Assembly (NCBI GenBank): GCA_016209085.1
Contig: JACQWV010000017.1
Span: 1 to 60,339, forward strand
Direction of reading: 5' to 3'
DNA from: Elusimicrobiota bacterium
Lineage (GTDB): Bacteria; Elusimicrobiota; Elusimicrobia; Elusimicrobiales; UBA9959
DNA: 60,339 bases
Part shown: piece by piece, positions 1 through 60,339 of the stretch
Numbering within the stretch: position 1 is the first letter of the stretch
Layout of the letters: the number at the start of each line of letters is the position of its first letter
Translations under genes and position numbers: made by a program
Notes under the pieces: model-generated
What the model saw: the letters and a program-made list of their open reading frames with translations, nothing else
The model's database searches: none
What the model was told of the DNA's origin: nothing

Positions 1-1
1 A

Positions 2-877
2 AAAAGCGGGGATTATAAGGATTTTCTTTCCCGGCTTGAAGCTGGTTTGGATAAAACCGGAAGCAAATGCCTGGCGTGGTGCCTGATGCCGAATCATTTT
101 CATCTGCTTGTGTTACGCGGAGAAAGACCGCTTGCCGAGTTGATGCGCAGGGTAATGACAGGATATGCGGTAGGTTTTAATATAAGGTATAGAAGAAGCG
201 GCCATTTATTTCAGAATCGTTATAAGGCTGTGTTGTGCGATGCTGATGAATATCTTTTGGAATTGGTCGCATATATTCATCTTAATCCGGCGCGGGCAAA
301 AATAGTTAGAGGTATGGCGGGGCTGAAAAAATATCCGTGGAGCGGGCATAAAGCATTGGTTGGCGAAGGCAAAGCGGGTTTTATAGCCCGCGAGCAGGTG
401 TTGAGGCATTTTGGTTCAAGTCTACGGTCGGCGATGAAAAAATATGAAGAGTTTGTGGAAGAAAGAATCGGCAAATATAAAAGAGGCGAATATTCAGGGG
501 GTGGGTTGATAAGAAGCATAGGCGGGAAGGAAGCAGCTTTAAGTTTAATAAGAGGCGGGGAAAAAGAAGCGTTTGATGAACGGGTGCTTGGGGATGGGGA
601 TTTTGTGGAGAGGATCTTGAAAATGGAGGGACAAACAAGAAGTGAAGTAATGCCGCGTGAAGAGATTATCCGGGAAGTTGAAAGGCGAACCGGCATAAAG
701 TCCGATAAAATTTTCAGCGCCAGCCGAGAGAGGGCGGTATCGGCGGCCAGGGCGCTGTATTGTTGTTTAAGGAAGGAAAAAGGCCGGGCCAGCGGGGTGG
801 AACTGATGAAGGAGTTGAAAATAAGCTGCGGTGGGGTTGCAATGCTGGTGCAGAGGGGAAGAGGGTTTTGGAAATAA
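2..877 (+). mobile_element. REP-associated tyrosine (HUH/Y1) transposase, RAYT-like, with C-terminal helical extension; 5' end outside window
   Basis: Motifs CLMPNHFHLL (HUH), HLFQNRYK, YIHLNP, YPWSGH. Frame is open back to position 2 (KSGDYKDFLSRLE), so the TTG at 47 is probably not the true start. Confidence 0.9.
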
Positions 878-982
878 CTAAAAAACTAAACAACGTCCCC
901 TATCTCCCTATCTCCAAAAAAGGAGGTTGTGTTGTAAAGCATATCTGTCATTAAGATATGTAATATACAATACAAGGTAACT

Positions 983-1813
983 ATGAATAATAAAAAAATC
1001 GTTTCCTCATTCAACAATCCAGTTCCTATAGACTGGCGATTAACCAATTATTTCCAATTGTCTATAACAATATTGGTTTTTTTAATGTTGGTATGCCTGC
1101 TGTCATTTCAAAAGGTCTGGGCCAATTCTCCGGAAATATCGGCTATGCTGGGAAATCCAATCACACCAAACCGCGATGGCGTGTGCGACACCCTTAAGAT
1201 AATCATTGAAAATCCCAGCGATGATGCTTTTGACGCCCAAATATTCGATATATCTGGGAAGAGCGTTGCTCTTTTATCATCTACGGAGGGATCTGGCATG
1301 ATAACTTGGGATGGGAAGGGTTTGGACGGAATGGTTCTTCCCGCTGATGTGTACTATTTAGTTTTTTCAACAGGCGCTATATGGCACGATGTTCGCTTCC
1401 TTTTTGTCAACCTCGGTCATCCGGGAGAAACTATTTCCCTGTATATTTCAGGAATCCTACCCGGAAGGAAAGAAATTGCTGTAGATGGTTTTTGTTTTCC
1501 AACCCTTGAGGTTCCGGTGGCAACCATTACTTTGGTTGTTCAAGATTTAGCGTCGAATTCTGTATCCGCTATAGGGGGGCGAACAGTTATCATCGCTTTC
1601 AAAACTGCACAACCAGGAATTGCAAACATAATAATCAGTCAACATGGAAATATTTTATGGAAAACCCAGAAGCGAACTGATGGCCGTGTAGTAGAGGTTA
1701 TTATCTGGGATGGAACAGACATAACCGGAACCAAGGTTTCCAATGGGAATTATATCTTTCAAATTGTCGCTCCTGGAATCGATGTCACAAAGACGGTGGA
1801 ATTGGTGAGGTAA
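983..1813 (+). CDS. Exported protein with two FlgD-Ig/T9SS-CTD-like domains
   Basis: Hydrophobic N-terminus ending VWA; PITPNRDG..IFDISGKSV..WDGKGLDG..VYY and WDGTDITG..NGNYIF..VELVR. Confidence 0.75.
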   Translation: MNNKKIVSSFNNPVPIDWRLTNYFQLSITILVFLMLVCLLSFQKVWANSPEISAMLGNPITPNRDGVCDTLKIIIENPSDDAFDAQIFDISGKSVALLSSTEGSGMITWDGKGLDGMVLPADVYYLVFSTGAIWHDVRFLFVNLGHPGETISLYISGILPGRKEIAVDGFCFPTLEVPVATITLVVQDLASNSVSAIGGRTVIIAFKTAQPGIANIIISQHGNILWKTQKRTDGRVVEVIIWDGTDITGTKVSNGNYIFQIVAPGIDVTKTVELVR

Positions 1814-1817
1814 AAAA

Positions 1818-2564
1818 ATGCAAGCACTTAATACATTTGCCAAGTCATCTGTAATTTCCAGTGTAATTGGAATGATGGTTTTTCTGACAGGGGGGGCTTT
1901 TTGTGAAGCCATTTTACTTAATGATGGAACAACAGTTTATGGTACGCTTAAAGGGGCAAGCGGGGGCGTTATTTCGGTAAACACAAGCGATGGTGAGATA
2001 ATTCTAACCAGTGATCAAATTACGACAATTACTTTTACTGATGTTTTGTTTGATTCGCCGAGGAATGTGTATGGTAAAAAGAAATCAGATAAGAAACATT
2101 ATTCAATAGGAATTCAATACGCGGGGAATATGGATAATAAATTTGACGCTGGAGTGGGTTTTTCCTTGTATATTCAACATATATGGGACTCGGGGTTGGG
2201 GATTCAAACTAACTTGGGGTTTTATAGCGCAGAAACTGGTGCAATTAAATCGGGAGAAACTGATATTGAAGTAGGGTATTTATTTCCCATTATTTTGAAA
2301 TACAGATTGAGCAATTCTGCCTCTGTAGAACCGTTTGTGGGTATTGGATTATCTTATGGCAATTATGAATCAAGCAATTATATAGGCTTCATGAACTATG
2401 AGGAAGATTCAGGCAGCGGATTATCTCCTTTATTAAATGCATCTATAGTGTTGGGTGCAAATTCTCCATTTCATCTTGTGTTGGATTTAAAATATTTTAT
2501 CAATTCGCACACATCAAAAGGCAATGCGTTGTTCAGGGGAATTAGCATGGCAATCAGTTGGTAA
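1818..2564 (+). CDS. Outer-membrane beta-barrel protein (OmpW/OmpA-TM-like) with small N-terminal beta domain
   Basis: Signal peptide; LNDGTTVYG N-domain; amphipathic strands (PFVGIGLSY, LVLDLKY); C-terminal Trp. Confidence 0.65.
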   Translation: MQALNTFAKSSVISSVIGMMVFLTGGAFCEAILLNDGTTVYGTLKGASGGVISVNTSDGEIILTSDQITTITFTDVLFDSPRNVYGKKKSDKKHYSIGIQYAGNMDNKFDAGVGFSLYIQHIWDSGLGIQTNLGFYSAETGAIKSGETDIEVGYLFPIILKYRLSNSASVEPFVGIGLSYGNYESSNYIGFMNYEEDSGSGLSPLLNASIVLGANSPFHLVLDLKYFINSHTSKGNALFRGISMAISW

Positions 2565-2589
2565 GCAACTAATTTCAGGAGGATTTAAA

Positions 2590-3858
2590 ATGACTAAAAG
2601 TTTATGTAAAGTATTTTTAGTAACGCTTTTTATTTCTGTTTACTTGTTTCAAATAGGGTTTAGTGAAATTGAAGCGGGCACGCAGTCAATAAAGGGTTTG
2701 ATTGACGGCATTATGGCCGCAAGCGGAAAAGAAGAAAAAAATGAATATCTGCGGCTTCTTAAAAAAGATACTCCGCAAACCAAAGAGGAAAAGGATCTGC
2801 TTATAGATTTACTGAAAGAAGAAGACGCAGATGTAAAATGTGTGGCCATGGAATTATTGGGGAAACTTAAAGAGAAAAGAGCGACCAAAAAGATAATTCG
2901 CAATTTAAAAGATAAAAGCGACAAGGTGAAAATAACGGCAGCTACGGTTCTAGGGGAAATAGGGGACGAACGGGCAATAGACGCTTTGTTGGAAGATTCG
3001 GAGCTTATGGTTCTTGAGTTCGGCCAGTGTCCGGTTGCAAAGATGGGTGCAGCGGCTTTGCCCAAGCTTGCCGACCTTGCCGGGCGCAAAAGCATTCTTG
3101 GGCTTTTGCCAAAGCAGGATAAAAAAAGCCGGAGAAGCCGCAAGGCTGCGACCTGTATCGGGCAAATCAGGGATGAAAAAGCGGTGCCAACGCTTATGAA
3201 ATTATTAAAGGAAGACGACGAAGAAGTAAAACTTGGTGCTATTGAGGCATTGGCTTCCATGAAAGTAAAAGAAGCCGAACCAGAATTTGAAAAGATGCTT
3301 AATCAGAAGTATAAAGATGAATTTATACCACGGAGAATTATTAGAACATTAGCTTTTTCCAACAGTGAAAAATATGTACCAAAAATCTATAAAATGATGG
3401 ATAAAGAACCATCTTTAAAATTTGGCATGGCTAGATTATTAGGCGAACTGAAAGAAAAGACTGCTGTTGAAAAATTAGAAAAACTAATTAATGATGAGGA
3501 TGAATTTGTCCGTCATGCAGCAGCAGTAGCATTATGGAGAATAACTGGCAAAGTCTATAAACATAAAAAAGGTTCATTTGAAGAAAGCTGGGACATTGAC
3601 TGGATAAGGCGAATTAATGATGAACTTGAAAGATTCAGGCTTGAATTGAATGATATTGAAAAGCACAGAGCGAGTGGAAGAATGAACGAACAGGTTTATA
3701 AATTTTATAAGGAACATCACACAGAAGAAAAATTTAAGAAATATAACTTAGAAAATTTAAGAAAAGCGGCTCAGAAAGAAGGTGCCTTGTTAGAATACAA
3801 TAATATAGACGAAGTATTGGGTGAAATCAAAAAAAATCCAGGCAAGTATTCCTGGTAA
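2590..3858 (+). CDS. Exported HEAT/PBS-lyase repeat protein
   Basis: AGGAGG RBS before ATG 2590; signal peptide; repeats VKITAATVLGEIGDERAIDAL, VKLGAIEALASM, VRHAAAVALWRI. Confidence 0.85.
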   Translation: MTKSLCKVFLVTLFISVYLFQIGFSEIEAGTQSIKGLIDGIMAASGKEEKNEYLRLLKKDTPQTKEEKDLLIDLLKEEDADVKCVAMELLGKLKEKRATKKIIRNLKDKSDKVKITAATVLGEIGDERAIDALLEDSELMVLEFGQCPVAKMGAAALPKLADLAGRKSILGLLPKQDKKSRRSRKAATCIGQIRDEKAVPTLMKLLKEDDEEVKLGAIEALASMKVKEAEPEFEKMLNQKYKDEFIPRRIIRTLAFSNSEKYVPKIYKMMDKEPSLKFGMARLLGELKEKTAVEKLEKLINDEDEFVRHAAAVALWRITGKVYKHKKGSFEESWDIDWIRRINDELERFRLELNDIEKHRASGRMNEQVYKFYKEHHTEEKFKKYNLENLRKAAQKEGALLEYNNIDEVLGEIKKNPGKYSW

Positions 3859-3887
3859 CGTATTAAAATATGATTGGAAATAATATC

Positions 3888-6800
3888 ATGAAATTGACCG
3901 TAAGTATTTTGTTGATAATTTTTCCTAATTTATGCTTTGCCTGGGATAGTTTGTACTGGGAAAATCACAGACATATGACTGATGACGCAATAAAAGACTT
4001 GGGTATAGTTGAATATCCTGATTTAAACATGTACAAAGGGGCGTATTTGATAGGCGATGGTGTTGTTGAAGGTAGCACGGATGAAAGTTCCCATGTAAAT
4101 CCTGCGACAGGCAAAGAATGGGAAGGACCGTACGAGGAATGGAAGCGGCTGGCAAAAGAGAACTATAAGAATTTTAATTTTACAGGTGCGTATGATTATT
4201 TGGGATTTTATATTCACTTAAAACAGGATATAAATGTTCCTGCTCATATAAGAACATGTGCCCACGGAATCTTGTTTCACAAGGGTTCAATTTTTTCAAC
4301 AGATGAGCTTGAAAATTTTGCAAATGACAATCCTCCTGCATTTTATTTTACGCCTGTTTCAACAAAGACTTCATGGAAAAACTTTAACCAGGAAGGTTTT
4401 TATTATTCTTACTGGCTTAATGATGAGATGGATGATGATAATCATGATGAAATCCCTTACGACCCAGATGATGATAAATTACAGGATGGTCCTAATGCGT
4501 ATAATATTACCACAACTTGGGGAACTTATGGTGGTGGGAATCCATATGATAATGATTATCTCCCAGGCAATGATGAAGGTAAGGATTGGTACAATGGCAA
4601 CCTACAGGATTCTTCAATAGCCTATGAGCAGTTATACAATGCTTCTACGGTTACAAAAGTGGAATTGCAAAAATTTTCAAAAGAACTTCCGCCTTTAATC
4701 AGAAATCTTAAAATAGAGCCATCTACCCAACTTATTCCAATTATAGATCCGATTGCCGGCAGCAAAATAACCTTTGAAATGCTTGAAAACAGGAAGCCAA
4801 GGGTTACGCTTTTTATAACAGTAGATTATCCTTATGATAATCCTGCGGCTAAAGGTATAATTGCCCCTGAATACCGCACAGGCAAAATAATTGATTTGCC
4901 TGCCGGAACTGATCTGCCATGGCAGCAAAATTTTGAAGTAACCTGGAACGGGATGATGGAAGATGGCGGATATCTTCTTGAGGGTTTTCACGATTTATAT
5001 GTCACGCTTAAAGATGTGGACGGGAATGTTTTCACTCATGAAAAATACACTTTTGAAATCCGCCTGCCTAAAATTCTAATCCAGCACAAAGAGGTTTTAA
5101 ATTTCCCTGCAAATGTTGAGATTCCGATATTAGCGGCTGTCACCCCTCTTGGCCAAAGAAGCATAAAAAATGTCCAAATTTTTTACCGCAAGGCGCTACT
5201 TGGCGGTTTTTATACGCCAACTCCTATGTCACTGACAGAAGACAATATTTATCAGGGTTTTATTCCTGCAAATGCAGTAACAGCTGATGGTATTGAATAT
5301 TTCATTGCAGCAGAAGATACAGAAGGCAATATAGAAACATATCCTATAAACCTTACTATTCTGCCAAATTCATATATTGGCCAGGCCTTAAAAGTTAGTG
5401 TTATTGAGGCAAGCAACGGTGGGTTGATAGTAAGGGGTGATGCAGATTCCAGTAATGATTCAACAATAATAAGTTTTTACTTAGGCAGGAATATATTTGT
5501 ATATGCGGAATTATACAAGGCTACAAAGGATTGGAAGTCAGCCTCAGGCGATCCGAATATTTTTGAACCTTCTGAAATTATATCTACATTAGGCGCTGCG
5601 TCTGGAATAGGAAAATATTCCGTAAATTATACTCCTTTTCCGCTGACGCCTGCTTCCAATTATGTTGTTGTTTTAAGGAATAGTATTGACCCTTCGGATA
5701 TAGTCGGTTATGGCCGCATCATAGTTTGTGAACCTTATTCAGGGCTTGCCGTTTCCCAGCCTGTTAACAATTGGGTAAGCGCAAGCATATCCGGGGTTCC
5801 ACCGGATTCTGTCAATTTTTTCAAGGACGGGTCGCTTTTTGCCTGGGATCCAGGAACGCTGACAAACAATGTCTTCAATGCTCAGGTAACTGGCGGGGTT
5901 TATACTGCAGCGGCGTATAAGACAATTTCTGGGAATGATATCCCCATGGGGCATTCTGCAGTTCAACCGATTTCTGGTCCAATGATAATTATTTCCCCAG
6001 TGCCTTCGCCTCAATATATCGGAAGAGCAATACCTGTATCTGTTAATGTCTATTCAGATGTTGGCCTGACACAAGTTACATTAACCGGCATTGATGTCAC
6101 AGGCGGATTAATATCTGTTATGCTTCAGAATGCCGGCGGTAGTCTCTATACAGGAGCTATCCCTCCACAACAGTCGCAGGGACAGGTGCAGTATTATTTC
6201 CTGGCTGTTGATTCTGCTGGCCGGCAAACCACAAATCCTATTGATTATGCCTTGAATAAATATTCGTTTAATGTAGTTCCTGATGTTACGCCGGTGCGGA
6301 TAACCAAAACAATCCCTGGAAATGGGGCGGTTGATATTTCGCTTTTAGAACCGGTCAACGTTTTCTTTGACGATGATATATTAACCAACACTTTAAATGA
6401 AAATACAATTTCCGTTATTCAGGAAATAAGCGGGAAAACGGTTGGTGTTAAAGAGATATCGTATTACCATGCTGAGCGGAAGTTGACATTTACTGCTGAT
6501 CTTATGCCAGATACAAAATACAAGGTCTATATTAAATCGGATGTGCGTGATTTAGGCGGGAACGGACTTGTTGATGGAACAGTGCCTAATCCTTGGACAT
6601 TCACCACAACCAAAATTCTGCCGCCTGCTATAACCGGTATTAGGCAAGACCGAAAACATTTTAACGAAAGCACTCAAAACATGATCTTTTCAGCGGATGT
6701 ATCCACGCATTTGCCGATTGCGCAGGGTTTTATCATTTTGAAGAACCCTCAAAGCCAGGCGGAAGTTAAAATAAATGTTCCAATTGAAAAAGAAGCCGGA

Positions 6801-9800
6801 ACTGGGCGGTTTCTATTTAAATGGGACGGCAAAGATAATGAAGGAAATTTTATTCCCGAGGGAGAGTATGTTCCGAGTTTTGAAGTTATTGACGCAAAAT
6901 ACGGCCTAGTAGGAAGTTCGGAATTTCAGACAGTGGAGATTTTGATTAAAACGAAAACTATATTAGAACACGAAAGAACCGAGAACGTGGTGTTTGGACT
7001 TTATGGAGATTACGAGTGGATTGACTTTCCGCAAATGATCCGGGTTGAGGTTGATTATGTACTTGATTTTGGAACAAGTAGAGTGGAGGTAGAGTATAAC
7101 GGAAATACCACAAAAATCGGCAACAAGGACGACAGTTTCTGGGGACGCACAGCTTACAAAAATATATATATACCCTCTGCGACAATGATAAAGATAAATG
7201 GCCCAGACTCATGTGTTTTTGGAATTCCTTGTGATGACGAAACTAAAATTTCCTATAGACATCATGCTTCCAATATTTATCCCAATGAATTTAATCATAA
7301 GATAAATACTTTAAACGATGTTTTCCGCTCTTTAAACATTTTACAGCGCAATGAATCGCTCACAATACCATTTAAAATAGTGCCAGTGCCGAATGAACCG
7401 GGGGGATGGCAGGTAACCCATATAAGCGTGATAATGCCGGCGGAAAATATGGATTTTGACAATAATCCAGAGGTTGTAACGACTGTTCCCGGGTACGTTT
7501 TCGAATCTCAGCCCACTCCCAAGATTGAGACTTCCATAGTAGTCCAGAATGTCAGCCCCCCGATTGAGCCGTTCCTCATGGACAGAACGCCGCCTGCGAT
7601 ATCCTTGGCCGCAAAGTCCCATTTTTCTCCAGTAATGGCAAAGAATCTTGATGTTTCTGCTGTTTTTCAGGATAACTTAAGTTTTCCATTGAAAGATGTG
7701 ACCTTGGAGATAGTGGATGCGGATGACAATCATGTTAAGACACTACTGCAAAAACCATCAAGCGAATACTTTTCACAGACTCTTGTTTGGGATGGACGAG
7801 GAAGCGAGGAATACAATAGTTCACAGATCGTGCCTAATGGGATATACAGAGTACGCGGCAGTGCGAAGGATGAAGCCGGTAACACCACGGTCCAAAGCAT
7901 AAATGTTACTGTGGATTCTGTCGCGCCTGTTGTTCAAAATCCATTATTAGTTGCGCTGCCAGGGATGCATACTAAACCAAAGGTTTTTAATGCAACAGAC
8001 CAGAAACTCAATCTTACACTGGACTTATCTGATAATTTATCAGACCAAGTTGATTTAAAGATAGTGTTTTCCGACGCTGCTCAAATAGTACGTGATATTT
8101 CTTTTAGAGTTACCACTATTCCGCAGCATTTCAGTTTTGAGTTTGACTGGAAGGATATACAAGGAAACTTTTTCCCTGATGGCACTTATGTTGTATCCCT
8201 GCATGTCCTTGACAAAGCAGGAAACGAAGCTGTGTTGTCATTGCCCGATTTCCGCGTTGATCGAACAGCATCTGAAGTTACAGCTAAATTCGTGGATAAC
8301 CTCATTTTTACCCCAGATGATGGGCCATTGGGGTTGGGGGATGGTAACCGGGACAATGTCACACTGAACTTTGAATTGGCGGATACAGCTCTTATAACGA
8401 TTGGCATCGAAGATATTATAGTTAGAACTTTATGGGAGTTTCCGTATAGTCTCAATTTTGTGAAATCAGGCGCGTTTACATGGGATGGCAAGGTCAACGG
8501 CCTGTTTGTCAGCGATGGGAGTTATATTTTTAGAATAAAAACAGTGGATGATGTCGGAAATACGGCATCTGCCGCTCTTCCTGTAATCAAGAATGCTGTT
8601 CCGGCACGCATAGTTTTTCCACCTCGAGCCCAATCGTCTGCCGCAGTAGGAGGTATGGTTGTCATAAAAGGAATAGCTTTAGATCCGGGAATCAATAACA
8701 CTGCTGACTTTAAGAATTACAAGGTGTGGTTCCGGGAAGGAAGTGGGATTGACTTTTCCCTTCCAGAAAACAATCCCACCGATCCAGACAATACCATTTG
8801 GAAGCCGATACCTGTACCTGCCGGGAATCAAAGTGCGATTGACCCTGCCTATCCCAATTCTAATATTTCACTGCGGGCAGTGGCGAATACAACACTGGCA
8901 ATTTGGGATACAAAAGATTTAGCACAAAGTGCATTATTTACCATTCTGCTTGTAACCACTGATGGTTCTGGAGTTTCAAGCTTTGATTTCCGTGAAGTAA
9001 CAATTGACCCAAGCATTGATACGACAGCGCCAGGAGTACACATTACTGCTCCCATAACCCCAGTCCCACCTGTTCAATTCAGCATCGTATCGGAATCATC
9101 AAGGCTTGAAATTGTATGGACTGTGGAACAGGTCCCGGAGAAAAAGGCGGATATCAGCATGGAAATCTTTAAACTCAACGACACTGTCGGACCCAAGGTG
9201 GGAACCATTGTTTTGCGACAGGAATTCATGGGGCAATCTACAGGAAGGACATTTTCCTGGGATGGGCGGAACTATTTGAGGAGGTTTGTGGAAACCGGTC
9301 TTTATAGAATTCGAGTTACTGCGAAAGACGCCGATAATATGGGGGTTACATCAGACGAAGTGGATGTGCAGGTCACCCTTCAGTTAATGGAACCCCTAAA
9401 AGTCACAAAGTTTCAATCTTCCGATTCGGTTATCTCGCCCGGCGGATCCTCCGTTATTACTTACTCTCTGTCAAAAGAGAGCGTTGTTACCATCAATGTC
9501 TTTGATTCAGAGAAAAAGTTAGTGGGAACGCTGGTTAATGGAGTGACGACACCCGGGGTGGCGGAACAGACGGTTGAGTTTAAAAGCCTCCAAGAAGGTT
9601 TGTTCACAATAACTATTGATGCCGTGGCCACCGATGAACAATCCAGTAAAGACTCAGGTTCTCTCTCCATCGCGGTTACTGGTGGACTAGGGGCTGCTGT
9701 TGCAGATATTACCTTTCCCCCCGACGGCTCAATTTTGCACGGTGTTTCCAATTATAATTGGACGGCCACTGGGGTTGGCCGGTTCTTTCCACGAGAACAG

Positions 9801-12800
9801 TTATCTTTGGTGGATACCACACAGCAAGATTTTGATGCTGGAACAAAATTGAATCTTGTCAGCACAGTTAGCGGGGATATTGTTCTTCCCCTTAGGGGAA
9901 AATTACTATCCTCAGCATTTGACTGGAGTCAAGGAACGTTTCAAGAAACAACAATTAGTAACGATTCTGTAAAAATGGTTGACGCTGTGGAAGTTGTCAA
10001 TGAGGCCCTGTATTTTGAGGGGAGTGCGGGGAGTGTGAGTATTATAAAATCAGCGTTGGGGCAGCGGTTTCAGGTAAGGAACACAACTAAAATAACAAAA
10101 GTTGAAGTGAAGATGGCGGGTGGTGGTCTGCCTAATAGATGGAACATACCATTCACAATACGGAAAGATGTAAATGGCCATATTGGGGATGTAATTGCAA
10201 CCATATATGTTCCTGTGGAGACACTCTCATATAGTTGGCAAATGATATCACTTGTTCCTTCGGAGCCGATCCCGGTCCAGCAAGGAGACTATCTCTGGGT
10301 GGTGGCACCACAACCCCCTGGAGACTGGCGGTGGTACGGTCTTGTTCAATGGGCAACGAATTGGCAAAGTGGGCACCCGGTCGCAGATTATCCGCGTGGC
10401 TACGCTTATTTACAGGGGCAGTACGATTCCGCATTTGATTTCCAATTTAGGGTTTTCGAATTGAGTGGCGCTACTGAGGGAACATATGTCAGCGCACCCA
10501 TAGATACTCAGGTAGAAGAACCTCTTTGGGGAAACTTTACTGCCGATTTTCAATCTAACGAGCAAACCCTTAATTTTTTTGCCCAAGTAAGAAAAAATGA
10601 GGCAAGTTCTTGGAGTGAAGAGTTCATTCTAACACCGGGGATATCGATTGAGGGGCTGCGAGAGAGGTTTATCCGACTCGTTGCTCGATTCGCAAGAGAA
10701 AACCTGACAAAATCCGCCTTACTTAATAGCGCCAGCATCAACTGGCGTGTTCCTAAAGGCACCTTTATTTCACAGAAAAGAAGTGTAGACAAACATATCA
10801 TTCAGTGGGATGACTTCCGAGCAACTGATATTCCAATATATCCAGGAAGCATTGCCTATTATTTCAAAAGTGCGCCAACAGAAGCCGAACTTGAATCGGC
10901 GACCTGGACAGGAATTTTACCTGGCTCATTCCTTGACATATCTAATGCCAATCAACATATTCAATGGAAGGCGGACATGATGACATCGAGTTTCTCCGAT
11001 TCACCGGCGATTCAAGATGTAAGTATTTCATATACCAGGAGAGGGGTTGAGCAAGAGGAAATTTGGAAAAGTCAAATGGATCCGGTATTAGAAGATGGAA
11101 GGATCACAAGCTTCAGTAACGAATTCAATAATCGAGATGACCCTACCTTCTTTATTAGAGACTCGCAGCCCCTTATCATTGCCTTGGCCTACCCGGCTTC
11201 AATTCCGCCCATAGATCCAACTTTAAGGGATAAGATGACTTTTTTTAGCACCAACGGGCAAATCACTGACAATCCGTTCGTAGCGGTTGACGCAGATGAA
11301 TTAGGGTTTGGATGGAGTATTAACCTCTATTATCCTGACGGAACCCTTAACCCGGACCTATTTATTGATCGGCTTCTGTCCAAAGAATCTAACACAAATC
11401 ATGACGCAACAGGGATTCCAATTGATACCGATGATGAATTCAGGGTGAGGATTGCTCCTGGAGCCGCACCAAAATCCTTTATAGAATTAAAAGGCAATAC
11501 GTCGACAAATAGCCAAGGGTTCAAAAGCTATTCTCTTTTCTACAAGAAGCTTGGGGATATAACTTCTCGTTCCATACCGGTCCAGAGCCCGAACAAACCT
11601 GTAACCGGCAACGGCACTCTCGGTTTCTGGGATGTTACCGGTCTCAATGGTGAATTTGTGCTTAAGCTTATCGTTTTGGATGCGAATGGGACAACCGAGG
11701 TAATCCGCAACATTACAATTGGGAAGTCCGTACTAGGAGGACAAACCGCAGGACCGCCAATATATGTGAATAGTTCTTGGAACAAGGCCTATTTAGAATT
11801 TCCTAATAACTCTCTGGCGGAATCTACCATTATTACAATCACTCCAGTCCGTATTGAAAATACTGGTATCGCCATCAGTAGTACTATTCCCCAACCAATC
11901 GGAGCCGCCTATGATTTACAACCAAGGGGGATTAAATTTGTTGATCCTGAAAACCGACCTGCATATTTGACTGTTCGGTTTACCAGCGATGAACTGCTGG
12001 GAATTGATCCTGGCCAACTCACTATTTATGAAGTTCTAAGTGACGGGACTGTTCAGCCATTGGATGCGAAAGTAATATTTGATGAAAACGGCAATGGTAA
12101 GTTTGACCCTGAAGAAACTGCTACTATAACAAGTCCTGTTCGCCATTTTTCCTATTACCTCATTATACAAGAGGTCATGCCTCCAGTTTTTGACCCAGTG
12201 CCGAATTTAACCGCCCAGAGCTCTGCTATCCTGAGTGGAAAATCTGAACCCAATTCACTGATTGAAATTTTTTTAAATGGAGCGCTGATTGAAACTGTTC
12301 ATGCCGACAACCAAGGGAAGTATACTGGTGTAAAAGTGAATCTGATTGATGGAAAAAATATTATTAACGCGAAAGCGACAAGGATTTTAAATGAAAATTG
12401 GCGTAGAGCAAGCGCTTTTTCCCCGCCGTTAATCATTGAAAGAGATGCAAATTTGCCTGAAATCAGTATGTTGGCAATGACACAGACTTTTAAACCCCAG
12501 CTTGGAGAAAAGGCAAGATTAGATTATTCAATGACAAAAATTGCAAAAGTTTATAGCTTTGTGGAAACCAGCGATAGTGTCATTATTGCCCATTTGATTG
12601 ATGGAACCACACAATCAGCTGGTAAACAGTATTGTGAATGGAATGGTGTAGTGGATGATGGGCCATTGGCCACTGGCGGGTCTTATTATTTTTCCTTGAC
12701 CGTCGTTGATGCAGCGAGCAACACTGTATCTGCAAAATATGGACCTTTTGAGTTGATAAAAGATACTGTTGGTCCTACAACACTGGCTTTAATAGGAATG

Positions 12801-15800
12801 CCAAAGTATGAGGATGAACATCTATATATATCAACCAACACACAAATTTACTTCTCTGTTCTTGATGATTTGATGGGGTTTGGCGATCATAAGGGTTTCG
12901 GTGTCGCTAAAATTAATTACGCGATAGACGGCAGCTCTTTTATTAATTACCACTCTTCGTTTTCAATCGTGTCTCAGGGAACACATACCATATCGTTTTA
13001 TGCATATGATGTAGTTGGCAATACAGAGGTAGTTCAATCTTTGAATATACTTGTGGACAATTCCGCGCCGATTACAAATTTAATTGCAACCGGCAAACAA
13101 TACATTAGTTCAGAATTGACCCTCTTTGTTTCCAGTAAAACATTATTGGGACTTTTAGCAACAGATCCTCAAATCGGACAATATCATGGTAGTGGAATTT
13201 TGTCAAAGGAATATGGGATGGAACCATTAATAAACAATTTAATAAATTATGTTTCCACATTTTCCATGCAGGACGGACAGTATCTTATCAAATACCGCAG
13301 TATTGATAATGTGCTGAATATGGAAGATATTAAAAAACTTACTGTCTCTGTGGATGATTTGGAACCTCTAATAAATCTCAGTTTTGACAAGGAAATATTG
13401 CGCCTTCCTAATGGCAAATATCTTATAAATTCAGAAAAGGGGATATTAAATATAGAAGTCAATGATCAACCAAGTTTTGGTTGTGGAATTGCAAACATAA
13501 AATTGGGTTTAGATGGAGTTTTTAAAGATATTCCAACAACATTCAGTCAGGAATTAGATCTAGGACCGCACAAAATAAATATAATTGCCGTTGATAATTT
13601 GGGTAATAGGTCTGAAAAAGATATAGAAATTATTATTGGCGATCTTACACCGCCGACCTTGACATATCCACTGGACAATTTCATCACTAACAAATCTTCT
13701 GTAACTTTCCGGTGGAATTACCCCACAACTTATTTCTATTCTTTGTCAGAATGTGAACTCATAATAGAAACGAGTCCAGATTCCAGTACCTCAACTTTTA
13801 CGCATTCTGTGTCATCTCAAATAACGGTCTCAGTGCTATTTAATGACCCTGGAATTTCAGTCCAAGGCCTTGAAATGTATGATGGAGGCCTGCGTCTTAT
13901 AACCGAACGCCTCCCGGACCACTTTGAGGGGACGCTGGAAGGCACACTAACCACGCCAGCAATAACATTGCCATGGACAGTTGTGGGTATAGGTGGTTTT
14001 ATATCGGTTCATGAACTAAACGATGGTGAAATAATTCATGAGTTTAGTTATGACGGGACTAATTATAGACCCGTTTCAGAACTAGGCGCGATACAACCTC
14101 CCCCAGGTGGCTCAATACGATTTAGAAGTAAACTAAAACGTTCAAATCTTGAAGAAATCAGTCCGACACTTAAGGATATACAATTTACTGTCACTTATAT
14201 GTTTCAAGAGCCTAAGACATACTGCTATAGAAAATGTAATTGGTTTAGGTGTTGGTGGGAATGTCATACTGTTTTGGAATGGGTGAGGAAATATGAATCT
14301 AAAAATATTGCTGCAGTTGATTCTAATAATATTCTTGTTGACCTACGAGTAAAAGATACTAACGTTGAACTTATAACGGAATATATAATGAACCAATCAA
14401 CAGGATCAATTATAGGAACATGGCTAAGCCCCCTTTTGAAAATTCCTGATACTGCTTACAGACTTTCAAATTTTAATGCTGATTTTAAATTAAATGAGGG
14501 ATATATTATATTTGAATTTACAACTGATGGGATTCAATTCAAGCCAATTCATTTACTGGGTCCATTGATTTTTTCTGAGAATGACAGTTTTATACAATTT
14601 AGAGCCACTCTTATACGAGATAATCCAAATCACATGAGCCCGATTTTTCATGAAATTTCTTTCAACTTTGTTCTGCCTCCACCTACGGAAACAATATTTT
14701 CATTACCTGAAGAAGGCCAATATTATTGGAAAGTGCGTTCCATTGATTATTTTAACAGAACCAGTAATTTTTCTGAAGAAAGAAGCGTAGTTTATGATAA
14801 AACACCACCAGAAATAATCATTTCTTCACCACGAGTAAATGACAAATATGTTGTAGGTCAATCAAGTATTTCTGTTCTGTTTAATATCCAAGACAATATG
14901 GATCCAATACCTAAGATTTTAGCGATTTTGCGACAGATAACGGACTACGGTGCCCCTCGTGGTGAACGGCAGGATTATCTCTTTGTGTCTTCGGGCATTT
15001 TGTTAAGTCCTATGGATTTGGACGACGGTTTATGGGAATTATTGGTGGAAGCCAGAGATTGGGCTGGGAATATTTCCACAATGACTAGTGGTGGTTTTGA
15101 GGTAATACATGACACAATGGCGCCGAGGAGTGAACTGACAGTAACCAGTGAAGGAATAAGATATGTAACGGCAAAAATCTCATGGACTTTAACGAGCATT
15201 GACGATTTGCTGACAGAAGGGGACGGAATTGGATTAGGAGTGAAGAAGCAGAGGACAGAGGTTAGAGGTGAGGGGATAGAAAAAGAAATAATTTTTAAAA
15301 ATCTATATCCGAAACAGGGAGAAATATTCGTTTCAACATGGACATTAAACTCAATCTCAGCCTTTCAGGATGGAATTTATTATTTAGATTATAATGCAGA
15401 AGATATAATAGGTAATATAGAGCAGATAAAAACATCAACAATAGCGGTTGACAACACAGCGCCGAAAACGAAATTTCAGGTGGAAGGTGTCCGGTTTGAG
15501 GAGTCAGGAAAAATATACATAAACGAAAATTCAAAAATAGTTTTAATATCAACAGACCCGGTTGTAAACGACGTTTCAGTCGGCGTTTCTTCAACAATTT
15601 TTAAAATTGATGAAGGAATTTTCAATGAATATGTTTCAAGTATTAGTTTAACAGAAGGAAAACACAAAATCATTTATTACAGCATTGACAAATTAGGAAA
15701 TCAGGAATTAGAAAAAACCATTGAAATTTATGTAGACGCAACCCCGCCCATAACCTCTATTATTCCGAGCGGAACCGTGAGAACGGACGGTAATTACTAC

Positions 15801-17876
15801 ATTCCCAAATCAGGGGACAACGCAGGCGACCCCTATGCTCCATTGTGGTTCAGCTACAAGCTTTCAGCCTATGACCCTGTTATAAAAGAAGTATCCTCAG
15901 GCCTTTTCTTTTCAGAATACAGAACCATTGAACTTAATTATTTCGGAACAAAGCCTTTAGGGCCAAGCCCGCAGGATTTGGGAAAACAGTTCCTGCCTTT
16001 TAATTATGAAAATTCAAACAGTTCATTCACCTTGATAGAAGGAATTCAGCGCATTGATTACAGAAGCAGGGACAATGTCTTAAATTTAGAACTTGCAAAA
16101 ACAACGACAATATATGTTGACGCAACCTCGCCTGTAAGCCAGATTGTATTTTTGAGCACACCTGCATCTCGTTCAGATGGACTTGTGATAAGTTCCAAAC
16201 TGCCAATGACAATATCTTCTGAAGACCAGATTATCAAAGGCGTAGCATCAGGTGTTGGCGCAAGTTATTTTCTTGAAAACAACACAAAAATTCTTACCTA
16301 CACCCGATACCCTGCCCCCAACACCCTGCCTTATTATATTTCTGCGACAATCCCAGACGGCTATATAGAGATAAAAGGCTATAGCATAGACAATGCGGGC
16401 AACAATGAAACCCCATTCGTAAAACCTGTTGTCCTTGATAACACAGCTCCTGACGCATTTATAATCAGCCCTTCAACCTCTATAAACAATGCCGGACTGT
16501 GCAAACTGCTATACGGGACAAACATAAAAATAATAGGCACAGTAACAGATACCGGCAGCCATGCGGATGGAAAAGAATTTGACCATTTTTCACAATACAT
16601 GCTTGAATACGGCTGGGGTGCAGAACCCTCATCTTACCAGATAATAATAACATCAAATCCTGAAAAAAGCCTCTTAGAGCAGGTTTTAGGAACATGGGAC
16701 ACAACAGGACTTTCAGAAGGCGTTTATACTTTAAGACTAAGAGCAAAAGACTGCGCCGGAAACGAAACCATAACCAGCATACAAGCCATAATATCTGGGC
16801 CGAAACTGATATTAAACTTAGGACAGAAAGGAAACGGCCCGGGCGAATTCAACAGCCCTTCATACATAGCCATAGACCCAATAAATCAGGATTTCTGGGT
16901 ATCAGACACAAACAATGACAGAATACAAAAATTTAATTCATCAGGAACATACATATTAGAAGTTGCAAGTTTCAAGTCACAAGACACAAGTAAAGGGAAA
17001 GAAAAAGGGCAGACAAAAGAAGATAAATTTAACAAGCCGACAGGTGTTGCGGTTGACAGCTCCGGTAATCTATGGGTAGCTGACCGGAATAATGACAGGG
17101 TTTTGAAATTTAGTTCAACCGGCGCATACATAACCACCCTTAATGCGCAATTAAACAAACCGCACGGGTTGGCAATAGATAAATCAGGAAATTTATTCGT
17201 AGCTGACAGAAACAACAATGAAATAAAAAAATTCAATCCTGACGGCCAATTATTGCTTACAATAAATACAGGACTAGAAATAGATTTCAATAAACCACAA
17301 GGCGCCATAGCAGTGGATGAGTTAAACCAGGTTTACATTACAGACAGGAACAATGACAGAGTATTAATTTATGATTCATCAGGAAATTTCATAAGACAAT
17401 TTCCCGCCGCTACCTCTTCAACCCCGCAGGTTGAAGTTCCAACCTACGGGGTTGCAAATCAATTCAATAAACCGGACGGAATATTCACAAATGCTTTGGC
17501 CTATGTCTATGTAGCAGACAGCAATAATTCCAGAATCCAGAAATTTGACCCTTACGGAAACACAGTCCTTGTATTCAATAAAGGTTTGAATGAAACAGAA
17601 AACCTGAATCACCCTTCAGGCGTGGCCATAGATTCAGAAGGAAACCTATTTGTAGTTGATTCAAACAATTCAAAAGTCAAGAAATACGGAGCAGAAGGCG
17701 AATTAATAATAGTGGCGAGTGGCGAGTGGTCAGTGGACGGCGAAAAAAATAAAAACAAAGTCAAGAAATTGATAAAGAAAATAGAAGGCGGAGCTATTCA
17801 TCATGCAAAAGGCATAAAAGCTTGGTCCAGATGGCACAGTTTTTACCAAGCCAATAGAAATATCTTTGCCTTATGA
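3888..17876 (+). CDS. Giant (~4,660 aa) exported multidomain protein: Zn-PLC/P1-like N-domain, FlgD-Ig and Ig-like repeats, ZU5-like domain, NHL repeats; C-terminus frameshifted
   Basis: Signal peptide MKLTVSILL..CFA then W; LGFYIHLKQDINVPAH; about seven WDG/WNG..G.Y-type motifs; D..P...GN.E Ig repeats; NHL repeats FNKPTGVAVDSSGNLWVADRNNDRV (~16810-17690). Alternative start 3870. Confidence 0.85.
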   Translation: MKLTVSILLIIFPNLCFAWDSLYWENHRHMTDDAIKDLGIVEYPDLNMYKGAYLIGDGVVEGSTDESSHVNPATGKEWEGPYEEWKRLAKENYKNFNFTGAYDYLGFYIHLKQDINVPAHIRTCAHGILFHKGSIFSTDELENFANDNPPAFYFTPVSTKTSWKNFNQEGFYYSYWLNDEMDDDNHDEIPYDPDDDKLQDGPNAYNITTTWGTYGGGNPYDNDYLPGNDEGKDWYNGNLQDSSIAYEQLYNASTVTKVELQKFSKELPPLIRNLKIEPSTQLIPIIDPIAGSKITFEMLENRKPRVTLFITVDYPYDNPAAKGIIAPEYRTGKIIDLPAGTDLPWQQNFEVTWNGMMEDGGYLLEGFHDLYVTLKDVDGNVFTHEKYTFEIRLPKILIQHKEVLNFPANVEIPILAAVTPLGQRSIKNVQIFYRKALLGGFYTPTPMSLTEDNIYQGFIPANAVTADGIEYFIAAEDTEGNIETYPINLTILPNSYIGQALKVSVIEASNGGLIVRGDADSSNDSTIISFYLGRNIFVYAELYKATKDWKSASGDPNIFEPSEIISTLGAASGIGKYSVNYTPFPLTPASNYVVVLRNSIDPSDIVGYGRIIVCEPYSGLAVSQPVNNWVSASISGVPPDSVNFFKDGSLFAWDPGTLTNNVFNAQVTGGVYTAAAYKTISGNDIPMGHSAVQPISGPMIIISPVPSPQYIGRAIPVSVNVYSDVGLTQVTLTGIDVTGGLISVMLQNAGGSLYTGAIPPQQSQGQVQYYFLAVDSAGRQTTNPIDYALNKYSFNVVPDVTPVRITKTIPGNGAVDISLLEPVNVFFDDDILTNTLNENTISVIQEISGKTVGVKEISYYHAERKLTFTADLMPDTKYKVYIKSDVRDLGGNGLVDGTVPNPWTFTTTKILPPAITGIRQDRKHFNESTQNMIFSADVSTHLPIAQGFIILKNPQSQAEVKINVPIEKEAGTGRFLFKWDGKDNEGNFIPEGEYVPSFEVIDAKYGLVGSSEFQTVEILIKTKTILEHERTENVVFGLYGDYEWIDFPQMIRVEVDYVLDFGTSRVEVEYNGNTTKIGNKDDSFWGRTAYKNIYIPSATMIKINGPDSCVFGIPCDDETKISYRHHASNIYPNEFNHKINTLNDVFRSLNILQRNESLTIPFKIVPVPNEPGGWQVTHISVIMPAENMDFDNNPEVVTTVPGYVFESQPTPKIETSIVVQNVSPPIEPFLMDRTPPAISLAAKSHFSPVMAKNLDVSAVFQDNLSFPLKDVTLEIVDADDNHVKTLLQKPSSEYFSQTLVWDGRGSEEYNSSQIVPNGIYRVRGSAKDEAGNTTVQSINVTVDSVAPVVQNPLLVALPGMHTKPKVFNATDQKLNLTLDLSDNLSDQVDLKIVFSDAAQIVRDISFRVTTIPQHFSFEFDWKDIQGNFFPDGTYVVSLHVLDKAGNEAVLSLPDFRVDRTASEVTAKFVDNLIFTPDDGPLGLGDGNRDNVTLNFELADTALITIGIEDIIVRTLWEFPYSLNFVKSGAFTWDGKVNGLFVSDGSYIFRIKTVDDVGNTASAALPVIKNAVPARIVFPPRAQSSAAVGGMVVIKGIALDPGINNTADFKNYKVWFREGSGIDFSLPENNPTDPDNTIWKPIPVPAGNQSAIDPAYPNSNISLRAVANTTLAIWDTKDLAQSALFTILLVTTDGSGVSSFDFREVTIDPSIDTTAPGVHITAPITPVPPVQFSIVSESSRLEIVWTVEQVPEKKADISMEIFKLNDTVGPKVGTIVLRQEFMGQSTGRTFSWDGRNYLRRFVETGLYRIRVTAKDADNMGVTSDEVDVQVTLQLMEPLKVTKFQSSDSVISPGGSSVITYSLSKESVVTINVFDSEKKLVGTLVNGVTTPGVAEQTVEFKSLQEGLFTITIDAVATDEQSSKDSGSLSIAVTGGLGAAVADITFPPDGSILHGVSNYNWTATGVGRFFPREQLSLVDTTQQDFDAGTKLNLVSTVSGDIVLPLRGKLLSSAFDWSQGTFQETTISNDSVKMVDAVEVVNEALYFEGSAGSVSIIKSALGQRFQVRNTTKITKVEVKMAGGGLPNRWNIPFTIRKDVNGHIGDVIATIYVPVETLSYSWQMISLVPSEPIPVQQGDYLWVVAPQPPGDWRWYGLVQWATNWQSGHPVADYPRGYAYLQGQYDSAFDFQFRVFELSGATEGTYVSAPIDTQVEEPLWGNFTADFQSNEQTLNFFAQVRKNEASSWSEEFILTPGISIEGLRERFIRLVARFARENLTKSALLNSASINWRVPKGTFISQKRSVDKHIIQWDDFRATDIPIYPGSIAYYFKSAPTEAELESATWTGILPGSFLDISNANQHIQWKADMMTSSFSDSPAIQDVSISYTRRGVEQEEIWKSQMDPVLEDGRITSFSNEFNNRDDPTFFIRDSQPLIIALAYPASIPPIDPTLRDKMTFFSTNGQITDNPFVAVDADELGFGWSINLYYPDGTLNPDLFIDRLLSKESNTNHDATGIPIDTDDEFRVRIAPGAAPKSFIELKGNTSTNSQGFKSYSLFYKKLGDITSRSIPVQSPNKPVTGNGTLGFWDVTGLNGEFVLKLIVLDANGTTEVIRNITIGKSVLGGQTAGPPIYVNSSWNKAYLEFPNNSLAESTIITITPVRIENTGIAISSTIPQPIGAAYDLQPRGIKFVDPENRPAYLTVRFTSDELLGIDPGQLTIYEVLSDGTVQPLDAKVIFDENGNGKFDPEETATITSPVRHFSYYLIIQEVMPPVFDPVPNLTAQSSAILSGKSEPNSLIEIFLNGALIETVHADNQGKYTGVKVNLIDGKNIINAKATRILNENWRRASAFSPPLIIERDANLPEISMLAMTQTFKPQLGEKARLDYSMTKIAKVYSFVETSDSVIIAHLIDGTTQSAGKQYCEWNGVVDDGPLATGGSYYFSLTVVDAASNTVSAKYGPFELIKDTVGPTTLALIGMPKYEDEHLYISTNTQIYFSVLDDLMGFGDHKGFGVAKINYAIDGSSFINYHSSFSIVSQGTHTISFYAYDVVGNTEVVQSLNILVDNSAPITNLIATGKQYISSELTLFVSSKTLLGLLATDPQIGQYHGSGILSKEYGMEPLINNLINYVSTFSMQDGQYLIKYRSIDNVLNMEDIKKLTVSVDDLEPLINLSFDKEILRLPNGKYLINSEKGILNIEVNDQPSFGCGIANIKLGLDGVFKDIPTTFSQELDLGPHKINIIAVDNLGNRSEKDIEIIIGDLTPPTLTYPLDNFITNKSSVTFRWNYPTTYFYSLSECELIIETSPDSSTSTFTHSVSSQITVSVLFNDPGISVQGLEMYDGGLRLITERLPDHFEGTLEGTLTTPAITLPWTVVGIGGFISVHELNDGEIIHEFSYDGTNYRPVSELGAIQPPPGGSIRFRSKLKRSNLEEISPTLKDIQFTVTYMFQEPKTYCYRKCNWFRCWWECHTVLEWVRKYESKNIAAVDSNNILVDLRVKDTNVELITEYIMNQSTGSIIGTWLSPLLKIPDTAYRLSNFNADFKLNEGYIIFEFTTDGIQFKPIHLLGPLIFSENDSFIQFRATLIRDNPNHMSPIFHEISFNFVLPPPTETIFSLPEEGQYYWKVRSIDYFNRTSNFSEERSVVYDKTPPEIIISSPRVNDKYVVGQSSISVLFNIQDNMDPIPKILAILRQITDYGAPRGERQDYLFVSSGILLSPMDLDDGLWELLVEARDWAGNISTMTSGGFEVIHDTMAPRSELTVTSEGIRYVTAKISWTLTSIDDLLTEGDGIGLGVKKQRTEVRGEGIEKEIIFKNLYPKQGEIFVSTWTLNSISAFQDGIYYLDYNAEDIIGNIEQIKTSTIAVDNTAPKTKFQVEGVRFEESGKIYINENSKIVLISTDPVVNDVSVGVSSTIFKIDEGIFNEYVSSISLTEGKHKIIYYSIDKLGNQELEKTIEIYVDATPPITSIIPSGTVRTDGNYYIPKSGDNAGDPYAPLWFSYKLSAYDPVIKEVSSGLFFSEYRTIELNYFGTKPLGPSPQDLGKQFLPFNYENSNSSFTLIEGIQRIDYRSRDNVLNLELAKTTTIYVDATSPVSQIVFLSTPASRSDGLVISSKLPMTISSEDQIIKGVASGVGASYFLENNTKILTYTRYPAPNTLPYYISATIPDGYIEIKGYSIDNAGNNETPFVKPVVLDNTAPDAFIISPSTSINNAGLCKLLYGTNIKIIGTVTDTGSHADGKEFDHFSQYMLEYGWGAEPSSYQIIITSNPEKSLLEQVLGTWDTTGLSEGVYTLRLRAKDCAGNETITSIQAIISGPKLILNLGQKGNGPGEFNSPSYIAIDPINQDFWVSDTNNDRIQKFNSSGTYILEVASFKSQDTSKGKEKGQTKEDKFNKPTGVAVDSSGNLWVADRNNDRVLKFSSTGAYITTLNAQLNKPHGLAIDKSGNLFVADRNNNEIKKFNPDGQLLLTINTGLEIDFNKPQGAIAVDELNQVYITDRNNDRVLIYDSSGNFIRQFPAATSSTPQVEVPTYGVANQFNKPDGIFTNALAYVYVADSNNSRIQKFDPYGNTVLVFNKGLNETENLNHPSGVAIDSEGNLFVVDSNNSKVKKYGAEGELIIVASGEWSVDGEKNKNKVKKLIKKIEGGAIHHAKGIKAWSRWHSFYQANRNIFAL

Positions 17877-18360
17877 CCCTGCAAAATTAGACGGAGCAAA
17901 AGAAGAAGATATAAGAATTGGCTGGTATAATCCGACAACAAACCAATGGGAAGAGATGGAAACCACGGTTGACAAAATTCTGAAACTTGTAAAGGCATGG
18001 ACAAACCATTTTTCAATTTATGTAGTAATGGCTCCTGAAATGCCGGTAGAAGAATTCCAGATGGGCGAAGTTTATGTATTTCCGAACCCTGCAAAAGGCA
18101 GTGAAAACCTCACATTCCACATAGAAACAGGAATTGCTGACAAAGTAAATATTAAAATATACACAGTATCAGGCAGACTGGCGTTAGACCATACAATAAC
18201 GCAAATGCCGCAGACAATAGACGACGGCAACGGATTAAGCTACGCGTATGAATACGCGTGGACAGAGAACATACCCAGCGGAATTTACTATTATTTAATA
18301 GAAACGGAAAAATCTGGACAAAAACTCAAAGCAAAAGGAAAGTTTGCAGTAATCAGATGA
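17818..18360 (+). pseudogene. Detached C-terminal part of the giant protein (second half of ZU5-like domain plus T9SS-type-A-like CTD)
   Basis: Frame opens after TAA 17815: KLGPDGTVFTKPIEISLPYDP..HFSIY..VYVFPNP..IKIYTVSGRL..SGIYYY..KGKFAVIR. No signal peptide of its own. Confidence 0.75.
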
Positions 18361-18395
18361 CCCCGTTAAAAAATCTTTAACGGGGATTATTTTTT
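18361..18395 (+). terminator. Hairpin CCCCGTTAAA-AAATC-TTTAACGGGG with T-tract; intrinsic terminator or REP-like
   Basis: Perfect 10-bp stem immediately after the stop at 18360, followed by ATTATTTTTT. Confidence 0.65.
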
Positions 18396-18418
18396 GGAAG
18401 GAATTCGGACTAATAAAG

Positions 18419-20931
18419 ATGGTTAATTTGTCCAAGACAGGCAGAATTTTTGCGGTTTTTTTCCTGACTCTGGCATTTTTTGTTTCTCCGATTCTGTTTT
18501 TTACCGACTTAACCAGAAATCCGTATTATTTCCAGATAACTGTTTTTTATATTCCTATTTTAATCACGGGTCTTTTTTCAGACCCGCCATGCTGAGCGAA
18601 GGAATCCGGAACGGCCTGTTTCTTCTGATAAACTGCTTTCTGGCGTTCTGGATTTCTACGAGCATTTCTTTCAGGGGGAATTTTCTGGAAACTTCTCCTG
18701 GAAAATGGTTCATTCTTATTTTCGGGTGGGGGGGACTGTGGCTTTTATTCCCTCAGTTGAGGTCACTGGGCGCTCAATCCGCCAATCCCGTCATGGCGAA
18801 ATTCTGGGACCCGTACGGCGGGTTCCTGTGGATTGCAGGAATAATATACGTTTGCCGCTGCGTCAAATCTCTTAAACAGGAGGATTTCCTGCATCTTGCC
18901 ATGGCGTCCGGCGCCCTGGCGGCGTTATACGGAATTCTGCAATATTCTCACGTAGAACTGATATGGCCTAAAATTCTGAATCCTTACGGGAACAGGTCGG
19001 TCTCCACTTTCGGAAACCCGAATTTTATATCCTCCTACATAGTGATTCTCCTGCCCTACACGACGGCTTGCGTCATTTCTTCCGCAACCTTTTCGCAAAA
19101 ATTTTTTTACGGTTTTATTTTTCTCTCCTACGAGGCCATGCTGTTTGCAAGCCTTACCCGCTCCTCATGGCTGGGAGCTTTCTTTTCAATCCTTTTTTTG
19201 TTCTTTTTCAGGGAATACCGGGCGGGCATTATCCAAAACAGGCGTTTCCTGACTTTTTTCGCTTCCCTCGCGCTTTTGCTTGCCGTTTTGTGGCCGGCGC
19301 AAAACCTTAAACCCTTCAGTTTCGGCGTTTTTGACAGAGTTTCAGAAGGAAGATCCAACCTCCATGAACGAGCCTCTCTCTCTCTTGATGTGAAACAAAA
19401 CAAAGTGTATTCTTCTGTGCACCAGAGACTTTTGATATGGAGTTCAGCGTGGCAGATGGGTCTTGAAAATCCCATGTTCGGCAAGGGGTTGGGGGTTTTT
19501 GAGCTTTTTTATCCTTTTTACCAGGGGCCCCTTATCGCCGAATACGAAGCAATGAGGCCTCTCAGAACGCATGCAAACAACGCGCATAACGAAATTCTTG
19601 AGACCTGGGCGCAGACAGGGATACTGGGAACGGGCGTTTATGCATGGTTTTTTGCGGTTCTTTTGACCGCTTTTTACAGATATCGTGCCAATGCCGCTCC
19701 TGAAAAAAAGTTCTGGGCGGTTCCGTTCATCGCCGGAATCGCCGGCATGTTTGCGGACAATATTTTCAATGTCTCTCTTCATTTTGCGGTTCCGGGCTTC
19801 ATGTTCTGGTGGATGATCGGTTCTGCGTCCGTTTTGACGGCAAATAGCCTGTCGCCGGCCGTGAAGTTCTATCAGTGGACCCGGAAAAAACTCAATCTTG
19901 CGCTTGCCTGCGCTCTCGTTATTTTATCACTCGCGGGAATATACTACTGGCGGAACCAGTTCATGAGAGAAATATATTATTTCAGGGGATTTAAATTCAT
20001 GAGAAAAAACGAGTTTGCTTCGGCCGCCAGAGAGCTTCACAGAGCCTGGCAATATCATTCAAGGGAAGTCAACAACAATTATGAACTCGCGAACGCCTAC
20101 GTAAGAACCGGAGATTATACGCAGGCCCGCTGGGGATATATTGAAGCCCTCAAGTCAAACTGCGGCTACGACGAGATATTTTTTAATTTAGCCATAGTCA
20201 ATAAAAAACTTGAAGATTTTGAAAACGCTCTCAAGAATCTCAGGGTTTCTCTGGCGATAAATCCCCTGAATTCTTCGGCTTATGCCGCCATAACCGAGAT
20301 TTTTCTGAAGGATCCCGCAAAACATAGCCGGGAGGGATCGGAATTGCTGGAAAAAGCCTCAAAAATACTTCCTGACGACCCCAATATAACCGGCGCTCTC
20401 GCTTATTTCTATTCTCTGGACGGGAATCATTCGGCAGCCGCGAAGGTTTACGGCGAGGCCGTTAAAAAAGATCCTTCCAACCAGGCTCTTCTGGCGCATC
20501 TTCAGGCCGCTACGGCGAAAGCCGCCTCCGGAGACGGTTATCTGGCCTGGGTCAGGGATTTCAAACGGCTTGAGGAAGGCGTGAATAAAGGAGACTTTTC
20601 AAAACAGAACCTTAACCTTGCGGATAATCTGCTTAAAACTTCCCCCGACAATCCGAACGTTCTGTTTCTGAAATCAAAGATTCTTTACAGGGACGGCAAT
20701 CTGCCGGCTGCCAGGCAATGTTTGTTGAAATTGCTGGAAATACGGCCGGATGACAATACGGCCAGATACGGACTGGCAGTGATTCTTGAAAAAGAAGGAA
20801 ACTATAAAGAGGCGGAAAAGGAATTTAAAATTATTCTTGGCTCTGATCCTATCAACGCGGGAGCGGCTGAACATCTGAAAATACTCAAGAGCAAAACAAC
20901 AGTAACAGAAGGTGATAAGATGATAAGATGA
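18419..20931 (+). CDS. O-antigen ligase/O-oligosaccharyltransferase (Wzy_C) family membrane protein with C-terminal TPRs; frameshift near 18545
   Basis: STFGNPN, LTRSSWLG, RLLIW, NAHNEILETWAQTGILG, then TPRs. A 58-codon hydrophobic ORF 18419-18595 is out of frame with 18589-20931. Confidence 0.8.
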
Positions 20932-21187
20932 TAAGTAAGACAAAGGCAGGAAACAGCAAAAATTTAAAAAATTGCAGTTGAAGTAACGGCGGCATAATGT
21001 ACCAGCAGAGCGAAGCTCTGCGTAAGGGACATATTTGCGTAACAATGTTGTAATATTTAAGAAAATCTAAAAATGTTAAATAAAGTTTGAGAGTTTAGAG
21101 TTGGGAAATTTCTAAGAAATTACCTTAAGAACTTCTATAACTCTTGAACTCTAAAACTCTATAACTTTTTAATTTTGGAGCCATAAA

Positions 21188-22987
21188 ATGAAAATAATTT
21201 TTGCGAAAAAAAGTTCCCTGTTCATTTTTTTATGGTTTATACTGATGTTTTTTTACGGGGATATCATCAGCAGCCAGACCGGTTCGCGCGGGGGACCCCG
21301 CTTGAGCCGTTCCATGGAGCAGGCCATACAGCTTTATAATGAGGGGGAGGATAATGACGCCATGAACAGGTTCATGGATATCCTGGTAAAAGGCAGTCCT
21401 GCTGAAAAAGCCCTTGCAAACGAATATATCAATAAAATAACGCTCAGAATGAACACGGGTCTGATTCCGGTAAAAGACGCGGCTGATGCTGTTCCTATTC
21501 AGGCAGTCAAACAGGAAACAAGAAAATCCGGCGCCGATATCTATGAAGAGGCGGCAAAGCCGCAGTATGAGCCGGAAACCAGAGACAAAAAAGAACTGGC
21601 GGCGGAGAAAATTACGGCCGGCATTAAAGAAATCCGGAGAAATCTTCTTCTGGAACTGCAAAAATACAACGGGATAAAAATCTTCGTGCCGACCGGAGAG
21701 GATATGCCGAACGCGGTTTCCATTAATTCTGATTATATTTTCGCAATAGAGCCCGGAAAAGAGACCGTTTTCAGGACCGGAGCCGGAAAAATGCTTTCCG
21801 GCCTGAGCGGACTGATTTTCACTCTCGGGAATGCAAGCTGTCTGATAATTCCGGAAGGTTCCGTAGGAGGAGACATAAAAATAGCGGACATCAGGAGGGC
21901 CATAGCCCTCAGTTCGTATCTTACGGGCAGAGGCATCTCTAATGCAAGAATAGACGTTCATCTCATGGGTTCCGACTTGAGACTTCCCAAAGAATTGACG
22001 GTGGTCGGCGGAATCATACTGCTTTTTGACTATAAAAAGGAATTGAGGCTTACTCAAACCGAGGATACCCGCGCAAAAGGGCCTAAAGTGTCTCTGGGAG
22101 TATTTCCTACGGCGATATCCGTTTATAACAATGAAGGAGCAATCATTGAATTTTCGGTTTTTGAATCGCCGGATAAAGAGCCTCCGACCTGGAGATTCCA
22201 GATTTTTAATCTCCAGCCGGATAATACCCTGCTTCTCATTCAGGAAATCAACGGCAACGGGCATCAGTATCACCAGAGCTTCTGGAACGGAAGAAAAGAT
22301 TTTTTCGGGGCGGCTTATGAAAACGGGAAGTACCTGTTTTCCATTACCGCTTCGGATGTCAGAGGCAATGAATCTTCAATGAGAAAAATGCTTCTTCTGA
22401 AGTCCCAGTCCGGACAGGAAACAGAGACGTCTTCAAAAGAGAAGGCAGGCGCGCCGAAAAAGAAAGAAATCGGCAAGGTTCTTTCGGGGAAAACGGAAAA
22501 AGAAGCGTCCCCTGCGGAAAAAGGGACGAGAAAGTCCGTAAAACTTGCGCCGTCTAAATCCGGCGCGCTGAAAACAGCGAAAAAAACTCCGGTTTCCAAG
22601 CCGTCCGCTCCTGTTTCCTCAAAACCAGAGCCCACGCAGGATGAAACCGCTCCGGTTTCAGACGCGGACCAGACCGAGTTCAGCGGCCAGGTAATCTATA
22701 AAATATATTTCAGAGACGGTTCCAGCAGCATCACTCCGAACAGCGAGAGAAAACTTTCGCAAGTTGCCGACAATATGAATCTCTATCCCATGGCAAAGGT
22801 CAAGTTGACCGGATACGCGTACTCGGGAGAGCCGAATTCGGAAACGGTGGCGCAGAACAGGGCTAATTTCGTGGCCGGAGTTCTATCAAACAAGTACGGC
22901 ATAACAAAACAGAGGATTGAGATACATACCAGAATTTCGGAAACTCCGAAAAGCATAGTGGAAATTAAAATGCTGGGAAAAGAGTAA
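21188..22987 (+). CDS. Periplasmic protein with FlgD-Ig domain and C-terminal OmpA-like peptidoglycan-binding domain
   Basis: N-terminal TM/signal; WNGRKDFFG..GKYLF; Lys/Pro linker; IYF..LTGYA..AQNRANFVAGVL..GI...RI. Confidence 0.75.
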   Translation: MKIIFAKKSSLFIFLWFILMFFYGDIISSQTGSRGGPRLSRSMEQAIQLYNEGEDNDAMNRFMDILVKGSPAEKALANEYINKITLRMNTGLIPVKDAADAVPIQAVKQETRKSGADIYEEAAKPQYEPETRDKKELAAEKITAGIKEIRRNLLLELQKYNGIKIFVPTGEDMPNAVSINSDYIFAIEPGKETVFRTGAGKMLSGLSGLIFTLGNASCLIIPEGSVGGDIKIADIRRAIALSSYLTGRGISNARIDVHLMGSDLRLPKELTVVGGIILLFDYKKELRLTQTEDTRAKGPKVSLGVFPTAISVYNNEGAIIEFSVFESPDKEPPTWRFQIFNLQPDNTLLLIQEINGNGHQYHQSFWNGRKDFFGAAYENGKYLFSITASDVRGNESSMRKMLLLKSQSGQETETSSKEKAGAPKKKEIGKVLSGKTEKEASPAEKGTRKSVKLAPSKSGALKTAKKTPVSKPSAPVSSKPEPTQDETAPVSDADQTEFSGQVIYKIYFRDGSSSITPNSERKLSQVADNMNLYPMAKVKLTGYAYSGEPNSETVAQNRANFVAGVLSNKYGITKQRIEIHTRISETPKSIVEIKMLGKE

Positions 22988-23060
22988 ACGGCAGTAACCA
23001 GTGGCCAGTAACCAAGTAACCAGTAACGGCAACTGCAAACGGCAGTAACCGGTAACGAGT
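22985..23060. repeat. Degenerate CAGTAAC heptamer array (also 51155-51180, 57540-57600, 57726-57761)
   Basis: cagtaac cagtggc cagtaac caagtaac cagtaac. Confidence 0.8.
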
Positions 23061-24647
23061 ATGGAGATATTTAAAAAACAGAAAGGGACTGAAAATTTCC
23101 TCGGGGTGTACATAGGCCCCAAAGAAATCTGCTTTTCGCAGGTAAAAGTGACGGATTCCCTGAAAATAGAGGTGGAACACCTCGTCAGAGTCCCTACCGG
23201 GTTTGAGGTAAAAGAAAAAATTTTGAGACCGCTTGCTTTAAACAGCGTCTTTTTTAACGAAAAAGCGGCATGGGTGACGCCCCTGAAACAGGCTGTCAAG
23301 AAAATCGGCTGGAACACGAATAAAGCGATAATCACGCTTTCTTCGCAGTTCAGCATATTGAGATATTTTGTAATGCCGCACATTGACAGGCGCTTCTGGA
23401 GCAAATCAATCCCGCTTGAATCAAAAAAATACATTCCGGTGTCTTTTGAGGAAGTCATTTACGATTTCATAGTTTACCCTGTTTCCCCCGCTTTAGCGGG
23501 GCAGAAAGGAGGGGAATCCGGCAGGAAGCTGGGCGTTTTATTCGGTCTGACCCAGAGAAAAACGGTTGAATTCCTGACAAATCTTTTCAAAGAAATGAAT
23601 CTTGAAATATCCGCAATAGAAATAAACGCCTGTTCTTTTGAGAGGATTATCGGTTTCCTGAACGCAAAGAATCACGCGGGCAAAGGATATATCCATTTTT
23701 ACGGAAATGCAAATTACATGCTTTTTTCAAGCGAAGGATATCCGGTGTTGTTCAGGGAAACCGAACAGGACTCTTCGTCAACCATGTCTGAGCGAAGAAG
23801 GCTTGACATCAAAGGGTCGGTGCAGTTTATAGACAGGTACGTGGGCGGACGCTCATACAACCAGATTATCATCAGCGGAGACAATCTGGAAGTCTGGCAG
23901 CAACTGGCGGCCCAGGAATCCCAGATGGAAGTCTCCACATGGGACCCTGCCAAGCTTCTGAATTTAAAAACTCATGAACCATACCAGTTTTTCTCCATAG
24001 GAGCGGCTGCAAGGGGACGGATAAGGGATAATTTAATTCTTGATATCTCAGGCGCTACCAGGAGCAAAATTCTTGAAAAACAGGTTCAGTCTTACGTGTG
24101 GGGTTTTGCATTTCTTGTAAGCGGATTTCTTCTCTTCCTCACTCTTCTGGCGCAGACAAAACTGATTATGCTCAACAGCAGGATATCAAAGATTTCCAGG
24201 GCCGTGCCGAATATATCCGAATTCCAGGGGCAGAGCCCGGACGCTCTGAAAAGTAAAATAGAAAAAATGCAGTCCAACGTGCAGACCATATACAAACTGC
24301 TGTCCGACGTGGAATTTCTTGCGCCCAAACTGCAGGCCATTGCGGATGCCATACCGTCTGATTTTTGGCTTATAGGAATGTCTTACGCCAATCCGTTCTC
24401 CGCTTCAGACTTCGGCGCCGCAAAGGAACTTCGCCTGACAGGCGAGACATATCTCCAGGGGGACGTTAAACTGGCTGAAATCGGAAATTTCACAAAAGCC
24501 GTCAAGACGTCCAGGGAATTCAGGACTTTCGCGGAGAAGGGAAGCATTGAATATGATTTGATGGGCAAGGGAGTTCTTGACGAACTTGACCAGGAGGCTC
24601 AAAAAAGTTCGGGGTTTACTATAACCTGCAGTCTGAAGAAGAAGTAA
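23061..24647 (+). CDS. pilM: PilM-PilN fusion (GspL-like architecture)
   Basis: LGVYIG actin-like start, LESKKYIP..EEVIYDF, one TM, then PilN-like IPSDFWL..LRLTGE. Confidence 0.75.
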   Translation: MEIFKKQKGTENFLGVYIGPKEICFSQVKVTDSLKIEVEHLVRVPTGFEVKEKILRPLALNSVFFNEKAAWVTPLKQAVKKIGWNTNKAIITLSSQFSILRYFVMPHIDRRFWSKSIPLESKKYIPVSFEEVIYDFIVYPVSPALAGQKGGESGRKLGVLFGLTQRKTVEFLTNLFKEMNLEISAIEINACSFERIIGFLNAKNHAGKGYIHFYGNANYMLFSSEGYPVLFRETEQDSSSTMSERRRLDIKGSVQFIDRYVGGRSYNQIIISGDNLEVWQQLAAQESQMEVSTWDPAKLLNLKTHEPYQFFSIGAAARGRIRDNLILDISGATRSKILEKQVQSYVWGFAFLVSGFLLFLTLLAQTKLIMLNSRISKISRAVPNISEFQGQSPDALKSKIEKMQSNVQTIYKLLSDVEFLAPKLQAIADAIPSDFWLIGMSYANPFSASDFGAAKELRLTGETYLQGDVKLAEIGNFTKAVKTSREFRTFAEKGSIEYDLMGKGVLDELDQEAQKSSGFTITCSLKKK

Positions 24648-24692
24648 TAAAGAGAGATTATAAGGTGACAAGATGATAAGTAGTTGAAAATC

Positions 24693-25331
24693 ATGGAAGC
24701 CTTGTTTAATAAGATAAATGGTATATTAAAAGACGCGGTTGAAAATATCCGCATTATTTATTTTGAAAAAGGCGCGGGTCCCTTCAAAAAGCCTTTAATG
24801 TTCGCGGTTTCAGCCGTTCTTATCCTTTATTTGGCGCTTTATTCTCCGCTATCTTCAAAGGTCGCAAGAAAAAAATCCGAGGTTTACAATCTTGAAGCCA
24901 TAGCGGCGCATTATAATGATTACGAAAATGTCAGGACGAGGTTCATGGATTATCAAAAAAGGCTTCCCTCAATAAAAGACAAAGACGAATGGCTGAGCTA
25001 CATTCTCACTTCCCTGGCGCGCAAACACGGGATAGTCTTTGAAACTTTTTCCAGCCAGACTGAAGTCGAAATGGATAATCTGCTGATAGTCTCAAGAGAA
25101 GCAACCATGACGACTTCCTATTCCAAGTTAGGCAAATGGCTCAGTGAAATGGAAAATTCCAAGATTTTTATAAAAGTTACCGAGTTTAATCTTAAGAAAG
25201 ACGAGAATTTAATAGGAGCCGTAAAAGTCAGTCTTACTGTTTCCACCATATTCATGAAATACGCGGCTCAGGCCGGTTCCGCCGCCGGGGTTCCGGGTCC
25301 GGCAGACTCCGGCATGCCGGCTAATCCATAG
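24693..25331 (+). CDS. pilO: PilO/GspM-like protein
   Basis: TM plus coiled coil, RLP, SYSKLGKWLSEMENS..IKV; lies directly after PilMN. Confidence 0.75.
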   Translation: MEALFNKINGILKDAVENIRIIYFEKGAGPFKKPLMFAVSAVLILYLALYSPLSSKVARKKSEVYNLEAIAAHYNDYENVRTRFMDYQKRLPSIKDKDEWLSYILTSLARKHGIVFETFSSQTEVEMDNLLIVSREATMTTSYSKLGKWLSEMENSKIFIKVTEFNLKKDENLIGAVKVSLTVSTIFMKYAAQAGSAAGVPGPADSGMPANP

Positions 25332-25354
25332 TTAGCGGAATTGCGCGAAGCGAT

Positions 25355-26161
25355 ATGACGAAAAACCTGACAAGCATTATAGGATGGGCGATTTTGGCCG
25401 CCGTTCTGGCTGTCCCCGCATTTTTATTTTATAATTGGTGGTCAAAAGGCAGGTCGGAGAGGATGATTGATTCTGCGGCCGGCCAGATGCCTGTTGGCAG
25501 CGTATTTTCAAAGAACGAACAGCAGACGACCGCCGCCCCACTGTACGGCGGCGGGCCCGCCGTAGCAACAGATAAATTCGCGTCAGCGGACACGGCACAG
25601 CCGGTTACGCAGAATCCCGGCAAACCCAGTGGTTTGCGACCGACTGAAATAAAACAGAAAATATCAGGCGCGGTTTCAACAACTGCTGCGACAGGTTATT
25701 TGCAAACACAGTCAACGGCTGCGCCGTCCGATACGAGTCACAAGTCACAAGTCGCAGGTCACAAGTCAGAAGCAGACTCTGGCGGACAAGCTGCGTATTC
25801 TGCCGAAACATCTTCGGCTGCAAAATCCGGGCAGGACAGCCAAAATCTTGGTTCATATTTTTTTCCCAAAACCGAGAGGGACCCTACTCTTTCGCCCCAT
25901 GATTATGCGAAATTGAAAGAGGAAGAAGAAAGAAAGATAGAGCTGGAACGCCAAAGAAGACTCATGCAGATGAGGAAGAAAAAACAGGAGAGTCCTGTAA
26001 GCAGGTTGAGTCTTCAGGGAATCGTGGGCAGCGATGTGATTATCAACGGGGAAATGTACCGGTTAGGCGGCGCTGTGGGAGGCGCCAAAATAATTAAGAT
26101 AGGCGCAAACTATGTGGTTCTTGATTACAAGGGAAAATCTTTTAAATTGTTTTTGCAATAA
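25355..26161 (+). CDS. PilP/GspC-position bitopic protein
   Basis: N-terminal TM, low-complexity linker, RDP motif, LSLQGIV..VIINGE..G..VGGAKIIKIG. Confidence 0.6.
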   Translation: MTKNLTSIIGWAILAAVLAVPAFLFYNWWSKGRSERMIDSAAGQMPVGSVFSKNEQQTTAAPLYGGGPAVATDKFASADTAQPVTQNPGKPSGLRPTEIKQKISGAVSTTAATGYLQTQSTAAPSDTSHKSQVAGHKSEADSGGQAAYSAETSSAAKSGQDSQNLGSYFFPKTERDPTLSPHDYAKLKEEEERKIELERQRRLMQMRKKKQESPVSRLSLQGIVGSDVIINGEMYRLGGAVGGAKIIKIGANYVVLDYKGKSFKLFLQ

Positions 26162-26169
26162 ACTATAAT

Positions 26170-26220
26170 AGGCGAATAGGCGAAAAGGTGAAAAGGCGAA
26201 TAGGCGAAAAGGCGAGTAGG
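26170..26220. repeat. AGGCGAAW octamer array merging into the pilQ RBS
   Basis: aggcgaat aggcgaaa aggtgaaa aggcgaat aggcgaaa aggcgagt. Confidence 0.85.
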
Positions 26221-26227
26221 AGGCAAT

Positions 26228-27940
26228 ATGAAAAAATTAAGAATTCTGATTGTTTCAATATTTATGTTCCAGCAGGCCGTTGCTCCGGTTGTTTTTGCGC
26301 AGGCCGATAAACAATTTCAGGACGAACTTCAGGGACCTGTTGACGAAGGCGGCCCCATACTGGACGAGCCGGGCCAGGCAGCCGAGCCCGCCGCTCCGGA
26401 AATTCCCAAAGCCCAGCCTCCGGGCACTCCGATACAGTCGGTGCAGATAGGGGGACAGCAAAAAGAAGCCCCACTTTACGAAGAGGCAGAAACAGTTTCT
26501 CCGCTGGACAGAAAAATAGGCCCTATCAGACTCAAGGGAGCTCCTCTTTCCACTTTTCTGGACATAGTCTCTGCCCAGTCAAAAGTAAATTTCATTCTGA
26601 CAGAAGGCATAGAAGCAAAAACAATAACCGTATTCCTGCGAAAGACAACAGTAAGAGAAGCGCTTGAACTTCTTCTCAGAATCAAAGGGCTGACCTACCA
26701 GAGAATCGGCAAAAGCAACACCTATGTGGTGATGAAGAGATCAGCGGACCAGCCCAATCTGATTACCAAAATTTATACTTTGAATTACATCCCGCTGATT
26801 CAGATATCCTCGGTTAAAGAAGAACAAGCGGATATAGTTGCCGGGGATACGGGCAGTTCAATGGGTCCGCAGGGGGGAGGGGCTACAGGAGGAGTTATAG
26901 ATCTGCCTCCGGGAGTCGAGTCTCGGCAGGCGGAACCTGATGATGAGAAAGGCATAGCTCTGCTCAGGGTAATAAGGAGCGTCCAGTCGCGAAAATACGG
27001 GAAATTAGCCCTGGATACAAGGACCAACAGCGTAATAGTTACCGACATTCCCGAGGTCTTTCCGCAAATTGAACAGATCATAGCGGAGCTTGACAAAAAA
27101 GCTCCGCAAATACTGATAGAGGCCCAGATAGTTGAAATCAATACTGACAGGCTCAATGAACTCGGAATAGAATGGGGAGGCTCAAGAGGCGAGATGGCTT
27201 ATTTTGCAGGCCCCGCCCGTCTTACAGATTATGGCGTGAGACCAGGGTTTTTAAGCGGCAACGCATGGAAGTATTTTTATCCAGCGGCTGATAAATTTAT
27301 TCAGGGTCCCAGTGAAGACCAAGCCGGAGGAGAATTAGATCCGATTTTTTCCACAAAAATATCCGGCGAGAGAGGTCTGTATTACGGCATTTTCAGCCTG
27401 GCCCAGCTCCAGGCAATATTCAGGGCATTGATTTCAAAGGGAGAAGGCAGGTACTTAGGCAAACCCAAAGTGGTTGCAATGAATAATAAAACTTCTCTGA
27501 TACAAATTACAAGAGATGCCGCAATCGGAACCGGCAGCGTAGTAGCTTCGGCAGGCGGGAGCGCGGGCACGTCCTCGTCTTCTATTGAGAGAAAAAGAAT
27601 CGGGCTTAAACTCCGGGTTACTCCCCAGGTCAACAAAGAAGGATACGTTACCCTGATGGTCATTCCTTCATATTCCGACATTATTGCTTCGGCTATAAGC
27701 AGTCAGGGGCAGACGATAATGGACCCTGTGTCAAGAGGCGCTTCAACCATGGTGCGTGTCAAAAACGGACAGACAGTCGTGATAGGAGGCATGCTTTCGT
27801 CCACTGAAAGCAAGGCCGTTAAAAAAGTTCCTCTGCTGGGCTACATTCCGATAATAGGCTGGCTTTTCACGAGCGTGACCGCAAAGAGAACGAACACGGA
27901 CCTGGTTATTTTCATAACGCCCACAATTTTGGTAGACTAA
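26228..27940 (+). CDS. pilQ: Secretin (PilQ/GspD family)
   Basis: DTRTNSVIVTD, QILIEAQIVE, VKNGQTVVIGG, KVPLLGYIPIIGWLF, DLVIFITPTI. Confidence 0.92.
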   Translation: MKKLRILIVSIFMFQQAVAPVVFAQADKQFQDELQGPVDEGGPILDEPGQAAEPAAPEIPKAQPPGTPIQSVQIGGQQKEAPLYEEAETVSPLDRKIGPIRLKGAPLSTFLDIVSAQSKVNFILTEGIEAKTITVFLRKTTVREALELLLRIKGLTYQRIGKSNTYVVMKRSADQPNLITKIYTLNYIPLIQISSVKEEQADIVAGDTGSSMGPQGGGATGGVIDLPPGVESRQAEPDDEKGIALLRVIRSVQSRKYGKLALDTRTNSVIVTDIPEVFPQIEQIIAELDKKAPQILIEAQIVEINTDRLNELGIEWGGSRGEMAYFAGPARLTDYGVRPGFLSGNAWKYFYPAADKFIQGPSEDQAGGELDPIFSTKISGERGLYYGIFSLAQLQAIFRALISKGEGRYLGKPKVVAMNNKTSLIQITRDAAIGTGSVVASAGGSAGTSSSSIERKRIGLKLRVTPQVNKEGYVTLMVIPSYSDIIASAISSQGQTIMDPVSRGASTMVRVKNGQTVVIGGMLSSTESKAVKKVPLLGYIPIIGWLFTSVTAKRTNTDLVIFITPTILVD

Positions 27941-28007
27941 ATAAAGCAGGTTAAGGTTCAGATTGAGGTTAAGAACAGCAGATTAAGGTTGAGAACTACA
28001 AACAAAA

Positions 28008-28064
28008 TGTAGCAGGCGAATTACTATTTGCCATTTTTTGCGGCATAGTAATGCCGCCGCTACA
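28008..28064. repeat. GTAG-type REP doublet (REPIN-like)
   Basis: TGTAGCA-GGCGAAT-TACT-ATTTGCC ... GCGGCAT-AGTA-ATGCCGC-CGCTACA; loops are complementary. Confidence 0.75.
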
Positions 28065-28099
28065 AACTCTTAACCTTAATCTCAATCTGCTGTGTATTT

Positions 28100-29842
28100 A
28101 TGGCGAGAAAGAAATTAGGCGAAATTTTAATGCAGATGGGGGTTATTAATGAGGAACAGGTCAATAAAGCTCTAAAATTTCAGCAGCAGCAGGGGGGGCT
28201 TTTCGGAGAGGCGCTCCTGAAACTGCATTATGCGAGCGAAGAACAGGTTGATACCGCGCTTTCAAAACAATTAGGCATTCCGTACGCTTCCAGGGAAAAC
28301 CAGATTTTAAATCCTGAAAAAGGCCAGAACCTTGAAAAAATGCTGCCTGAAAAATTCGCCAGGGAGAATTTTGCCGTTCCGCTTTTCGTAGACGGAAATA
28401 TTCTGGCCGTTGCGGTTTCCGACCCGACAAACATGCTTTTGCTTGACAACATAAAACTTGTAAGCGGAATGGACATCCAGCCGTTCATTTCAACCAAAGC
28501 CCAGATTCTGAGAGTGATAGACGCGTTTTATTCGGGCCAGGGCGATTTGATAGACAAAGTAATGGAGAAAGGCGACGAGAAAAAGGACGAGGCTGACCTG
28601 GACGTAATCACGGCTGACGGAAAGCTTGATTTGGATAAAGTAATAATGGGCGAGTCAAAGGGAGCCCAGTCAATACGGCTCGTGAACGCCATATTGAAGC
28701 AGGCCATAACCGAAAGAGCGAGCGACATACACCTGGAAAAATTTGACGAAAAGGTTTCTCTCAGGTTCAGGATAGACGGCGTACTTCACGAAAGAAGCTC
28801 TCCGGTCGGAGCGATAGTTGATACGCTCATATCCAGATACAAGATCCTCTCCAAACTTGACGTAGCCGAGCGGCGTCTTCCTCAGGACGGAAGCTTCAGC
28901 ATAAAATATCAGAACAGAACCATTGAAGTCCGCGTCGCGATATGCCCCACGGTATTCGGCGAAAAGGTGGTTCTGCGTTTGCTTGACAAAGGAGCGGTTG
29001 AATTGAACGTTGACAAATTGGGATTTGAACCGAGACAAAAAGAAGATTTTCTGAAAGCCGCCGAGGCTCCGCACGGCCTGATTTTTCTTACGGGACCGAC
29101 CGGAAGCGGAAAAACCACTACGCTGAACGCGGTATTAAACACCATAAAGACGCCGGAAATGAATTTCATGACTCTTGAGGACCCGGTGGAAATAAAGCTT
29201 GAAGGAATAAGCCAGGTTCAGATGAAAGCCCAGATAGGCCTTACTTTCTCGGCAGGTTTGCGCTCCTTCCTGCGCATGGACCCGGACGTTATACTTGTGG
29301 GCGAGGTCAGGGACAATGAGACAGCGGAATCCTGCCTGAAAGCGGCTATGACGGGCCATCTGGTTCTCTCAACCCTGCATACGAACAGCGCTCTTGAGGC
29401 CATTCCAAGGCTCATTGACATGGATATAGAGCCGTATCTTCTTGCAAGCACTCTTCTGCTTGTGGCTGCGCAGAGATTAGTCAGGGTCCTGTGTCCGGAC
29501 TGTAAAACGCCTTACAGGCCGTCTCAGGATGAATTGGACCAGTTCGTCAAAGAATCCCGCATGAATCCCATGCCGGACCTTTCAAAGATAATGTTTTACA
29601 AGGCAAGGGGCTGTCCTAAATGCTCAGGAGCTGGATACAAGGGGAGAAAGGCGATTTACGAGGTTTATTTCATAACCGAAGAGATGAAGAAGATAATTTA
29701 CAAAGACTGCGACGTGATAAAACTCAGGGAAGTCGTATTGCAAAGCGGAGCGTGGGATTTGAGGGCGAGCGGCTGGAGAAAAGTTCTTGCAGGAGTTACT
29801 TCCGCAGACGACATGCTGTCAATCACCATCAAAGAACGTTAA
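28100..29842 (+). CDS. pilB: Pilus/T2SS assembly ATPase PilB/GspE
   Basis: MshEN-like KLGEIL N-terminus, GPTGSGKTTT, LEDPVE, DPDVILVGEVRD, TGHLVLSTLH, CxxC pairs. Confidence 0.95.
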   Translation: MARKKLGEILMQMGVINEEQVNKALKFQQQQGGLFGEALLKLHYASEEQVDTALSKQLGIPYASRENQILNPEKGQNLEKMLPEKFARENFAVPLFVDGNILAVAVSDPTNMLLLDNIKLVSGMDIQPFISTKAQILRVIDAFYSGQGDLIDKVMEKGDEKKDEADLDVITADGKLDLDKVIMGESKGAQSIRLVNAILKQAITERASDIHLEKFDEKVSLRFRIDGVLHERSSPVGAIVDTLISRYKILSKLDVAERRLPQDGSFSIKYQNRTIEVRVAICPTVFGEKVVLRLLDKGAVELNVDKLGFEPRQKEDFLKAAEAPHGLIFLTGPTGSGKTTTLNAVLNTIKTPEMNFMTLEDPVEIKLEGISQVQMKAQIGLTFSAGLRSFLRMDPDVILVGEVRDNETAESCLKAAMTGHLVLSTLHTNSALEAIPRLIDMDIEPYLLASTLLLVAAQRLVRVLCPDCKTPYRPSQDELDQFVKESRMNPMPDLSKIMFYKARGCPKCSGAGYKGRKAIYEVYFITEEMKKIIYKDCDVIKLREVVLQSGAWDLRASGWRKVLAGVTSADDMLSITIKER

Positions 29843-29851
29843 GACGCCCCC

Positions 29852-29880
29852 TTGATTTTCTGACATATTTCTATTAAACT
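29852..29880 (+). promoter_or_regulatory. Possible sigma70-type promoter upstream of pilC
   Basis: TTGATT-N17-TAAACT in the pilB-pilC gap. Confidence 0.35.
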
Positions 29881-29990
29881 TATTATATAGAGTTATTGAG
29901 AAATTAAGTGATTAGGTTTTTACTTCTTAACTTAATCACTGCTTGCTTAATCGTAAATCCTCACTGAACACCGTTATGTCAGGCAAAAAT

Positions 29991-30051
29991 GTAGGGGCTC
30001 AATTCATTGAGCCCGAAAAATATGCGGGTCGGATGAATCCGCCCCTGTTCC
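29991..30051. repeat. REP doublet
   Basis: GTAG-GGGCTCAAT-TC-ATTGAGCCC ... GGGTCGGAT-GA-ATCCGCCCC-TGTTCC. Confidence 0.75.
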
Positions 30052-30082
30052 ACGCTTAATCACTCTGTTGACTGGAGTTGTT

Positions 30083-31309
30083 ATGCCGAGATTCATTTAT
30101 ACTATTCAAGATGCGCAGGGGACCGTTACCACGGGCAATCTGGATGCGGAAGACGAGGACAGGGCTGTTGCGGCTCTTCAAAACAAAGGATTATTCATTC
30201 TCTCCATACAGTCCGAAACAGCGCAGACAAAAGGCCTGTTAAGCCTGCAGAGATTCAAAAGAGGGAGGATTTCCGGCAGGGAGCTTGTTTTTCTCGGAGA
30301 GCAGTTGTCAACGCTTCTCGGAGGCGGCGTTCCGCTTGTCAGGGCTCTCTCTCTTCTTTCCGAACACTCTGAAAACAAAAACCTGGGGAGCGTGCTCTCT
30401 ATGGTGACGAAAGAAGTGACGGCCGGGGGCGCTTTGAACAAAGCCCTTGAAAAACATCCGAAGGTTTTCAATGAAATATGGATTTCCCTGGTTCAGGCCG
30501 GAGAAGTGTCCGGACAGCTTCCTACAGTTCTGAGGCAGGTCACCTCTTACATGGAGGCGCAGGAGAACATAAAAGCCAAAATCATTACCGCCCTGGCCTA
30601 CCCCTCGGTTCTTGCGGTCATGTCCGTGGGGGTTCTGATGTATTTTATAATATACATAGTCCCGGTTTTTGCGCAGATATTCAAAGACTTCAACCTGAAG
30701 CTTCCGATACTTACCCAGATTATAGTTTCTATTTCAAACCTGGTGGCTGATTATTTTGTCATGCTTCTTGTCGTATTCATCGGTTCCATACTTGCGCTCA
30801 GGGCCTACATAGCTACCACTCCGGGCAGATTAGTCTGGAATCATTTTATCTTCGGCATTCCTTTTTTCGGAAAATTCATCCAGAACATACTTATAGAGAG
30901 ACTTTTGACGACCATGGCCACTCTCATAAGAAGCGGCGTGAGCATATTGAACGCGGTATCAGTGCTGGAAGGGGCTTTTAAAAAGAACCTTATTTTCCAG
31001 AACGCTTTGAAAAAGGCCAAAAACGACATAGCGAGCGGACGCTCCATATCGGAGTCGTTCAGAAAGACCCTGATTTTTCCGGGCATGGTCACTGAAATGA
31101 TGTGGATGGGGGAAGAATCCGGCAAACTGCCCGACATCATAGAAACGCTTTCAAAATTTTATCAGGAGCAGATAGACCAGTTCATAAGGCGCTTTTCGTC
31201 AATGATAGACCCGATACTCGTGGTCGGGATAGGCGGAATAGTGGGGGTCATAGTGATGTCAATATTCATGCCGATATTCCAGCTGTCCCAGATCGGCGGA
31301 GCAATGTAA
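30083..31309 (+). CDS. pilC: Platform protein PilC/GspF
   Basis: QLSTLLGGGVPL, AGEVSGQL, ALAYP, GEESGKL; GGAG RBS before ATG 30083. Confidence 0.95.
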   Translation: MPRFIYTIQDAQGTVTTGNLDAEDEDRAVAALQNKGLFILSIQSETAQTKGLLSLQRFKRGRISGRELVFLGEQLSTLLGGGVPLVRALSLLSEHSENKNLGSVLSMVTKEVTAGGALNKALEKHPKVFNEIWISLVQAGEVSGQLPTVLRQVTSYMEAQENIKAKIITALAYPSVLAVMSVGVLMYFIIYIVPVFAQIFKDFNLKLPILTQIIVSISNLVADYFVMLLVVFIGSILALRAYIATTPGRLVWNHFIFGIPFFGKFIQNILIERLLTTMATLIRSGVSILNAVSVLEGAFKKNLIFQNALKKAKNDIASGRSISESFRKTLIFPGMVTEMMWMGEESGKLPDIIETLSKFYQEQIDQFIRRFSSMIDPILVVGIGGIVGVIVMSIFMPIFQLSQIGGAM

Positions 31310-31330
31310 ATAAAATAGATACAGGATACA

Positions 31331-31426
31331 AGTGATTAGTGGCGAGCAGTTAACTACAATAGCGAGTGGCAAGTTGTTAGTGGTGAGTAAAAAAACTAAT
31401 CACTATTCACTAATCACTAACCACTG
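31331..31426. repeat. Inverted AGTGNNN heptamer arrays (also 45957-46032, 17711-17738)
   Basis: agtgatt agtggcg ... cactatt cactaat cactaac cact. Confidence 0.8.
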
Positions 31427-31447
31427 TTGTTAAGAGAGGGGTGAATT

Positions 31448-31954
31448 ATGAAAAAAGGATTCACTTTGGTAGAATTGGTAGTCGTCGTCGTAATACTCGG
31501 AATTCTTGCCAGCATTGCGATTCCGCAATATAATAAAGTCATTGAAAGTTCAAAGGCCACAAATTCTCTCGCTATAGCGGGCCTTGTGGGAAACGCCAAC
31601 AGGATGTACCTCCTGGACCACCCGTCAACTTCTGAATATATAAGGGGCCGGTTGATAGGCTCCCTGGGTCCATGCGACACGGGCGCCTGTACTCCGACCA
31701 ACAACAGGGCATGCAATCTTGTATGGTGCAATTATCTGGCAAACGAGGACTGGGGTTCCAATAACATAGCGTACGAGTATTATGTATGCGACCCGAACGG
31801 CTCAGGAGGGGGGTGCTGTTCCGGAGGGTACGTATCCTGCACCAGGAGAAAGTCGGGCGCAAGTTCGCCGTACAATACATGGGGATACAGATTTACAAAT
31901 GACGGGCGATGCAGGGAATTCGGGACAGACACTCCCGCATGCCCTACGTTTTAA
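31448..31954 (+). CDS. Type IV pilin (PilA/PilE-like), cysteine-rich
   Basis: Class III signal KKG|FTLVELVVVVVILGILASIAIPQY; 10 Cys. Confidence 0.9.
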   Translation: MKKGFTLVELVVVVVILGILASIAIPQYNKVIESSKATNSLAIAGLVGNANRMYLLDHPSTSEYIRGRLIGSLGPCDTGACTPTNNRACNLVWCNYLANEDWGSNNIAYEYYVCDPNGSGGGCCSGGYVSCTRRKSGASSPYNTWGYRFTNDGRCREFGTDTPACPTF

Positions 31955-31956
31955 AA

Positions 31957-32409
31957 ATGAATAAAAAACGCAAAGGAGTCTTCCTGGTTGAATTGGTGGT
32001 GGCCGTGCTCGTTGCGGCCTCAACTTCCATGGCTATATTTTCAGTGATTTTATCCTCTTCTGTTTCGCAGAAAAGGGCTGAGAAAAAACAGAGAGCAGCC
32101 ATGGTCTTTAAAAGGGCGCAGGAGAGTCTTAAAAGTTACGTGACTGTTGAAACAGGCGGTACTTTTTTCACAACGACTCCCGGACAGGGGTGGCGGCTGC
32201 CAGGGGATTCCCTATCATGGGGTTTGACAGCCGGCGTTCACGACATAACTTCATGGATAAGCAGCGATGTGGTCTTATGCCCCCAAGGAGGGAGTCCCTC
32301 GTGCAGATTTACTTATACTGTTACAAACGAAGGCTCCTGCAGTCCGTTTGGAATCGCTGATAATTTAGCCTGCAAAAGAGTGCGTTTTGATTTGAGATAT
32401 TCAGATTAG
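31957..32409 (+). CDS. Minor pilin (PilV-like)
   Basis: MNKKRKG|VFLVELVVAVLV. Confidence 0.75.
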   Translation: MNKKRKGVFLVELVVAVLVAASTSMAIFSVILSSSVSQKRAEKKQRAAMVFKRAQESLKSYVTVETGGTFFTTTPGQGWRLPGDSLSWGLTAGVHDITSWISSDVVLCPQGGSPSCRFTYTVTNEGSCSPFGIADNLACKRVRFDLRYSD

Positions 32410-32451
32410 ATAGAGGACAGGGGATAGCGGTCAGGGGACAGCGAAGGAATT

Positions 32452-33129
32452 ATGAAACATCAACGAGCATTTACTCTTGTGGAACTTATCATAGCCACTG
32501 CGATTTTTTCATTTGTGTTGATTCCCTCCCTGGTCGCGATTTATTCCACTGCCAGCAAACATATGTTCCAGAATTACAGGCAAAACCAGATGCACAACAC
32601 GCTTTTGGTTTCAATGAAGGCCATTCAGAACGCCCTTGCAGGAGCCACAAGGGTAGACAGCCCCGCAATCAACACAAACAGCGATAGATTGGCTTTTGCC
32701 GAAAATGTGGATTCAGTGACAGGATGCTATCCCATAGACTCCAACTCCCCGGTCTACTGGCATTATTTTTGCATAAGCGGCACCAGATTCTATTACCATC
32801 GCAGCAATCCAATCGGGGGCGGCGGAGGTTGTCCCCAGGGCGGAGCATTTGGAAATCCGTATCCTTCCTGCGGAGCATCCACTCCCGTAAGGATGGAACT
32901 GGCGAATGACTGGACTCTGCCTACTCTTTCAGTCCAGTTCACAAGGCGTTCCGGCATGTTTGACCCTGATATCGGCCTGGTAGTGACCGAGCCTGACCTG
33001 GTTGAAATAAGATTAGGCGTTAACTGGCAGCCAACCGGCGGATATCGGGCTACTGCCCGACCAGTAGTGACGACTCTTGTTTCAAAAGTGCGGGTCAACC
33101 TGTCGTGCACCAGGCTAAATTGTCAATAG
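32452..33129 (+). CDS. Minor pilin (PilW-like)
   Basis: RA|FTLVELIIATAIFS. Confidence 0.8.
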   Translation: MKHQRAFTLVELIIATAIFSFVLIPSLVAIYSTASKHMFQNYRQNQMHNTLLVSMKAIQNALAGATRVDSPAINTNSDRLAFAENVDSVTGCYPIDSNSPVYWHYFCISGTRFYYHRSNPIGGGGGCPQGGAFGNPYPSCGASTPVRMELANDWTLPTLSVQFTRRSGMFDPDIGLVVTEPDLVEIRLGVNWQPTGGYRATARPVVTTLVSKVRVNLSCTRLNCQ

Positions 33130-33141
33130 TAATCAGATATT

Positions 33142-33444
33142 ATGAAGATGAAATCAAGGAAAGGGGCGATTTTATTGCAGACAACTGTTACATGCATACT
33201 TGTCGCCATTATAGGAGTCATGATTTTGAAATGGGCATTATTGAGATATTTCCTTGCAGGAAAGGCGTACCAGAACGTCGGCGCCAGGGCCCGCGCTGAA
33301 GGCTATTTGATGAACAGGGTGTCTTACTGGAACTATCAGGTTGCGCCCTCTGCCGCATCAGAACTGTTTGACAATCAATATACTGTCAGCGTCAGATTAA
33401 CTCCTCCTCCGGCAAATGAAATAACCGTAGAACACAATCCATAA
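33142..33444 (+). CDS. Minor pilin (PilX/GspK-like, short)
   Basis: RKG|AILLQ hydrophobic helix lacking Glu5; last in the pilin run. Confidence 0.6.
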   Translation: MKMKSRKGAILLQTTVTCILVAIIGVMILKWALLRYFLAGKAYQNVGARARAEGYLMNRVSYWNYQVAPSAASELFDNQYTVSVRLTPPPANEITVEHNP

Positions 33445-33555
33445 GAGTCAGGAATCCAATAAAACCAGTGACAAGTTGCAAGTTTCAAGTCACAAGTGAA
33501 AACCTGTAACTTGTGACCTGTGACCTCAAACTCTTTAGTATGATATACTTTTCTT

Positions 33556-34416
33556 ATGCCGCAATTTTTAGGCGCAGTTTGCATTTTTCTTGCTTTTTTG
33601 AATTTTTCGCTGCAAGCTGGAACCTGGCAGGTCAAGAAAACCCCTCATTTTGAGATTTATCACGAATCCGACTGGACCCCCCATTCCATTGCCATTGAAC
33701 TTGAGAGAATATATGGCCAGCTGCGCATGAACCTTTCCATGTTTGCGCCGTGGATGGTGACTGAAAAAACCAGAATATACATTCACCGGAACAAGAATTC
33801 CTACCTGAACGGCGAATTCAATCCTCCTGCCTGGTCAAAGGGTCTTGCTTTTTTTGATAAAAAGGCGGTTGTGGTCTATGATTCCGGCGATCTGGTGAAA
33901 CTCAGAGCCGTCATAACCCATGAATTGACTCACCTTTACTTTGAAAGTTTCTATGCCGAAAGTCTTAAATTTCCTCCCCAATGGCTTAACGAGGGTCTGG
34001 CAGTGCTCATGGAGGACGCTTCCTATTCCCGCGGCAAAGGCCCGTGGAGCGCGGCTCTCAAATACGCTCCTGAGGAAAGATTTGAAAATTTTGAGGTTTT
34101 TTCCAGAGTTGATTTGCGGAACATGAGAAACGAATCAGTCCAGAAAATCGGGGACTGGTACCTTCACGCATTCGGCATTGCCGGCTTTCTATACGGCCGA
34201 ACAAAGAGAATCCAGTTTAAAAATTTCTGCGTTATGAACAGGAAAGGGGAGACTCTTGAAAAATCCCTGTGGGAAGCCTACAGGTACAAAAATCCGAGGC
34301 ATTTTGAAGATGAATGGCGCAAATGGCTCAGAACCTACGGGGCAAAAGAGACGGACAAATTTTCAAGCGGTTTCTCTTCAGCGAGTTTTGAATTTATCCC
34401 CTTCAAAAGCAAATGA
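33556..34416 (+). CDS. Exported clan MA (gluzincin-like) metallopeptidase domain protein
   Basis: Signal peptide; TPHFEIY; HELTH..WLNEGLA. Confidence 0.8.
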   Translation: MPQFLGAVCIFLAFLNFSLQAGTWQVKKTPHFEIYHESDWTPHSIAIELERIYGQLRMNLSMFAPWMVTEKTRIYIHRNKNSYLNGEFNPPAWSKGLAFFDKKAVVVYDSGDLVKLRAVITHELTHLYFESFYAESLKFPPQWLNEGLAVLMEDASYSRGKGPWSAALKYAPEERFENFEVFSRVDLRNMRNESVQKIGDWYLHAFGIAGFLYGRTKRIQFKNFCVMNRKGETLEKSLWEAYRYKNPRHFEDEWRKWLRTYGAKETDKFSSGFSSASFEFIPFKSK

Positions 34417-37248
34417 CAAAAACGGTCCCGTGCTGGTTTGAGACGATTTCATTATGTCCGGAGCATGCCCTGAAAAAGTCAGATACCCGCCCTTATCGCC
34501 TCCTTCGGGCCCGAGTTCAATAATCCAGTCGGAGGAGCCTATTACATCCAGATTGTGTTCAATTACGACTACCGTATTTCCCCTGTCAACTAATGTGTGA
34601 AGAACTTTAAGAAGTTTTTCCACGTCCGCGAAATGCAGGCCGGTCGTGGGCTCGTCAAGCAGGTATAATGTCCTGCCCGCGCTTTTTTTTGCAAGCTGGT
34701 CCGCTAATTTAAGTCTCTGCGCTTCTCCGCCTGAAAGGGTGGTTCCGCTCTGTCCGAGTTTTATGTAGTCAAGCCCCACTTCCAGCATGGTCTTGAGGAT
34801 TTTTAATATGTGAGGCATGTCCCTGAAAAGTCCGGCGGCTTCCGCCGCGGACATGTCAAGAATTTCCGCTATGTTTTTGCCTTTGAATTTTATTTCAAGA
34901 GTGTCTTCGTTAAACCGCCTGCCGCGGCACGCTTCGCACGTGACATAGACGTCCGGCAGGAACTGCATCTGTATTTTTATGTTGCCGTCTCCCTGGCAGG
35001 ATTCGCACCTGCCTCCTTTGACGTTGAAAGAAAATCTTCCCGGTTTGTAGCCCCTGCGTTTTGACTCGGGCAGCATTGAAAAGAGCTGCCGTATGTGAGT
35101 AAATACGCCGGTATAAGTGGCGGGATTTGACCTCGGAGTTCTTCCTATGGGCGATTGGTCCGCTATTATCACCTTGTCTATGTAATCCGTTCCTGTCACG
35201 GAGCGGAATCTGCCGGGCTGCTCTTTTGAGTTATGCAGTTTCCGGGCAAGGCCTTTGTAAATGATTTCGTAAAGAAGAGTGGATTTTCCCGAACCTGAAA
35301 CGCCGCAAAGAGCGGTGAAAAGTCCTATGGGTATTTTAACGTCAAGGTTTTTCAGATTAAACTGGGACGCTTTTTTAAATTCAATGAATTTTTTTGGGGA
35401 GGCTTTTGAGCCGGGTTTAAACCGAGGATTTGGACTTTTTAAAAATTTTCCGGTCAGAGAACGCTCGTTTTTGATTATTGCGTCAAGCGGACCCTGCGCA
35501 ACCACTTCTCCGCCGTTCAATCCGGCTCCGGGCCCCAGGTCTATGATATAATCAGAGTTCCTGATGACCGCTTCGTCATGCTCAACGACTATCAGGGTAT
35601 TTCCAATATCCCTGAGCGCCTTTAAAGTATTTATGAGTCTTGCATTGTCTTTCTGATGAAGCCCCATCGTGGGCTCGTCCAGAACGTATAAAACGCCGGT
35701 CAATCCGGAACCTATCTGCGTGGCAAGATGTATTCTCTGCGCCTCTCCTCCTGAAAGCGTTTCTGATTTTCTGTCCAGGGCAATGTACGACAAACCTACG
35801 TCAACCAGAAATTTCAGCCTTGAATTTATTTCTTTAAGAATCAGTTTCGCTATTTGCCTTTCCTTCTCGTCAATGTCCATCCCGGCTGCGAATTCCATTA
35901 TGCCGGATATCGGCATTGAGGAGATTTCTACGATGTTTTTCCCGCATACAAAAACGCTCAATCCCTCCTTTTTAAGTCTTTTTCCCCGGCAGGCCGGACA
36001 GGTCCTTTCCCTGATAAAACGCCTGTAAATTTCTTCTTTTACGTATGAGGATTCGGTTTCCCTGTATCTTCTTTCCATGTTTTTTATAACACCCTCAAAT
36101 CCGCTCGCCGGATCTCCGTAAAGCAGGAAGTCTCTTTTTTCTTTGGGGATGTCTTTCCATGGAGACTCTATGGAAATTGAATGCCCGGCGCATACGTTTT
36201 TAATCATGCCCGCATAATATCCTGACCATGAATTTTTCCATCTGTGGGTTCTCGTGGTAATGGGGTCTGCCCATGCTTTAATTGCGCCTTCTGAGATGGT
36301 CGTTGACGGGTCCGGAACCACAAGTTCCTCGTCTATTTCCATTTTGATTCCGAGCCCGCCGCACTCTGCGCACGCGCCGTAAGGAGAATTAAACGAAAAC
36401 AGTCTCGGCTCAAGTTCTGGAAAGCCCCTGCCGCAGCCCGGACACGCGGTTTTTTCGCTGTATGCCAGCCTGCGGGCGGCCGGAACAGGGCGGCATTGTC
36501 CGCAATTGGTGCCGCGAGCGCTGCGAGCGGCCTTTTCCTGGATTTCAAGCAAAAGCCGGCCGTCTGATTTGCCTAACGCCAGTTCAACAGAATCCGTCAG
36601 CCGTTCTTTCTGGGTCTCTGATGCCGTTAACTCGTCCACGAAGAGGTCTATGTCGTGCTTGACGTAGCGTTTTAAAGCCGGGACAGAATCCATTCCATGC
36701 AGTTTCCCGTCCACCCGGACTTTTACAAACCCGCTTTTTTTGAGCCGGGTGAACAATTCTTCATAAGTTCCGGTTCTTCCGCTTACCAGGGGGGAGAATA
36801 TTTTTATTTTTTTGTTCTTGTGTCTGGAAATCATGTCTGAGACAATCTGCTGAACCGACCATGATTTGACCGGAAGCCGGCATTCAGGGCAGGCGGGCAT
36901 GCCTATTCTGGCAAAGAGAAGACGCAGGTAGTCGTAAATTTCGGTAACCGTCCCGACGGTGGAGCGGGGGTTTCTGGAAGGAGCGTGCTGTTGTATGGCT
37001 ATGGAGGGAGACAGGCCCTCAATATAATCCACATCCGGCTTATCCATCTGTTCAAGAAACTGCCTGGCGTAAGCCGAAAGGCTTTCCACGTATCTTCTCT
37101 GGCCTTCCGCGTAAATAGTGTCAAAGGCGAGGCTGGATTTTCCCGAACCGGACAAGCCCGTTATCACAACCAGTTTGTTTTTCGGGATTTCAAGGTTTAT
37201 GTTTTTGAGATTATGCTGTCTCGCCCCGGCGATTTTAATAGTATCCAT
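34378..37248 (-). CDS. uvrA: Excinuclease ABC subunit A
   Basis: [23 protein letters not shown], two LSGGEAQR motifs, Zn fingers. Confidence 0.98.
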
Positions 37249-37250
37249 AG

Positions 37251-37340
37251 AACCAGTCACAAGTTGCAAGTTTCAAGTCACAAGTTCTTTCTCTTCAGTT
37301 TCCGTTACTTGTGACATGCGACCTGTGACTTGTGACCTGC
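37251..37340. repeat. Inverted TCACAAG heptamer arrays (also 33463-33527, 16960-16991, 25736-25770, 44661-44693)
   Basis: 24-bp AAGTTGCAAGTTTCAAGTCACAAG identical at 16960, 33473 and 37261. Confidence 0.85.
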
Positions 37341-37341
37341 T

Positions 37342-38934
37342 TTATGAGTATCTGTCCACGACAGTGTTCTTCGCGTATTCAGGCGAAGAGTCAGGGTAAT
37401 TTATGTTGAAATGCAGCGCCCTGGATTCCTTTCTGGACTGAGCGGATTTTATTATCTGTTCGGCCAGGCAAGCGATGTTTCTTAATTCCAGTATGTCCCT
37501 CGTAAGGTAAAAATCCCAGTAATACTTTAATATTTCTTCGGATATGATTTTCATTCTTCTCTCAGCGCGTTCAAGCCGCTTGTCGCTCCGTACTATTCCC
37601 ACGTAATTCCACATGAGAGCGCGTATTTCATCCCAGTTGTGGCTGATTATAACCGCTTCGTCGCCGGATTTTGCATTGCCCGTGTTCCATATCTCGGTTT
37701 TTTTATGTTCTTTTATCGCTGATGTATCTTGTTTGATTGCAAGATAAGCCCTGTGGCTGAATACGCAGCATTCCAGCAGGGAGTTGGAGGCTAAACGGTT
37801 GGCGCCGTGAAGCCCGGTATGAGCTGCTTCTCCAACTGCATAAAGCCCGTTCATGGCTGTCCGGGACCATTCATCTGCTTCCACGCCTCCGCAGAAAAAA
37901 TGAGCGGCCGGCACTACCGGGATCGGATCTATGGTTATGTCTATTCCCATAGAAGAGCATTTCTGATGGATATTCGGGAATCTTTTTCTTATAAAGCCGG
38001 GATTTAAACGGGTTATGTCCAGATAAACGCACTCATCTCCGGTCTTTTTAAGTTCAAAGTCAATTGCCCGGGCCACAATGTCTCTTGGCGCAAGTTCTTT
38101 CTCTACCGAGTATTTGCGCATGAAAGGGGTTCCGTCCGCAAGCCGCAGAACAGCTCCTTCGCCTCTCAGCGCCTCTGATATGAGAAAAGACTTTGCTTTG
38201 TGATGGTAAAGACATGTGGGATGGAACTGGACGAATTCCATGTTTACAAGCCTCAAACCGGCCCTGTACGCCATTGCCATGCCGTCGCCGGTCGCAGTAT
38301 CCGGGTTTGAAGTGTAAAGGTAAACTTTTCCGGCCCCTCCGGAGGCAAGTACGGTTTTGCCCGCCATGAAACTGTGAATTTCGCCTGTTTTTTCATCAAG
38401 AACATAACAGCCGGAACAAGCGTTGTTTTCCGGTCTTGTCTGAGACGGATGAAAGCCGCAAATCAGGTCAACGGCAATATGGCGCTCAAAAATTTTTATT
38501 TTCGGATTGCTCCCGCAGGCTTTGATAAGAGCGGATTCAATCTCCCGGCCCGTGAAATCCCCGGCGTGCATGATGCGTCTTTTTGAATGTCCGCCTTCAA
38601 GACCCAAATCAAAAGAATTTCCATTTCTGGTGAAATTTACTCCAAGTTCAATAAGTTCTTTTATCCTTTCATGTCCTTCCTGCACCGTTATCCGGACTAT
38701 GTCCGGATCGGAAAGTCCGCTTCCCGTGTTGATGGTGTCTTCTATATGATTCTCAAAAGAGTCAGACGGATCTATTACCGAAGCTATACCGCCCTGGGCA
38801 AGCTCGGTGTTTGAGGAGCCGATGTCTCTCTTGGTAACTATGTTTACGGTTCCGATAGAGGCCAGTTTATGCGCCGTAAACAGGCCTGAAAGCCCGCTCC
38901 CTATTACCAGAAAGTCAGAAGTATATATGGACAT
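37342..38934 (-). CDS. nadB: L-aspartate oxidase
   Basis: [39 protein letters not shown]. Confidence 0.96.
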
Positions 38935-39059
38935 ATGGAAAAGCAGATTGAGATTAAGGTTAAGATTAAGAAAAAATCAATTTGGCAAAAACTTTTCTAT
39001 TACTTTATTGTGTAACGCTATAATATAATATTACAATATTTATCAATGGAATTTTTAAA

Positions 39060-40130
39060 ATGAAATCAAAACTTTTTGTGGTCCTGCCTGCGGCTTTATC
39101 TGTCGCCATACTTATATGGCTCATATATCCCAGAGCGCACGCGTTACTGGACGTTCTTAAAAACGCGGACCTGTTTTTTCTCGGATTTTGCATGGTATTT
39201 GCGGTTTCCAGTTATTCCTTCATGGGCCTTACCCTGTGGGAGGTTCTTAAACTTCTGCATTACAGACTTCCCTTCTGGGAAACCGGCGGCATAGCTCTCG
39301 TATCAACGGCCGCTAATTATTTTTTTTCCTCAGGCGGGATAAGCGGATTCGCTCTCAGGGCGCACCTTTTGAGCAAACGGCGCATACCTTACGGAATATG
39401 CGTCACCACATCCGTGGTAATCAGCGTTTTCATTTACCTGGTCCTCTCCATCCTGATTCTTCAGGGAATGATTCTCCAGCTGTTGAAAACCCATGAATTC
39501 GGTTTGAGATTTTTTGAGAGTCTGCTGGGAATTATCTTTCTTCTCGGATTCGCTTTTTTTCTTGTTTTGCTGTTCTTCCGCCATGAGATGCGTTCAAAAT
39601 GGAGCAAGAAATTATATCACGGAGTAAACCATATCATTTATTTCTTTTCAAAAAAGGAAATACCCAGGGAAACCTTCAACCAGTTTGAACACCAGCTGAA
39701 CAGGGGCATTCACACGATACACTCAAGAAAATACGAGCTTCCAAAGGTCATAGGCTACGTATGCATGGACTGGATATCCACGCTTTTAATCCTGTATTTT
39801 GCGTTCATGGCGGTCGGAATCAACATGGGAACCAGCAAACTTATCATAGGTTTTTCTTTCGGCATGGCCATGACCGTGATTCCGGTCCTTCCCGGAGGGC
39901 TCGGAGCCATGGAAGCTGCCATGACGGCCGTTTTTTTCCAGATGGGAATAAGCTGGGAAAAAGCCCTTGCCGCAAGCCTCATCTACAGATTTTTTTATTA
40001 CCTTCTGCCGGCTTTTTTTGCGATTTTTATATACTGGGGATTAAAAATATCCGAGCCTGAATATTTCTGCAAAGCTCAGTATTACAAAACGCAAGGCAGA
40101 GAAGGGGTGAAGGATAAGTGGGAAGGATAA
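39060..40130 (+). CDS. Lysylphosphatidylglycerol-synthase TM / flippase-like membrane protein
   Basis: Multiple TMs; IPVLPGGLGAMEA; LIYRFFYYLLP. Confidence 0.85.
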   Translation: MKSKLFVVLPAALSVAILIWLIYPRAHALLDVLKNADLFFLGFCMVFAVSSYSFMGLTLWEVLKLLHYRLPFWETGGIALVSTAANYFFSSGGISGFALRAHLLSKRRIPYGICVTTSVVISVFIYLVLSILILQGMILQLLKTHEFGLRFFESLLGIIFLLGFAFFLVLLFFRHEMRSKWSKKLYHGVNHIIYFFSKKEIPRETFNQFEHQLNRGIHTIHSRKYELPKVIGYVCMDWISTLLILYFAFMAVGINMGTSKLIIGFSFGMAMTVIPVLPGGLGAMEAAMTAVFFQMGISWEKALAASLIYRFFYYLLPAFFAIFIYWGLKISEPEYFCKAQYYKTQGREGVKDKWEG

Positions 40131-40175
40131 AGGATAAGCGGAAAGGAAAAGAGAAATGAGCAAACAGGGAACAAT

Positions 40176-40559
40176 ATGGCTGAAATAAAAAAGAAAATAC
40201 TCATTGTTGAAGACAGCAGGAGCATTACGGGCGTTCTTAAAGAGGTTCTGGAACAGGAAGGATATACGGTTTTTGTGACACACGACGGGATAGACGGCAT
40301 AAGAATCGCAAAAAGGGAGAAACCGGATATTGTGCTTCTGGATTTGCTTTTGCCTAAAATAAGCGGATACGAAATATTAGATATGATTAAAAAAGACAAT
40401 TCCACGCGGCACGTGCCGGTTCTCATCATTTCCACTCTGGACACCCCTGAAAGCGTTGAAAAATCCAAATTATGCGGCGCAAAGAATTTCATAAAAAAAC
40501 CTTACAATCTGGACGACCTTCTGGCAGAGATAAAAAATACTCTCCGGCAGGGTTCCTGA
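40176..40559 (+). CDS. Single-domain response regulator
   Basis: ILIVEDS, PDIVLLDLLLP, GAKNFIKKP. Confidence 0.92.
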   Translation: MAEIKKKILIVEDSRSITGVLKEVLEQEGYTVFVTHDGIDGIRIAKREKPDIVLLDLLLPKISGYEILDMIKKDNSTRHVPVLIISTLDTPESVEKSKLCGAKNFIKKPYNLDDLLAEIKNTLRQGS

Positions 40560-41389
40560 AATCAGTCTACTCTATTCTGATAGCCGGTTTCGGACCCCAG
40601 GGCTGGTGGCCTTTGTCGCACCCTTCCCTAGGGTTCCAGTCACCGCTTTCAGCGGGATTCCGCAGAATGAGGAACAAGTCTGCAAAGTCAGGGCGGAATA
40701 ACCGCCCAGCCTCTCAAGGTCATCCTGGGAGAAAATCAGGGCTTTCAGAATCTGAAAGATTTGAAATCTGCGTCGGCGCCATACTCACCCAGAACACTTC
40801 GTGGAAAAATGTTGAAAAAGCCATTGAATCCCTTAACAGAAACAGGATGATGGAGCCGCGGAAACTCTATTCAGCGCCTTTGATTAGGCTTTCTTCTTTA
40901 ATAAAGTCATCGGGTTTTTTCAGGCAAAAAGCCGTCAAAATAAAGCGGTTTTCAGAATACCTTTTAAAAAAACATCCTGAAGGCATTTCTGAATGGTTTA
41001 AAAACAGCAATCCGGAGGAATTGAGGGATGAACTGTTTGCCATGTACGGCATAGGTCCCGAGACCGCTGATTCAATCGTTCTCTATGCGGCTGAAAAACC
41101 GAAATTCGTGATAGACGCTTATACTTTGAGAATTTTTGCAAGAATAGGGATATTTAATTCCCCTTTGACAAAAGGGGTGGTCCGCCTTAGGCGGAACGGG
41201 GTATTTAAGAACTATCATGAGGCGCAGAAATGCTTTGAAGAAAATCTGCCGAAAGATACGCTCATGTATCAGGAATACCATGCCCTTCTTGTGAAATTAG
41301 GAAAAGATTTTTGTAAGAAAAAGAATCCTCTATGCGTCGGGTGCCCCATAGAAGTTTTATGCAAGAAAAAAATTCAGGACAAAAAATAG
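40472..41389 (+). CDS. Endonuclease III-related HhH-GPD protein with FeS motif (start uncertain)
   Basis: GPQGWWP, FEICVGAILTQNTSW, GIGPETADSI, CKKKNPLCVGCPIEVLC. Confidence 0.88.
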   Translation: MRRKEFHKKTLQSGRPSGRDKKYSPAGFLKSVYSILIAGFGPQGWWPLSHPSLGFQSPLSAGFRRMRNKSAKSGRNNRPASQGHPGRKSGLSESERFEICVGAILTQNTSWKNVEKAIESLNRNRMMEPRKLYSAPLIRLSSLIKSSGFFRQKAVKIKRFSEYLLKKHPEGISEWFKNSNPEELRDELFAMYGIGPETADSIVLYAAEKPKFVIDAYTLRIFARIGIFNSPLTKGVVRLRRNGVFKNYHEAQKCFEENLPKDTLMYQEYHALLVKLGKDFCKKKNPLCVGCPIEVLCKKKIQDKK

Positions 41390-42462
41390 AAGCTTTAATT
41401 GATAAAGGAAATTTTAAAAAAGCCTTATTAATTCTGAAGGCGTGCCGCCTCTCCCACAAGGGGAGAGGGGAGGGTGAGGAGTTAATACTTGCTGAATCAG
41501 AGTATTATTTCCTGCTTGCCGAGTGTTACAGGGGACTTGGATTTTTTGACACGGCAATAAAGCATTATTCAGCGGTCAGGGGACAGAGTACAGGGGTCAG
41601 CCCAGAGCGTTCAATTCAAACTCTGCTGCGTCTTGCGGCTTGTCACAGGGCGCTCGGAAATTCCCGGAAAGCCCTGTTTTTTGCAGAAAAAGCGTTTTCT
41701 GAATCGCTTGAATCAAGGCTCATAGTTTCAGATGCAAGACTTGAACTTGCGCTTGCATACAGATTAAAAGGAGATTTTAAAAAAGCAGAAAAAGAATTAA
41801 AAACTCTTTTAAAAATATATTCAAAAGAAAAAGATTTATCTGCCTTATCTTTTGTTTTATGGGCTCTTGGAGGGGTTTACAGACTTGAGGGCAGGCACAA
41901 GGAGTCAATCGCTGCTTTTAAAACTTCCATAAAACACGGGCTTAAGACAGGAGATAAAATTTCCTCGGGTTATTCCATGTTCGGCCTTGCGGGAGTTATG
42001 CGGATAGCGGGATTTATTGATAAATCGGAATATTATTACAGAAAAGCCAGAGACATATTTTCAAAGACCCAGGACATCTTCGGCAAAGCTTATTCTGAAT
42101 GCGGGCTTGCCAATGCTTTGAGACAGAAAGGACTCCTGCAGGAAGCGTTAAAACGCTACGCAAAAGCTCATCGTTTGTATTCCCTGATACGCGACCGGGC
42201 TGATCTGGGCTTTGTTGAATGGGGAACCGGAGAGATATTAAAAAAACAGGGAAAACTCAGAGAGGCATTAAAGCATTTCATAAAAGCGTTGAATCTTTTC
42301 AAAAACAAGTCTGAAATCAGGGGGGAAATACTTGCTGAAATTTCAATCGCCCAGATTTTGTATCTGCTCGGAAATCCCCGGCAAGCCGATGGAGTTTACT
42401 TTAAAGCAGTCAAAAAAGCCCGGAAACGCAAATTACGCGCATATATTGAAACTTTTACTTAG
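41359..42462 (+). CDS. Tetratricopeptide repeat protein
   Basis: Repeated LA/LG..YR..G...A helices. Confidence 0.8.
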   Translation: MQEKNSGQKIEALIDKGNFKKALLILKACRLSHKGRGEGEELILAESEYYFLLAECYRGLGFFDTAIKHYSAVRGQSTGVSPERSIQTLLRLAACHRALGNSRKALFFAEKAFSESLESRLIVSDARLELALAYRLKGDFKKAEKELKTLLKIYSKEKDLSALSFVLWALGGVYRLEGRHKESIAAFKTSIKHGLKTGDKISSGYSMFGLAGVMRIAGFIDKSEYYYRKARDIFSKTQDIFGKAYSECGLANALRQKGLLQEALKRYAKAHRLYSLIRDRADLGFVEWGTGEILKKQGKLREALKHFIKALNLFKNKSEIRGEILAEISIAQILYLLGNPRQADGVYFKAVKKARKRKLRAYIETFT

Positions 42463-42520
42463 CTTCGCTTTCAGAATTAAGTCACTTAATTCTTACTGCT
42501 TACTACTTAATCCTTATTTT

Positions 42521-43240
42521 CTACATTTCAAAATCCCAGCCTAAATAGAGCTCTCTGGCTTTTTCGTCGTTGAGCAGCTTGTCAGCAGCGCCTTCAATCA
42601 ATATCCTTCCCTGGTATATGAGATAAGAACGGTCCGTGACCGAGAGGGTTTCTCTCACATTGTGGTCCGTTATCAGGATTCCTATGGCTTTGTCTTTCAG
42701 CATTCTTATTATTTTTTTGAGATCGCTTACTGTTATGGGGTCTATGCCTGCGAAAGGTTCGTCAAGAAGTATTATTCTGGGTTCGTTTATCATTACCCTG
42801 GCCGCTTCAAGCCTTCTCTTTTCTCCGCCTGAAAGGGTCCATGCCTTTTGTTCGCGCAGGTTCCACAGCCCGAATTCCTCAAGAAGACTTCTGGTCTTTT
42901 CCTGAATGGCGTTCCTGTCTTTCAGGATTCTTTCAAGTATGGCTATAAGGTTTTCTTCCACGGTTAAACCGGTAAAAACAGTCGGCTCCTGCGCGAGATA
43001 ACCTATGCCCATTCTCGCGCGCTTATACATCTGTGTTTTTGAAATATCCTGTCCGTCAAGGAAAACCCTGCCTGAATCCGGGGAGATGAAACCCATCAGC
43101 ATGTGGAATGTGGTCGTTTTTCCGGCTCCGTTGGGGCCTAAAAGACCGCAGATTTCGCCGGATGCGATTTCAAGGGAAATCCCGTCCACTACTCTCTTCC
43201 TGCCGTAATTTTTTATCAATGATTCAGAATGGAGTTTCAT
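42521..43240 (-). CDS. lptB: LPS export ABC ATPase
   Basis: GPNGAGKTT, GYLAQE, LSGGE, DEPFAGIDP, ITDHNVRETL. Confidence 0.96.
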   Translation of the reverse strand: MKLHSESLIKNYGRKRVVDGISLEIASGEICGLLGPNGAGKTTTFHMLMGFISPDSGRVFLDGQDISKTQMYKRARMGIGYLAQEPTVFTGLTVEENLIAILERILKDRNAIQEKTRSLLEEFGLWNLREQKAWTLSGGEKRRLEAARVMINEPRIILLDEPFAGIDPITVSDLKKIIRMLKDKAIGILITDHNVRETLSVTDRSYLIYQGRILIEGAADKLLNDEKARELYLGWDFEM

Positions 43241-44157
43241 GGTTTAACCGAATGAATCCAGCCGCGCACGTTGCCGGATACGCTTAAGTTTCCCGTATTT
43301 CTGAAAAATTTTATTTGTTCTGCGATGATGGTAAAATCATAACCTTCTTTTATTCCGGTCACTGACGGAGTTGAGCCGTAGAGAAGAAATGAGGAATCGG
43401 CGTTCTGGTAAAAGGCATTTTCGGATGCGGCTATTATCCTGTCGTTTTCAAGAGAGAAATTTCCCATGAAATTTATTTCGGATTTAATCCCGTCCGCTTC
43501 TATTTTCCCGCATTTTGTGCGCAGCGTCTGGCCGTCGGCATAGCCTTCGGCGCCTGGGGCGGCGGTGGCGATGTTCCGGTCGGGCGACATAGCGCCCGAC
43601 ACTTGCCTGCCCCCATGCTTTGTTTCTGCAAGAAACTGTGGGGGATGAGCCGGAGGCTCGTTGTTCCGGCCGTCCTTTGAAGCGTAAGAAAGAAGAAGAA
43701 GCCTTTGTTCCTGCGGCAGGAGAACTGCCTTCTTTGATTCTTCAAAATAGTTTCCGCTGTCGGCCTGTTTTATTTCCATGGTTGAACCGTCGTCAAAAAA
43801 ACGCAGGCAGTAAATATTTTTCTGGAAATTCCATTCTTTTTTTGCCTTGTCGTAAACTGCAAAATCCGCTTTGAGATTGTAGTAAGGGTTTTTGAAAGAA
43901 ACGTCGCCGTCAAATATTTCAAGACGGTTTATCCTGTCTATTTTCCAGTTTCTGCTTCTTACCACCGAGCCCATTAAAAAATCATCGGATGTTTGGGCAT
44001 ATAAAGGAAACAGAAAACATAAAATGTAGCTGCAGAGCGAAGCTCTGCCATAAAGATAAGGAAGTAGTAAACAGAATACCCGCCGCCCCAACCCCGCGGG
44101 TTGGAACTTCAACCCGCGGGGTTGAAGAGGTAGTAGCTGCAGAACTTGCTTTGCCAT
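43237..44157 (-). CDS. lptA: LptA/OstA-like beta-jellyroll protein with in-frame repeat insertions
   Basis: Between lptC and lptB; FDGDVSF..LKAD, IIAEQIKF..VSGNVRG; start uncertain. Confidence 0.6.
   Translation of the reverse strand: MAKQVLQLLPLQPRGLKFQPAGLGRRVFCLLLPYLYGRASLCSYILCFLFPLYAQTSDDFLMGSVVRSRNWKIDRINRLEIFDGDVSFKNPYYNLKADFAVYDKAKKEWNFQKNIYCLRFFDDGSTMEIKQADSGNYFEESKKAVLLPQEQRLLLLSYASKDGRNNEPPAHPPQFLAETKHGGRQVSGAMSPDRNIATAAPGAEGYADGQTLRTKCGKIEADGIKSEINFMGNFSLENDRIIAASENAFYQNADSSFLLYGSTPSVTGIKEGYDFTIIAEQIKFFRNTGNLSVSGNVRGWIHSVKP
43530..43674. repeat. Modular palindromic element inserted in frame in lptA
   Basis: GGCCGTC direct repeats 138 bp apart; modules shared with 52198-52347. 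Confidence 0.85.
44026..44048 (+). repeat. GTAG REP; identical hairpin at 21005-21021, degenerate copy at 44133-44154
   Basis: GTAG-CT-GCAGAGC-GAA-GCTCTGC. Confidence 0.75.
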
Positions 44158-44164
44158 AATGTTG

Positions 44165-44716
44165 CTATTTTGTGGCGGATATTTTTGTTTCCTGATTTTG
44201 TATCTCAATCTGCGTAAGGTCGGGGTTGGCCATGAATCCCCTTCCTTTTGTCACGGTTTCTCCCTTGTAAATGGTTATTTCTTCGTCGGTCCAGATTTTA
44301 TTTTCAGCTGACTTAAACAGGATTGTCTTTGTGCCGAGCCGCATATTTTCGGTTCTGGACACGATTGACACGTTTCCGCTCAGTTCAGCGTCTTTGGTTG
44401 AAAGATTCAAAAATCCGGAATCGGAGCTCATTTCGGAAGTTATTGCCCCTGCCGCGTAAAGTTTCAGTTTAGGATGCGCAAGCCTGATTTTGCCGTCTTT
44501 TTCGTTTAAGTTCGCTCCTGCGGAAACAAGGCTCCATTGGTCCTTATTGTCTTTTGATTTAAACAATTCAAGGTCTTTTATTAAATTCACCGGTTCCTGC
44601 GACTCCTTGTTCCGTGAGCTCTGCGAACTGCCGGAACATGAAACCAATAAAAGAAGAAAACAAGTTACAAGACACAAGTTACAAGTCACAAGTGAAAATT
44701 TAGAGAAGCCCTTCAT
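44165..44716 (-). CDS. lptC: LPS export periplasmic protein LptC
   Basis: WSLVS..A, LSGNVSI, IWTDEEITI..GRGF; lipobox-like LVSC. Confidence 0.85.
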   Translation of the reverse strand: MKGFSKFSLVTCNLCLVTCFLLLLVSCSGSSQSSRNKESQEPVNLIKDLELFKSKDNKDQWSLVSAGANLNEKDGKIRLAHPKLKLYAAGAITSEMSSDSGFLNLSTKDAELSGNVSIVSRTENMRLGTKTILFKSAENKIWTDEEITIYKGETVTKGRGFMANPDLTQIEIQNQETKISATK

Positions 44717-45692
44717 TAAGCAGGTCTCTTTCGTCTATTATGCCGACCGGTTTTTTTGTTTCAGGGTCAATTACAGGGATATTGTCTATTTTCATCCTGG
44801 ACATTATTCTGGCCGCTTCTGCGGCCATGGTATCGGGATGGACCGTTATCGGGTTCCGGGTCATTACGGAAGTTATTTTCTTGTTGAGGCTGGTTTCGCC
44901 CTTTTGCAGATACCTGCGCAGGTCTCCGTCGGTAAAGAAGCCTATCAGCCTGCCTCTGCCGTCTGTCACCGAAGCGGCGCCGAGTCTGGTCTTTGTCATC
45001 ACATACAGCGCGTCTTTAATCAGGCAGGAATTTTTTATCACCGGATTTTCTTTGCCCTTGTGCATCAGGTCTTTCACTTTCGTGTTAAGCAGTTTTCCAA
45101 GGGAGCCGCCCGGATGAAGCCGGGCTAATTCGGCTTTGTCAAAATTTTTTATTTTCATCAGGGTAATCGCAATGGCGTCTCCCAGAGAGAGCATCGCGGC
45201 GGTTGAAGAAGTGGGCACGATATTGAAAGGACATGCTTCCTTGCGGACATTGAGATTGAGGGTTATGTCCGAATGTTTCGCTAATTTTGAATTGAGGTTG
45301 TTCGTGATTGAAATTATCCTGTGTCCTCTGGATTTGAAATACTGAAGGAGCAGGGCGGTTTCATGCGTTTCTCCGGAGTAGGAAAGAGCCAGCGCCACGT
45401 CTTTACGGCCGACCATCCCCATGTCTCCATGAAGGCATTCAACGGGATGGAGATAAATGCTCGGAGTTCCGGTTGAAGAAAGGGTTGCCGCTATCTTTCT
45501 GCCTATGATTCCGGATTTTCCGATGCCTACCACCACGACTCTGCCTGTAGAGTCCAGAATCATTTTTACGGCATTGGCGAAATTCCTGTTCAGACCTTTT
45601 GACAGGCTTGCGAGCGCCGCCATCTCCCTGTTGATGACTTCTTTGCCGCATCTGATTAACAAATGTTTTGAATTATCCCTTTTGTTTTTCAT
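44700..45692 (-). CDS. kdsD: Arabinose-5-phosphate isomerase (KpsF/GutQ, SIS plus CBS)
   Basis: GIGKSGIIGRKIAATLSSTGTP, HGDMG, PTSST, HPGGSLG. Confidence 0.95.
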   Translation of the reverse strand: MKNKRDNSKHLLIRCGKEVINREMAALASLSKGLNRNFANAVKMILDSTGRVVVVGIGKSGIIGRKIAATLSSTGTPSIYLHPVECLHGDMGMVGRKDVALALSYSGETHETALLLQYFKSRGHRIISITNNLNSKLAKHSDITLNLNVRKEACPFNIVPTSSTAAMLSLGDAIAITLMKIKNFDKAELARLHPGGSLGKLLNTKVKDLMHKGKENPVIKNSCLIKDALYVMTKTRLGAASVTDGRGRLIGFFTDGDLRRYLQKGETSLNKKITSVMTRNPITVHPDTMAAEAARIMSRMKIDNIPVIDPETKKPVGIIDERDLLNEGLL

Positions 45693-45952
45693 GGCGGAGG
45701 AACTTTATGCGGGTGGAGCCAGGGCGTCATTTCATCCGGGATTTTCCTGATGTGATACGGGGGGGGGAGCTTGCGCAGGAAATAGCTCGCAATGAAGAAA
45801 ACCGCAATCAGAATTAAATATATCCAGGAAAGGGTTTTTAAATGCCATTTCCAGGTCGGGAACCACGCGGGCGGAAGGGTCAGGTCGTTTCCGCATTTTT
45901 TGCAGAATTTAAAGTTGGCTCTGTTTTCGTATCCGCAATTAGGACATTTCAT
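45689..45952 (-). CDS. Zinc-ribbon membrane protein
   Basis: CPNCG..FCKKCG followed by one TM helix. Confidence 0.75.
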   Translation of the reverse strand: MKCPNCGYENRANFKFCKKCGNDLTLPPAWFPTWKWHLKTLSWIYLILIAVFFIASYFLRKLPPPYHIRKIPDEMTPWLHPHKVPPP

Positions 45953-45998
45953 AAAATCAGTGATTAGTGGTCAGTGTATAGTGGTTAGTTCTTTTCCA

Positions 45999-46853
45999 TC
46001 ACTTGTCACTCGCCACTAACCACTTGCCACTGTCCTTTGCCAGCGTATCTATATGATTTAGCATATTGACTGCGTCGCATACAAGACTGAGTTTCAGGGA
46101 ATTGGGGCCGTCTGACAATGCTTTTGAGGGATCCGGATGGGTTTCAAAGAAAATGCCGGCTATTTTCAGGATGCAGGCGGCTTTGGCAAGAGGAAGGGCA
46201 AATTTTACGTCTCCTCCGGTAATATTGCCGAGTCCCGCCGGTCTTTGAACAGAGTGGGTGCAGTCAAAAATTACGGGATATCCGGTCTCTTTCATTATTT
46301 CTATGGAGCGCATGTCAACGACAAGATTGTTGTACCCGAAACACGTGCCTCTTTCAGTCAGGAGTATTGACCGGTTGCCTCTGGATTCTATCTTCTTCAC
46401 CGCATTTTGAATTTCCCATGGCGACATGAACTGGCCCTTTTTTATGTTTACTGTTTTGCCCGTATCCGCGGCTGCTGCCAGAAGGTCAGTCTGTCTTGAG
46501 AGAAAAGCAGGTATCTGGATGATATCCGCGCATTTGGAAACCATCGGCGCCTGCCATGTTTCATGCACGTCAATAAGAACGGGGATTGCGAGTTTTCTTT
46601 TAATCTGCGCAGCGATGTCCAGGCTTTTTTTCATCCCTATTCCCCTGAAGGATTTGTGGGAAGTCCTGTTGGCTTTGTCAAAAGAAGCCTTCAGCGCAAA
46701 GGGGGTTTTAAGCCTTGAAAAAACGGTCTTAAGTTTTGAGGCAATGGCCGTAAATCCCTTTTCGGATTCAATCACGCACGGGCCAGCTATGTAGACGAGT
46801 CTGGAGTCGTTGGAAAACGTGATGCCGCCGGCTTTTACTTTTTTTGGGGTCAT
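45999..46853 (-). CDS. kdsA: KDO8P synthase
   Basis: [39 protein letters not shown]. Confidence 0.97.
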
Positions 46854-48451
46854 AATGTCCCGTTTTTATATTTAAGGCTTGCGGAAATAAATTCCCTGAA
46901 AAGAGGATGCGGATTAAGCGGCGTTGATTTGAATTCAGGATGAAACTGGACTCCCATGAACCACTGCCGGCTTTTAAGTTCTATTATTTCAGGCAGGTTT
47001 TTTTCTTTATATATTCCGCTGACGACAAGGCCGCGTTTGGAGCAGGCTTTCGCGTATTTGGGATTGAATTCATATCTATGCCTGTGCCTTTCGGATATAA
47101 GACCTAAGGAGTAAATGTCTTTCGCCAGGGAATTGGGTTTTATGCGGCACGGATAGGAGCCCAGCCTCATGGTCCCGCCCTTGTGTTTTATTTTTTTCTG
47201 TTCCGGCATTATGTCCACCACGGGATGAGGAGTATTGGGCTTGAATTCCACGGAATGAGCGTTTTTGAGCCCGGCAACGTTCCTGGCAAATTCTATCGCC
47301 GCGCACTGCATTCCAAGACATATCCCGAGAAAAGGAACGCGGTTTTCCCTGGCAAATTTTACGGTTTCTATTTTTCCTTCAATGCCTCTTTCGCCGAACC
47401 CTCCCGGCACTATTATGCCGTGCATCGTTGAAAGAGTCTCCTTGAATCCGCCGTCTTCCACGTCCAGAAAATTTATTTCAGCGTGCGTGTTATTCGCAAC
47501 GGCTCCATGGTTTATCGCTTCCACCAGAGACTTGTAAGAGTCCTTCAGTTTGGTGTATTTTCCGGCAATGGCTATTTTGACCGGTTCGGTTTTCATGCAG
47601 TTCTTGAGTTTTTCAACGTAATTTATCCACTCCTCAAAATCCCATCTCTTGCTTCTCAGACGCAGGAGCATCATGATTTGTTCGTCAATTCCCTGTCTTT
47701 TGAGAATATTCGGCACGTTGTATATTGAAAACGTGTCCGGGGATTCAATCACGGCTTCCTGCGGCACGCTGCAAAAAAGAGCTATCTTGTTTTTCATCTC
47801 CCTGCTCAGGGGTTTTTCCGTTCTGCAGATTATTATGTCCGGGTCTATGCCTATTTCCCTGAGTTTATGAACCGAATGCTGGGTCGGTTTTGTTTTGAGC
47901 TCGTCGCTGGAAGAAAGATAAGGAACCAGGGTTACGTGAATGTAAATCACGTCGCTGCGGGTTTTATCCGGCTTCATTTGTCTGGCGGCTTCAAGAAAAG
48001 GCAGGCTTTCTATGTCGCCCACGGTGCCGCCTATCTCTATTATCACTATGTCAAAATCTTTTCCCGTCTCTAAAAACCTCCGTTTTATTTCGTCGGTTAC
48101 ATGAGGGATTACCTGCACCGTCTGACCGAGATATTCGCCCTGTCGTTCTTTGGATATTACGCTCTGATAAATTTTCCCCGCGGTGACATTATTGTCCCTG
48201 GTGGTGCTGATTTCCAGAAATCGTTCGTAATATCCGAGGTCAAGGTCGGTTTCCGCTCCGTCATCAGTGACAAAGACCTCGCCGTGCTGGAAAGGAGCCA
48301 TGGTGCCTGCGTCCACATTTATGTAGGGGTCGCATTTTATGATTGTGACGGAGAGGCCGTGCGCCTTGAGAAGCCTTCCTATGGATGCGGCGCAGATTCC
48401 CTTTCCGAGGGAGCTTACGACGCCGCCGGTGATAAAAATATATTTGGGCAT
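46850..48451 (-). CDS. pyrG: CTP synthase
   Basis: [38 protein letters not shown]. Confidence 0.98.
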
Positions 48452-48464
48452 AATAAACAGCAAT

Positions 48465-48553
48465 GAATAGTGATTAAGTAAATAATTATTAAGTGATTAA
48501 GTAACAGCGATTTAAGGAACTTAATCGCTAAATCACTTAATCTCTTAATCACT
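48465..48553. repeat. Inverted TTAAGTGA-type octamer arrays (also 29890-29952, 42475-42512, 53955-54080)
   Basis: ttaagtgattaagt ... acttaatcgctaaatcacttaatctcttaatcact. Confidence 0.75.
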
Positions 48554-49298
48554 GTTGTATATATTTTATTAAATATTGCTCCGCTTTCTTAATATCCTGC
48601 CTGACGTCTATTGCCGGGCCGAGTCTTGGGACTTTTACAGCCCCGATGCAGAGTCCCGCTTCAAGAGCGCGCAGCTGTTCAAGTCTTTCAAGAGATTCAA
48701 GAACGCTTTCAGGCAAAGAAACGAATTTCTTAAGAGCGTCGTACCTGTAAACGTAAAATCCGCAGTGTTTATACCAGGGAATTTTCATGGAAACAGCCGA
48801 TAAGGGATGATGAAAGGGAATCGGGATTCTGGAGAAATAAACGGCCCTGGAGTTTTTTCCCAGAGCCACTTTTACCGTATTGGGATTAATGAGGTCTTTT
48901 TTATCATAGATAGGGCTGCACGCTGTAGTTATGTGAAATTGCGGATTTTTTTTCAGCAGTTCAAACGCTTTGATGAGCGTACCGGGCTCCATAAAAGGTT
49001 CGTCAGCCTGGTAGTTGATTATGAATTCTCTTTTGTTTCTGAGCGCGGTTTCAAAAACCCTGTCCGTGCCTGATTTGCATTTTGGGCTTGTCAGGCAGGT
49101 CTCGGCGCCTATTGTTTTTGCAAAATGCAGGACTTTTTCATGTTCGGTCGCTATTATTACCCGCCCCAGTCCGGCGCGGAGAGCGGATTCGTAACACCAT
49201 TGCAGAACGGGTTTCCCGTTCAATTTATGAAGGACTTTTCCCGGGAACCTTTCCGAAGCGTACCTGGCAGGGATTACGATTAAACAGTTGCTTTGCAT
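48549..49298 (-). CDS. kdsB: CMP-Kdo synthetase
   Basis: IPARYASERFPGK, SGTDR, YFSR, LEQLRALE. Confidence 0.95.
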   Translation of the reverse strand: MQSNCLIVIPARYASERFPGKVLHKLNGKPVLQWCYESALRAGLGRVIIATEHEKVLHFAKTIGAETCLTSPKCKSGTDRVFETALRNKREFIINYQADEPFMEPGTLIKAFELLKKNPQFHITTACSPIYDKKDLINPNTVKVALGKNSRAVYFSRIPIPFHHPLSAVSMKIPWYKHCGFYVYRYDALKKFVSLPESVLESLERLEQLRALEAGLCIGAVKVPRLGPAIDVRQDIKKAEQYLIKYIQQ

Positions 49299-50296
49299 GA
49301 TTTTATGGCTTCAAGCAGTTCGGTCCTGGTAACCGAGGCGGTTCCGAGTTTGCCAACAACAATGCCGGCCGCTAAATTTGAAAGTACTGCAGATTCAAGG
49401 ATTGAAGCGCCTGAAGCTAAAGAAAGCGTGAAGACAGATATGACCGTGTCTCCCGCGCCGGTAACGTCAAACACTTCCTTTGCGTTGGTGGGGATGTGGG
49501 TGATTTTTGCGCATGGACATGATTTATCAAGAAGAGTCATGCCGTGTTCCCCGCGGGTAATAAGCAGGGATCTGCATTTGAGAGCCGCAAGTATCCTGCG
49601 GCCGGTTTTTTCAATATCCTCGTCTCCTGTTTTTTCAATCATGCCCATCCCCTGATGCGCTTCAGCCGCGTTCGGGGTCATACATGTCGCGTGTTTGTAT
49701 TTTTTAAAATGCTCGGGTTTCGGATCCACGCAGACCGGGATTTTCATTTTAACGCAGAGTCTTATCGCAGAATCTATGACGGCAGGAGTGAGAGTCCCCT
49801 TGCCGTAATCGGATAAAATCAATGCCCGGCAGCCCATGGAAAGTTTCTGTTTGAGATTATTTATGAGTTTCAGTTCAAATTTACTGCCCGCATTAATGTC
49901 GGGCTCTCTGTCGAATCTCACAATCTGCTGGTGTTCCGCTATGATTCTGGTTTTTTCAATGGCGGTTATTTCAGGGGTTGATATTATTCCTGAAACATCC
50001 GTTCCTGTTTCAACCAGTAAACCGAGGAGCCGTTTGGAGGTCTCGTTTACGCCTGTCAGGGATATGACCGAGGCCTTGGCGTCCAGAGACAGAAGATTGC
50101 GGGCCACGTTCCCGCAGCCGCCCGGCGAGAGCGTTTCCTCTTTCACTTTTACCACAGGAACCGGCGCTTCCGGAGAAATTCTTTTGACAGAGCCTCTGAT
50201 ATATCTATCCAGCATAAGGTCGCCCAGTACCGCTATAGCGGTACTGGAAAATTTCTCCGTTATTTCCGCCAGCCGCATGATATTTATTTTATTCAT
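49280..50296 (-). CDS. rfaE1: D-glycero-manno-heptose-7-phosphate kinase (HldE kinase domain, stand-alone)
   Basis: RISPEAPVPVV, SDYGKG, DVTGAGDTV, VVGKLGT. Confidence 0.92.
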   Translation of the reverse strand: MNKINIMRLAEITEKFSSTAIAVLGDLMLDRYIRGSVKRISPEAPVPVVKVKEETLSPGGCGNVARNLLSLDAKASVISLTGVNETSKRLLGLLVETGTDVSGIISTPEITAIEKTRIIAEHQQIVRFDREPDINAGSKFELKLINNLKQKLSMGCRALILSDYGKGTLTPAVIDSAIRLCVKMKIPVCVDPKPEHFKKYKHATCMTPNAAEAHQGMGMIEKTGDEDIEKTGRRILAALKCRSLLITRGEHGMTLLDKSCPCAKITHIPTNAKEVFDVTGAGDTVISVFTLSLASGASILESAVLSNLAAGIVVGKLGTASVTRTELLEAIKSCKATV

Positions 50297-50311
50297 AGAG
50301 ATTATTATATA

Positions 50312-51148
50312 TTATTGAAAACTTCGTTTTGCCAGTTTTGCCGTTACAGAGCCGATGAATATTTCGGCTTTGATCATCACCGGGATTTTTGCCTCGTCGT
50401 CAGTCAGCCAGACGTACAACTTGGCATTTTTCTTGGAGATAAAAATCCCTTCCTCAAGAATCCGCGGTTCTATCAGAACGCATCTGACTTTGCCTGCCGG
50501 TGTTTTTATCTTTTCCCTTTTGTGGACCTTGACGATAAGAGTCCAGTTCTTTTTCGTGTTTACCGGCATGGAAAACTCGGAGCCTTCGTCAAGGTTCTTT
50601 GTCCTTACTGCATAGAGGCTTGTAAGCACGTCGTTGACGGGTCCGGGGATAAGACCGGAGCTTTCGGTTATCTCGCCGTCTTTGTTTTTTCTTTGCGCCG
50701 TGAAAGAAGAAGAGGATATGTCATATAAAACCCATTCCGCATAAATATACTTTCCTTCTTTTATGTTTTTATAATACCCGTATGAATACAGGGTTTCCGA
50801 GTCCATCCATGCCTCGTTTAAATCCCTGACTTGATAGAAATTGTCTATAAACGAAGAAGAACGGGCCTCTGAAATAAAATGATAAGCGGGTCTTGTGCCT
50901 GCCAAAACAATCCTGTCGGAATAGAGATAAGACTGGCCGACATTTATGAAACCCCAGTATATTTCATAATCAAGCTTTTCTTTGTGCCACGGTTTTGTGG
51001 AAAAATTAATTTCCCCAGTAATTTCCGGAAAAGAGGATAAAGGACAGGAAAACGCAGAATTTAAATTTTCGGCATAAACGGAAGAAGAAATTAAAAATGA
51101 GAAAATAAAACTGATTACCGATTTCTGATTTATGATTTCTAATTTCAT
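50312..51148 (-). CDS. DUF3108-like exported protein
   Basis: EKLDYEIYWG, FYQVRD, EKIKTPAG, VWLTDD..IPV. Confidence 0.75.
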   Translation of the reverse strand: MKLEIINQKSVISFIFSFLISSSVYAENLNSAFSCPLSSFPEITGEINFSTKPWHKEKLDYEIYWGFINVGQSYLYSDRIVLAGTRPAYHFISEARSSSFIDNFYQVRDLNEAWMDSETLYSYGYYKNIKEGKYIYAEWVLYDISSSSFTAQRKNKDGEITESSGLIPGPVNDVLTSLYAVRTKNLDEGSEFSMPVNTKKNWTLIVKVHKREKIKTPAGKVRCVLIEPRILEEGIFISKKNAKLYVWLTDDEAKIPVMIKAEIFIGSVTAKLAKRSFQ

Positions 51149-51173
51149 TTAATTTCTAATTACTGGTTACTGA

Positions 51174-51752
51174 TTACTGCTGTTTTATTATCCATCTTGC
51201 CGCCTGCAGCAGCGTGTCTGCAACGTGAGCCGCAAGATTCTTTGCGGCTTTAATTTCATGAGAGCCGTGCCCGGTTAACAAGAGTATTGATTTTAAGTTG
51301 AATTTCCGCGCCAGTATCATATCAGTCGTCTTATCTCCTACCAGATAAGAACTCTTTATGTCAAGATTATGGTTTTTAAGCGCCTCTTTGACCAGGCCCG
51401 GTTCGGGCTTTCTGCACCGGCATCCGTCCCGCGGTCCGTGCGGACACATATAAATACCGTCTATTTTCACGCCTTTTTTTTCCAGATAATCCAGTATTTT
51501 AAGATTAACCAGTATTGCTTTTTTCAACGTCATCAATTTTCTTGCCACGGCCGATTGATTGGTAAGTATTATGAGCTGGAAACCGGATTCCTGCAGTTTT
51601 ATGAGAGCGTCCGGCGCGGTTTTGTAGATTCTGATGCCGCTTGTTTTTGTAAGATAACGGCCTTTCCTGTCAAGGTTGATTGTGCCGTCCCTGTCTAAAA
51701 AAACAGCCGGTTTTTTTGTTTTATTATCCGATTTCCTCGAATAAACAAGCAT
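51174..51752 (-). CDS. gmhB: D,D-heptose-1,7-bisphosphate phosphatase
   Basis: FLDRDGTIN, TNQS, CPH..C.CRKP, GDK..D. Confidence 0.93.
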   Translation of the reverse strand: MLVYSRKSDNKTKKPAVFLDRDGTINLDRKGRYLTKTSGIRIYKTAPDALIKLQESGFQLIILTNQSAVARKLMTLKKAILVNLKILDYLEKKGVKIDGIYMCPHGPRDGCRCRKPEPGLVKEALKNHNLDIKSSYLVGDKTTDMILARKFNLKSILLLTGHGSHEIKAAKNLAAHVADTLLQAARWIIKQQ

Positions 51753-51784
51753 TTTTATTCGCTGTCTATATGCACTGCGGTCTC

Positions 51785-53026
51785 TTATTTCTTGTTGTTC
51801 GCTATTTGCTCTGTTATTGCATTCATCAGAATTCTGTAGCCATCTAACAGGAATTGAATCTTCGCTGAAAATATGTAAACTTCGGTTTTAAAAATCTCGC
51901 GCCAATTTTCCGGGAATCTGACAAAATCTTTGTGCGTGGTTATCAGCGGCAGATAATGTCTTGCGGTTTCTATCGCCGTCATTTCTTCTACGGTGAAGAA
52001 GTGATGGTCAGGATAACGCCAGGCCTGCCTGAGGCTGATTTTTAGGGATTTGAGGTTTTCTTCAAAAGACCCTGGGTCTCCTATGCCGGAAATGACTGCG
52101 GCTTCCTTTTTGAATTCCGCCGGGTGCATGCCTTTCATGGTAAACGCGTCTATGAAGCATTCAGGCGAATATACGGTTTCAAGAATCGGCGCGTTTTGGT
52201 CGTCGGCATAGCCTCCGACACCTGTGGGTCGGGTGGCATAGCGCCCGACACTTGATGAGGTCGTCGGCATAGCCTCCGACACCTGTGGCCGCAGTGCGGC
52301 TGTTCCGCCAGAGGCTCGTTGTTCCGCCGCAGTGCGGCTGTTCCGGTTGAATTTCACGATTTCCTGTTTAAGGGTATCCAGATTCTTTTGGCTGGTTCTT
52401 TCTACATGCGTCAATATTATGATGTCGGCCGTTTTCAGCCTGTATTTCGGCTCCCTCAGGTTTCCCATGGGGAGGAGTTTTTCATTTTCAAACGGCATGC
52501 CGGCGTTTATGAGAATTATTTTTAGGTCTTTTTTTATGGAAAAATTCTGAAATCCGTCGTCAAGCAGAAGCACGTCGCTTTTAAAGAGATTCAGGGCAAG
52601 TTTTCCTGTTTTGATTCTGTCCGGTCCGACTATTACCGGTATGGAATGCGGATTGAGGAGATTGTACAGCATCATGGCTTCATCGCCGGTGTCCCTGATG
52701 CTGAACGGGCCCGGCCCGCACAGCGCGACGGGAGACGCGGAACTTCGGGTTCTTTTATATCCCCTGATGAGGACCGCAGGGTTATGGCCGGATTTTTTCA
52801 GTTCTATGGCTGTCAGAATTGCCATAGATGTTTTTCCTGTTCCGCCGGTTGAGATATTTCCGAAACAGATTACCGGAACCCCAGAAGAGGCTGGTTTTAA
52901 AAATTCATTGTCATAGAGAAAATATCTGCATTTGAGAGCGAGCAGATACAAAAAAGAGAGAAACTGAAGAAGAAGTCTTCCGTATTTGCATTCCTTAAGT
53001 TCGTTTCTGAGTTTTTCAAGAGACAT
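51785..53026 (-). CDS. lpxK: Tetraacyldisaccharide 4'-kinase with 49-aa repeat-derived insertion
   Basis: GNISTGGTGKT, RGYK, GDEA, LDDGFQ, LLPMGNLREP, YPDHH, TTHKD. Confidence 0.95.
   Translation of the reverse strand: MSLEKLRNELKECKYGRLLLQFLSFLYLLALKCRYFLYDNEFLKPASSGVPVICFGNISTGGTGKTSMAILTAIELKKSGHNPAVLIRGYKRTRSSASPVALCGPGPFSIRDTGDEAMMLYNLLNPHSIPVIVGPDRIKTGKLALNLFKSDVLLLDDGFQNFSIKKDLKIILINAGMPFENEKLLPMGNLREPKYRLKTADIIILTHVERTSQKNLDTLKQEIVKFNRNSRTAAEQRASGGTAALRPQVSEAMPTTSSSVGRYATRPTGVGGYADDQNAPILETVYSPECFIDAFTMKGMHPAEFKKEAAVISGIGDPGSFEENLKSLKISLRQAWRYPDHHFFTVEEMTAIETARHYLPLITTHKDFVRFPENWREIFKTEVYIFSAKIQFLLDGYRILMNAITEQIANNKK
52198..52347. repeat. Modular palindromic element inserted in frame in lpxK
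   Basis: 30-bp unit x2 (52198-52227, 52259-52288) and 20-bp unit x2 (52288-52307, 52326-52345). Confidence 0.88.
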
Positions 53027-53945
53027 TGGTAACGTGTTTTTCCAATTCTTCAAATACATGAATTGCCGAGAGTTTATTCAAATCGCCCTGTATGTATTGA
53101 TGAATTTTATCCGGGGGTCCCCATGATTGGGGAGATTCTATGTGGTTGTAAATAGTAAACGTGGGAGTATTCTGGCTTACTGCAATGTGCATGGGCCCTG
53201 AAGTCCCTCCGACATGCAATCCGGAATTATGCATAAGAGCGGCCAGATCAAGGATGTCAAAATCGGGAGTGATTATGTGATTTTTACGGCAAAGAGCCAT
53301 GACATTCTCCACGTAGGAAAATTCTCCCGGCCCCCGCAGGAATATGACTTTAGCCCGGTGTTCGGCGGAGAGCAGATCGGCCAGTTCCGCAAATTTAGGC
53401 CCTGACCACCTCCGTTCCGGCGTCGAAGAAGTCAAGTGAAACGTAACGATAAAATCTTTTCCGGGATCAAGTCCGTTTTTTTCAAAGAAAGAGGAAACTT
53501 TAGCGGCGTTCTCGCTGCCGTATTTAAGGTCAATGGATATCCCGTCGTAATTTATCCCCAGGGGATCCAGCAGCTGGAGCCGGTCGTAGATAGTATAACC
53601 CTTTTTCTTGAATCTCGGCATAAGATTGTAAAAGAGAAAACCGTGAGGCCTCCAGAAAGCGAGTCTCTTTTGCGCTCCTGAGAAACGCGCGTATAAGCCG
53701 GATACGGAGGAGAGCATGTAGTCTATCACCAGGTCAAATTTTCTGCGTCTTATTTCCCAGAAAGCGGTTTCGCCTCTTATCAGGATTCCCGAAAGATATG
53801 GATTGTATTTGAGCGCTTTTTCACAGCGCTTTTTGGTAAAAAAGTAGATTTCAACGTCTACGCGGTTTTTTTTGATGGCACGCACTAGGGGGGTGGTCAG
53901 CAGCACGTCTCCGATGCCTTTAAAAACTATAATCAGTATTTTCAT
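53016..53945 (-). CDS. Glycosyltransferase family 9 (heptosyltransferase-like)
   Basis: IGDVLLTTP, RRW..FAEL, SGPMHIA. Confidence 0.9.
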   Translation of the reverse strand: MKILIIVFKGIGDVLLTTPLVRAIKKNRVDVEIYFFTKKRCEKALKYNPYLSGILIRGETAFWEIRRRKFDLVIDYMLSSVSGLYARFSGAQKRLAFWRPHGFLFYNLMPRFKKKGYTIYDRLQLLDPLGINYDGISIDLKYGSENAAKVSSFFEKNGLDPGKDFIVTFHLTSSTPERRWSGPKFAELADLLSAEHRAKVIFLRGPGEFSYVENVMALCRKNHIITPDFDILDLAALMHNSGLHVGGTSGPMHIAVSQNTPTFTIYNHIESPQSWGPPDKIHQYIQGDLNKLSAIHVFEELEKHVTNVS

Positions 53946-54084
53946 AATTAAAAAGTAATTAAGTTATTGAGAAATTAAGAGATTAAGTTTGGAAAGCAAT
54001 TAAATTTTCAACACATTACTTATTTTCCATGTTCTTCTTTTACTTAATTACTCAATCACTTAACCTCTTAATCGCTAATTTTAT

Positions 54085-54351
54085 TTACTGTATTCTGTAT
54101 TTAGGGTCATTGTACATCTTGAACTGCCTGTATATTTTGAGTTTTGCCAGACCTGCGCCGTATTTTTCCAGCAATTCATCTATTTCCGCTTCCAGGTCGC
54201 TCTTTTGCATTTGCAATATCTTTATTTTCCGGAGAGATTCTTCAACGTGGGTTTTATCCACGTCTTTGCGCCGCGTTTGTTCGGCCATGTGATATATTTT
54301 CAGCGTCAATATGCTGATTTTATCCGTGAGACTTCCGAGCGTTTCCGCCAT
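54085..54351 (-). CDS. DUF4254-like protein, C-terminal half
   Basis: [32 protein letters not shown]; own GGAGG RBS. Confidence 0.75.
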
Positions 54352-54547
54352 GATTTAACGCCTCCGATACTTTTTCGTCAATCTTTTCTATCAAGTCGTT
54401 GCGAAGCTGGTTTAATCTGTCTATCTGCCTTTTGGCGCGGGCAACGGTCAGATTATCCGGCAACCGCGCTTTGTCTTCCTCATGCCACAACAGGACATTG
54501 GTCATGGCGAGTTCGCTTATCAACCTGCCTATTTCTTTTTTTGACAT
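54320..54547 (-). CDS. DUF4254-like protein, N-terminal half
   Basis: [28 protein letters not shown]. Confidence 0.75.
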
Positions 54548-54585
54548 ATTATTTCACTCCTCCAATCCTCTAATCCTCCAGCCCT

Positions 54586-55401
54586 CTAAACCAATCTTGA
54601 CATGCCTCTTGTCAAATGAAGATGCATGTCCAGATTGTTTTCATCTCCCCTTATGAATAATCTGTCAATGGGGCGTTTTTCCGGCTTCCAGGGCCATGGG
54701 GTCTTTCCCTGTTTAAAACTGAAATCAAAAACATAGCCTGCATTAAAAACCATGTTCCGTATGAGAGGCGTATATGCGCCGGCGCCGTAAGGATACGCAA
54801 AAGCCGCGATTTCACAGCCTAATTTCGCTTCAAGCTGTTTTTTGGACTCTATCAATTCCCATTTGACCTGTTCAGGGGGTATTCTGGTTAAATCCGGATG
54901 ATTCATGGTATGCGAGCCGAATTCCATGAATTTGCTTTCTTTCATTTCAAAAATCTGCTCCCATGTGAGCATGTTTATCCACGGCTCTGTTTCAGGATTA
55001 TGCCATAAGTTTATCTTGCCTATTGTGTTATAAGCAAGGAATATGTTGCCTTTTGCGTTCAAATCCTTTAATATTTTATAAGCATGTTCATAATTGTTCT
55101 GGTAGCCGTCGTCAAAGGTTACAATCGCTGATTTTGAGGGCAAATCAGATTCGCTTTTAGCGGCTTTTAAAAGCTCCGAAAAGACCAAGGTCTGGTAACC
55201 CTGCCGCAGAAGAAAAGTCATTTGTTTTCGGAAATTTTCAGGAGAGACCCACAGACTCTTGAGTTTTGAATTTTTAGGCGGATGGCCGATTTTATGATAT
55301 ACCAGAACCGGCAGGCCTGCCGTCTTCTGTTTCCACCATGTCCACCTCGCGCTTAAGCCCAGACCCAGAAGCCCGGAAAAAATTATTATCAACGATTCCA
55401 T
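54586..55401 (-). CDS. Polysaccharide deacetylase (CE4)
   Basis: PVLVYH, VTFDDGY, GSHTMNH, FAYPYG. Confidence 0.92.
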   Translation of the reverse strand: MESLIIIFSGLLGLGLSARWTWWKQKTAGLPVLVYHKIGHPPKNSKLKSLWVSPENFRKQMTFLLRQGYQTLVFSELLKAAKSESDLPSKSAIVTFDDGYQNNYEHAYKILKDLNAKGNIFLAYNTIGKINLWHNPETEPWINMLTWEQIFEMKESKFMEFGSHTMNHPDLTRIPPEQVKWELIESKKQLEAKLGCEIAAFAYPYGAGAYTPLIRNMVFNAGYVFDFSFKQGKTPWPWKPEKRPIDRLFIRGDENNLDMHLHLTRGMSRLV

Positions 55402-55434
55402 AGATATATATTATAGAACTTCTTTAAATTTTAT

Positions 55435-56949
55435 CTAACAGACTGCTAAGCCTTTCAGCATTTCAACGGCCGCATTAAAGACCATATCCGTAGTAATCAG
55501 CCGCATACACAGGAAATGCCGTTTAGGGCATCTGCGGGAGCCATGTAAAGCGCATGGCCTGCATTTGAGCGGCGTTTCTATTACCTTGTGGATGTCGCCG
55601 TATGGGAAGAATCCCAGTTCTTTTGTCGTGGGTCCGAATATGGCTATGGTCGGCACGTTTAAGGCGGTTGCTATGTGCATGGGACCGGAGTCGTTTGTGA
55701 TGAAAAGTTTCAATTTTTTTATTACTGCCATTAACTCCGGTATGTTTGTCTTGCCTGTGATGTTTATGCATGAATCCGGCCCGGCCTCTTTTTCAATATC
55801 GGAGTTCCATGCCGTTTCATTTTTGCCGCCGATTATCAGGACTTTTGTTTTGAATCTCCCGTTCAGTTTCTTTATCAGTTCGGCGTATCTTTGAGGCAGC
55901 CATCTTTTTGTATCCCAGACTGAACCGGGGCTGATTCCTATATGAATATTTCCGCCAAAACCGAATTCTCGCGCGTTCGGGAGTTTCAATTCCGGAAAAT
56001 CAGAGGATAGATTTCCGGAAAACGGCAGGAGAAGACTCATATTCCTTTCAACATCGTGAAGGAGCCATGTAAAGGGTATTTTTTTCGTAAAAAGGAAACT
56101 TCCTGCGCTTGAATCAAATCCGATCCTTACCGGAATTCCCGCAAAGTAGGCCAGAAGGGCGCTTCTCAGTGACCTGTGCGGAATAACCGCCACATCAAAT
56201 TTGCGCGATTTCAGGATTCTCAGAATCCTTAGAAATTCCGGGAAGAAGAATTTTGATTTTTTTTTCTCATCCGCTATTATTTCGTCCGCCTGTCCGGAAT
56301 TTCTGAAAACTTCAGCCATTTCCGGTCTTGCGAGCACGGTTATTTTGGGATTCTTGAGAAGGGATTTCATTGCCTTTAAAAGAGGGAGGGTCAGAACGCA
56401 GTCGCCGAGAAAAGCAGTTTGAATCACGCATGCTTTTGTAAAGCCGCGGCTGTTTTTATTGTCAGACAAATTGAATTTCCAGTCGTCAATCTGCGGAAAC
56501 TTATGAACTACAGGCACGTTTAATTTGTCAAGAACGCTCAAATATCTGTCAAGAACGTGCTTTTCTAGAGCCGGGCTTGGAACCCTGAAATTTACGAATA
56601 ATCTTCTGGCAACGGAGTCTTTCCTGTAGCGAAGTGCGCCGGAAACGCCGGACAACAGACAGATAAGATGCGTTCTGAAAGTGGAATGCAGGTCAATGAT
56701 ATGCGTGAATTTTCTTTTCCTGATTTCACGCGCCGCCTGCAGGACGTTTTTGAAAGGAAGTACGTCCGCCACCTGCGGGTTTCTGAGCAATGGCGCCGCA
56801 AATTGCGGTTTCACAAGAACCGAAATACTGGCATGGTGCCATTTGTCTTTGAGATTCCTGAAAACCGGGGCAGTCAGGATGACGTCGCCGAGAGACGAGA
56901 GCCTGATTACCAGTATTTTCGGCGCGGCCTGCCCGCCGTCGTTTTCCAT
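55435..56949 (-). CDS. waaF: Heptosyltransferase II-like GT9 with an extra N-terminal GT9 half-domain
   Basis: RLSSLGDVIL..DLH then QTAFLGDCVL..PHRS..GSVWDTKRW..NDSGPMH..CRPC..C...HF.CM. Confidence 0.8.
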   Translation of the reverse strand: MENDGGQAAPKILVIRLSSLGDVILTAPVFRNLKDKWHHASISVLVKPQFAAPLLRNPQVADVLPFKNVLQAAREIRKRKFTHIIDLHSTFRTHLICLLSGVSGALRYRKDSVARRLFVNFRVPSPALEKHVLDRYLSVLDKLNVPVVHKFPQIDDWKFNLSDNKNSRGFTKACVIQTAFLGDCVLTLPLLKAMKSLLKNPKITVLARPEMAEVFRNSGQADEIIADEKKKSKFFFPEFLRILRILKSRKFDVAVIPHRSLRSALLAYFAGIPVRIGFDSSAGSFLFTKKIPFTWLLHDVERNMSLLLPFSGNLSSDFPELKLPNAREFGFGGNIHIGISPGSVWDTKRWLPQRYAELIKKLNGRFKTKVLIIGGKNETAWNSDIEKEAGPDSCINITGKTNIPELMAVIKKLKLFITNDSGPMHIATALNVPTIAIFGPTTKELGFFPYGDIHKVIETPLKCRPCALHGSRRCPKRHFLCMRLITTDMVFNAAVEMLKGLAVC

Positions 56950-57006
56950 AGGTCGCAACATAAATGCAATATCAAAATATTATAATATTATTGGAGGTCG
57001 GGTAAC

Positions 57007-57534
57007 ATGAGATATAAGTATATTTCAACGCTGCTTACCGCAGCCGCTTTTTTGTTTTGCGTTAAAGCCTATGGATTTTTGCTGTCAAAATTTTACAGGA
57101 TAGCCCTGCTGGAGCAGGCATCTGCCGCCATAGGGGACTTAAAGACAGGGGGGGGTTACAGTCTCTTCGGAACTACCGGAAATTTTAATTTAAGTTCTGT
57201 TTCAAGCTCAAGATTCGTCATAAACCGCGGGGTTTTGACGTCCTGGCGGCCGCCTGAGTTGAATCTGAACAAAGCGCACGTATATCCTAATCCCTGCAAT
57301 CTCAAATATGGCTGCAATGCAGTGACTTTTACAAGATTGACTTTCAAGGCAAACATAAAAATATATACGGTTTCGGGGGAACTTGTTAAAATCATACGCA
57401 GGGAAGACAGTACGGACAGCCAGGCATGGGATTTAAAAAACGAATACGGCAGGCAGTTATCAAGCGGGCTCTACATCTATTTTATTGAAGGCGAGGGACA
57501 CACCAAAGAGGGAAAATTAGTGATAGTAAGATAA
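57007..57534 (+). CDS. Small exported protein with T9SS-type-A-like CTD
   Basis: GGAGG RBS; signal peptide; VYPNP..IKIYTVSGELV..WDLKNEYG..SGLYIY..GKLVIVR. Confidence 0.8.
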   Translation: MRYKYISTLLTAAAFLFCVKAYGFLLSKFYRIALLEQASAAIGDLKTGGGYSLFGTTGNFNLSSVSSSRFVINRGVLTSWRPPELNLNKAHVYPNPCNLKYGCNAVTFTRLTFKANIKIYTVSGELVKIIRREDSTDSQAWDLKNEYGRQLSSGLYIYFIEGEGHTKEGKLVIVR

Positions 57535-57636
57535 ATACAGCAGTAACCAGTAACCGGTGGCATAGCAAGAAGCAAAATATCCAGTAACCAGTAACTGATT
57601 GGTGGGATTGGTTATAGGAACTCGCGGAGGCAATTT

Positions 57637-60339
57637 ATGGAAGCAATTAAAAAAACTTTCTCAAAAAAGATTTACAAATTTTTATACAGTTTTTCTGCCA
57701 AATATTTGAAATTTGCTGTTTTCTGTTCACTGGTTACCGGTTACTGGTCACTGGTTACTGTCGTTCAGGCAGGCGACATAACCGTCGGAGCGGTTCCGGG
57801 TTCAATAAATTACCAGGGCAGGATAGAAAAGGATAATGCTCCCTACACGGGAATTCTCCATTTGAAATTCAGGTTTTACGACGCGTTGACCGCCGGTAAT
57901 CTGGAATGGGAGAGCCCTGAGTTGGTCGTGAACGCTGTGCAGGGAATATTCAGCGCCGCCATAACCCCGCCCTGGAGCGTTTTTGCGAGTCAGGAGGTCA
58001 GATACCTTGAAATACAGGTTGAAAGCGACGTGCTTTCCCCTAGGGAAAACATGAACAGCGTGGTTTATTCTCTGATAGCCAAACGGCTTGAAGACGGTTC
58101 AGACCTTTCAGTTTCCACGCTCACCGCCAGTTATAATGTTTTTCTCGCAACTGCCGCGGGGAACGTCGGGATAGGAACCAATGCTCCGAATAAAAGGCTT
58201 GTGGTAAACGGAGGCATAAGGCTGCTTGCAGACGGCATATATTTTGCGGACAACAGTTACATGTCTGCTGCAGGGGTCGGTTCTGCCGGCGCGGTCTCAG
58301 CCAATATAAACGCAGTTATGGTTTCGGACGCGGACGATAACGGAACAGGGGATATTATTTTCCAGAGCGCGAGCACGGAAAAGATGAGGATGATTAATAA
58401 CGGAAATATGGGCATAGGCACGACAAATCCTCTGGGAAAACTGGATGTGAACGGTTCTCTTTATGTCAGCAATTCAGGCATATACGACAGGGACGACGGG
58501 GAAATAAACATAAAAGAAGATTTAATCGTTGAAGGGGGAAAAATCACCGGCATGAATTCGGAATCAGTTTCAATAGGAGAAACGGACGATGTCATTTATT
58601 TTTTCTCAGGCGGTTCCGAGAGAATGAGAATCCATTCCAACGGGAATATGGGCGTGGGCATAGCGGCTCCCTCGCAGAACCTGCATGTGAGCGGGAATGC
58701 TTACGCCACTTCCGGAATCCGCGGGGGAGACGTGTCAATCGGCTCGTATTCCGGCGCCGCTTCAAACGAACTGCGCTCCCAAACCGGAAATCTCCTGATC
58801 CAGCAGACGGGTTTTAACGTGGGCATTGCTACTGACACTCCCAAAGAGAAACTCCATGTCGGCGGCACCATAAGGGCGGAAAAGGGAATAACCGCAAGCA
58901 CTGCTGTTTTTTCAGGCGCCGTAAATATCCAGGGCAATTTTACGGCCAATTCAGGCATGGGGAACAGCGTATATCTCTCTTCCACGGTGATATACGGCAC
59001 GCTTCAGGTCACGGGTTCTGTGGGGAGCGACCAGGGTTATCCTGCGTATCTCAGTGCGAATAATACTTTTTCCGGTCAGAACGTTTTTTCCAATCTTACA
59101 ACCTTTTCCAACAACGCTCTTGTATCAGGCCGCATCGGAGTCGGAACAGTGGACTTTAATTTCCCTTCTGCGAGATATCTGCAGGTGGGCGACGACGTGC
59201 CGGCATACGCCAACGACGACGCTCTGGCTTATCTGGTTTCCGGCGCCAACGCCAATCCAAAACTTTATTTCTACAGGAGTTCAAACGAGATAGCAAGGCT
59301 GGAAACCCAGGGAACCGGCGCTGACAAAAAATTCGGCATTGTGATGGACAATAAAACAAAACTTCTTATTGATTCAAATTATTACGGGATATATAACACG
59401 GCGGTATGGATTTCAACGGATGTCGGGACCACCCCGGGAATATACGTCAGCCCCACCATGGGCAATGTGGGAATGGGGACCACCATACTTGACCCGAACT
59501 GGAAGCTGACTGTTGAAGGAAACATCAGGATTTCCACCACTTCCTCGCCCGGCAAAAGCTACGGACTGATTTTTGCTGACGGAACCCTCATGACCAGCGC
59601 CGGAGTCGGTTCTACGAACATGGTTTCAAACAACGGCGACGCTCTTGTGCAGTCTGATCTGGATTCAAACGGCGCCGGAGACGTCATTCTGAGGGCAGGC
59701 AGTCTTGACGGAATCATCGTAAAAAGCGGCGGCAGCATCGGCATAGGGACTCCGAGTCCTGTTTCAAAACTCAATGTCAGGGGGGGAGACCTTGTTCTCG
59801 GAAATCCTTACAACCCCTATGCGTCAAACGGAGTTGAGGACCTTATAGTGGCGGGAAGTCTTATTATTGACGGAGGCGTGGTTCAGAGGTCAGCCTCGCC
59901 TGTAGAATTGTCCGCTCTTACGGTTTCCGGAAACGTGTATCTTTCCACAAGCCCTGCGGCAAGAACCGGAATAGGCAACAACAGTCCTTCCTTTCGCCTG
60001 GACGTGACCGACGACATCAATGCCGGCGGTTCCATACGAACCGCTGGAACCGTGCGCATTTCCAATACAGGGGTTATAGGCAGCGGCGGCGGCCAAGCTA
60101 CATGGGACGGGCTTGTAATCAACGTGGATCGCGGGGGCACGGGCGCGGCTACTTTCACGGCCGGCGGGATTTTATACGGAAACGGGACAGGAGCCATACA
60201 AGCTTTTGGCGTGATGACGGACGGTCAGCTGCTTATAGGCGACGGTTCCGGGGCTCCGACCCTGGCTACGCTTACCCCTACGGCCAATCAGGTAAACGTG
60301 ACAAACGGACCCGGAACCATAACTCTTTCTCTGCCTCAG
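57637..60339 (+). CDS. Tail-fibre-like adhesin, 3'-truncated (at least 901 aa; absent from ORF track because no stop is in the window)
   Basis: GGAGG at 57626; signal peptide; VPGSINYQGR..FRFYDA..G..W N-domain; repeated GNVGIGT..P...L.V.G; frame runs to the window end (..ITLSLPQ). Confidence 0.85.
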   Translation, partial: MEAIKKTFSKKIYKFLYSFSAKYLKFAVFCSLVTGYWSLVTVVQAGDITVGAVPGSINYQGRIEKDNAPYTGILHLKFRFYDALTAGNLEWESPELVVNAVQGIFSAAITPPWSVFASQEVRYLEIQVESDVLSPRENMNSVVYSLIAKRLEDGSDLSVSTLTASYNVFLATAAGNVGIGTNAPNKRLVVNGGIRLLADGIYFADNSYMSAAGVGSAGAVSANINAVMVSDADDNGTGDIIFQSASTEKMRMINNGNMGIGTTNPLGKLDVNGSLYVSNSGIYDRDDGEINIKEDLIVEGGKITGMNSESVSIGETDDVIYFFSGGSERMRIHSNGNMGVGIAAPSQNLHVSGNAYATSGIRGGDVSIGSYSGAASNELRSQTGNLLIQQTGFNVGIATDTPKEKLHVGGTIRAEKGITASTAVFSGAVNIQGNFTANSGMGNSVYLSSTVIYGTLQVTGSVGSDQGYPAYLSANNTFSGQNVFSNLTTFSNNALVSGRIGVGTVDFNFPSARYLQVGDDVPAYANDDALAYLVSGANANPKLYFYRSSNEIARLETQGTGADKKFGIVMDNKTKLLIDSNYYGIYNTAVWISTDVGTTPGIYVSPTMGNVGMGTTILDPNWKLTVEGNIRISTTSSPGKSYGLIFADGTLMTSAGVGSTNMVSNNGDALVQSDLDSNGAGDVILRAGSLDGIIVKSGGSIGIGTPSPVSKLNVRGGDLVLGNPYNPYASNGVEDLIVAGSLIIDGGVVQRSASPVELSALTVSGNVYLSTSPAARTGIGNNSPSFRLDVTDDINAGGSIRTAGTVRISNTGVIGSGGGQATWDGLVINVDRGGTGAATFTAGGILYGNGTGAIQAFGVMTDGQLLIGDGSGAPTLATLTPTANQVNVTNGPGTITLSLPQ

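Follow-up and report, generated by a model that had tools for sequence, protein, structure and literature searches.

MITEs, REPINs and the Rickettsia palindromic elements are small, non-coding, multi-copy sequences that form hairpins and are tolerated within reading frames; the palindromes of REPs and REPINs carry a conserved GTAG/GGAG lead and are tied to a RAYT gene. Intergenic heptamer repeats include the STRR of cyanobacteria. Others have been described from Xanthomonas (GGGAATC) and Nostoc (GGGGA(C/T)T) (PMC4692102) and from the Beggiatoaceae (TAACTGA; PMC4679880), in arrays at gene junctions that overlap stop codons and gene ends, with about 70 inverted pairs in Xanthomonas (PMC4692102). 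In the main text of these two papers there is one unit per organism, treated as a G-quadruplex or a regulatory site, and it is linked neither to a cassette nor to shared loops or signal peptides; the term 'four helix' does not occur in the main text of the Xanthomonas paper. Moreover, the intervening sequence (IVS) of the Coxiella 23S rRNA occupies the helix 45 site and contains an S23p ORF preceded by heptamer repeats, and its heptamer-bearing stem is cut by RNase III in vitro (PMC4990558). The corresponding four-helix-bundle family is homologous to Avd of diversity-generating retroelements (PMC10053308). As far as the main texts go, these pieces have been published separately (PMC4990558, PMC4692102, PMC4679880). 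A literature search covering main texts and few subscription papers found no paper that describes the armed cassette or its empty copies, or that joins these pieces; in a Flavobacterium paper the four-helix-bundle gene appears only as a table entry.

Here we analysed a window of 60,339 nt, meaning the whole stretch of DNA under study, which is contig C42 of a 2.35 Mb, 98%-complete genome. Its arrays share with the heptamer repeats above their position at gene junctions, their overlap with stops and gene ends, and their inverted pairs. They are real, non-random and explained in kind: they act like a MITE family without a transposase in its master and are kin to the ORF-bearing 23S intervening sequences.

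Repeat arrays in the window and across the genome

A type IV pilus cluster and an LPS/Kdo cluster lie in the array-bearing range, as do uvrA and nadB. No tRNA was found in the window by a tRNA scan, and no Rfam match at gathering score. An earlier note on this DNA had described many of its junctions as filled by degenerate 6-9-mer tandem arrays, often in inverted pairs whose purine-rich arm comes first. A tandem scan returned 22 arrays in the window, where 20 block shuffles gave 0-2 apiece, and 127 in 600 kb of the genome, compared with 1-3 after shuffling. Each unit named in the note lies where it was placed or within a few bases; 6-8-mers prevail nearly throughout, and period 9 accounts for only 12 of 516 arrays. 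Below, L denotes the purine-rich arm and R the complementary, pyrimidine-rich arm.

16960-16997 and 17708-17736, plus strand: two in-frame L arms within a 4668-aa ORF, beyond the range of the earlier note
20909..20938, plus strand: single L arm, AGGTGATA family, covering the stop codon of ORF 18589-20931
21084..21176, plus strand: arm pair, AGAGTTT family, directly 5' of an OmpA-like gene (z -2.85)
22979..23057, plus strand: single L arm, CAGTAAC family, spanning the OmpA-like stop to the PilM-like start
24652..24684, plus strand: single L arm, AGGTGATA family
25733..25772, plus strand: L arm, AGTCACA family, in frame in ORF 25355-26161, a hydrophilic stretch
26167..26220, plus strand: single L arm, AGGCGAAT family, 5' of pilQ/gspD
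27944..28092, plus strand: arm pair, 6-mer AGGTTA family, pilQ-pilB junction (z -6.9); its loop holds another small hairpin
29890..30065, plus strand: arm pair, AGTGATTA family, pilB-pilC junction; its right arm is interrupted at 29954-30052 by a 13-copy REP-like element
31330..31425, plus strand: arm pair, AGTGGTT family, in the largest shared-loop subfamily
32409..32443, plus strand: single L arm (AGRGGNC), immediately 3' of a stop codon
33464..33526, plus strand: arm pair, AGTCACA family
37252..37339, minus strand: arm pair, AGTCACA family, nadB-uvrA junction (z -5.6)
38943..38973, minus strand: single arm, 6-mer family, adjoining the nadB start on its 5' side
40110..40151, plus strand: single L arm (AAGGATA), covering a stop codon
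42482..42517, minus strand: single L arm, 3' of the lptB stop
44660..44693, minus strand: R arm, encoding the hydrophobic LptC N-terminus in frame
45957..46031, minus strand: arm pair, AGTGGTT family, its L arm forming the last codons and stop of kdsA (z -5.2)
48454..48556, minus strand: arm pair, AGTGATTA family, kdsB-pyrG junction (z -5.1)
51110..51185, minus strand: L-type arms, from the gmhB stop into the first codons of ORF 50312-51148
53953..54078, minus strand: arm pair, AGTGATTA family, 5' of a heptosyltransferase gene (z -4.2)
54555..54589, minus strand: single L arm, AGAGGAT family, 3' of a deacetylase stop
57539..57760, plus strand: CAGTAAC L arms (57539-57595), RBS, ATG at 57637 and R arm (57704-57760)

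Inverted pairing thus holds for about ten sites in the window, while about eleven are single arms (20909, 22979, 24652, 26167, 32409, 38945, 40110, 42482, 44660, 51110-51185 and 54555). The arms at 16960, 17711, 25733, 44660, 46002 and 57704 are inside coding sequence rather than at junctions. The reported 23-bp match is exact: 38943-38965 is the reverse complement of 28068-28090 in the right arm of the pilQ-pilB pair, and this 23-mer occurs twice in the genome. The long imperfect hairpins that had been suggested are borne out as predicted folds, with nine paired window sites at z = -2.4 to -6.9 against shuffles.

Several other features of the window were recorded. The REP-like palindromic element at 29954-30052, with 13 genomic copies of its first 37 nt, also interrupts a four-helix-bundle gene on contig C83. 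GC-rich multi-copy repeats at 52190-52350, 43560-43610 and 36470-36540 lie inside lpxK, an lptA-like gene and uvrA, with high contig depth, and rfaE contains a repeat of 24-nt period (49585-49660). Two short conserved minus-strand genes, present also in relatives, occupy the heptosyltransferase-deacetylase interval (54090-54550). Next after the 4668-aa ORF (3870-17876) comes a short ORF whose C-terminus gives a weak T9SS-like match, and short arrays lie 3' of a RAYT-like gene (860-915).

The genome was then scanned with an arm vocabulary trained on its own arrays, at a segment score of at least 45. This yielded 733 segments, compared with 16 in one shuffled genome, which merge into 508 elements: 178 L-R pairs, 5 R-L pairs, 183 L arms alone, 139 R arms alone and 3 mixed. 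The precedence of the purine-rich arm is accordingly upheld genome-wide, with a vocabulary trained on these same arrays, and single arms make up about two thirds of all elements. There are over ten unit families, and both arms share a family in 157 of the 178 pairs (shuffled mean 50). Across 145 co-directional pairs the predicted fold has a median z of -4.6, and 92% lie below -2. The genome-wide repeat scan proposed in the note therefore places both arrays and inverted pairing far above shuffles.

Since gene calls were simple longest ORFs, counts by context are approximate. Elements were found at 355 of 1452 co-directional junctions (about a quarter), 30 of 182 convergent and 29 of 187 divergent ones, corresponding to 3.15, 1.42 and 0.90 elements per kb. 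At co-directional junctions the sense strand carries the L type in 165 of 216 single arms, and the L arm starts at a median of -1 nt relative to the upstream stop codon. Separately, an arm lies no more than 60 nt away from 12 of 35 tRNA/tmRNA genes; often it is an R arm ending 2-6 nt upstream of the tRNA.

In relatives, the spacer at the kdsB-pyrG, pilQ-pilB, pilB-pilC, nadB-uvrA and other junctions is either short and clean or occupied by an arm pair built from another unit; a given genome uses few units repeatedly at many junctions. Among 80 metagenome loci arrays are rare at the window's junctions, at 0-6 per 11-64 distinct spacers. The best relative found has about 77-79% protein identity, and a search for a very close one with a clean pre-insertion site gave none.

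These data bear on whether the elements are host-selected hairpins for mRNA processing or translation coupling, such as RNase III sites, with the spread of their sequence secondary. The stems are strong in prediction, elements are enriched within operons, the genome has an RNase III gene, and the Coxiella stem is cut by this enzyme in vitro (PMC4990558, main text). However, the same junctions work without arms in many relatives, the units are not conserved, and single arms predominate among the elements. Sense-strand G-U pairs show no significant excess over A-C pairs (403 vs 367, p=0.21), and cleavage could be a consequence of the hairpins rather than their function. We consider selected processing sites very improbable as an explanation of the arrays.

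Association with a four-helix-bundle gene family

The earlier note had offered small cassettes, with four-helix-bundle (TIGR02436) or GxxExxY genes as examples, as the source of the arrays. The second of these fails, with no match to PF13366 in the genome. For the first, a PF05635 profile search returned nine matches in the genome, none of them in the window, and all five that were checked against NCBIfam pass TIGR02436. All nine lie between arms, L on the 5' and R on the 3' side, the downstream arm being lost at a fusion in contig C81; by eye, arms are also present around 26 of 27 cassettes of relatives. In a word count over 75 cassettes the flanks share a median of 14 inverted words, compared with 6 for cross pairs, and under strict counting about half of the 75 exceed the cross-pair 95th percentile (14).

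The gene family and the arrays also tend to occur together. Four-helix-bundle genes are present in 16 of 41 genomes, and PF05635 also occurs in Bacteroides thetaiotaomicron. Near kdsB and pilB, we counted 20 arrays in 83 kb from 11 genomes with at least two such genes and none in 34 kb from four genomes with one gene, while 20 genomes without the gene had 2 in 124 kb; kin among these genomes are not independent. There are exceptions in both directions: G015 has eight genes and few arrays, and G008 has one weak gene and several arrays. Between different junctions, proteins at least 60% identical share more arm words than expected (0.088 vs 0.031, p=0.0002; 28 non-independent pairs), whilst a Mantel test of protein against arm similarity over the whole set gave no correlation (rho 0.03, p=0.26). 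A quick tree of the proteins, with 67 rows and no partial genes, leaves many forks open, and one host junction can carry different gene clades with different units.

A comparison of orthologous junctions had been suggested as a check, and its outcome was mixed. By eye, 15 of the 27 relatives' cassettes map to 12 distinct junctions in this genome, which here hold one cassette (of another unit), two empty pairs, five single arms and, in four cases, no arm (background 24%). Thus junctions with a cassette in relatives do hold empty arms here. At the window's own junctions no cassette was found in 10 syntenic stretches, 60 kdsB and pilB loci and 84 further loci (990 kb in total), in a search verified with a positive control.

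The layouts L-gene-L-R or L-R-gene-R were seen in several cassettes. Recombination between direct copies of one arm, in gene-L-R and L-R-gene layouts, would yield an empty pair. Empty elements outnumber full ones by about 50:1 in the genome, and none of the gene-bearing forms found in it belongs to the abundant AGGTGATA, 6-mer or TAAGAAT families. A search for other cargo of 150-1300 nt between matching arms revealed none beyond the four-helix-bundle gene, with a filter that also missed several known cassettes. A single DUF559 gene was considered as cargo and rejected, as it is flanked by its own palindromes and not by arms.

Taken together, it is very probable that the elements derive from this cassette. 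As with MITEs, REPINs and Rickettsia palindromic elements, the arms look like deletion derivatives of a gene-bearing form; unlike those, they are periodic, have no fixed termini, and their gene-bearing form encodes no known transposase.

Copying and spread of the empty pairs

Non-repetitive loops are common to several pairs, in families of 9, 5, 8 and 6 copies. Like the many dispersed near-identical short copies of a MITE, 68 of the 178 pairs have a sister elsewhere of at least 55 nt and at least 92% identity (maximum 137 nt at 100%), a few of these matches owing to a gene-end duplication or an inserted REP-like element. The copies have ragged ends, at times reaching the downstream RBS and ATG, and not the fixed terminal inverted repeats shared by a MITE and its transposase element; the inverted match of the flanks is at the null level. 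The loops at C24 and C94 match 5' codons of the four-helix-bundle gene on C114, and this loop type forms a five-member family; these pairs therefore appear to be internal-deletion derivatives that later multiplied. The retained first codons agree with the scars or landing pads of the earlier note, although self-spreading units fit better than scars left site by site. Under a strict nesting test, outer and inner arms from two families were seen in three elements, all mirrored. Across 13 subfamilies, orientation to host transcription is kept in 64 members and reversed in 11 (p ~1e-5; members not independent), a bias whose source may be selection for a co-copied RBS instead of the mechanism.

The shared loops weigh heavily against independent, slippage-born simple repeats whose arms mirror each other by chance or through quasi-palindrome repair. 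Slippage does occur: four DNA runs of one study cover the arrays, and at 26185 one of them has two extra units (16 nt) in the AGGCGAAT-family arm, the one unit-number variant visible, so slippage appears ongoing. The runs are possibly the source of the assembly and therefore not independent of it. The arrays are, moreover, degenerate. Slippage alone does not account for the polarity of 178 against 5, the limited unit repertoire, the co-occurrence with a gene family, or the shared non-repetitive loops and gene remnants; because loops are shared, this origin is largely refuted already and we regard it as barely credible.

We lean, by a little, towards the arrays being non-autonomous deletion derivatives of the PF05635/TIGR02436 cassette, with hairpins copied and pasted into transcribed junctions. 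The link to the gene family, the multiplication of whole hairpins, their ragged ends, and the biases in orientation and junction are direct observations; the copying of the sense strand is a closer call, which we put slightly short of even. Internal deletion of a gene-bearing cassette would generate the empty forms. New copies would be templated from the sense strand, either as RNA or as a displaced DNA strand, and would be joined through short homologies to gene ends, existing arms and hairpin tips; such joining would leave ragged ends and could bring an RBS or signal peptide along. Slippage would afterwards alter unit number, and selection would likely retain L arms, with their hydrophilic codons, at stops and in loops, and R arms, whose codons are hydrophobic, in signal peptides.

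The cassette protein may assist in this. Three of five tested proteins match the Avd profile NF033474 at E ~1e-11, below its cut-off, and the four-helix-bundle protein matches Xcc0516 (PDB 2GSC) at E 3.6e-26. The likeness to Avd, with which it shares a homologous fold family, suggests a nucleic-acid chaperone for templated insertion; the catalytic enzyme would then be a host or a visiting one. In a diversity-generating retroelement a reverse transcriptase, accompanied by template and variable repeats, stands beside avd, whereas PF00078 has no match in this 98%-complete genome, nor in the arm-bearing G001, G005, G008, G020 and G026. This, together with the lack of a clear sense-strand wobble excess, counts against a simple retro-route. 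The sense strand folds better in 80 pairs and worse in 64 (p=0.04), a weak signal. In relatives, Avd-like genes beside reverse transcriptases (L146, L147, L149, L150, L153) form their own clade without tandem arms and are probable diversity-generating retroelements.

The main rival to sense-strand-templated copying accepts the same cassette origin and has the elements spread by plain DNA gene conversion and template switching between arm-bearing sites, with the protein a passenger and orientation the product of selection. Ragged ends fit such events, and direct repeats of at least 6 nt flank 22% of 177 elements against a null of 17%, no clear excess, with imprecise ends and no clean pre-insertion allele. 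Shared segments that extend into an RBS, ATG or signal peptide, the direct-repeat layouts around genes, the missing reverse transcriptase and the null G-U result point the same way. Plain recombination leaves unexplained how about 500 sites, clean in relatives, were first reached, the per-base excess at short co-directional junctions, and the insert in helix 45 of the 23S rRNA described below. We judge this rival unlikely, though it deserves serious weight.

Alternatively, single-stranded DNA hairpins might be mobilised by the genome's REP-associated (Y1/HUH) transposases, as for REPINs. The hairpin form and the lack of a detected target duplication would fit. PF01797 has nine matches in the genome, one at 38-280 of the window, and some in all arm-rich relatives; the motif ACAGCAG is enriched at outer ends (49/678 vs 7/1523). 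However, PF01797 is also present in relatives without arrays in the examined stretches (G003, G019, G022, G023). The RAYT on C24 has its own palindromic repeats, which the periodic arms do not resemble; the end motif is ACAGCAG, at both ends of only 14 of the 178 pairs, and not GTAG/GGAG. REP-like elements insert into arms and into a four-helix-bundle gene. On this evidence transposase-driven mobilisation is improbable. The window gene at 38-877 is REP-associated tyrosine transposase-like, with NF047646 below cut-off and a PF01797 match.

Arms within proteins and in 23S rRNA

Among long ORFs, 40 R arms are N-terminal, following the ATG, and read mostly as hydrophobic runs, and 26 L arms lie mid-protein, mostly hydrophilic; signal peptides were called by hydropathy and appearance. 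In the ORF from 57637, the R arm at 57704-57760 encodes the hydrophobic core of a predicted signal peptide. LptC, whose N-terminus is arm-encoded here, has ordinary leaders in relatives and a different arm pair in G013. A 119-nt leader is 95% identical in two genes without protein similarity past about residue 50. In ten of the relatives' cassettes the gene reads in frame via the R arm into a long downstream frame. Recruitment of arms into proteins fits a filter that would be set by the genetic code and not by design, and with about 40 proteins here having arm-encoded hydrophobic leaders, selfish repeats are suggested to rewrite N-termini.

In-frame fusions of the four-helix-bundle gene to a long downstream frame were noted in L083, L138, L139, L141, L143, L144, L137, L072 and L086, and in this genome's own L006. 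In the relatives' fusions a hydrophobic, signal-like stretch is read from the right arm; seven of these proteins group in a single clade.

One element stands in the genome's own 23S gene (C132:4930-5024). This 95-nt arm pair, of the same AGTGGTT family as the window pairs at 31330 and 45957, is in place of a hairpin of about 22 nt found in 13 relatives, which, by its flanks and position relative to the E. coli sequence, we take to be helix 45. Its predicted fold has z -6.0, and its loop has a sister at C81. Derivation of the ACAGCAG end motif from the helix-45 stem was considered and is unsupported.

The cassettes thus resemble the 23S intervening sequences with an S23p/PF05635 ORF of Coxiella and Leptospira, in which complementary termini flank a four-helix-bundle ORF preceded by heptamer repeats of variable number (PMC4990558, main text); helix 45 is occupied in both, here by a member without an ORF. 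A long stem of complementary termini is predicted for the nine window pairs and the helix-45 copy. The ORF is absent from all of these and lies between arms at the nine loci elsewhere. 23S IVSs sit in helix 9 or 45, and RNase III removes them without religation. By contrast, there are about 500 copies here, mostly empty and nearly all in mRNA junctions, coding regions and spacers, the window copies being at mRNA junctions.

A broader generalisation, which we offer as speculative and somewhat unlikely, is a transposase-free class of mobile element in which an Avd-like pentamer guides copies of its own or emptied hairpin transcripts into gene ends and hairpin tips. If so, the 23S IVSs would represent those few copies to have entered rRNA, the heptamer-repeat excess of bacteria would be the debris of the class, and the shuffling of RBSs and signal peptides among unrelated genes would be a by-product. 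This would link the origin and mobility of 23S IVSs, the function of the four-helix-bundle family, and the intergenic heptamer excess. In this one genome complete cassettes, their deletion derivatives, amplified subfamilies, a copy in helix 45 and arms recruited into proteins coexist, and therefore mobility, strand dependence and RNase III cleavage are directly testable.

Lastly, in the 23S gene (C132:3823-8110, L157) the regions near 5790-6415 and beyond 7090 contain other long inserts that resemble group I introns with ORFs, and the rRNA spacer on C132 carries three additional arm pairs.

Follow-up and report, generated by a model that had tools for sequence, protein, structure and literature searches.

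The window, by which we mean the whole stretch of 60,339 nt analysed here, comes from a 2.35-Mb MAG (140 contigs) of an uncultured Elusimicrobiota bacterium living in groundwater and carries two genes interrupted in frame by hairpin-built inserts. The first is an LptA-like ORF (43237..44208, minus strand) of 323 codons counted from a TTG; the real start codon probably lies further in. It is flanked by lptC (PF06835, E 1.2e-17) on one side and an ABC ATPase gene on the other. The ORF has no Pfam match of its own, and its profile matched LptA in the PDB at E 0.68 only. Its AF2 model is all-beta, with LptA (2r1a/2r19), LptH, LptC and the LptD N-domain as the top Foldseek matches. The position between lptC and the ABC ATPase gene and the top fold matches to 2r1a/2r19 identify the product as an LptA-like protein.

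The insert in this gene is 138 nt long (43531-43668, plus strand, antisense to the gene), equals 46 codons (RNNEPP...EGYAD) and consists of two tandem units. A divergent 48-nt U1 unit (43531..43578, plus strand) comprises hairpin A, the linker GCCTGGGG, hairpin B and the tail GATGTTCCG; it parses as L1|R1 in the antisense orientation, phase 0, with the peptide RNIATAAPGAEGYADG. It is followed by a U2 unit (51 nt; 43579..43668, plus strand) split by an extra 39-nt hairpin (43606-43644) within the linker ACTTG^ATGAG. The interrupted U2 unit includes an 8-bp stem (GTCGGGCG/CGCCCGAC) and forms three separate hairpins in the predicted ssDNA fold, and its 39-nt piece occurs nowhere else in the genome (1 match with up to 6 substitutions). 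The string GTCGGGCGACATAGCGCCCGACACTTG is found at 43579, and GAGGCTCGTTGTTCCG at 43653 and again at 52311 in the second insert. The insert lies between the two halves of the LptA-like protein. Residues 122-164 of the AF2 model have pLDDT <50, with confident strands on either side.

The second gene is lpxK (tetraacyldisaccharide 4'-kinase; 51785..53059, minus strand; PF02606, E 3.9e-71), where the Pfam match comes as two stretches. It holds a 147-nt triple-nested element (52199-52345, plus strand) of the form L1[L2[L1 R1]R2]R1, equal to 49 codons and encoding RNSRTAAEQRASGGTAALRPQVSEAMPTTSSSVGRYATRPTGVGGYADD. Its parts are, on the plus strand, L1 (52199-52227), L2 (52228-52259), an inner U1 unit (52260-52307), R2 (52308-52326) and R1 (52327-52345). 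The string GTCGGGTGGCATAGCGCCCGACACTTG occurs at 52228, and internal duplicates of 30 nt (52198/52259) and 20 nt (52288/52326) are present. In the AF2 model pLDDT is <50 for residues 244-287, between a helix (224-249) and a strand (292-304). No second lpxK copy was found in G000 with the LpxK query.

On the coding (minus) strand both inserts start with CGGAACA (R-N) and finish with GGCTATGCCGACG (G-Y-A-D). The strings quoted in the first-pass annotation all lie where it had placed them, the insert ends and internal 30- and 20-nt duplicates that it described are real, and its in-frame insertion into LpxK and an LptA-like protein is borne out by the PF02606 match of the one and the neighbours and fold matches of the other. 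It had also described short direct repeats around both inserts. Those at the LptA-like gene are real (TC(T/C)GGCCGTC, 10 nt, copies 138 nt apart); at lpxK the repeat at 147-nt spacing is GGT only (read by eye; the repeat search listed none) and is thus trivial. The G+C content in 100-nt windows reaches 0.67 (LptA-like insert) and 0.66 (lpxK insert), compared with a genome mean of 0.448, and in both AF2 models pLDDT <50 is confined to the inserts and the N-termini.

A third copy in the window is a 51-nt U3 unit (36481..36531, minus strand) in frame within uvrA (34378-37269, minus strand). Pfam places UvrA_inter at residues 138-244 of the product and UvrA_DNA-bind at 313-414, and the insert, at about residues 247-263 (by arithmetic), falls between them. 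Comparison of a unit library with the window (blastn-short) also found a short fragment resembling an L1-variant hairpin A in the 5' part of lptC (44616..44631, minus strand), flanked by TGTTCCG and CGGAACA.

The assembly was checked with Logan contigs of four DNA runs from one study, possibly the source sample. Contigs span the LptA-like insert with zero differences in all four runs, and enter the lpxK insert from both flanks (ending at 52223 and starting at 52316); none of them skips either insert. Since contigs break inside the lpxK insert, its inner order rests on the MAG assembly and the intact frame.

A genome-wide family of two-hairpin units

The superfamily has about 100 U1/U2 loci (98 runs) and 32 U3 copies in the genome. 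The modules L1, R1 and R2, with up to 3-4 substitutions allowed, occur 50, 55 and 48 times, against 0-0.3 for shuffled motifs, and a looser grammar gives 128 R modules, compared with 3 when the genome is reversed. These counts, far above the controls, bear out the earlier proposal that the inserts belong to a modular, hairpin-built family. A basic unit has 48 nt (U1) or 51 nt (U2 and U3) and consists of two different covarying stem-loops in direct order with a conserved tail after each. The first stem-loop is followed by ..CACCTG(T/G)GG or ..CACTTGATGAG, the second by ..(C/G)TTGTTCCG. Contrary to what had been thought, the modules are not freely shuffled; whole units are instead ordered, either stacked head-to-tail (LptA-like gene) or mirror-nested at the hinge that separates the hairpins of a copy already in place (lpxK), giving composites of 99, 129, 138 and 147 nt. 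An extra 30-nt hairpin has five copies in the genome.

The hairpins are maintained by compensatory changes. Pair 2-10 of hairpin B is CG in 50 copies, GC in 27 and unpaired in one (column shuffling expects 0.54 paired), pair 3-9 is GC in 57, CG in 17 and unpaired in four (0.63 expected), and pair 2-20 of hairpin A is CG in 18, TA in 15 and never unpaired. There are several hairpin sub-lineages, and pairing is retained in each. The stems are of 4+3 or 7-8 bp, and the ssDNA fold z-scores of the elements range from -1.9 to -3.8 relative to shuffles. The elements have no terminal inverted repeats, their ends (GYCG.. and ..GTTCCG) not being inverted copies of each other. Nor is there any target duplication: flanking repeats, where present, reproduce the termini of the element instead of host sequence.

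Insertion appears partly biased towards sequences resembling the 3' end of the element. Of 69 U1/U2 elements, 28 share 3 nt or more between the left flank and this end, where random sites do so in 1.7% of cases, and left flanks end in CCG for 24 of 32 U3 copies (hand count, including tandem arrays of 2-3 units). Direct repeats between flank and element end reach 10-11 nt. The preference for CCG does not hold for insertions into hinges or for clean sites, among them that in the alanine racemase gene, which has no flank homology.

Reading frame, gene context and orthologues

The length of 65 of the 69 well-parsed balanced elements is divisible by three, a count that overstates the number of independent events because copies within one family are not independent. 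Independent support comes from the several unit types (48, 51, 51 and 30 nt) and, by reading, from compensated indels in the 99-nt subfamilies. The 69 elements include 33 of 48 nt, nine of 51 nt, 19 of 99 nt and single ones of 123 and 129 nt. Open frames of at least 150 aa contain 95 of 99 U1/U2 clusters, where random windows give 0.868 (48 nt) or 0.840 (99 nt; binomial P 0.002 and 0.0002), and 30 of 32 U3 copies. Other repeat families of the same genome, GTAG-type REPs included, are in such frames in 7/39, 2/33, 5/32 and 4/23 cases (18/127).

The first-pass annotation had regarded the ends and frame as fixed, which is not general. The 48-nt units occupy both orientations and five combinations with frame (antisense phase 0, 11; phase 1, 1; phase 2, 7; sense phase 0, 7; phase 1, 7), and none is in the one frame that bears a TAG; U3 copies occupy all six. 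G+C-rich sequence is stop-poor through composition alone. No gene-breaking or stop-introducing copy was seen among the well-parsed elements of 3n length, and virtual deletion gained a long frame in one of 69 cases, that of a degenerate 50-nt copy next to the RAYT-like gene C36. The host genes are unrelated (racemases, a ligase, MltA, QueG, PLD and TPR proteins, and others), and the peptides of 16-49 aa encoded in the different frames are unrelated as well. Near-identical copies are present in the family. The insert in Alr lies between its N- and C-domains.

The comparison with relatives that the first-pass annotation had proposed gave orthologues without the inserts at the protein level. The LpxK insert is missing in 11 of 11 aligned orthologues; LpxK matches related genomes as two abutting pieces in 30 of 31, and the 119 other LpxK homologues listed are 340-396 aa long. 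The closest of the LpxK homologues among the matches listed is 44% identical, so the exact junctions and the absence of a target duplication rest on the element consensus and protein alignments. The LptA-like insert is missing in eight of nine aligned orthologues; in the ninth (G010), about 24 aa of other sequence occupy that loop. The inserts in alanine racemase (an exact 16-aa gap with conserved flanks) and in a SucC-like protein are each missing in 7/7 orthologues.

Among 401 sampled Elusimicrobiota genomes the repeats were detected in five, which all belong to a single family (backwards control, 0), and their units are found in 38 metagenome contigs. The same architecture is present in another genus (G001), with three of the eight copies examined inside frames of 150 aa or more. 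Of 11 copies in the high-G+C relatives G228 and G192, 10 are in frame, which says little because long open frames are common there on both strands.

Comparison with known systems

Two types of repeat had been offered as analogues, Rickettsia palindromic elements (RPEs) and REPs within ORFs, and functionally the analogy holds. RPEs, as described in PMC10969869, are palindromic elements of ~150 bp, nearly half of them within ORFs. They are found in frame in many unrelated, often housekeeping genes, are translated, occupy fold-compatible sites and encode no transposase. The units here likewise sit in frame in unrelated ORFs whose orthologues are without the insert, and are probably translated too. 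Against RPEs of about 100-150 bp, the 48/51-nt units are set apart by their size, by their phylum and by their location, with 95/99 clusters and 30/32 U3 copies in ORFs. They also differ in being built of two unlike hairpins in direct order with conserved tails, arranged in tandem or mirror-nested.

REPs, according to Di Nocera et al. 2013 (PMC3733652), are small stem-loops rich in G+C with copy numbers in the tens to hundreds, as are the units here; they carry a 5' GTAG or CGTC tag, are mostly intergenic and pair mainly head-to-head. The same source describes intragenic GTAG/CGTC copies in several species, mostly as dimers or groups adding 20-30 aa and including interruptions of uvrA and uvrB, and gives CGTC REPs stems of 8-9 bp, loops of 4-5 nt, a CCA tail and no dedicated transposase. 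The units here differ from these in stems, loops and tails, in their head-to-tail layout and unlike hairpins, and in being overwhelmingly intragenic. No GTAG tag is present in U1-U3, and the CGTC tag is confined to the GYCGTCGG variants of hairpin A. GTAG-type REPs do exist in the same genome, as separate and mostly extragenic families. A REP/RAYT system was rejected (no GTAG, no RAYT-flanking copies at the 11 Y1_Tnp matches other than a degenerate unit, 95/99 clusters in frames), as was a CGTC-tagged REP on its partial tag, stems, loops, tails and dimer layout. A MITE was rejected on the lack of terminal inverted repeats and target-site duplication, and a self-splicing intron, ribozyme or intein on the lack of any Rfam match in 43400-52500 and on inserts of 16-49 aa that are unrelated between frames.

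IS200/IS605 elements have no terminal inverted repeats, make no target duplication, are asymmetric with hairpins near both ends, and insert 3' of a short motif. The units resemble them in their hairpins near both ends, their asymmetry and the absence of inverted repeats and duplications, and the genome has 11 Y1_Tnp matches, 10 over the cut-off (one only with neighbours in frame). They differ in that the ..CCG preference is partial, the Y1 genes inspected lack these ends and no TnpB was found. To our knowledge, nesting at a hinge is not a described property of IS200/IS605. At the flanks inspected of the 11 Y1_Tnp matches there are no L or R modules, apart from the degenerate 50-nt unit near C36, and no parent IS with the same ends and a TnpA; such a parent may be unassembled because the MAG is fragmented. 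The small RAYT-like Y1 genes carry other, GTAG-type REPs, and a long Y1 gene at 2-874 of the window has its own inverted repeats. Y1 genes are present in 21 of 31 relatives, irrespective of whether the elements were detected there.

Inserts subject to translational bypass (phage T4 gene 60; yeast mitochondrial 'byp') are similarly short, G+C-rich hairpins (~30-55 nt) in essential coding sequences. They disrupt the frame and the ribosome passes over them, whereas the units here keep the frame and avoid stops, and plain translation is therefore favoured over bypass.

Interpretation and significance

The reading we prefer, with a probability of roughly 0.78, is that of a selfish, mobile family of intragenic repeats that is translated through, best seen as non-autonomous mini-elements functionally akin to RPEs and intragenic REPs. 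Units would be mobilised in trans as single-stranded hairpin DNA; a HUH/Y1-type transposase is the leading guess for the mover, at about one chance in three. Almost any site would serve for insertion, those after ..CCG and at their own hinge being preferred, and most insertions would strike genes because ~86% of the genome is open frame. Only frame-neutral, stop-free copies in tolerant loops would then persist, the elements surviving within genes because they are frame-neutral and stop-poor. Transcription and translation of the host gene would carry such copies into the protein, where they would form disordered loops of 16-49 residues, those of LpxK, the LptA-like protein and UvrA included. 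We infer that in all likelihood the inserts are just translated and form floppy loops at the protein surface.

Spread of a real, translated family by transposase-free means (hairpin-driven template switching, replication slippage or gene conversion) is the most plausible of the alternatives and yet improbable. It would suit the tandem arrays of two or three identical U3 units, the microhomology between flanks and ends (direct repeats up to 10-11 nt), the mirror-nested stacks and the negative search for a cognate transposase, but it sits poorly with clean insertions without flank homology, as in alanine racemase, and slippage cannot explain new loci among ~130 dispersed copies in unrelated contexts. 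Pairing is also kept across the sub-lineages, as expected if a protein reads the structure. We regard as decidedly less probable again that the repeats are beneficial and selected by the host, as mRNA hairpins tuning translation or stability or as flexible linkers. The covariation of the hairpins and the copies between domains (Alr, UvrA, the LptA-like halves) could be taken that way; against this, the same units occur in unrelated genes, in both orientations and up to six frames with unrelated peptides, orthologues in 7-11 related genera do without them, their distribution is patchy (5/401), and near-identical copies suggest recent spread.

The first-pass annotation had raised removal at the RNA or DNA level. 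In principle RNA processing or splicing, bypass by the ribosome, or somatic excision from the DNA could keep the inserts out of the protein, leaving wild-type host proteins. The strong structure of the elements (ssDNA z -1.9 to -3.8) and the essentiality of the host genes in model bacteria (lpxK and lptA in E. coli) speak for this. Under removal, however, the 3n lengths (65/69), the avoidance of the stop frame and the compensating indels would be needless, and an RNA signal would not tolerate both orientations within genes. With E allowed up to 1, the Rfam search of 43400-52500 gave 0 matches to an RNA family, ribozyme or intron. None of the contigs joins the two sides of an insert directly, and the loops to which the AF2 models assign the inserts could plausibly take up additional residues; we consider removal very unlikely. 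Least credible of all is an assembly artefact, with repeats collapsed or mis-joined into both genes. The MAG is in 140 contigs and k-mer contigs break within the lpxK insert, but the LptA-like insert is spanned, both lpxK junctions are covered, the host frames are open across ~130 copies, and the same units are found in other assemblies and metagenomes.

Whether this selfish, translated-through family is a distinct class of mobile DNA is a further step that we propose only tentatively, and with the odds somewhat against it. Such a class would occupy a gene-interior niche with stop-poor, 3n-length two-hairpin units selected, at the level of the element, for frame invisibility, target its own 3' end and hinge and so grow by tandem and mirror-nested addition, and have a mover other than a classical REP-flanked RAYT.

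Small bacterial repeats such as REPs and MITEs are normally intergenic. RPEs are the striking exception, yet only about half of them are in genes; the family here is three times smaller and almost wholly intragenic. Its ~130 copies in 2.35 Mb correspond to an estimated one gene in twenty, and hosts such as lpxK, the LptA-like gene, uvrA, alr and sucC are none of them apparently broken. For annotation, the inserts inflate protein lengths and split domain matches, as in the two Pfam stretches of LpxK. The ordered nesting and self-end targeting offer handles towards the mobilising enzyme. The family is a natural experiment on the insertion tolerance of folded proteins, and shows a route to frame-neutrality in selfish DNA and to the origin of new disordered loops. 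If it does form a distinct class, one Elusimicrobiota family would have in it a general supply of new disordered loops for its proteomes, also in proteins essential for the envelope and for repair.

The LPS cluster and its inserts

The source genome is a MAG of 2.35 Mb in 140 contigs (44.8% G+C), one of which, C42, is the window; its DNA was found in four groundwater metagenome runs, all from one study, by a search of sequencing runs. The LPS cluster lies on the minus strand and consists of an ABC ATPase gene (42521-43240; Pfam PF00005), the LptA-like ORF (43237-44208), lptC (44165-44716; PF06835), further ORFs that received no name from any search, and lpxK (51785-53059; PF02606). The LptA-like ORF carries an insert of 138 nt (43531-43668) and lpxK one of 147 nt (52199-52345). 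A G+C scan showed two 100-nt stretches that stand out at 0.66-0.67, and the sequence strings quoted in the first-pass annotation are all present where it placed them.

The LptA-like protein gave no Pfam match, even when its two halves were searched separately, and a profile search against the PDB matched LptA at E 0.68 only, so that its name depends on gene order and fold. The best structural matches to its AlphaFold model were LptA, LptH, LptC and the N-domain of LptD, and this predicted fold supports the gene name alongside gene order.

LpxK matched 30 of 31 related genomes as two pieces (query residues 1-~239 and ~289-418), which abut in the DNA of those genomes. A single-protein query of genome contigs gave no close relatives; these were then found with an alignment query. 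In an alignment of LpxK orthologues, all 11 show a clean gap of 49 columns, with ..KFN on one side and QNAPILE.. on the other. A search of 5.8 billion proteins listed 119 other LpxK homologues, with lengths of 340-396 aa. At the DNA level, no homologue was close enough to give an empty site for lpxK (the best match listed was 44% identical), and the 147-nt insert had no match in plasmid and phage collections. The 46-aa stretch of the LptA-like protein is missing from eight of nine aligned orthologues, so the in-frame inserts proposed by the first-pass annotation are real and orthologues occur without them. The LptA-like orthologue of the related genome G010 (locus L017) has a different, unrelated stretch of ~24 aa (..SAAPEGAPREGQRQAGA..) at the same loop; insertions or expansions may thus recur at this site.

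AlphaFold models of the two proteins, built from 10-row alignments, have pLDDT values below 50 solely in the inserts (LpxK residues 244-287; LptA-like model residues 122-164) and the N-termini, and are confident on either side of the inserts. Two further hosts, chosen among the Pfam-identified hosts in a random draw of 20, gave a similar picture on alignment: alanine racemase shows an exact 16-aa gap between highly conserved flanks in 7/7 relatives, and a SucC-like ligase a gap of 16-17 aa in 7/7.

Two other sites in the cluster were observed. Positions ~44068-44181, corresponding to N-terminal codons 10-47 of the LptA-like ORF and overlapping the end of lptC, have protein-level matches on contigs C49, C36 and C82 and a contig depth of ~4x that of neighbouring sequence, and look like a further repeat family situated where lptC and lptA meet. 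Within the 5′ portion of lptC, at 44616-44631, a fragment resembling hairpin A of a variant of L1 (the left half of unit U1) lies between TGTTCCG and CGGAACA, and may be the remnant of an element in the LptC signal or linker region.

Unit architecture and nesting

The inserts belong to a repeat family composed of whole units, described here on the plus strand of the window, i.e., antisense to the LptA-like gene and lpxK, with L and R denoting the left and right halves of a unit. U1 (48 nt) consists of hairpin A (G-Y-C-G..GGC-ATA-GCC..C-G-R-C), the linker ACCTG(T/G)GG and hairpin B (4-bp stem, 3-nt loop), with CTGTTCCG as its tail. U2 (51 nt) has a 7-8-bp hairpin followed by (C)ACTTGATGAG; a second, small hairpin (GAGCC-AGA-GGCTC) then precedes the GTTGTTCCG tail. 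U3 (51 nt) follows the plan of U1 and U2 and ends in CTGTTCCG. A possible hammerhead, suggested by CTTGATGAG in U2, was dropped, as U2 lacks the rest of such a core and Rfam gave no match. The stems are preserved through double changes, and since DNA hairpins give host proteins nothing, this covariation points to selection on the element.

The LpxK insert contains three units in bracket-like nesting, L1[L2[L1 R1]R2]R1, and in the LptA-like insert a divergent U1 precedes a tandem U2 that has an extra 39-nt hairpin in its linker. A grammar scan of the genome found 98 runs of R modules. The most frequent were L1/R1 (35 runs), L1 L2/R2 R1 (22) and L2/R2 (12); other stacked or partly parsed architectures accounted for 12, one run (L1 L1/R1) was balanced by count only, and in 18 the parser did not recognise an L half, some of these being chance or degenerate matches. 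Wherever both halves were parsed, the R types are arranged as the mirror image of the L types. A 30-nt hairpin nested within hairpin A has five genome copies, and by our reading of the sequences a U2 or U1 can also be reversed inside a U3. Perfect head-to-tail U3 arrays of three, three and two units occur within single ORFs on contigs C47, C108 and C138, adding 34-51 residues of repeated peptide. In another genus, a U1 reversed within a U3-like unit forms a composite at four loci (L195, L200, L201 and L202) of genomes G228 and G192, and this composite itself seems to move.

Reading frame, location in genes and probable read-through

The 69 balanced elements (those with both halves parsed) measure 48 nt (33 elements), 51 nt (9), 99 nt (19), 123 nt (1) and 129 nt (1), the other six (27, 27, 29, 50, 58 and 97 nt) being mis-parsed or degenerate. 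Length is divisible by three in 65 of the 69, a raw count that is not independent because copies share ancestry; what counts as independent support is the variety of unit types (48, 51, 51 and 30 nt). By our reading, the two 99-nt subfamilies are distinguished by a pair of compensating indels, one of -1 and one of +1.

Gene context was judged from open frames. Open frames of 150 aa or more span 95 of 99 clusters of U1/U2 modules, compared with 86.8% (48 nt; P = 0.002) and 84.0% (99 nt; P = 0.0002) of random windows, and 30 of 32 U3 copies. The genome is rich in repeats (1560 canonical 16-mers with at least eight copies, in ~119 crude families), and several of its REP families are of GTAGGGG type, most of their copies being outside long open frames. 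Four abundant repeat families other than the present one, GTAG-type REPs among them, are in open frames in only 7/39, 2/33, 5/32 and 4/23 cases. The present family, unlike these repeats, is therefore not excluded from genes at all and is more than merely tolerated there.

U1 occurs in both orientations and five orientation/phase classes (11, 1, 7, 7 and 7), with no copies in the class that reads TAG. U3 occupies all six frames, and its sequence, by our own reading, is open in all six. Virtual deletion restored a long frame for one element only, a degenerate 50-nt copy adjoining a RAYT-like gene (a REP-associated Y1 gene). Within the window, a U3 copy in minus orientation (36481-36531; 51 nt, or 17 codons) lies in uvrA (34378-37269), in frame between UvrA_inter and UvrA_DNA-bind.

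Lengths divisible by three, the use of frames and the lack of disruption are all expected if the inserts are translated, and would be needless under splicing, bypass or excision. The first-pass annotation had raised the possibility of removal at the RNA or DNA level; besides these points, the presence of both orientations argues against it, as do the lack of any Rfam match in 43400-52500 at E up to 1 and of any joint skipping an insert in contigs from sequencing runs of what may be the source study. Contigs drop rare variants, so the latter result leaves room for rare excision. On this sequence evidence our view is that translation most likely runs through the inserts, giving predicted disordered loops. 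An additional G follows 52325 in some contigs; the other 99-nt subfamily has this G too, which fits reads of that subfamily and not an lpxK variant. A similar extra G occurs at 48487.

Spread of the units and related systems

Neither inverted termini nor duplication of host sequence was seen at the elements. At least 3 nt of an element's own 3′ end (..CCG) recur in its left flank in 28 of 69 cases, compared with 1.7% at random sites, and the same holds for 24 of 32 U3 copies (our count from the listing), a rule that also fits the head-to-tail arrays. Near-identical copies are dispersed through the genome, yet the spread across genomes is patchy: a DNA search found the element in 5 of 31 relatives, the source genome included, and the exact core pattern occurs in 5 of 401 phylum genomes, all of one family (control, 0). 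It was also found in 38 metagenome contigs of 44-68% G+C. Together, stem covariation, own-end flanks, near-identical dispersed copies and patchy spread argue that the units would have been moved actively in trans, in a manner dependent on hairpin structure.

A Y1/HUH single-strand mechanism is a candidate mover, and would fit the hairpins, the partial target rule, and the lack of terminal inverted repeats and target-site duplications. The source genome has 11 Y1_Tnp matches, whose flanks carry other repeats, and two (C24 and C36) of its four small RAYT-like genes are visibly flanked by GTAG-type REPs. Y1_Tnp is found in 21 of the 31 relatives, many more than carry element DNA, so Y1 genes are common irrespective of the element and show no discriminating association with it. 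TnpB (PF07282) and IS110 (PF01548) were not found in the 98%-complete MAG. We consider a Y1/HUH step in mobilisation of the units possible but somewhat doubtful, and transposase-free template switching is a live rival as the route of spread.

A Y1_Tnp-like gene of ~300 aa, cut by the contig start, lies at 2-874 (plus strand) of the window; two further contigs, C35 and C105, end in the same gene, which is therefore multi-copy. Visual inspection places the gene between inverted repeats (GGGGACGTTGTTTAG / CTAAACAACGTCCCC), which have the 7-mer CGTTGTT in common with the tail of R2, a match that may be due to chance.

In the literature searched, supplements aside, no description of the U1-U3 family was found, and searches on cyanobacterial small dispersed repeats and on in-frame hairpin repeats of Elusimicrobia gave nothing relevant. 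According to the review PMC10969869, Rickettsia palindromic elements (RPEs) are in-frame palindromic inserts of ~150 bp with nearly half of their copies in ORFs. GTAG/CGTC REPs are, according to PMC3733652, mostly intergenic, with intragenic dimers encoding 20-30 aa; intragenic REPs interrupt uvrA and uvrB in other phyla, and CGTC-type REPs are described there as having no transposase. Size, tags, stem/loop geometry, dimer type and location set the U1-U3 family apart from both groups. Its closest analogues are nevertheless these RPEs and intragenic REPs, which it resembles in the way it works. What it adds is a unit size of 16-17 codons, almost exclusive residence inside genes and ordered mirror-nesting.
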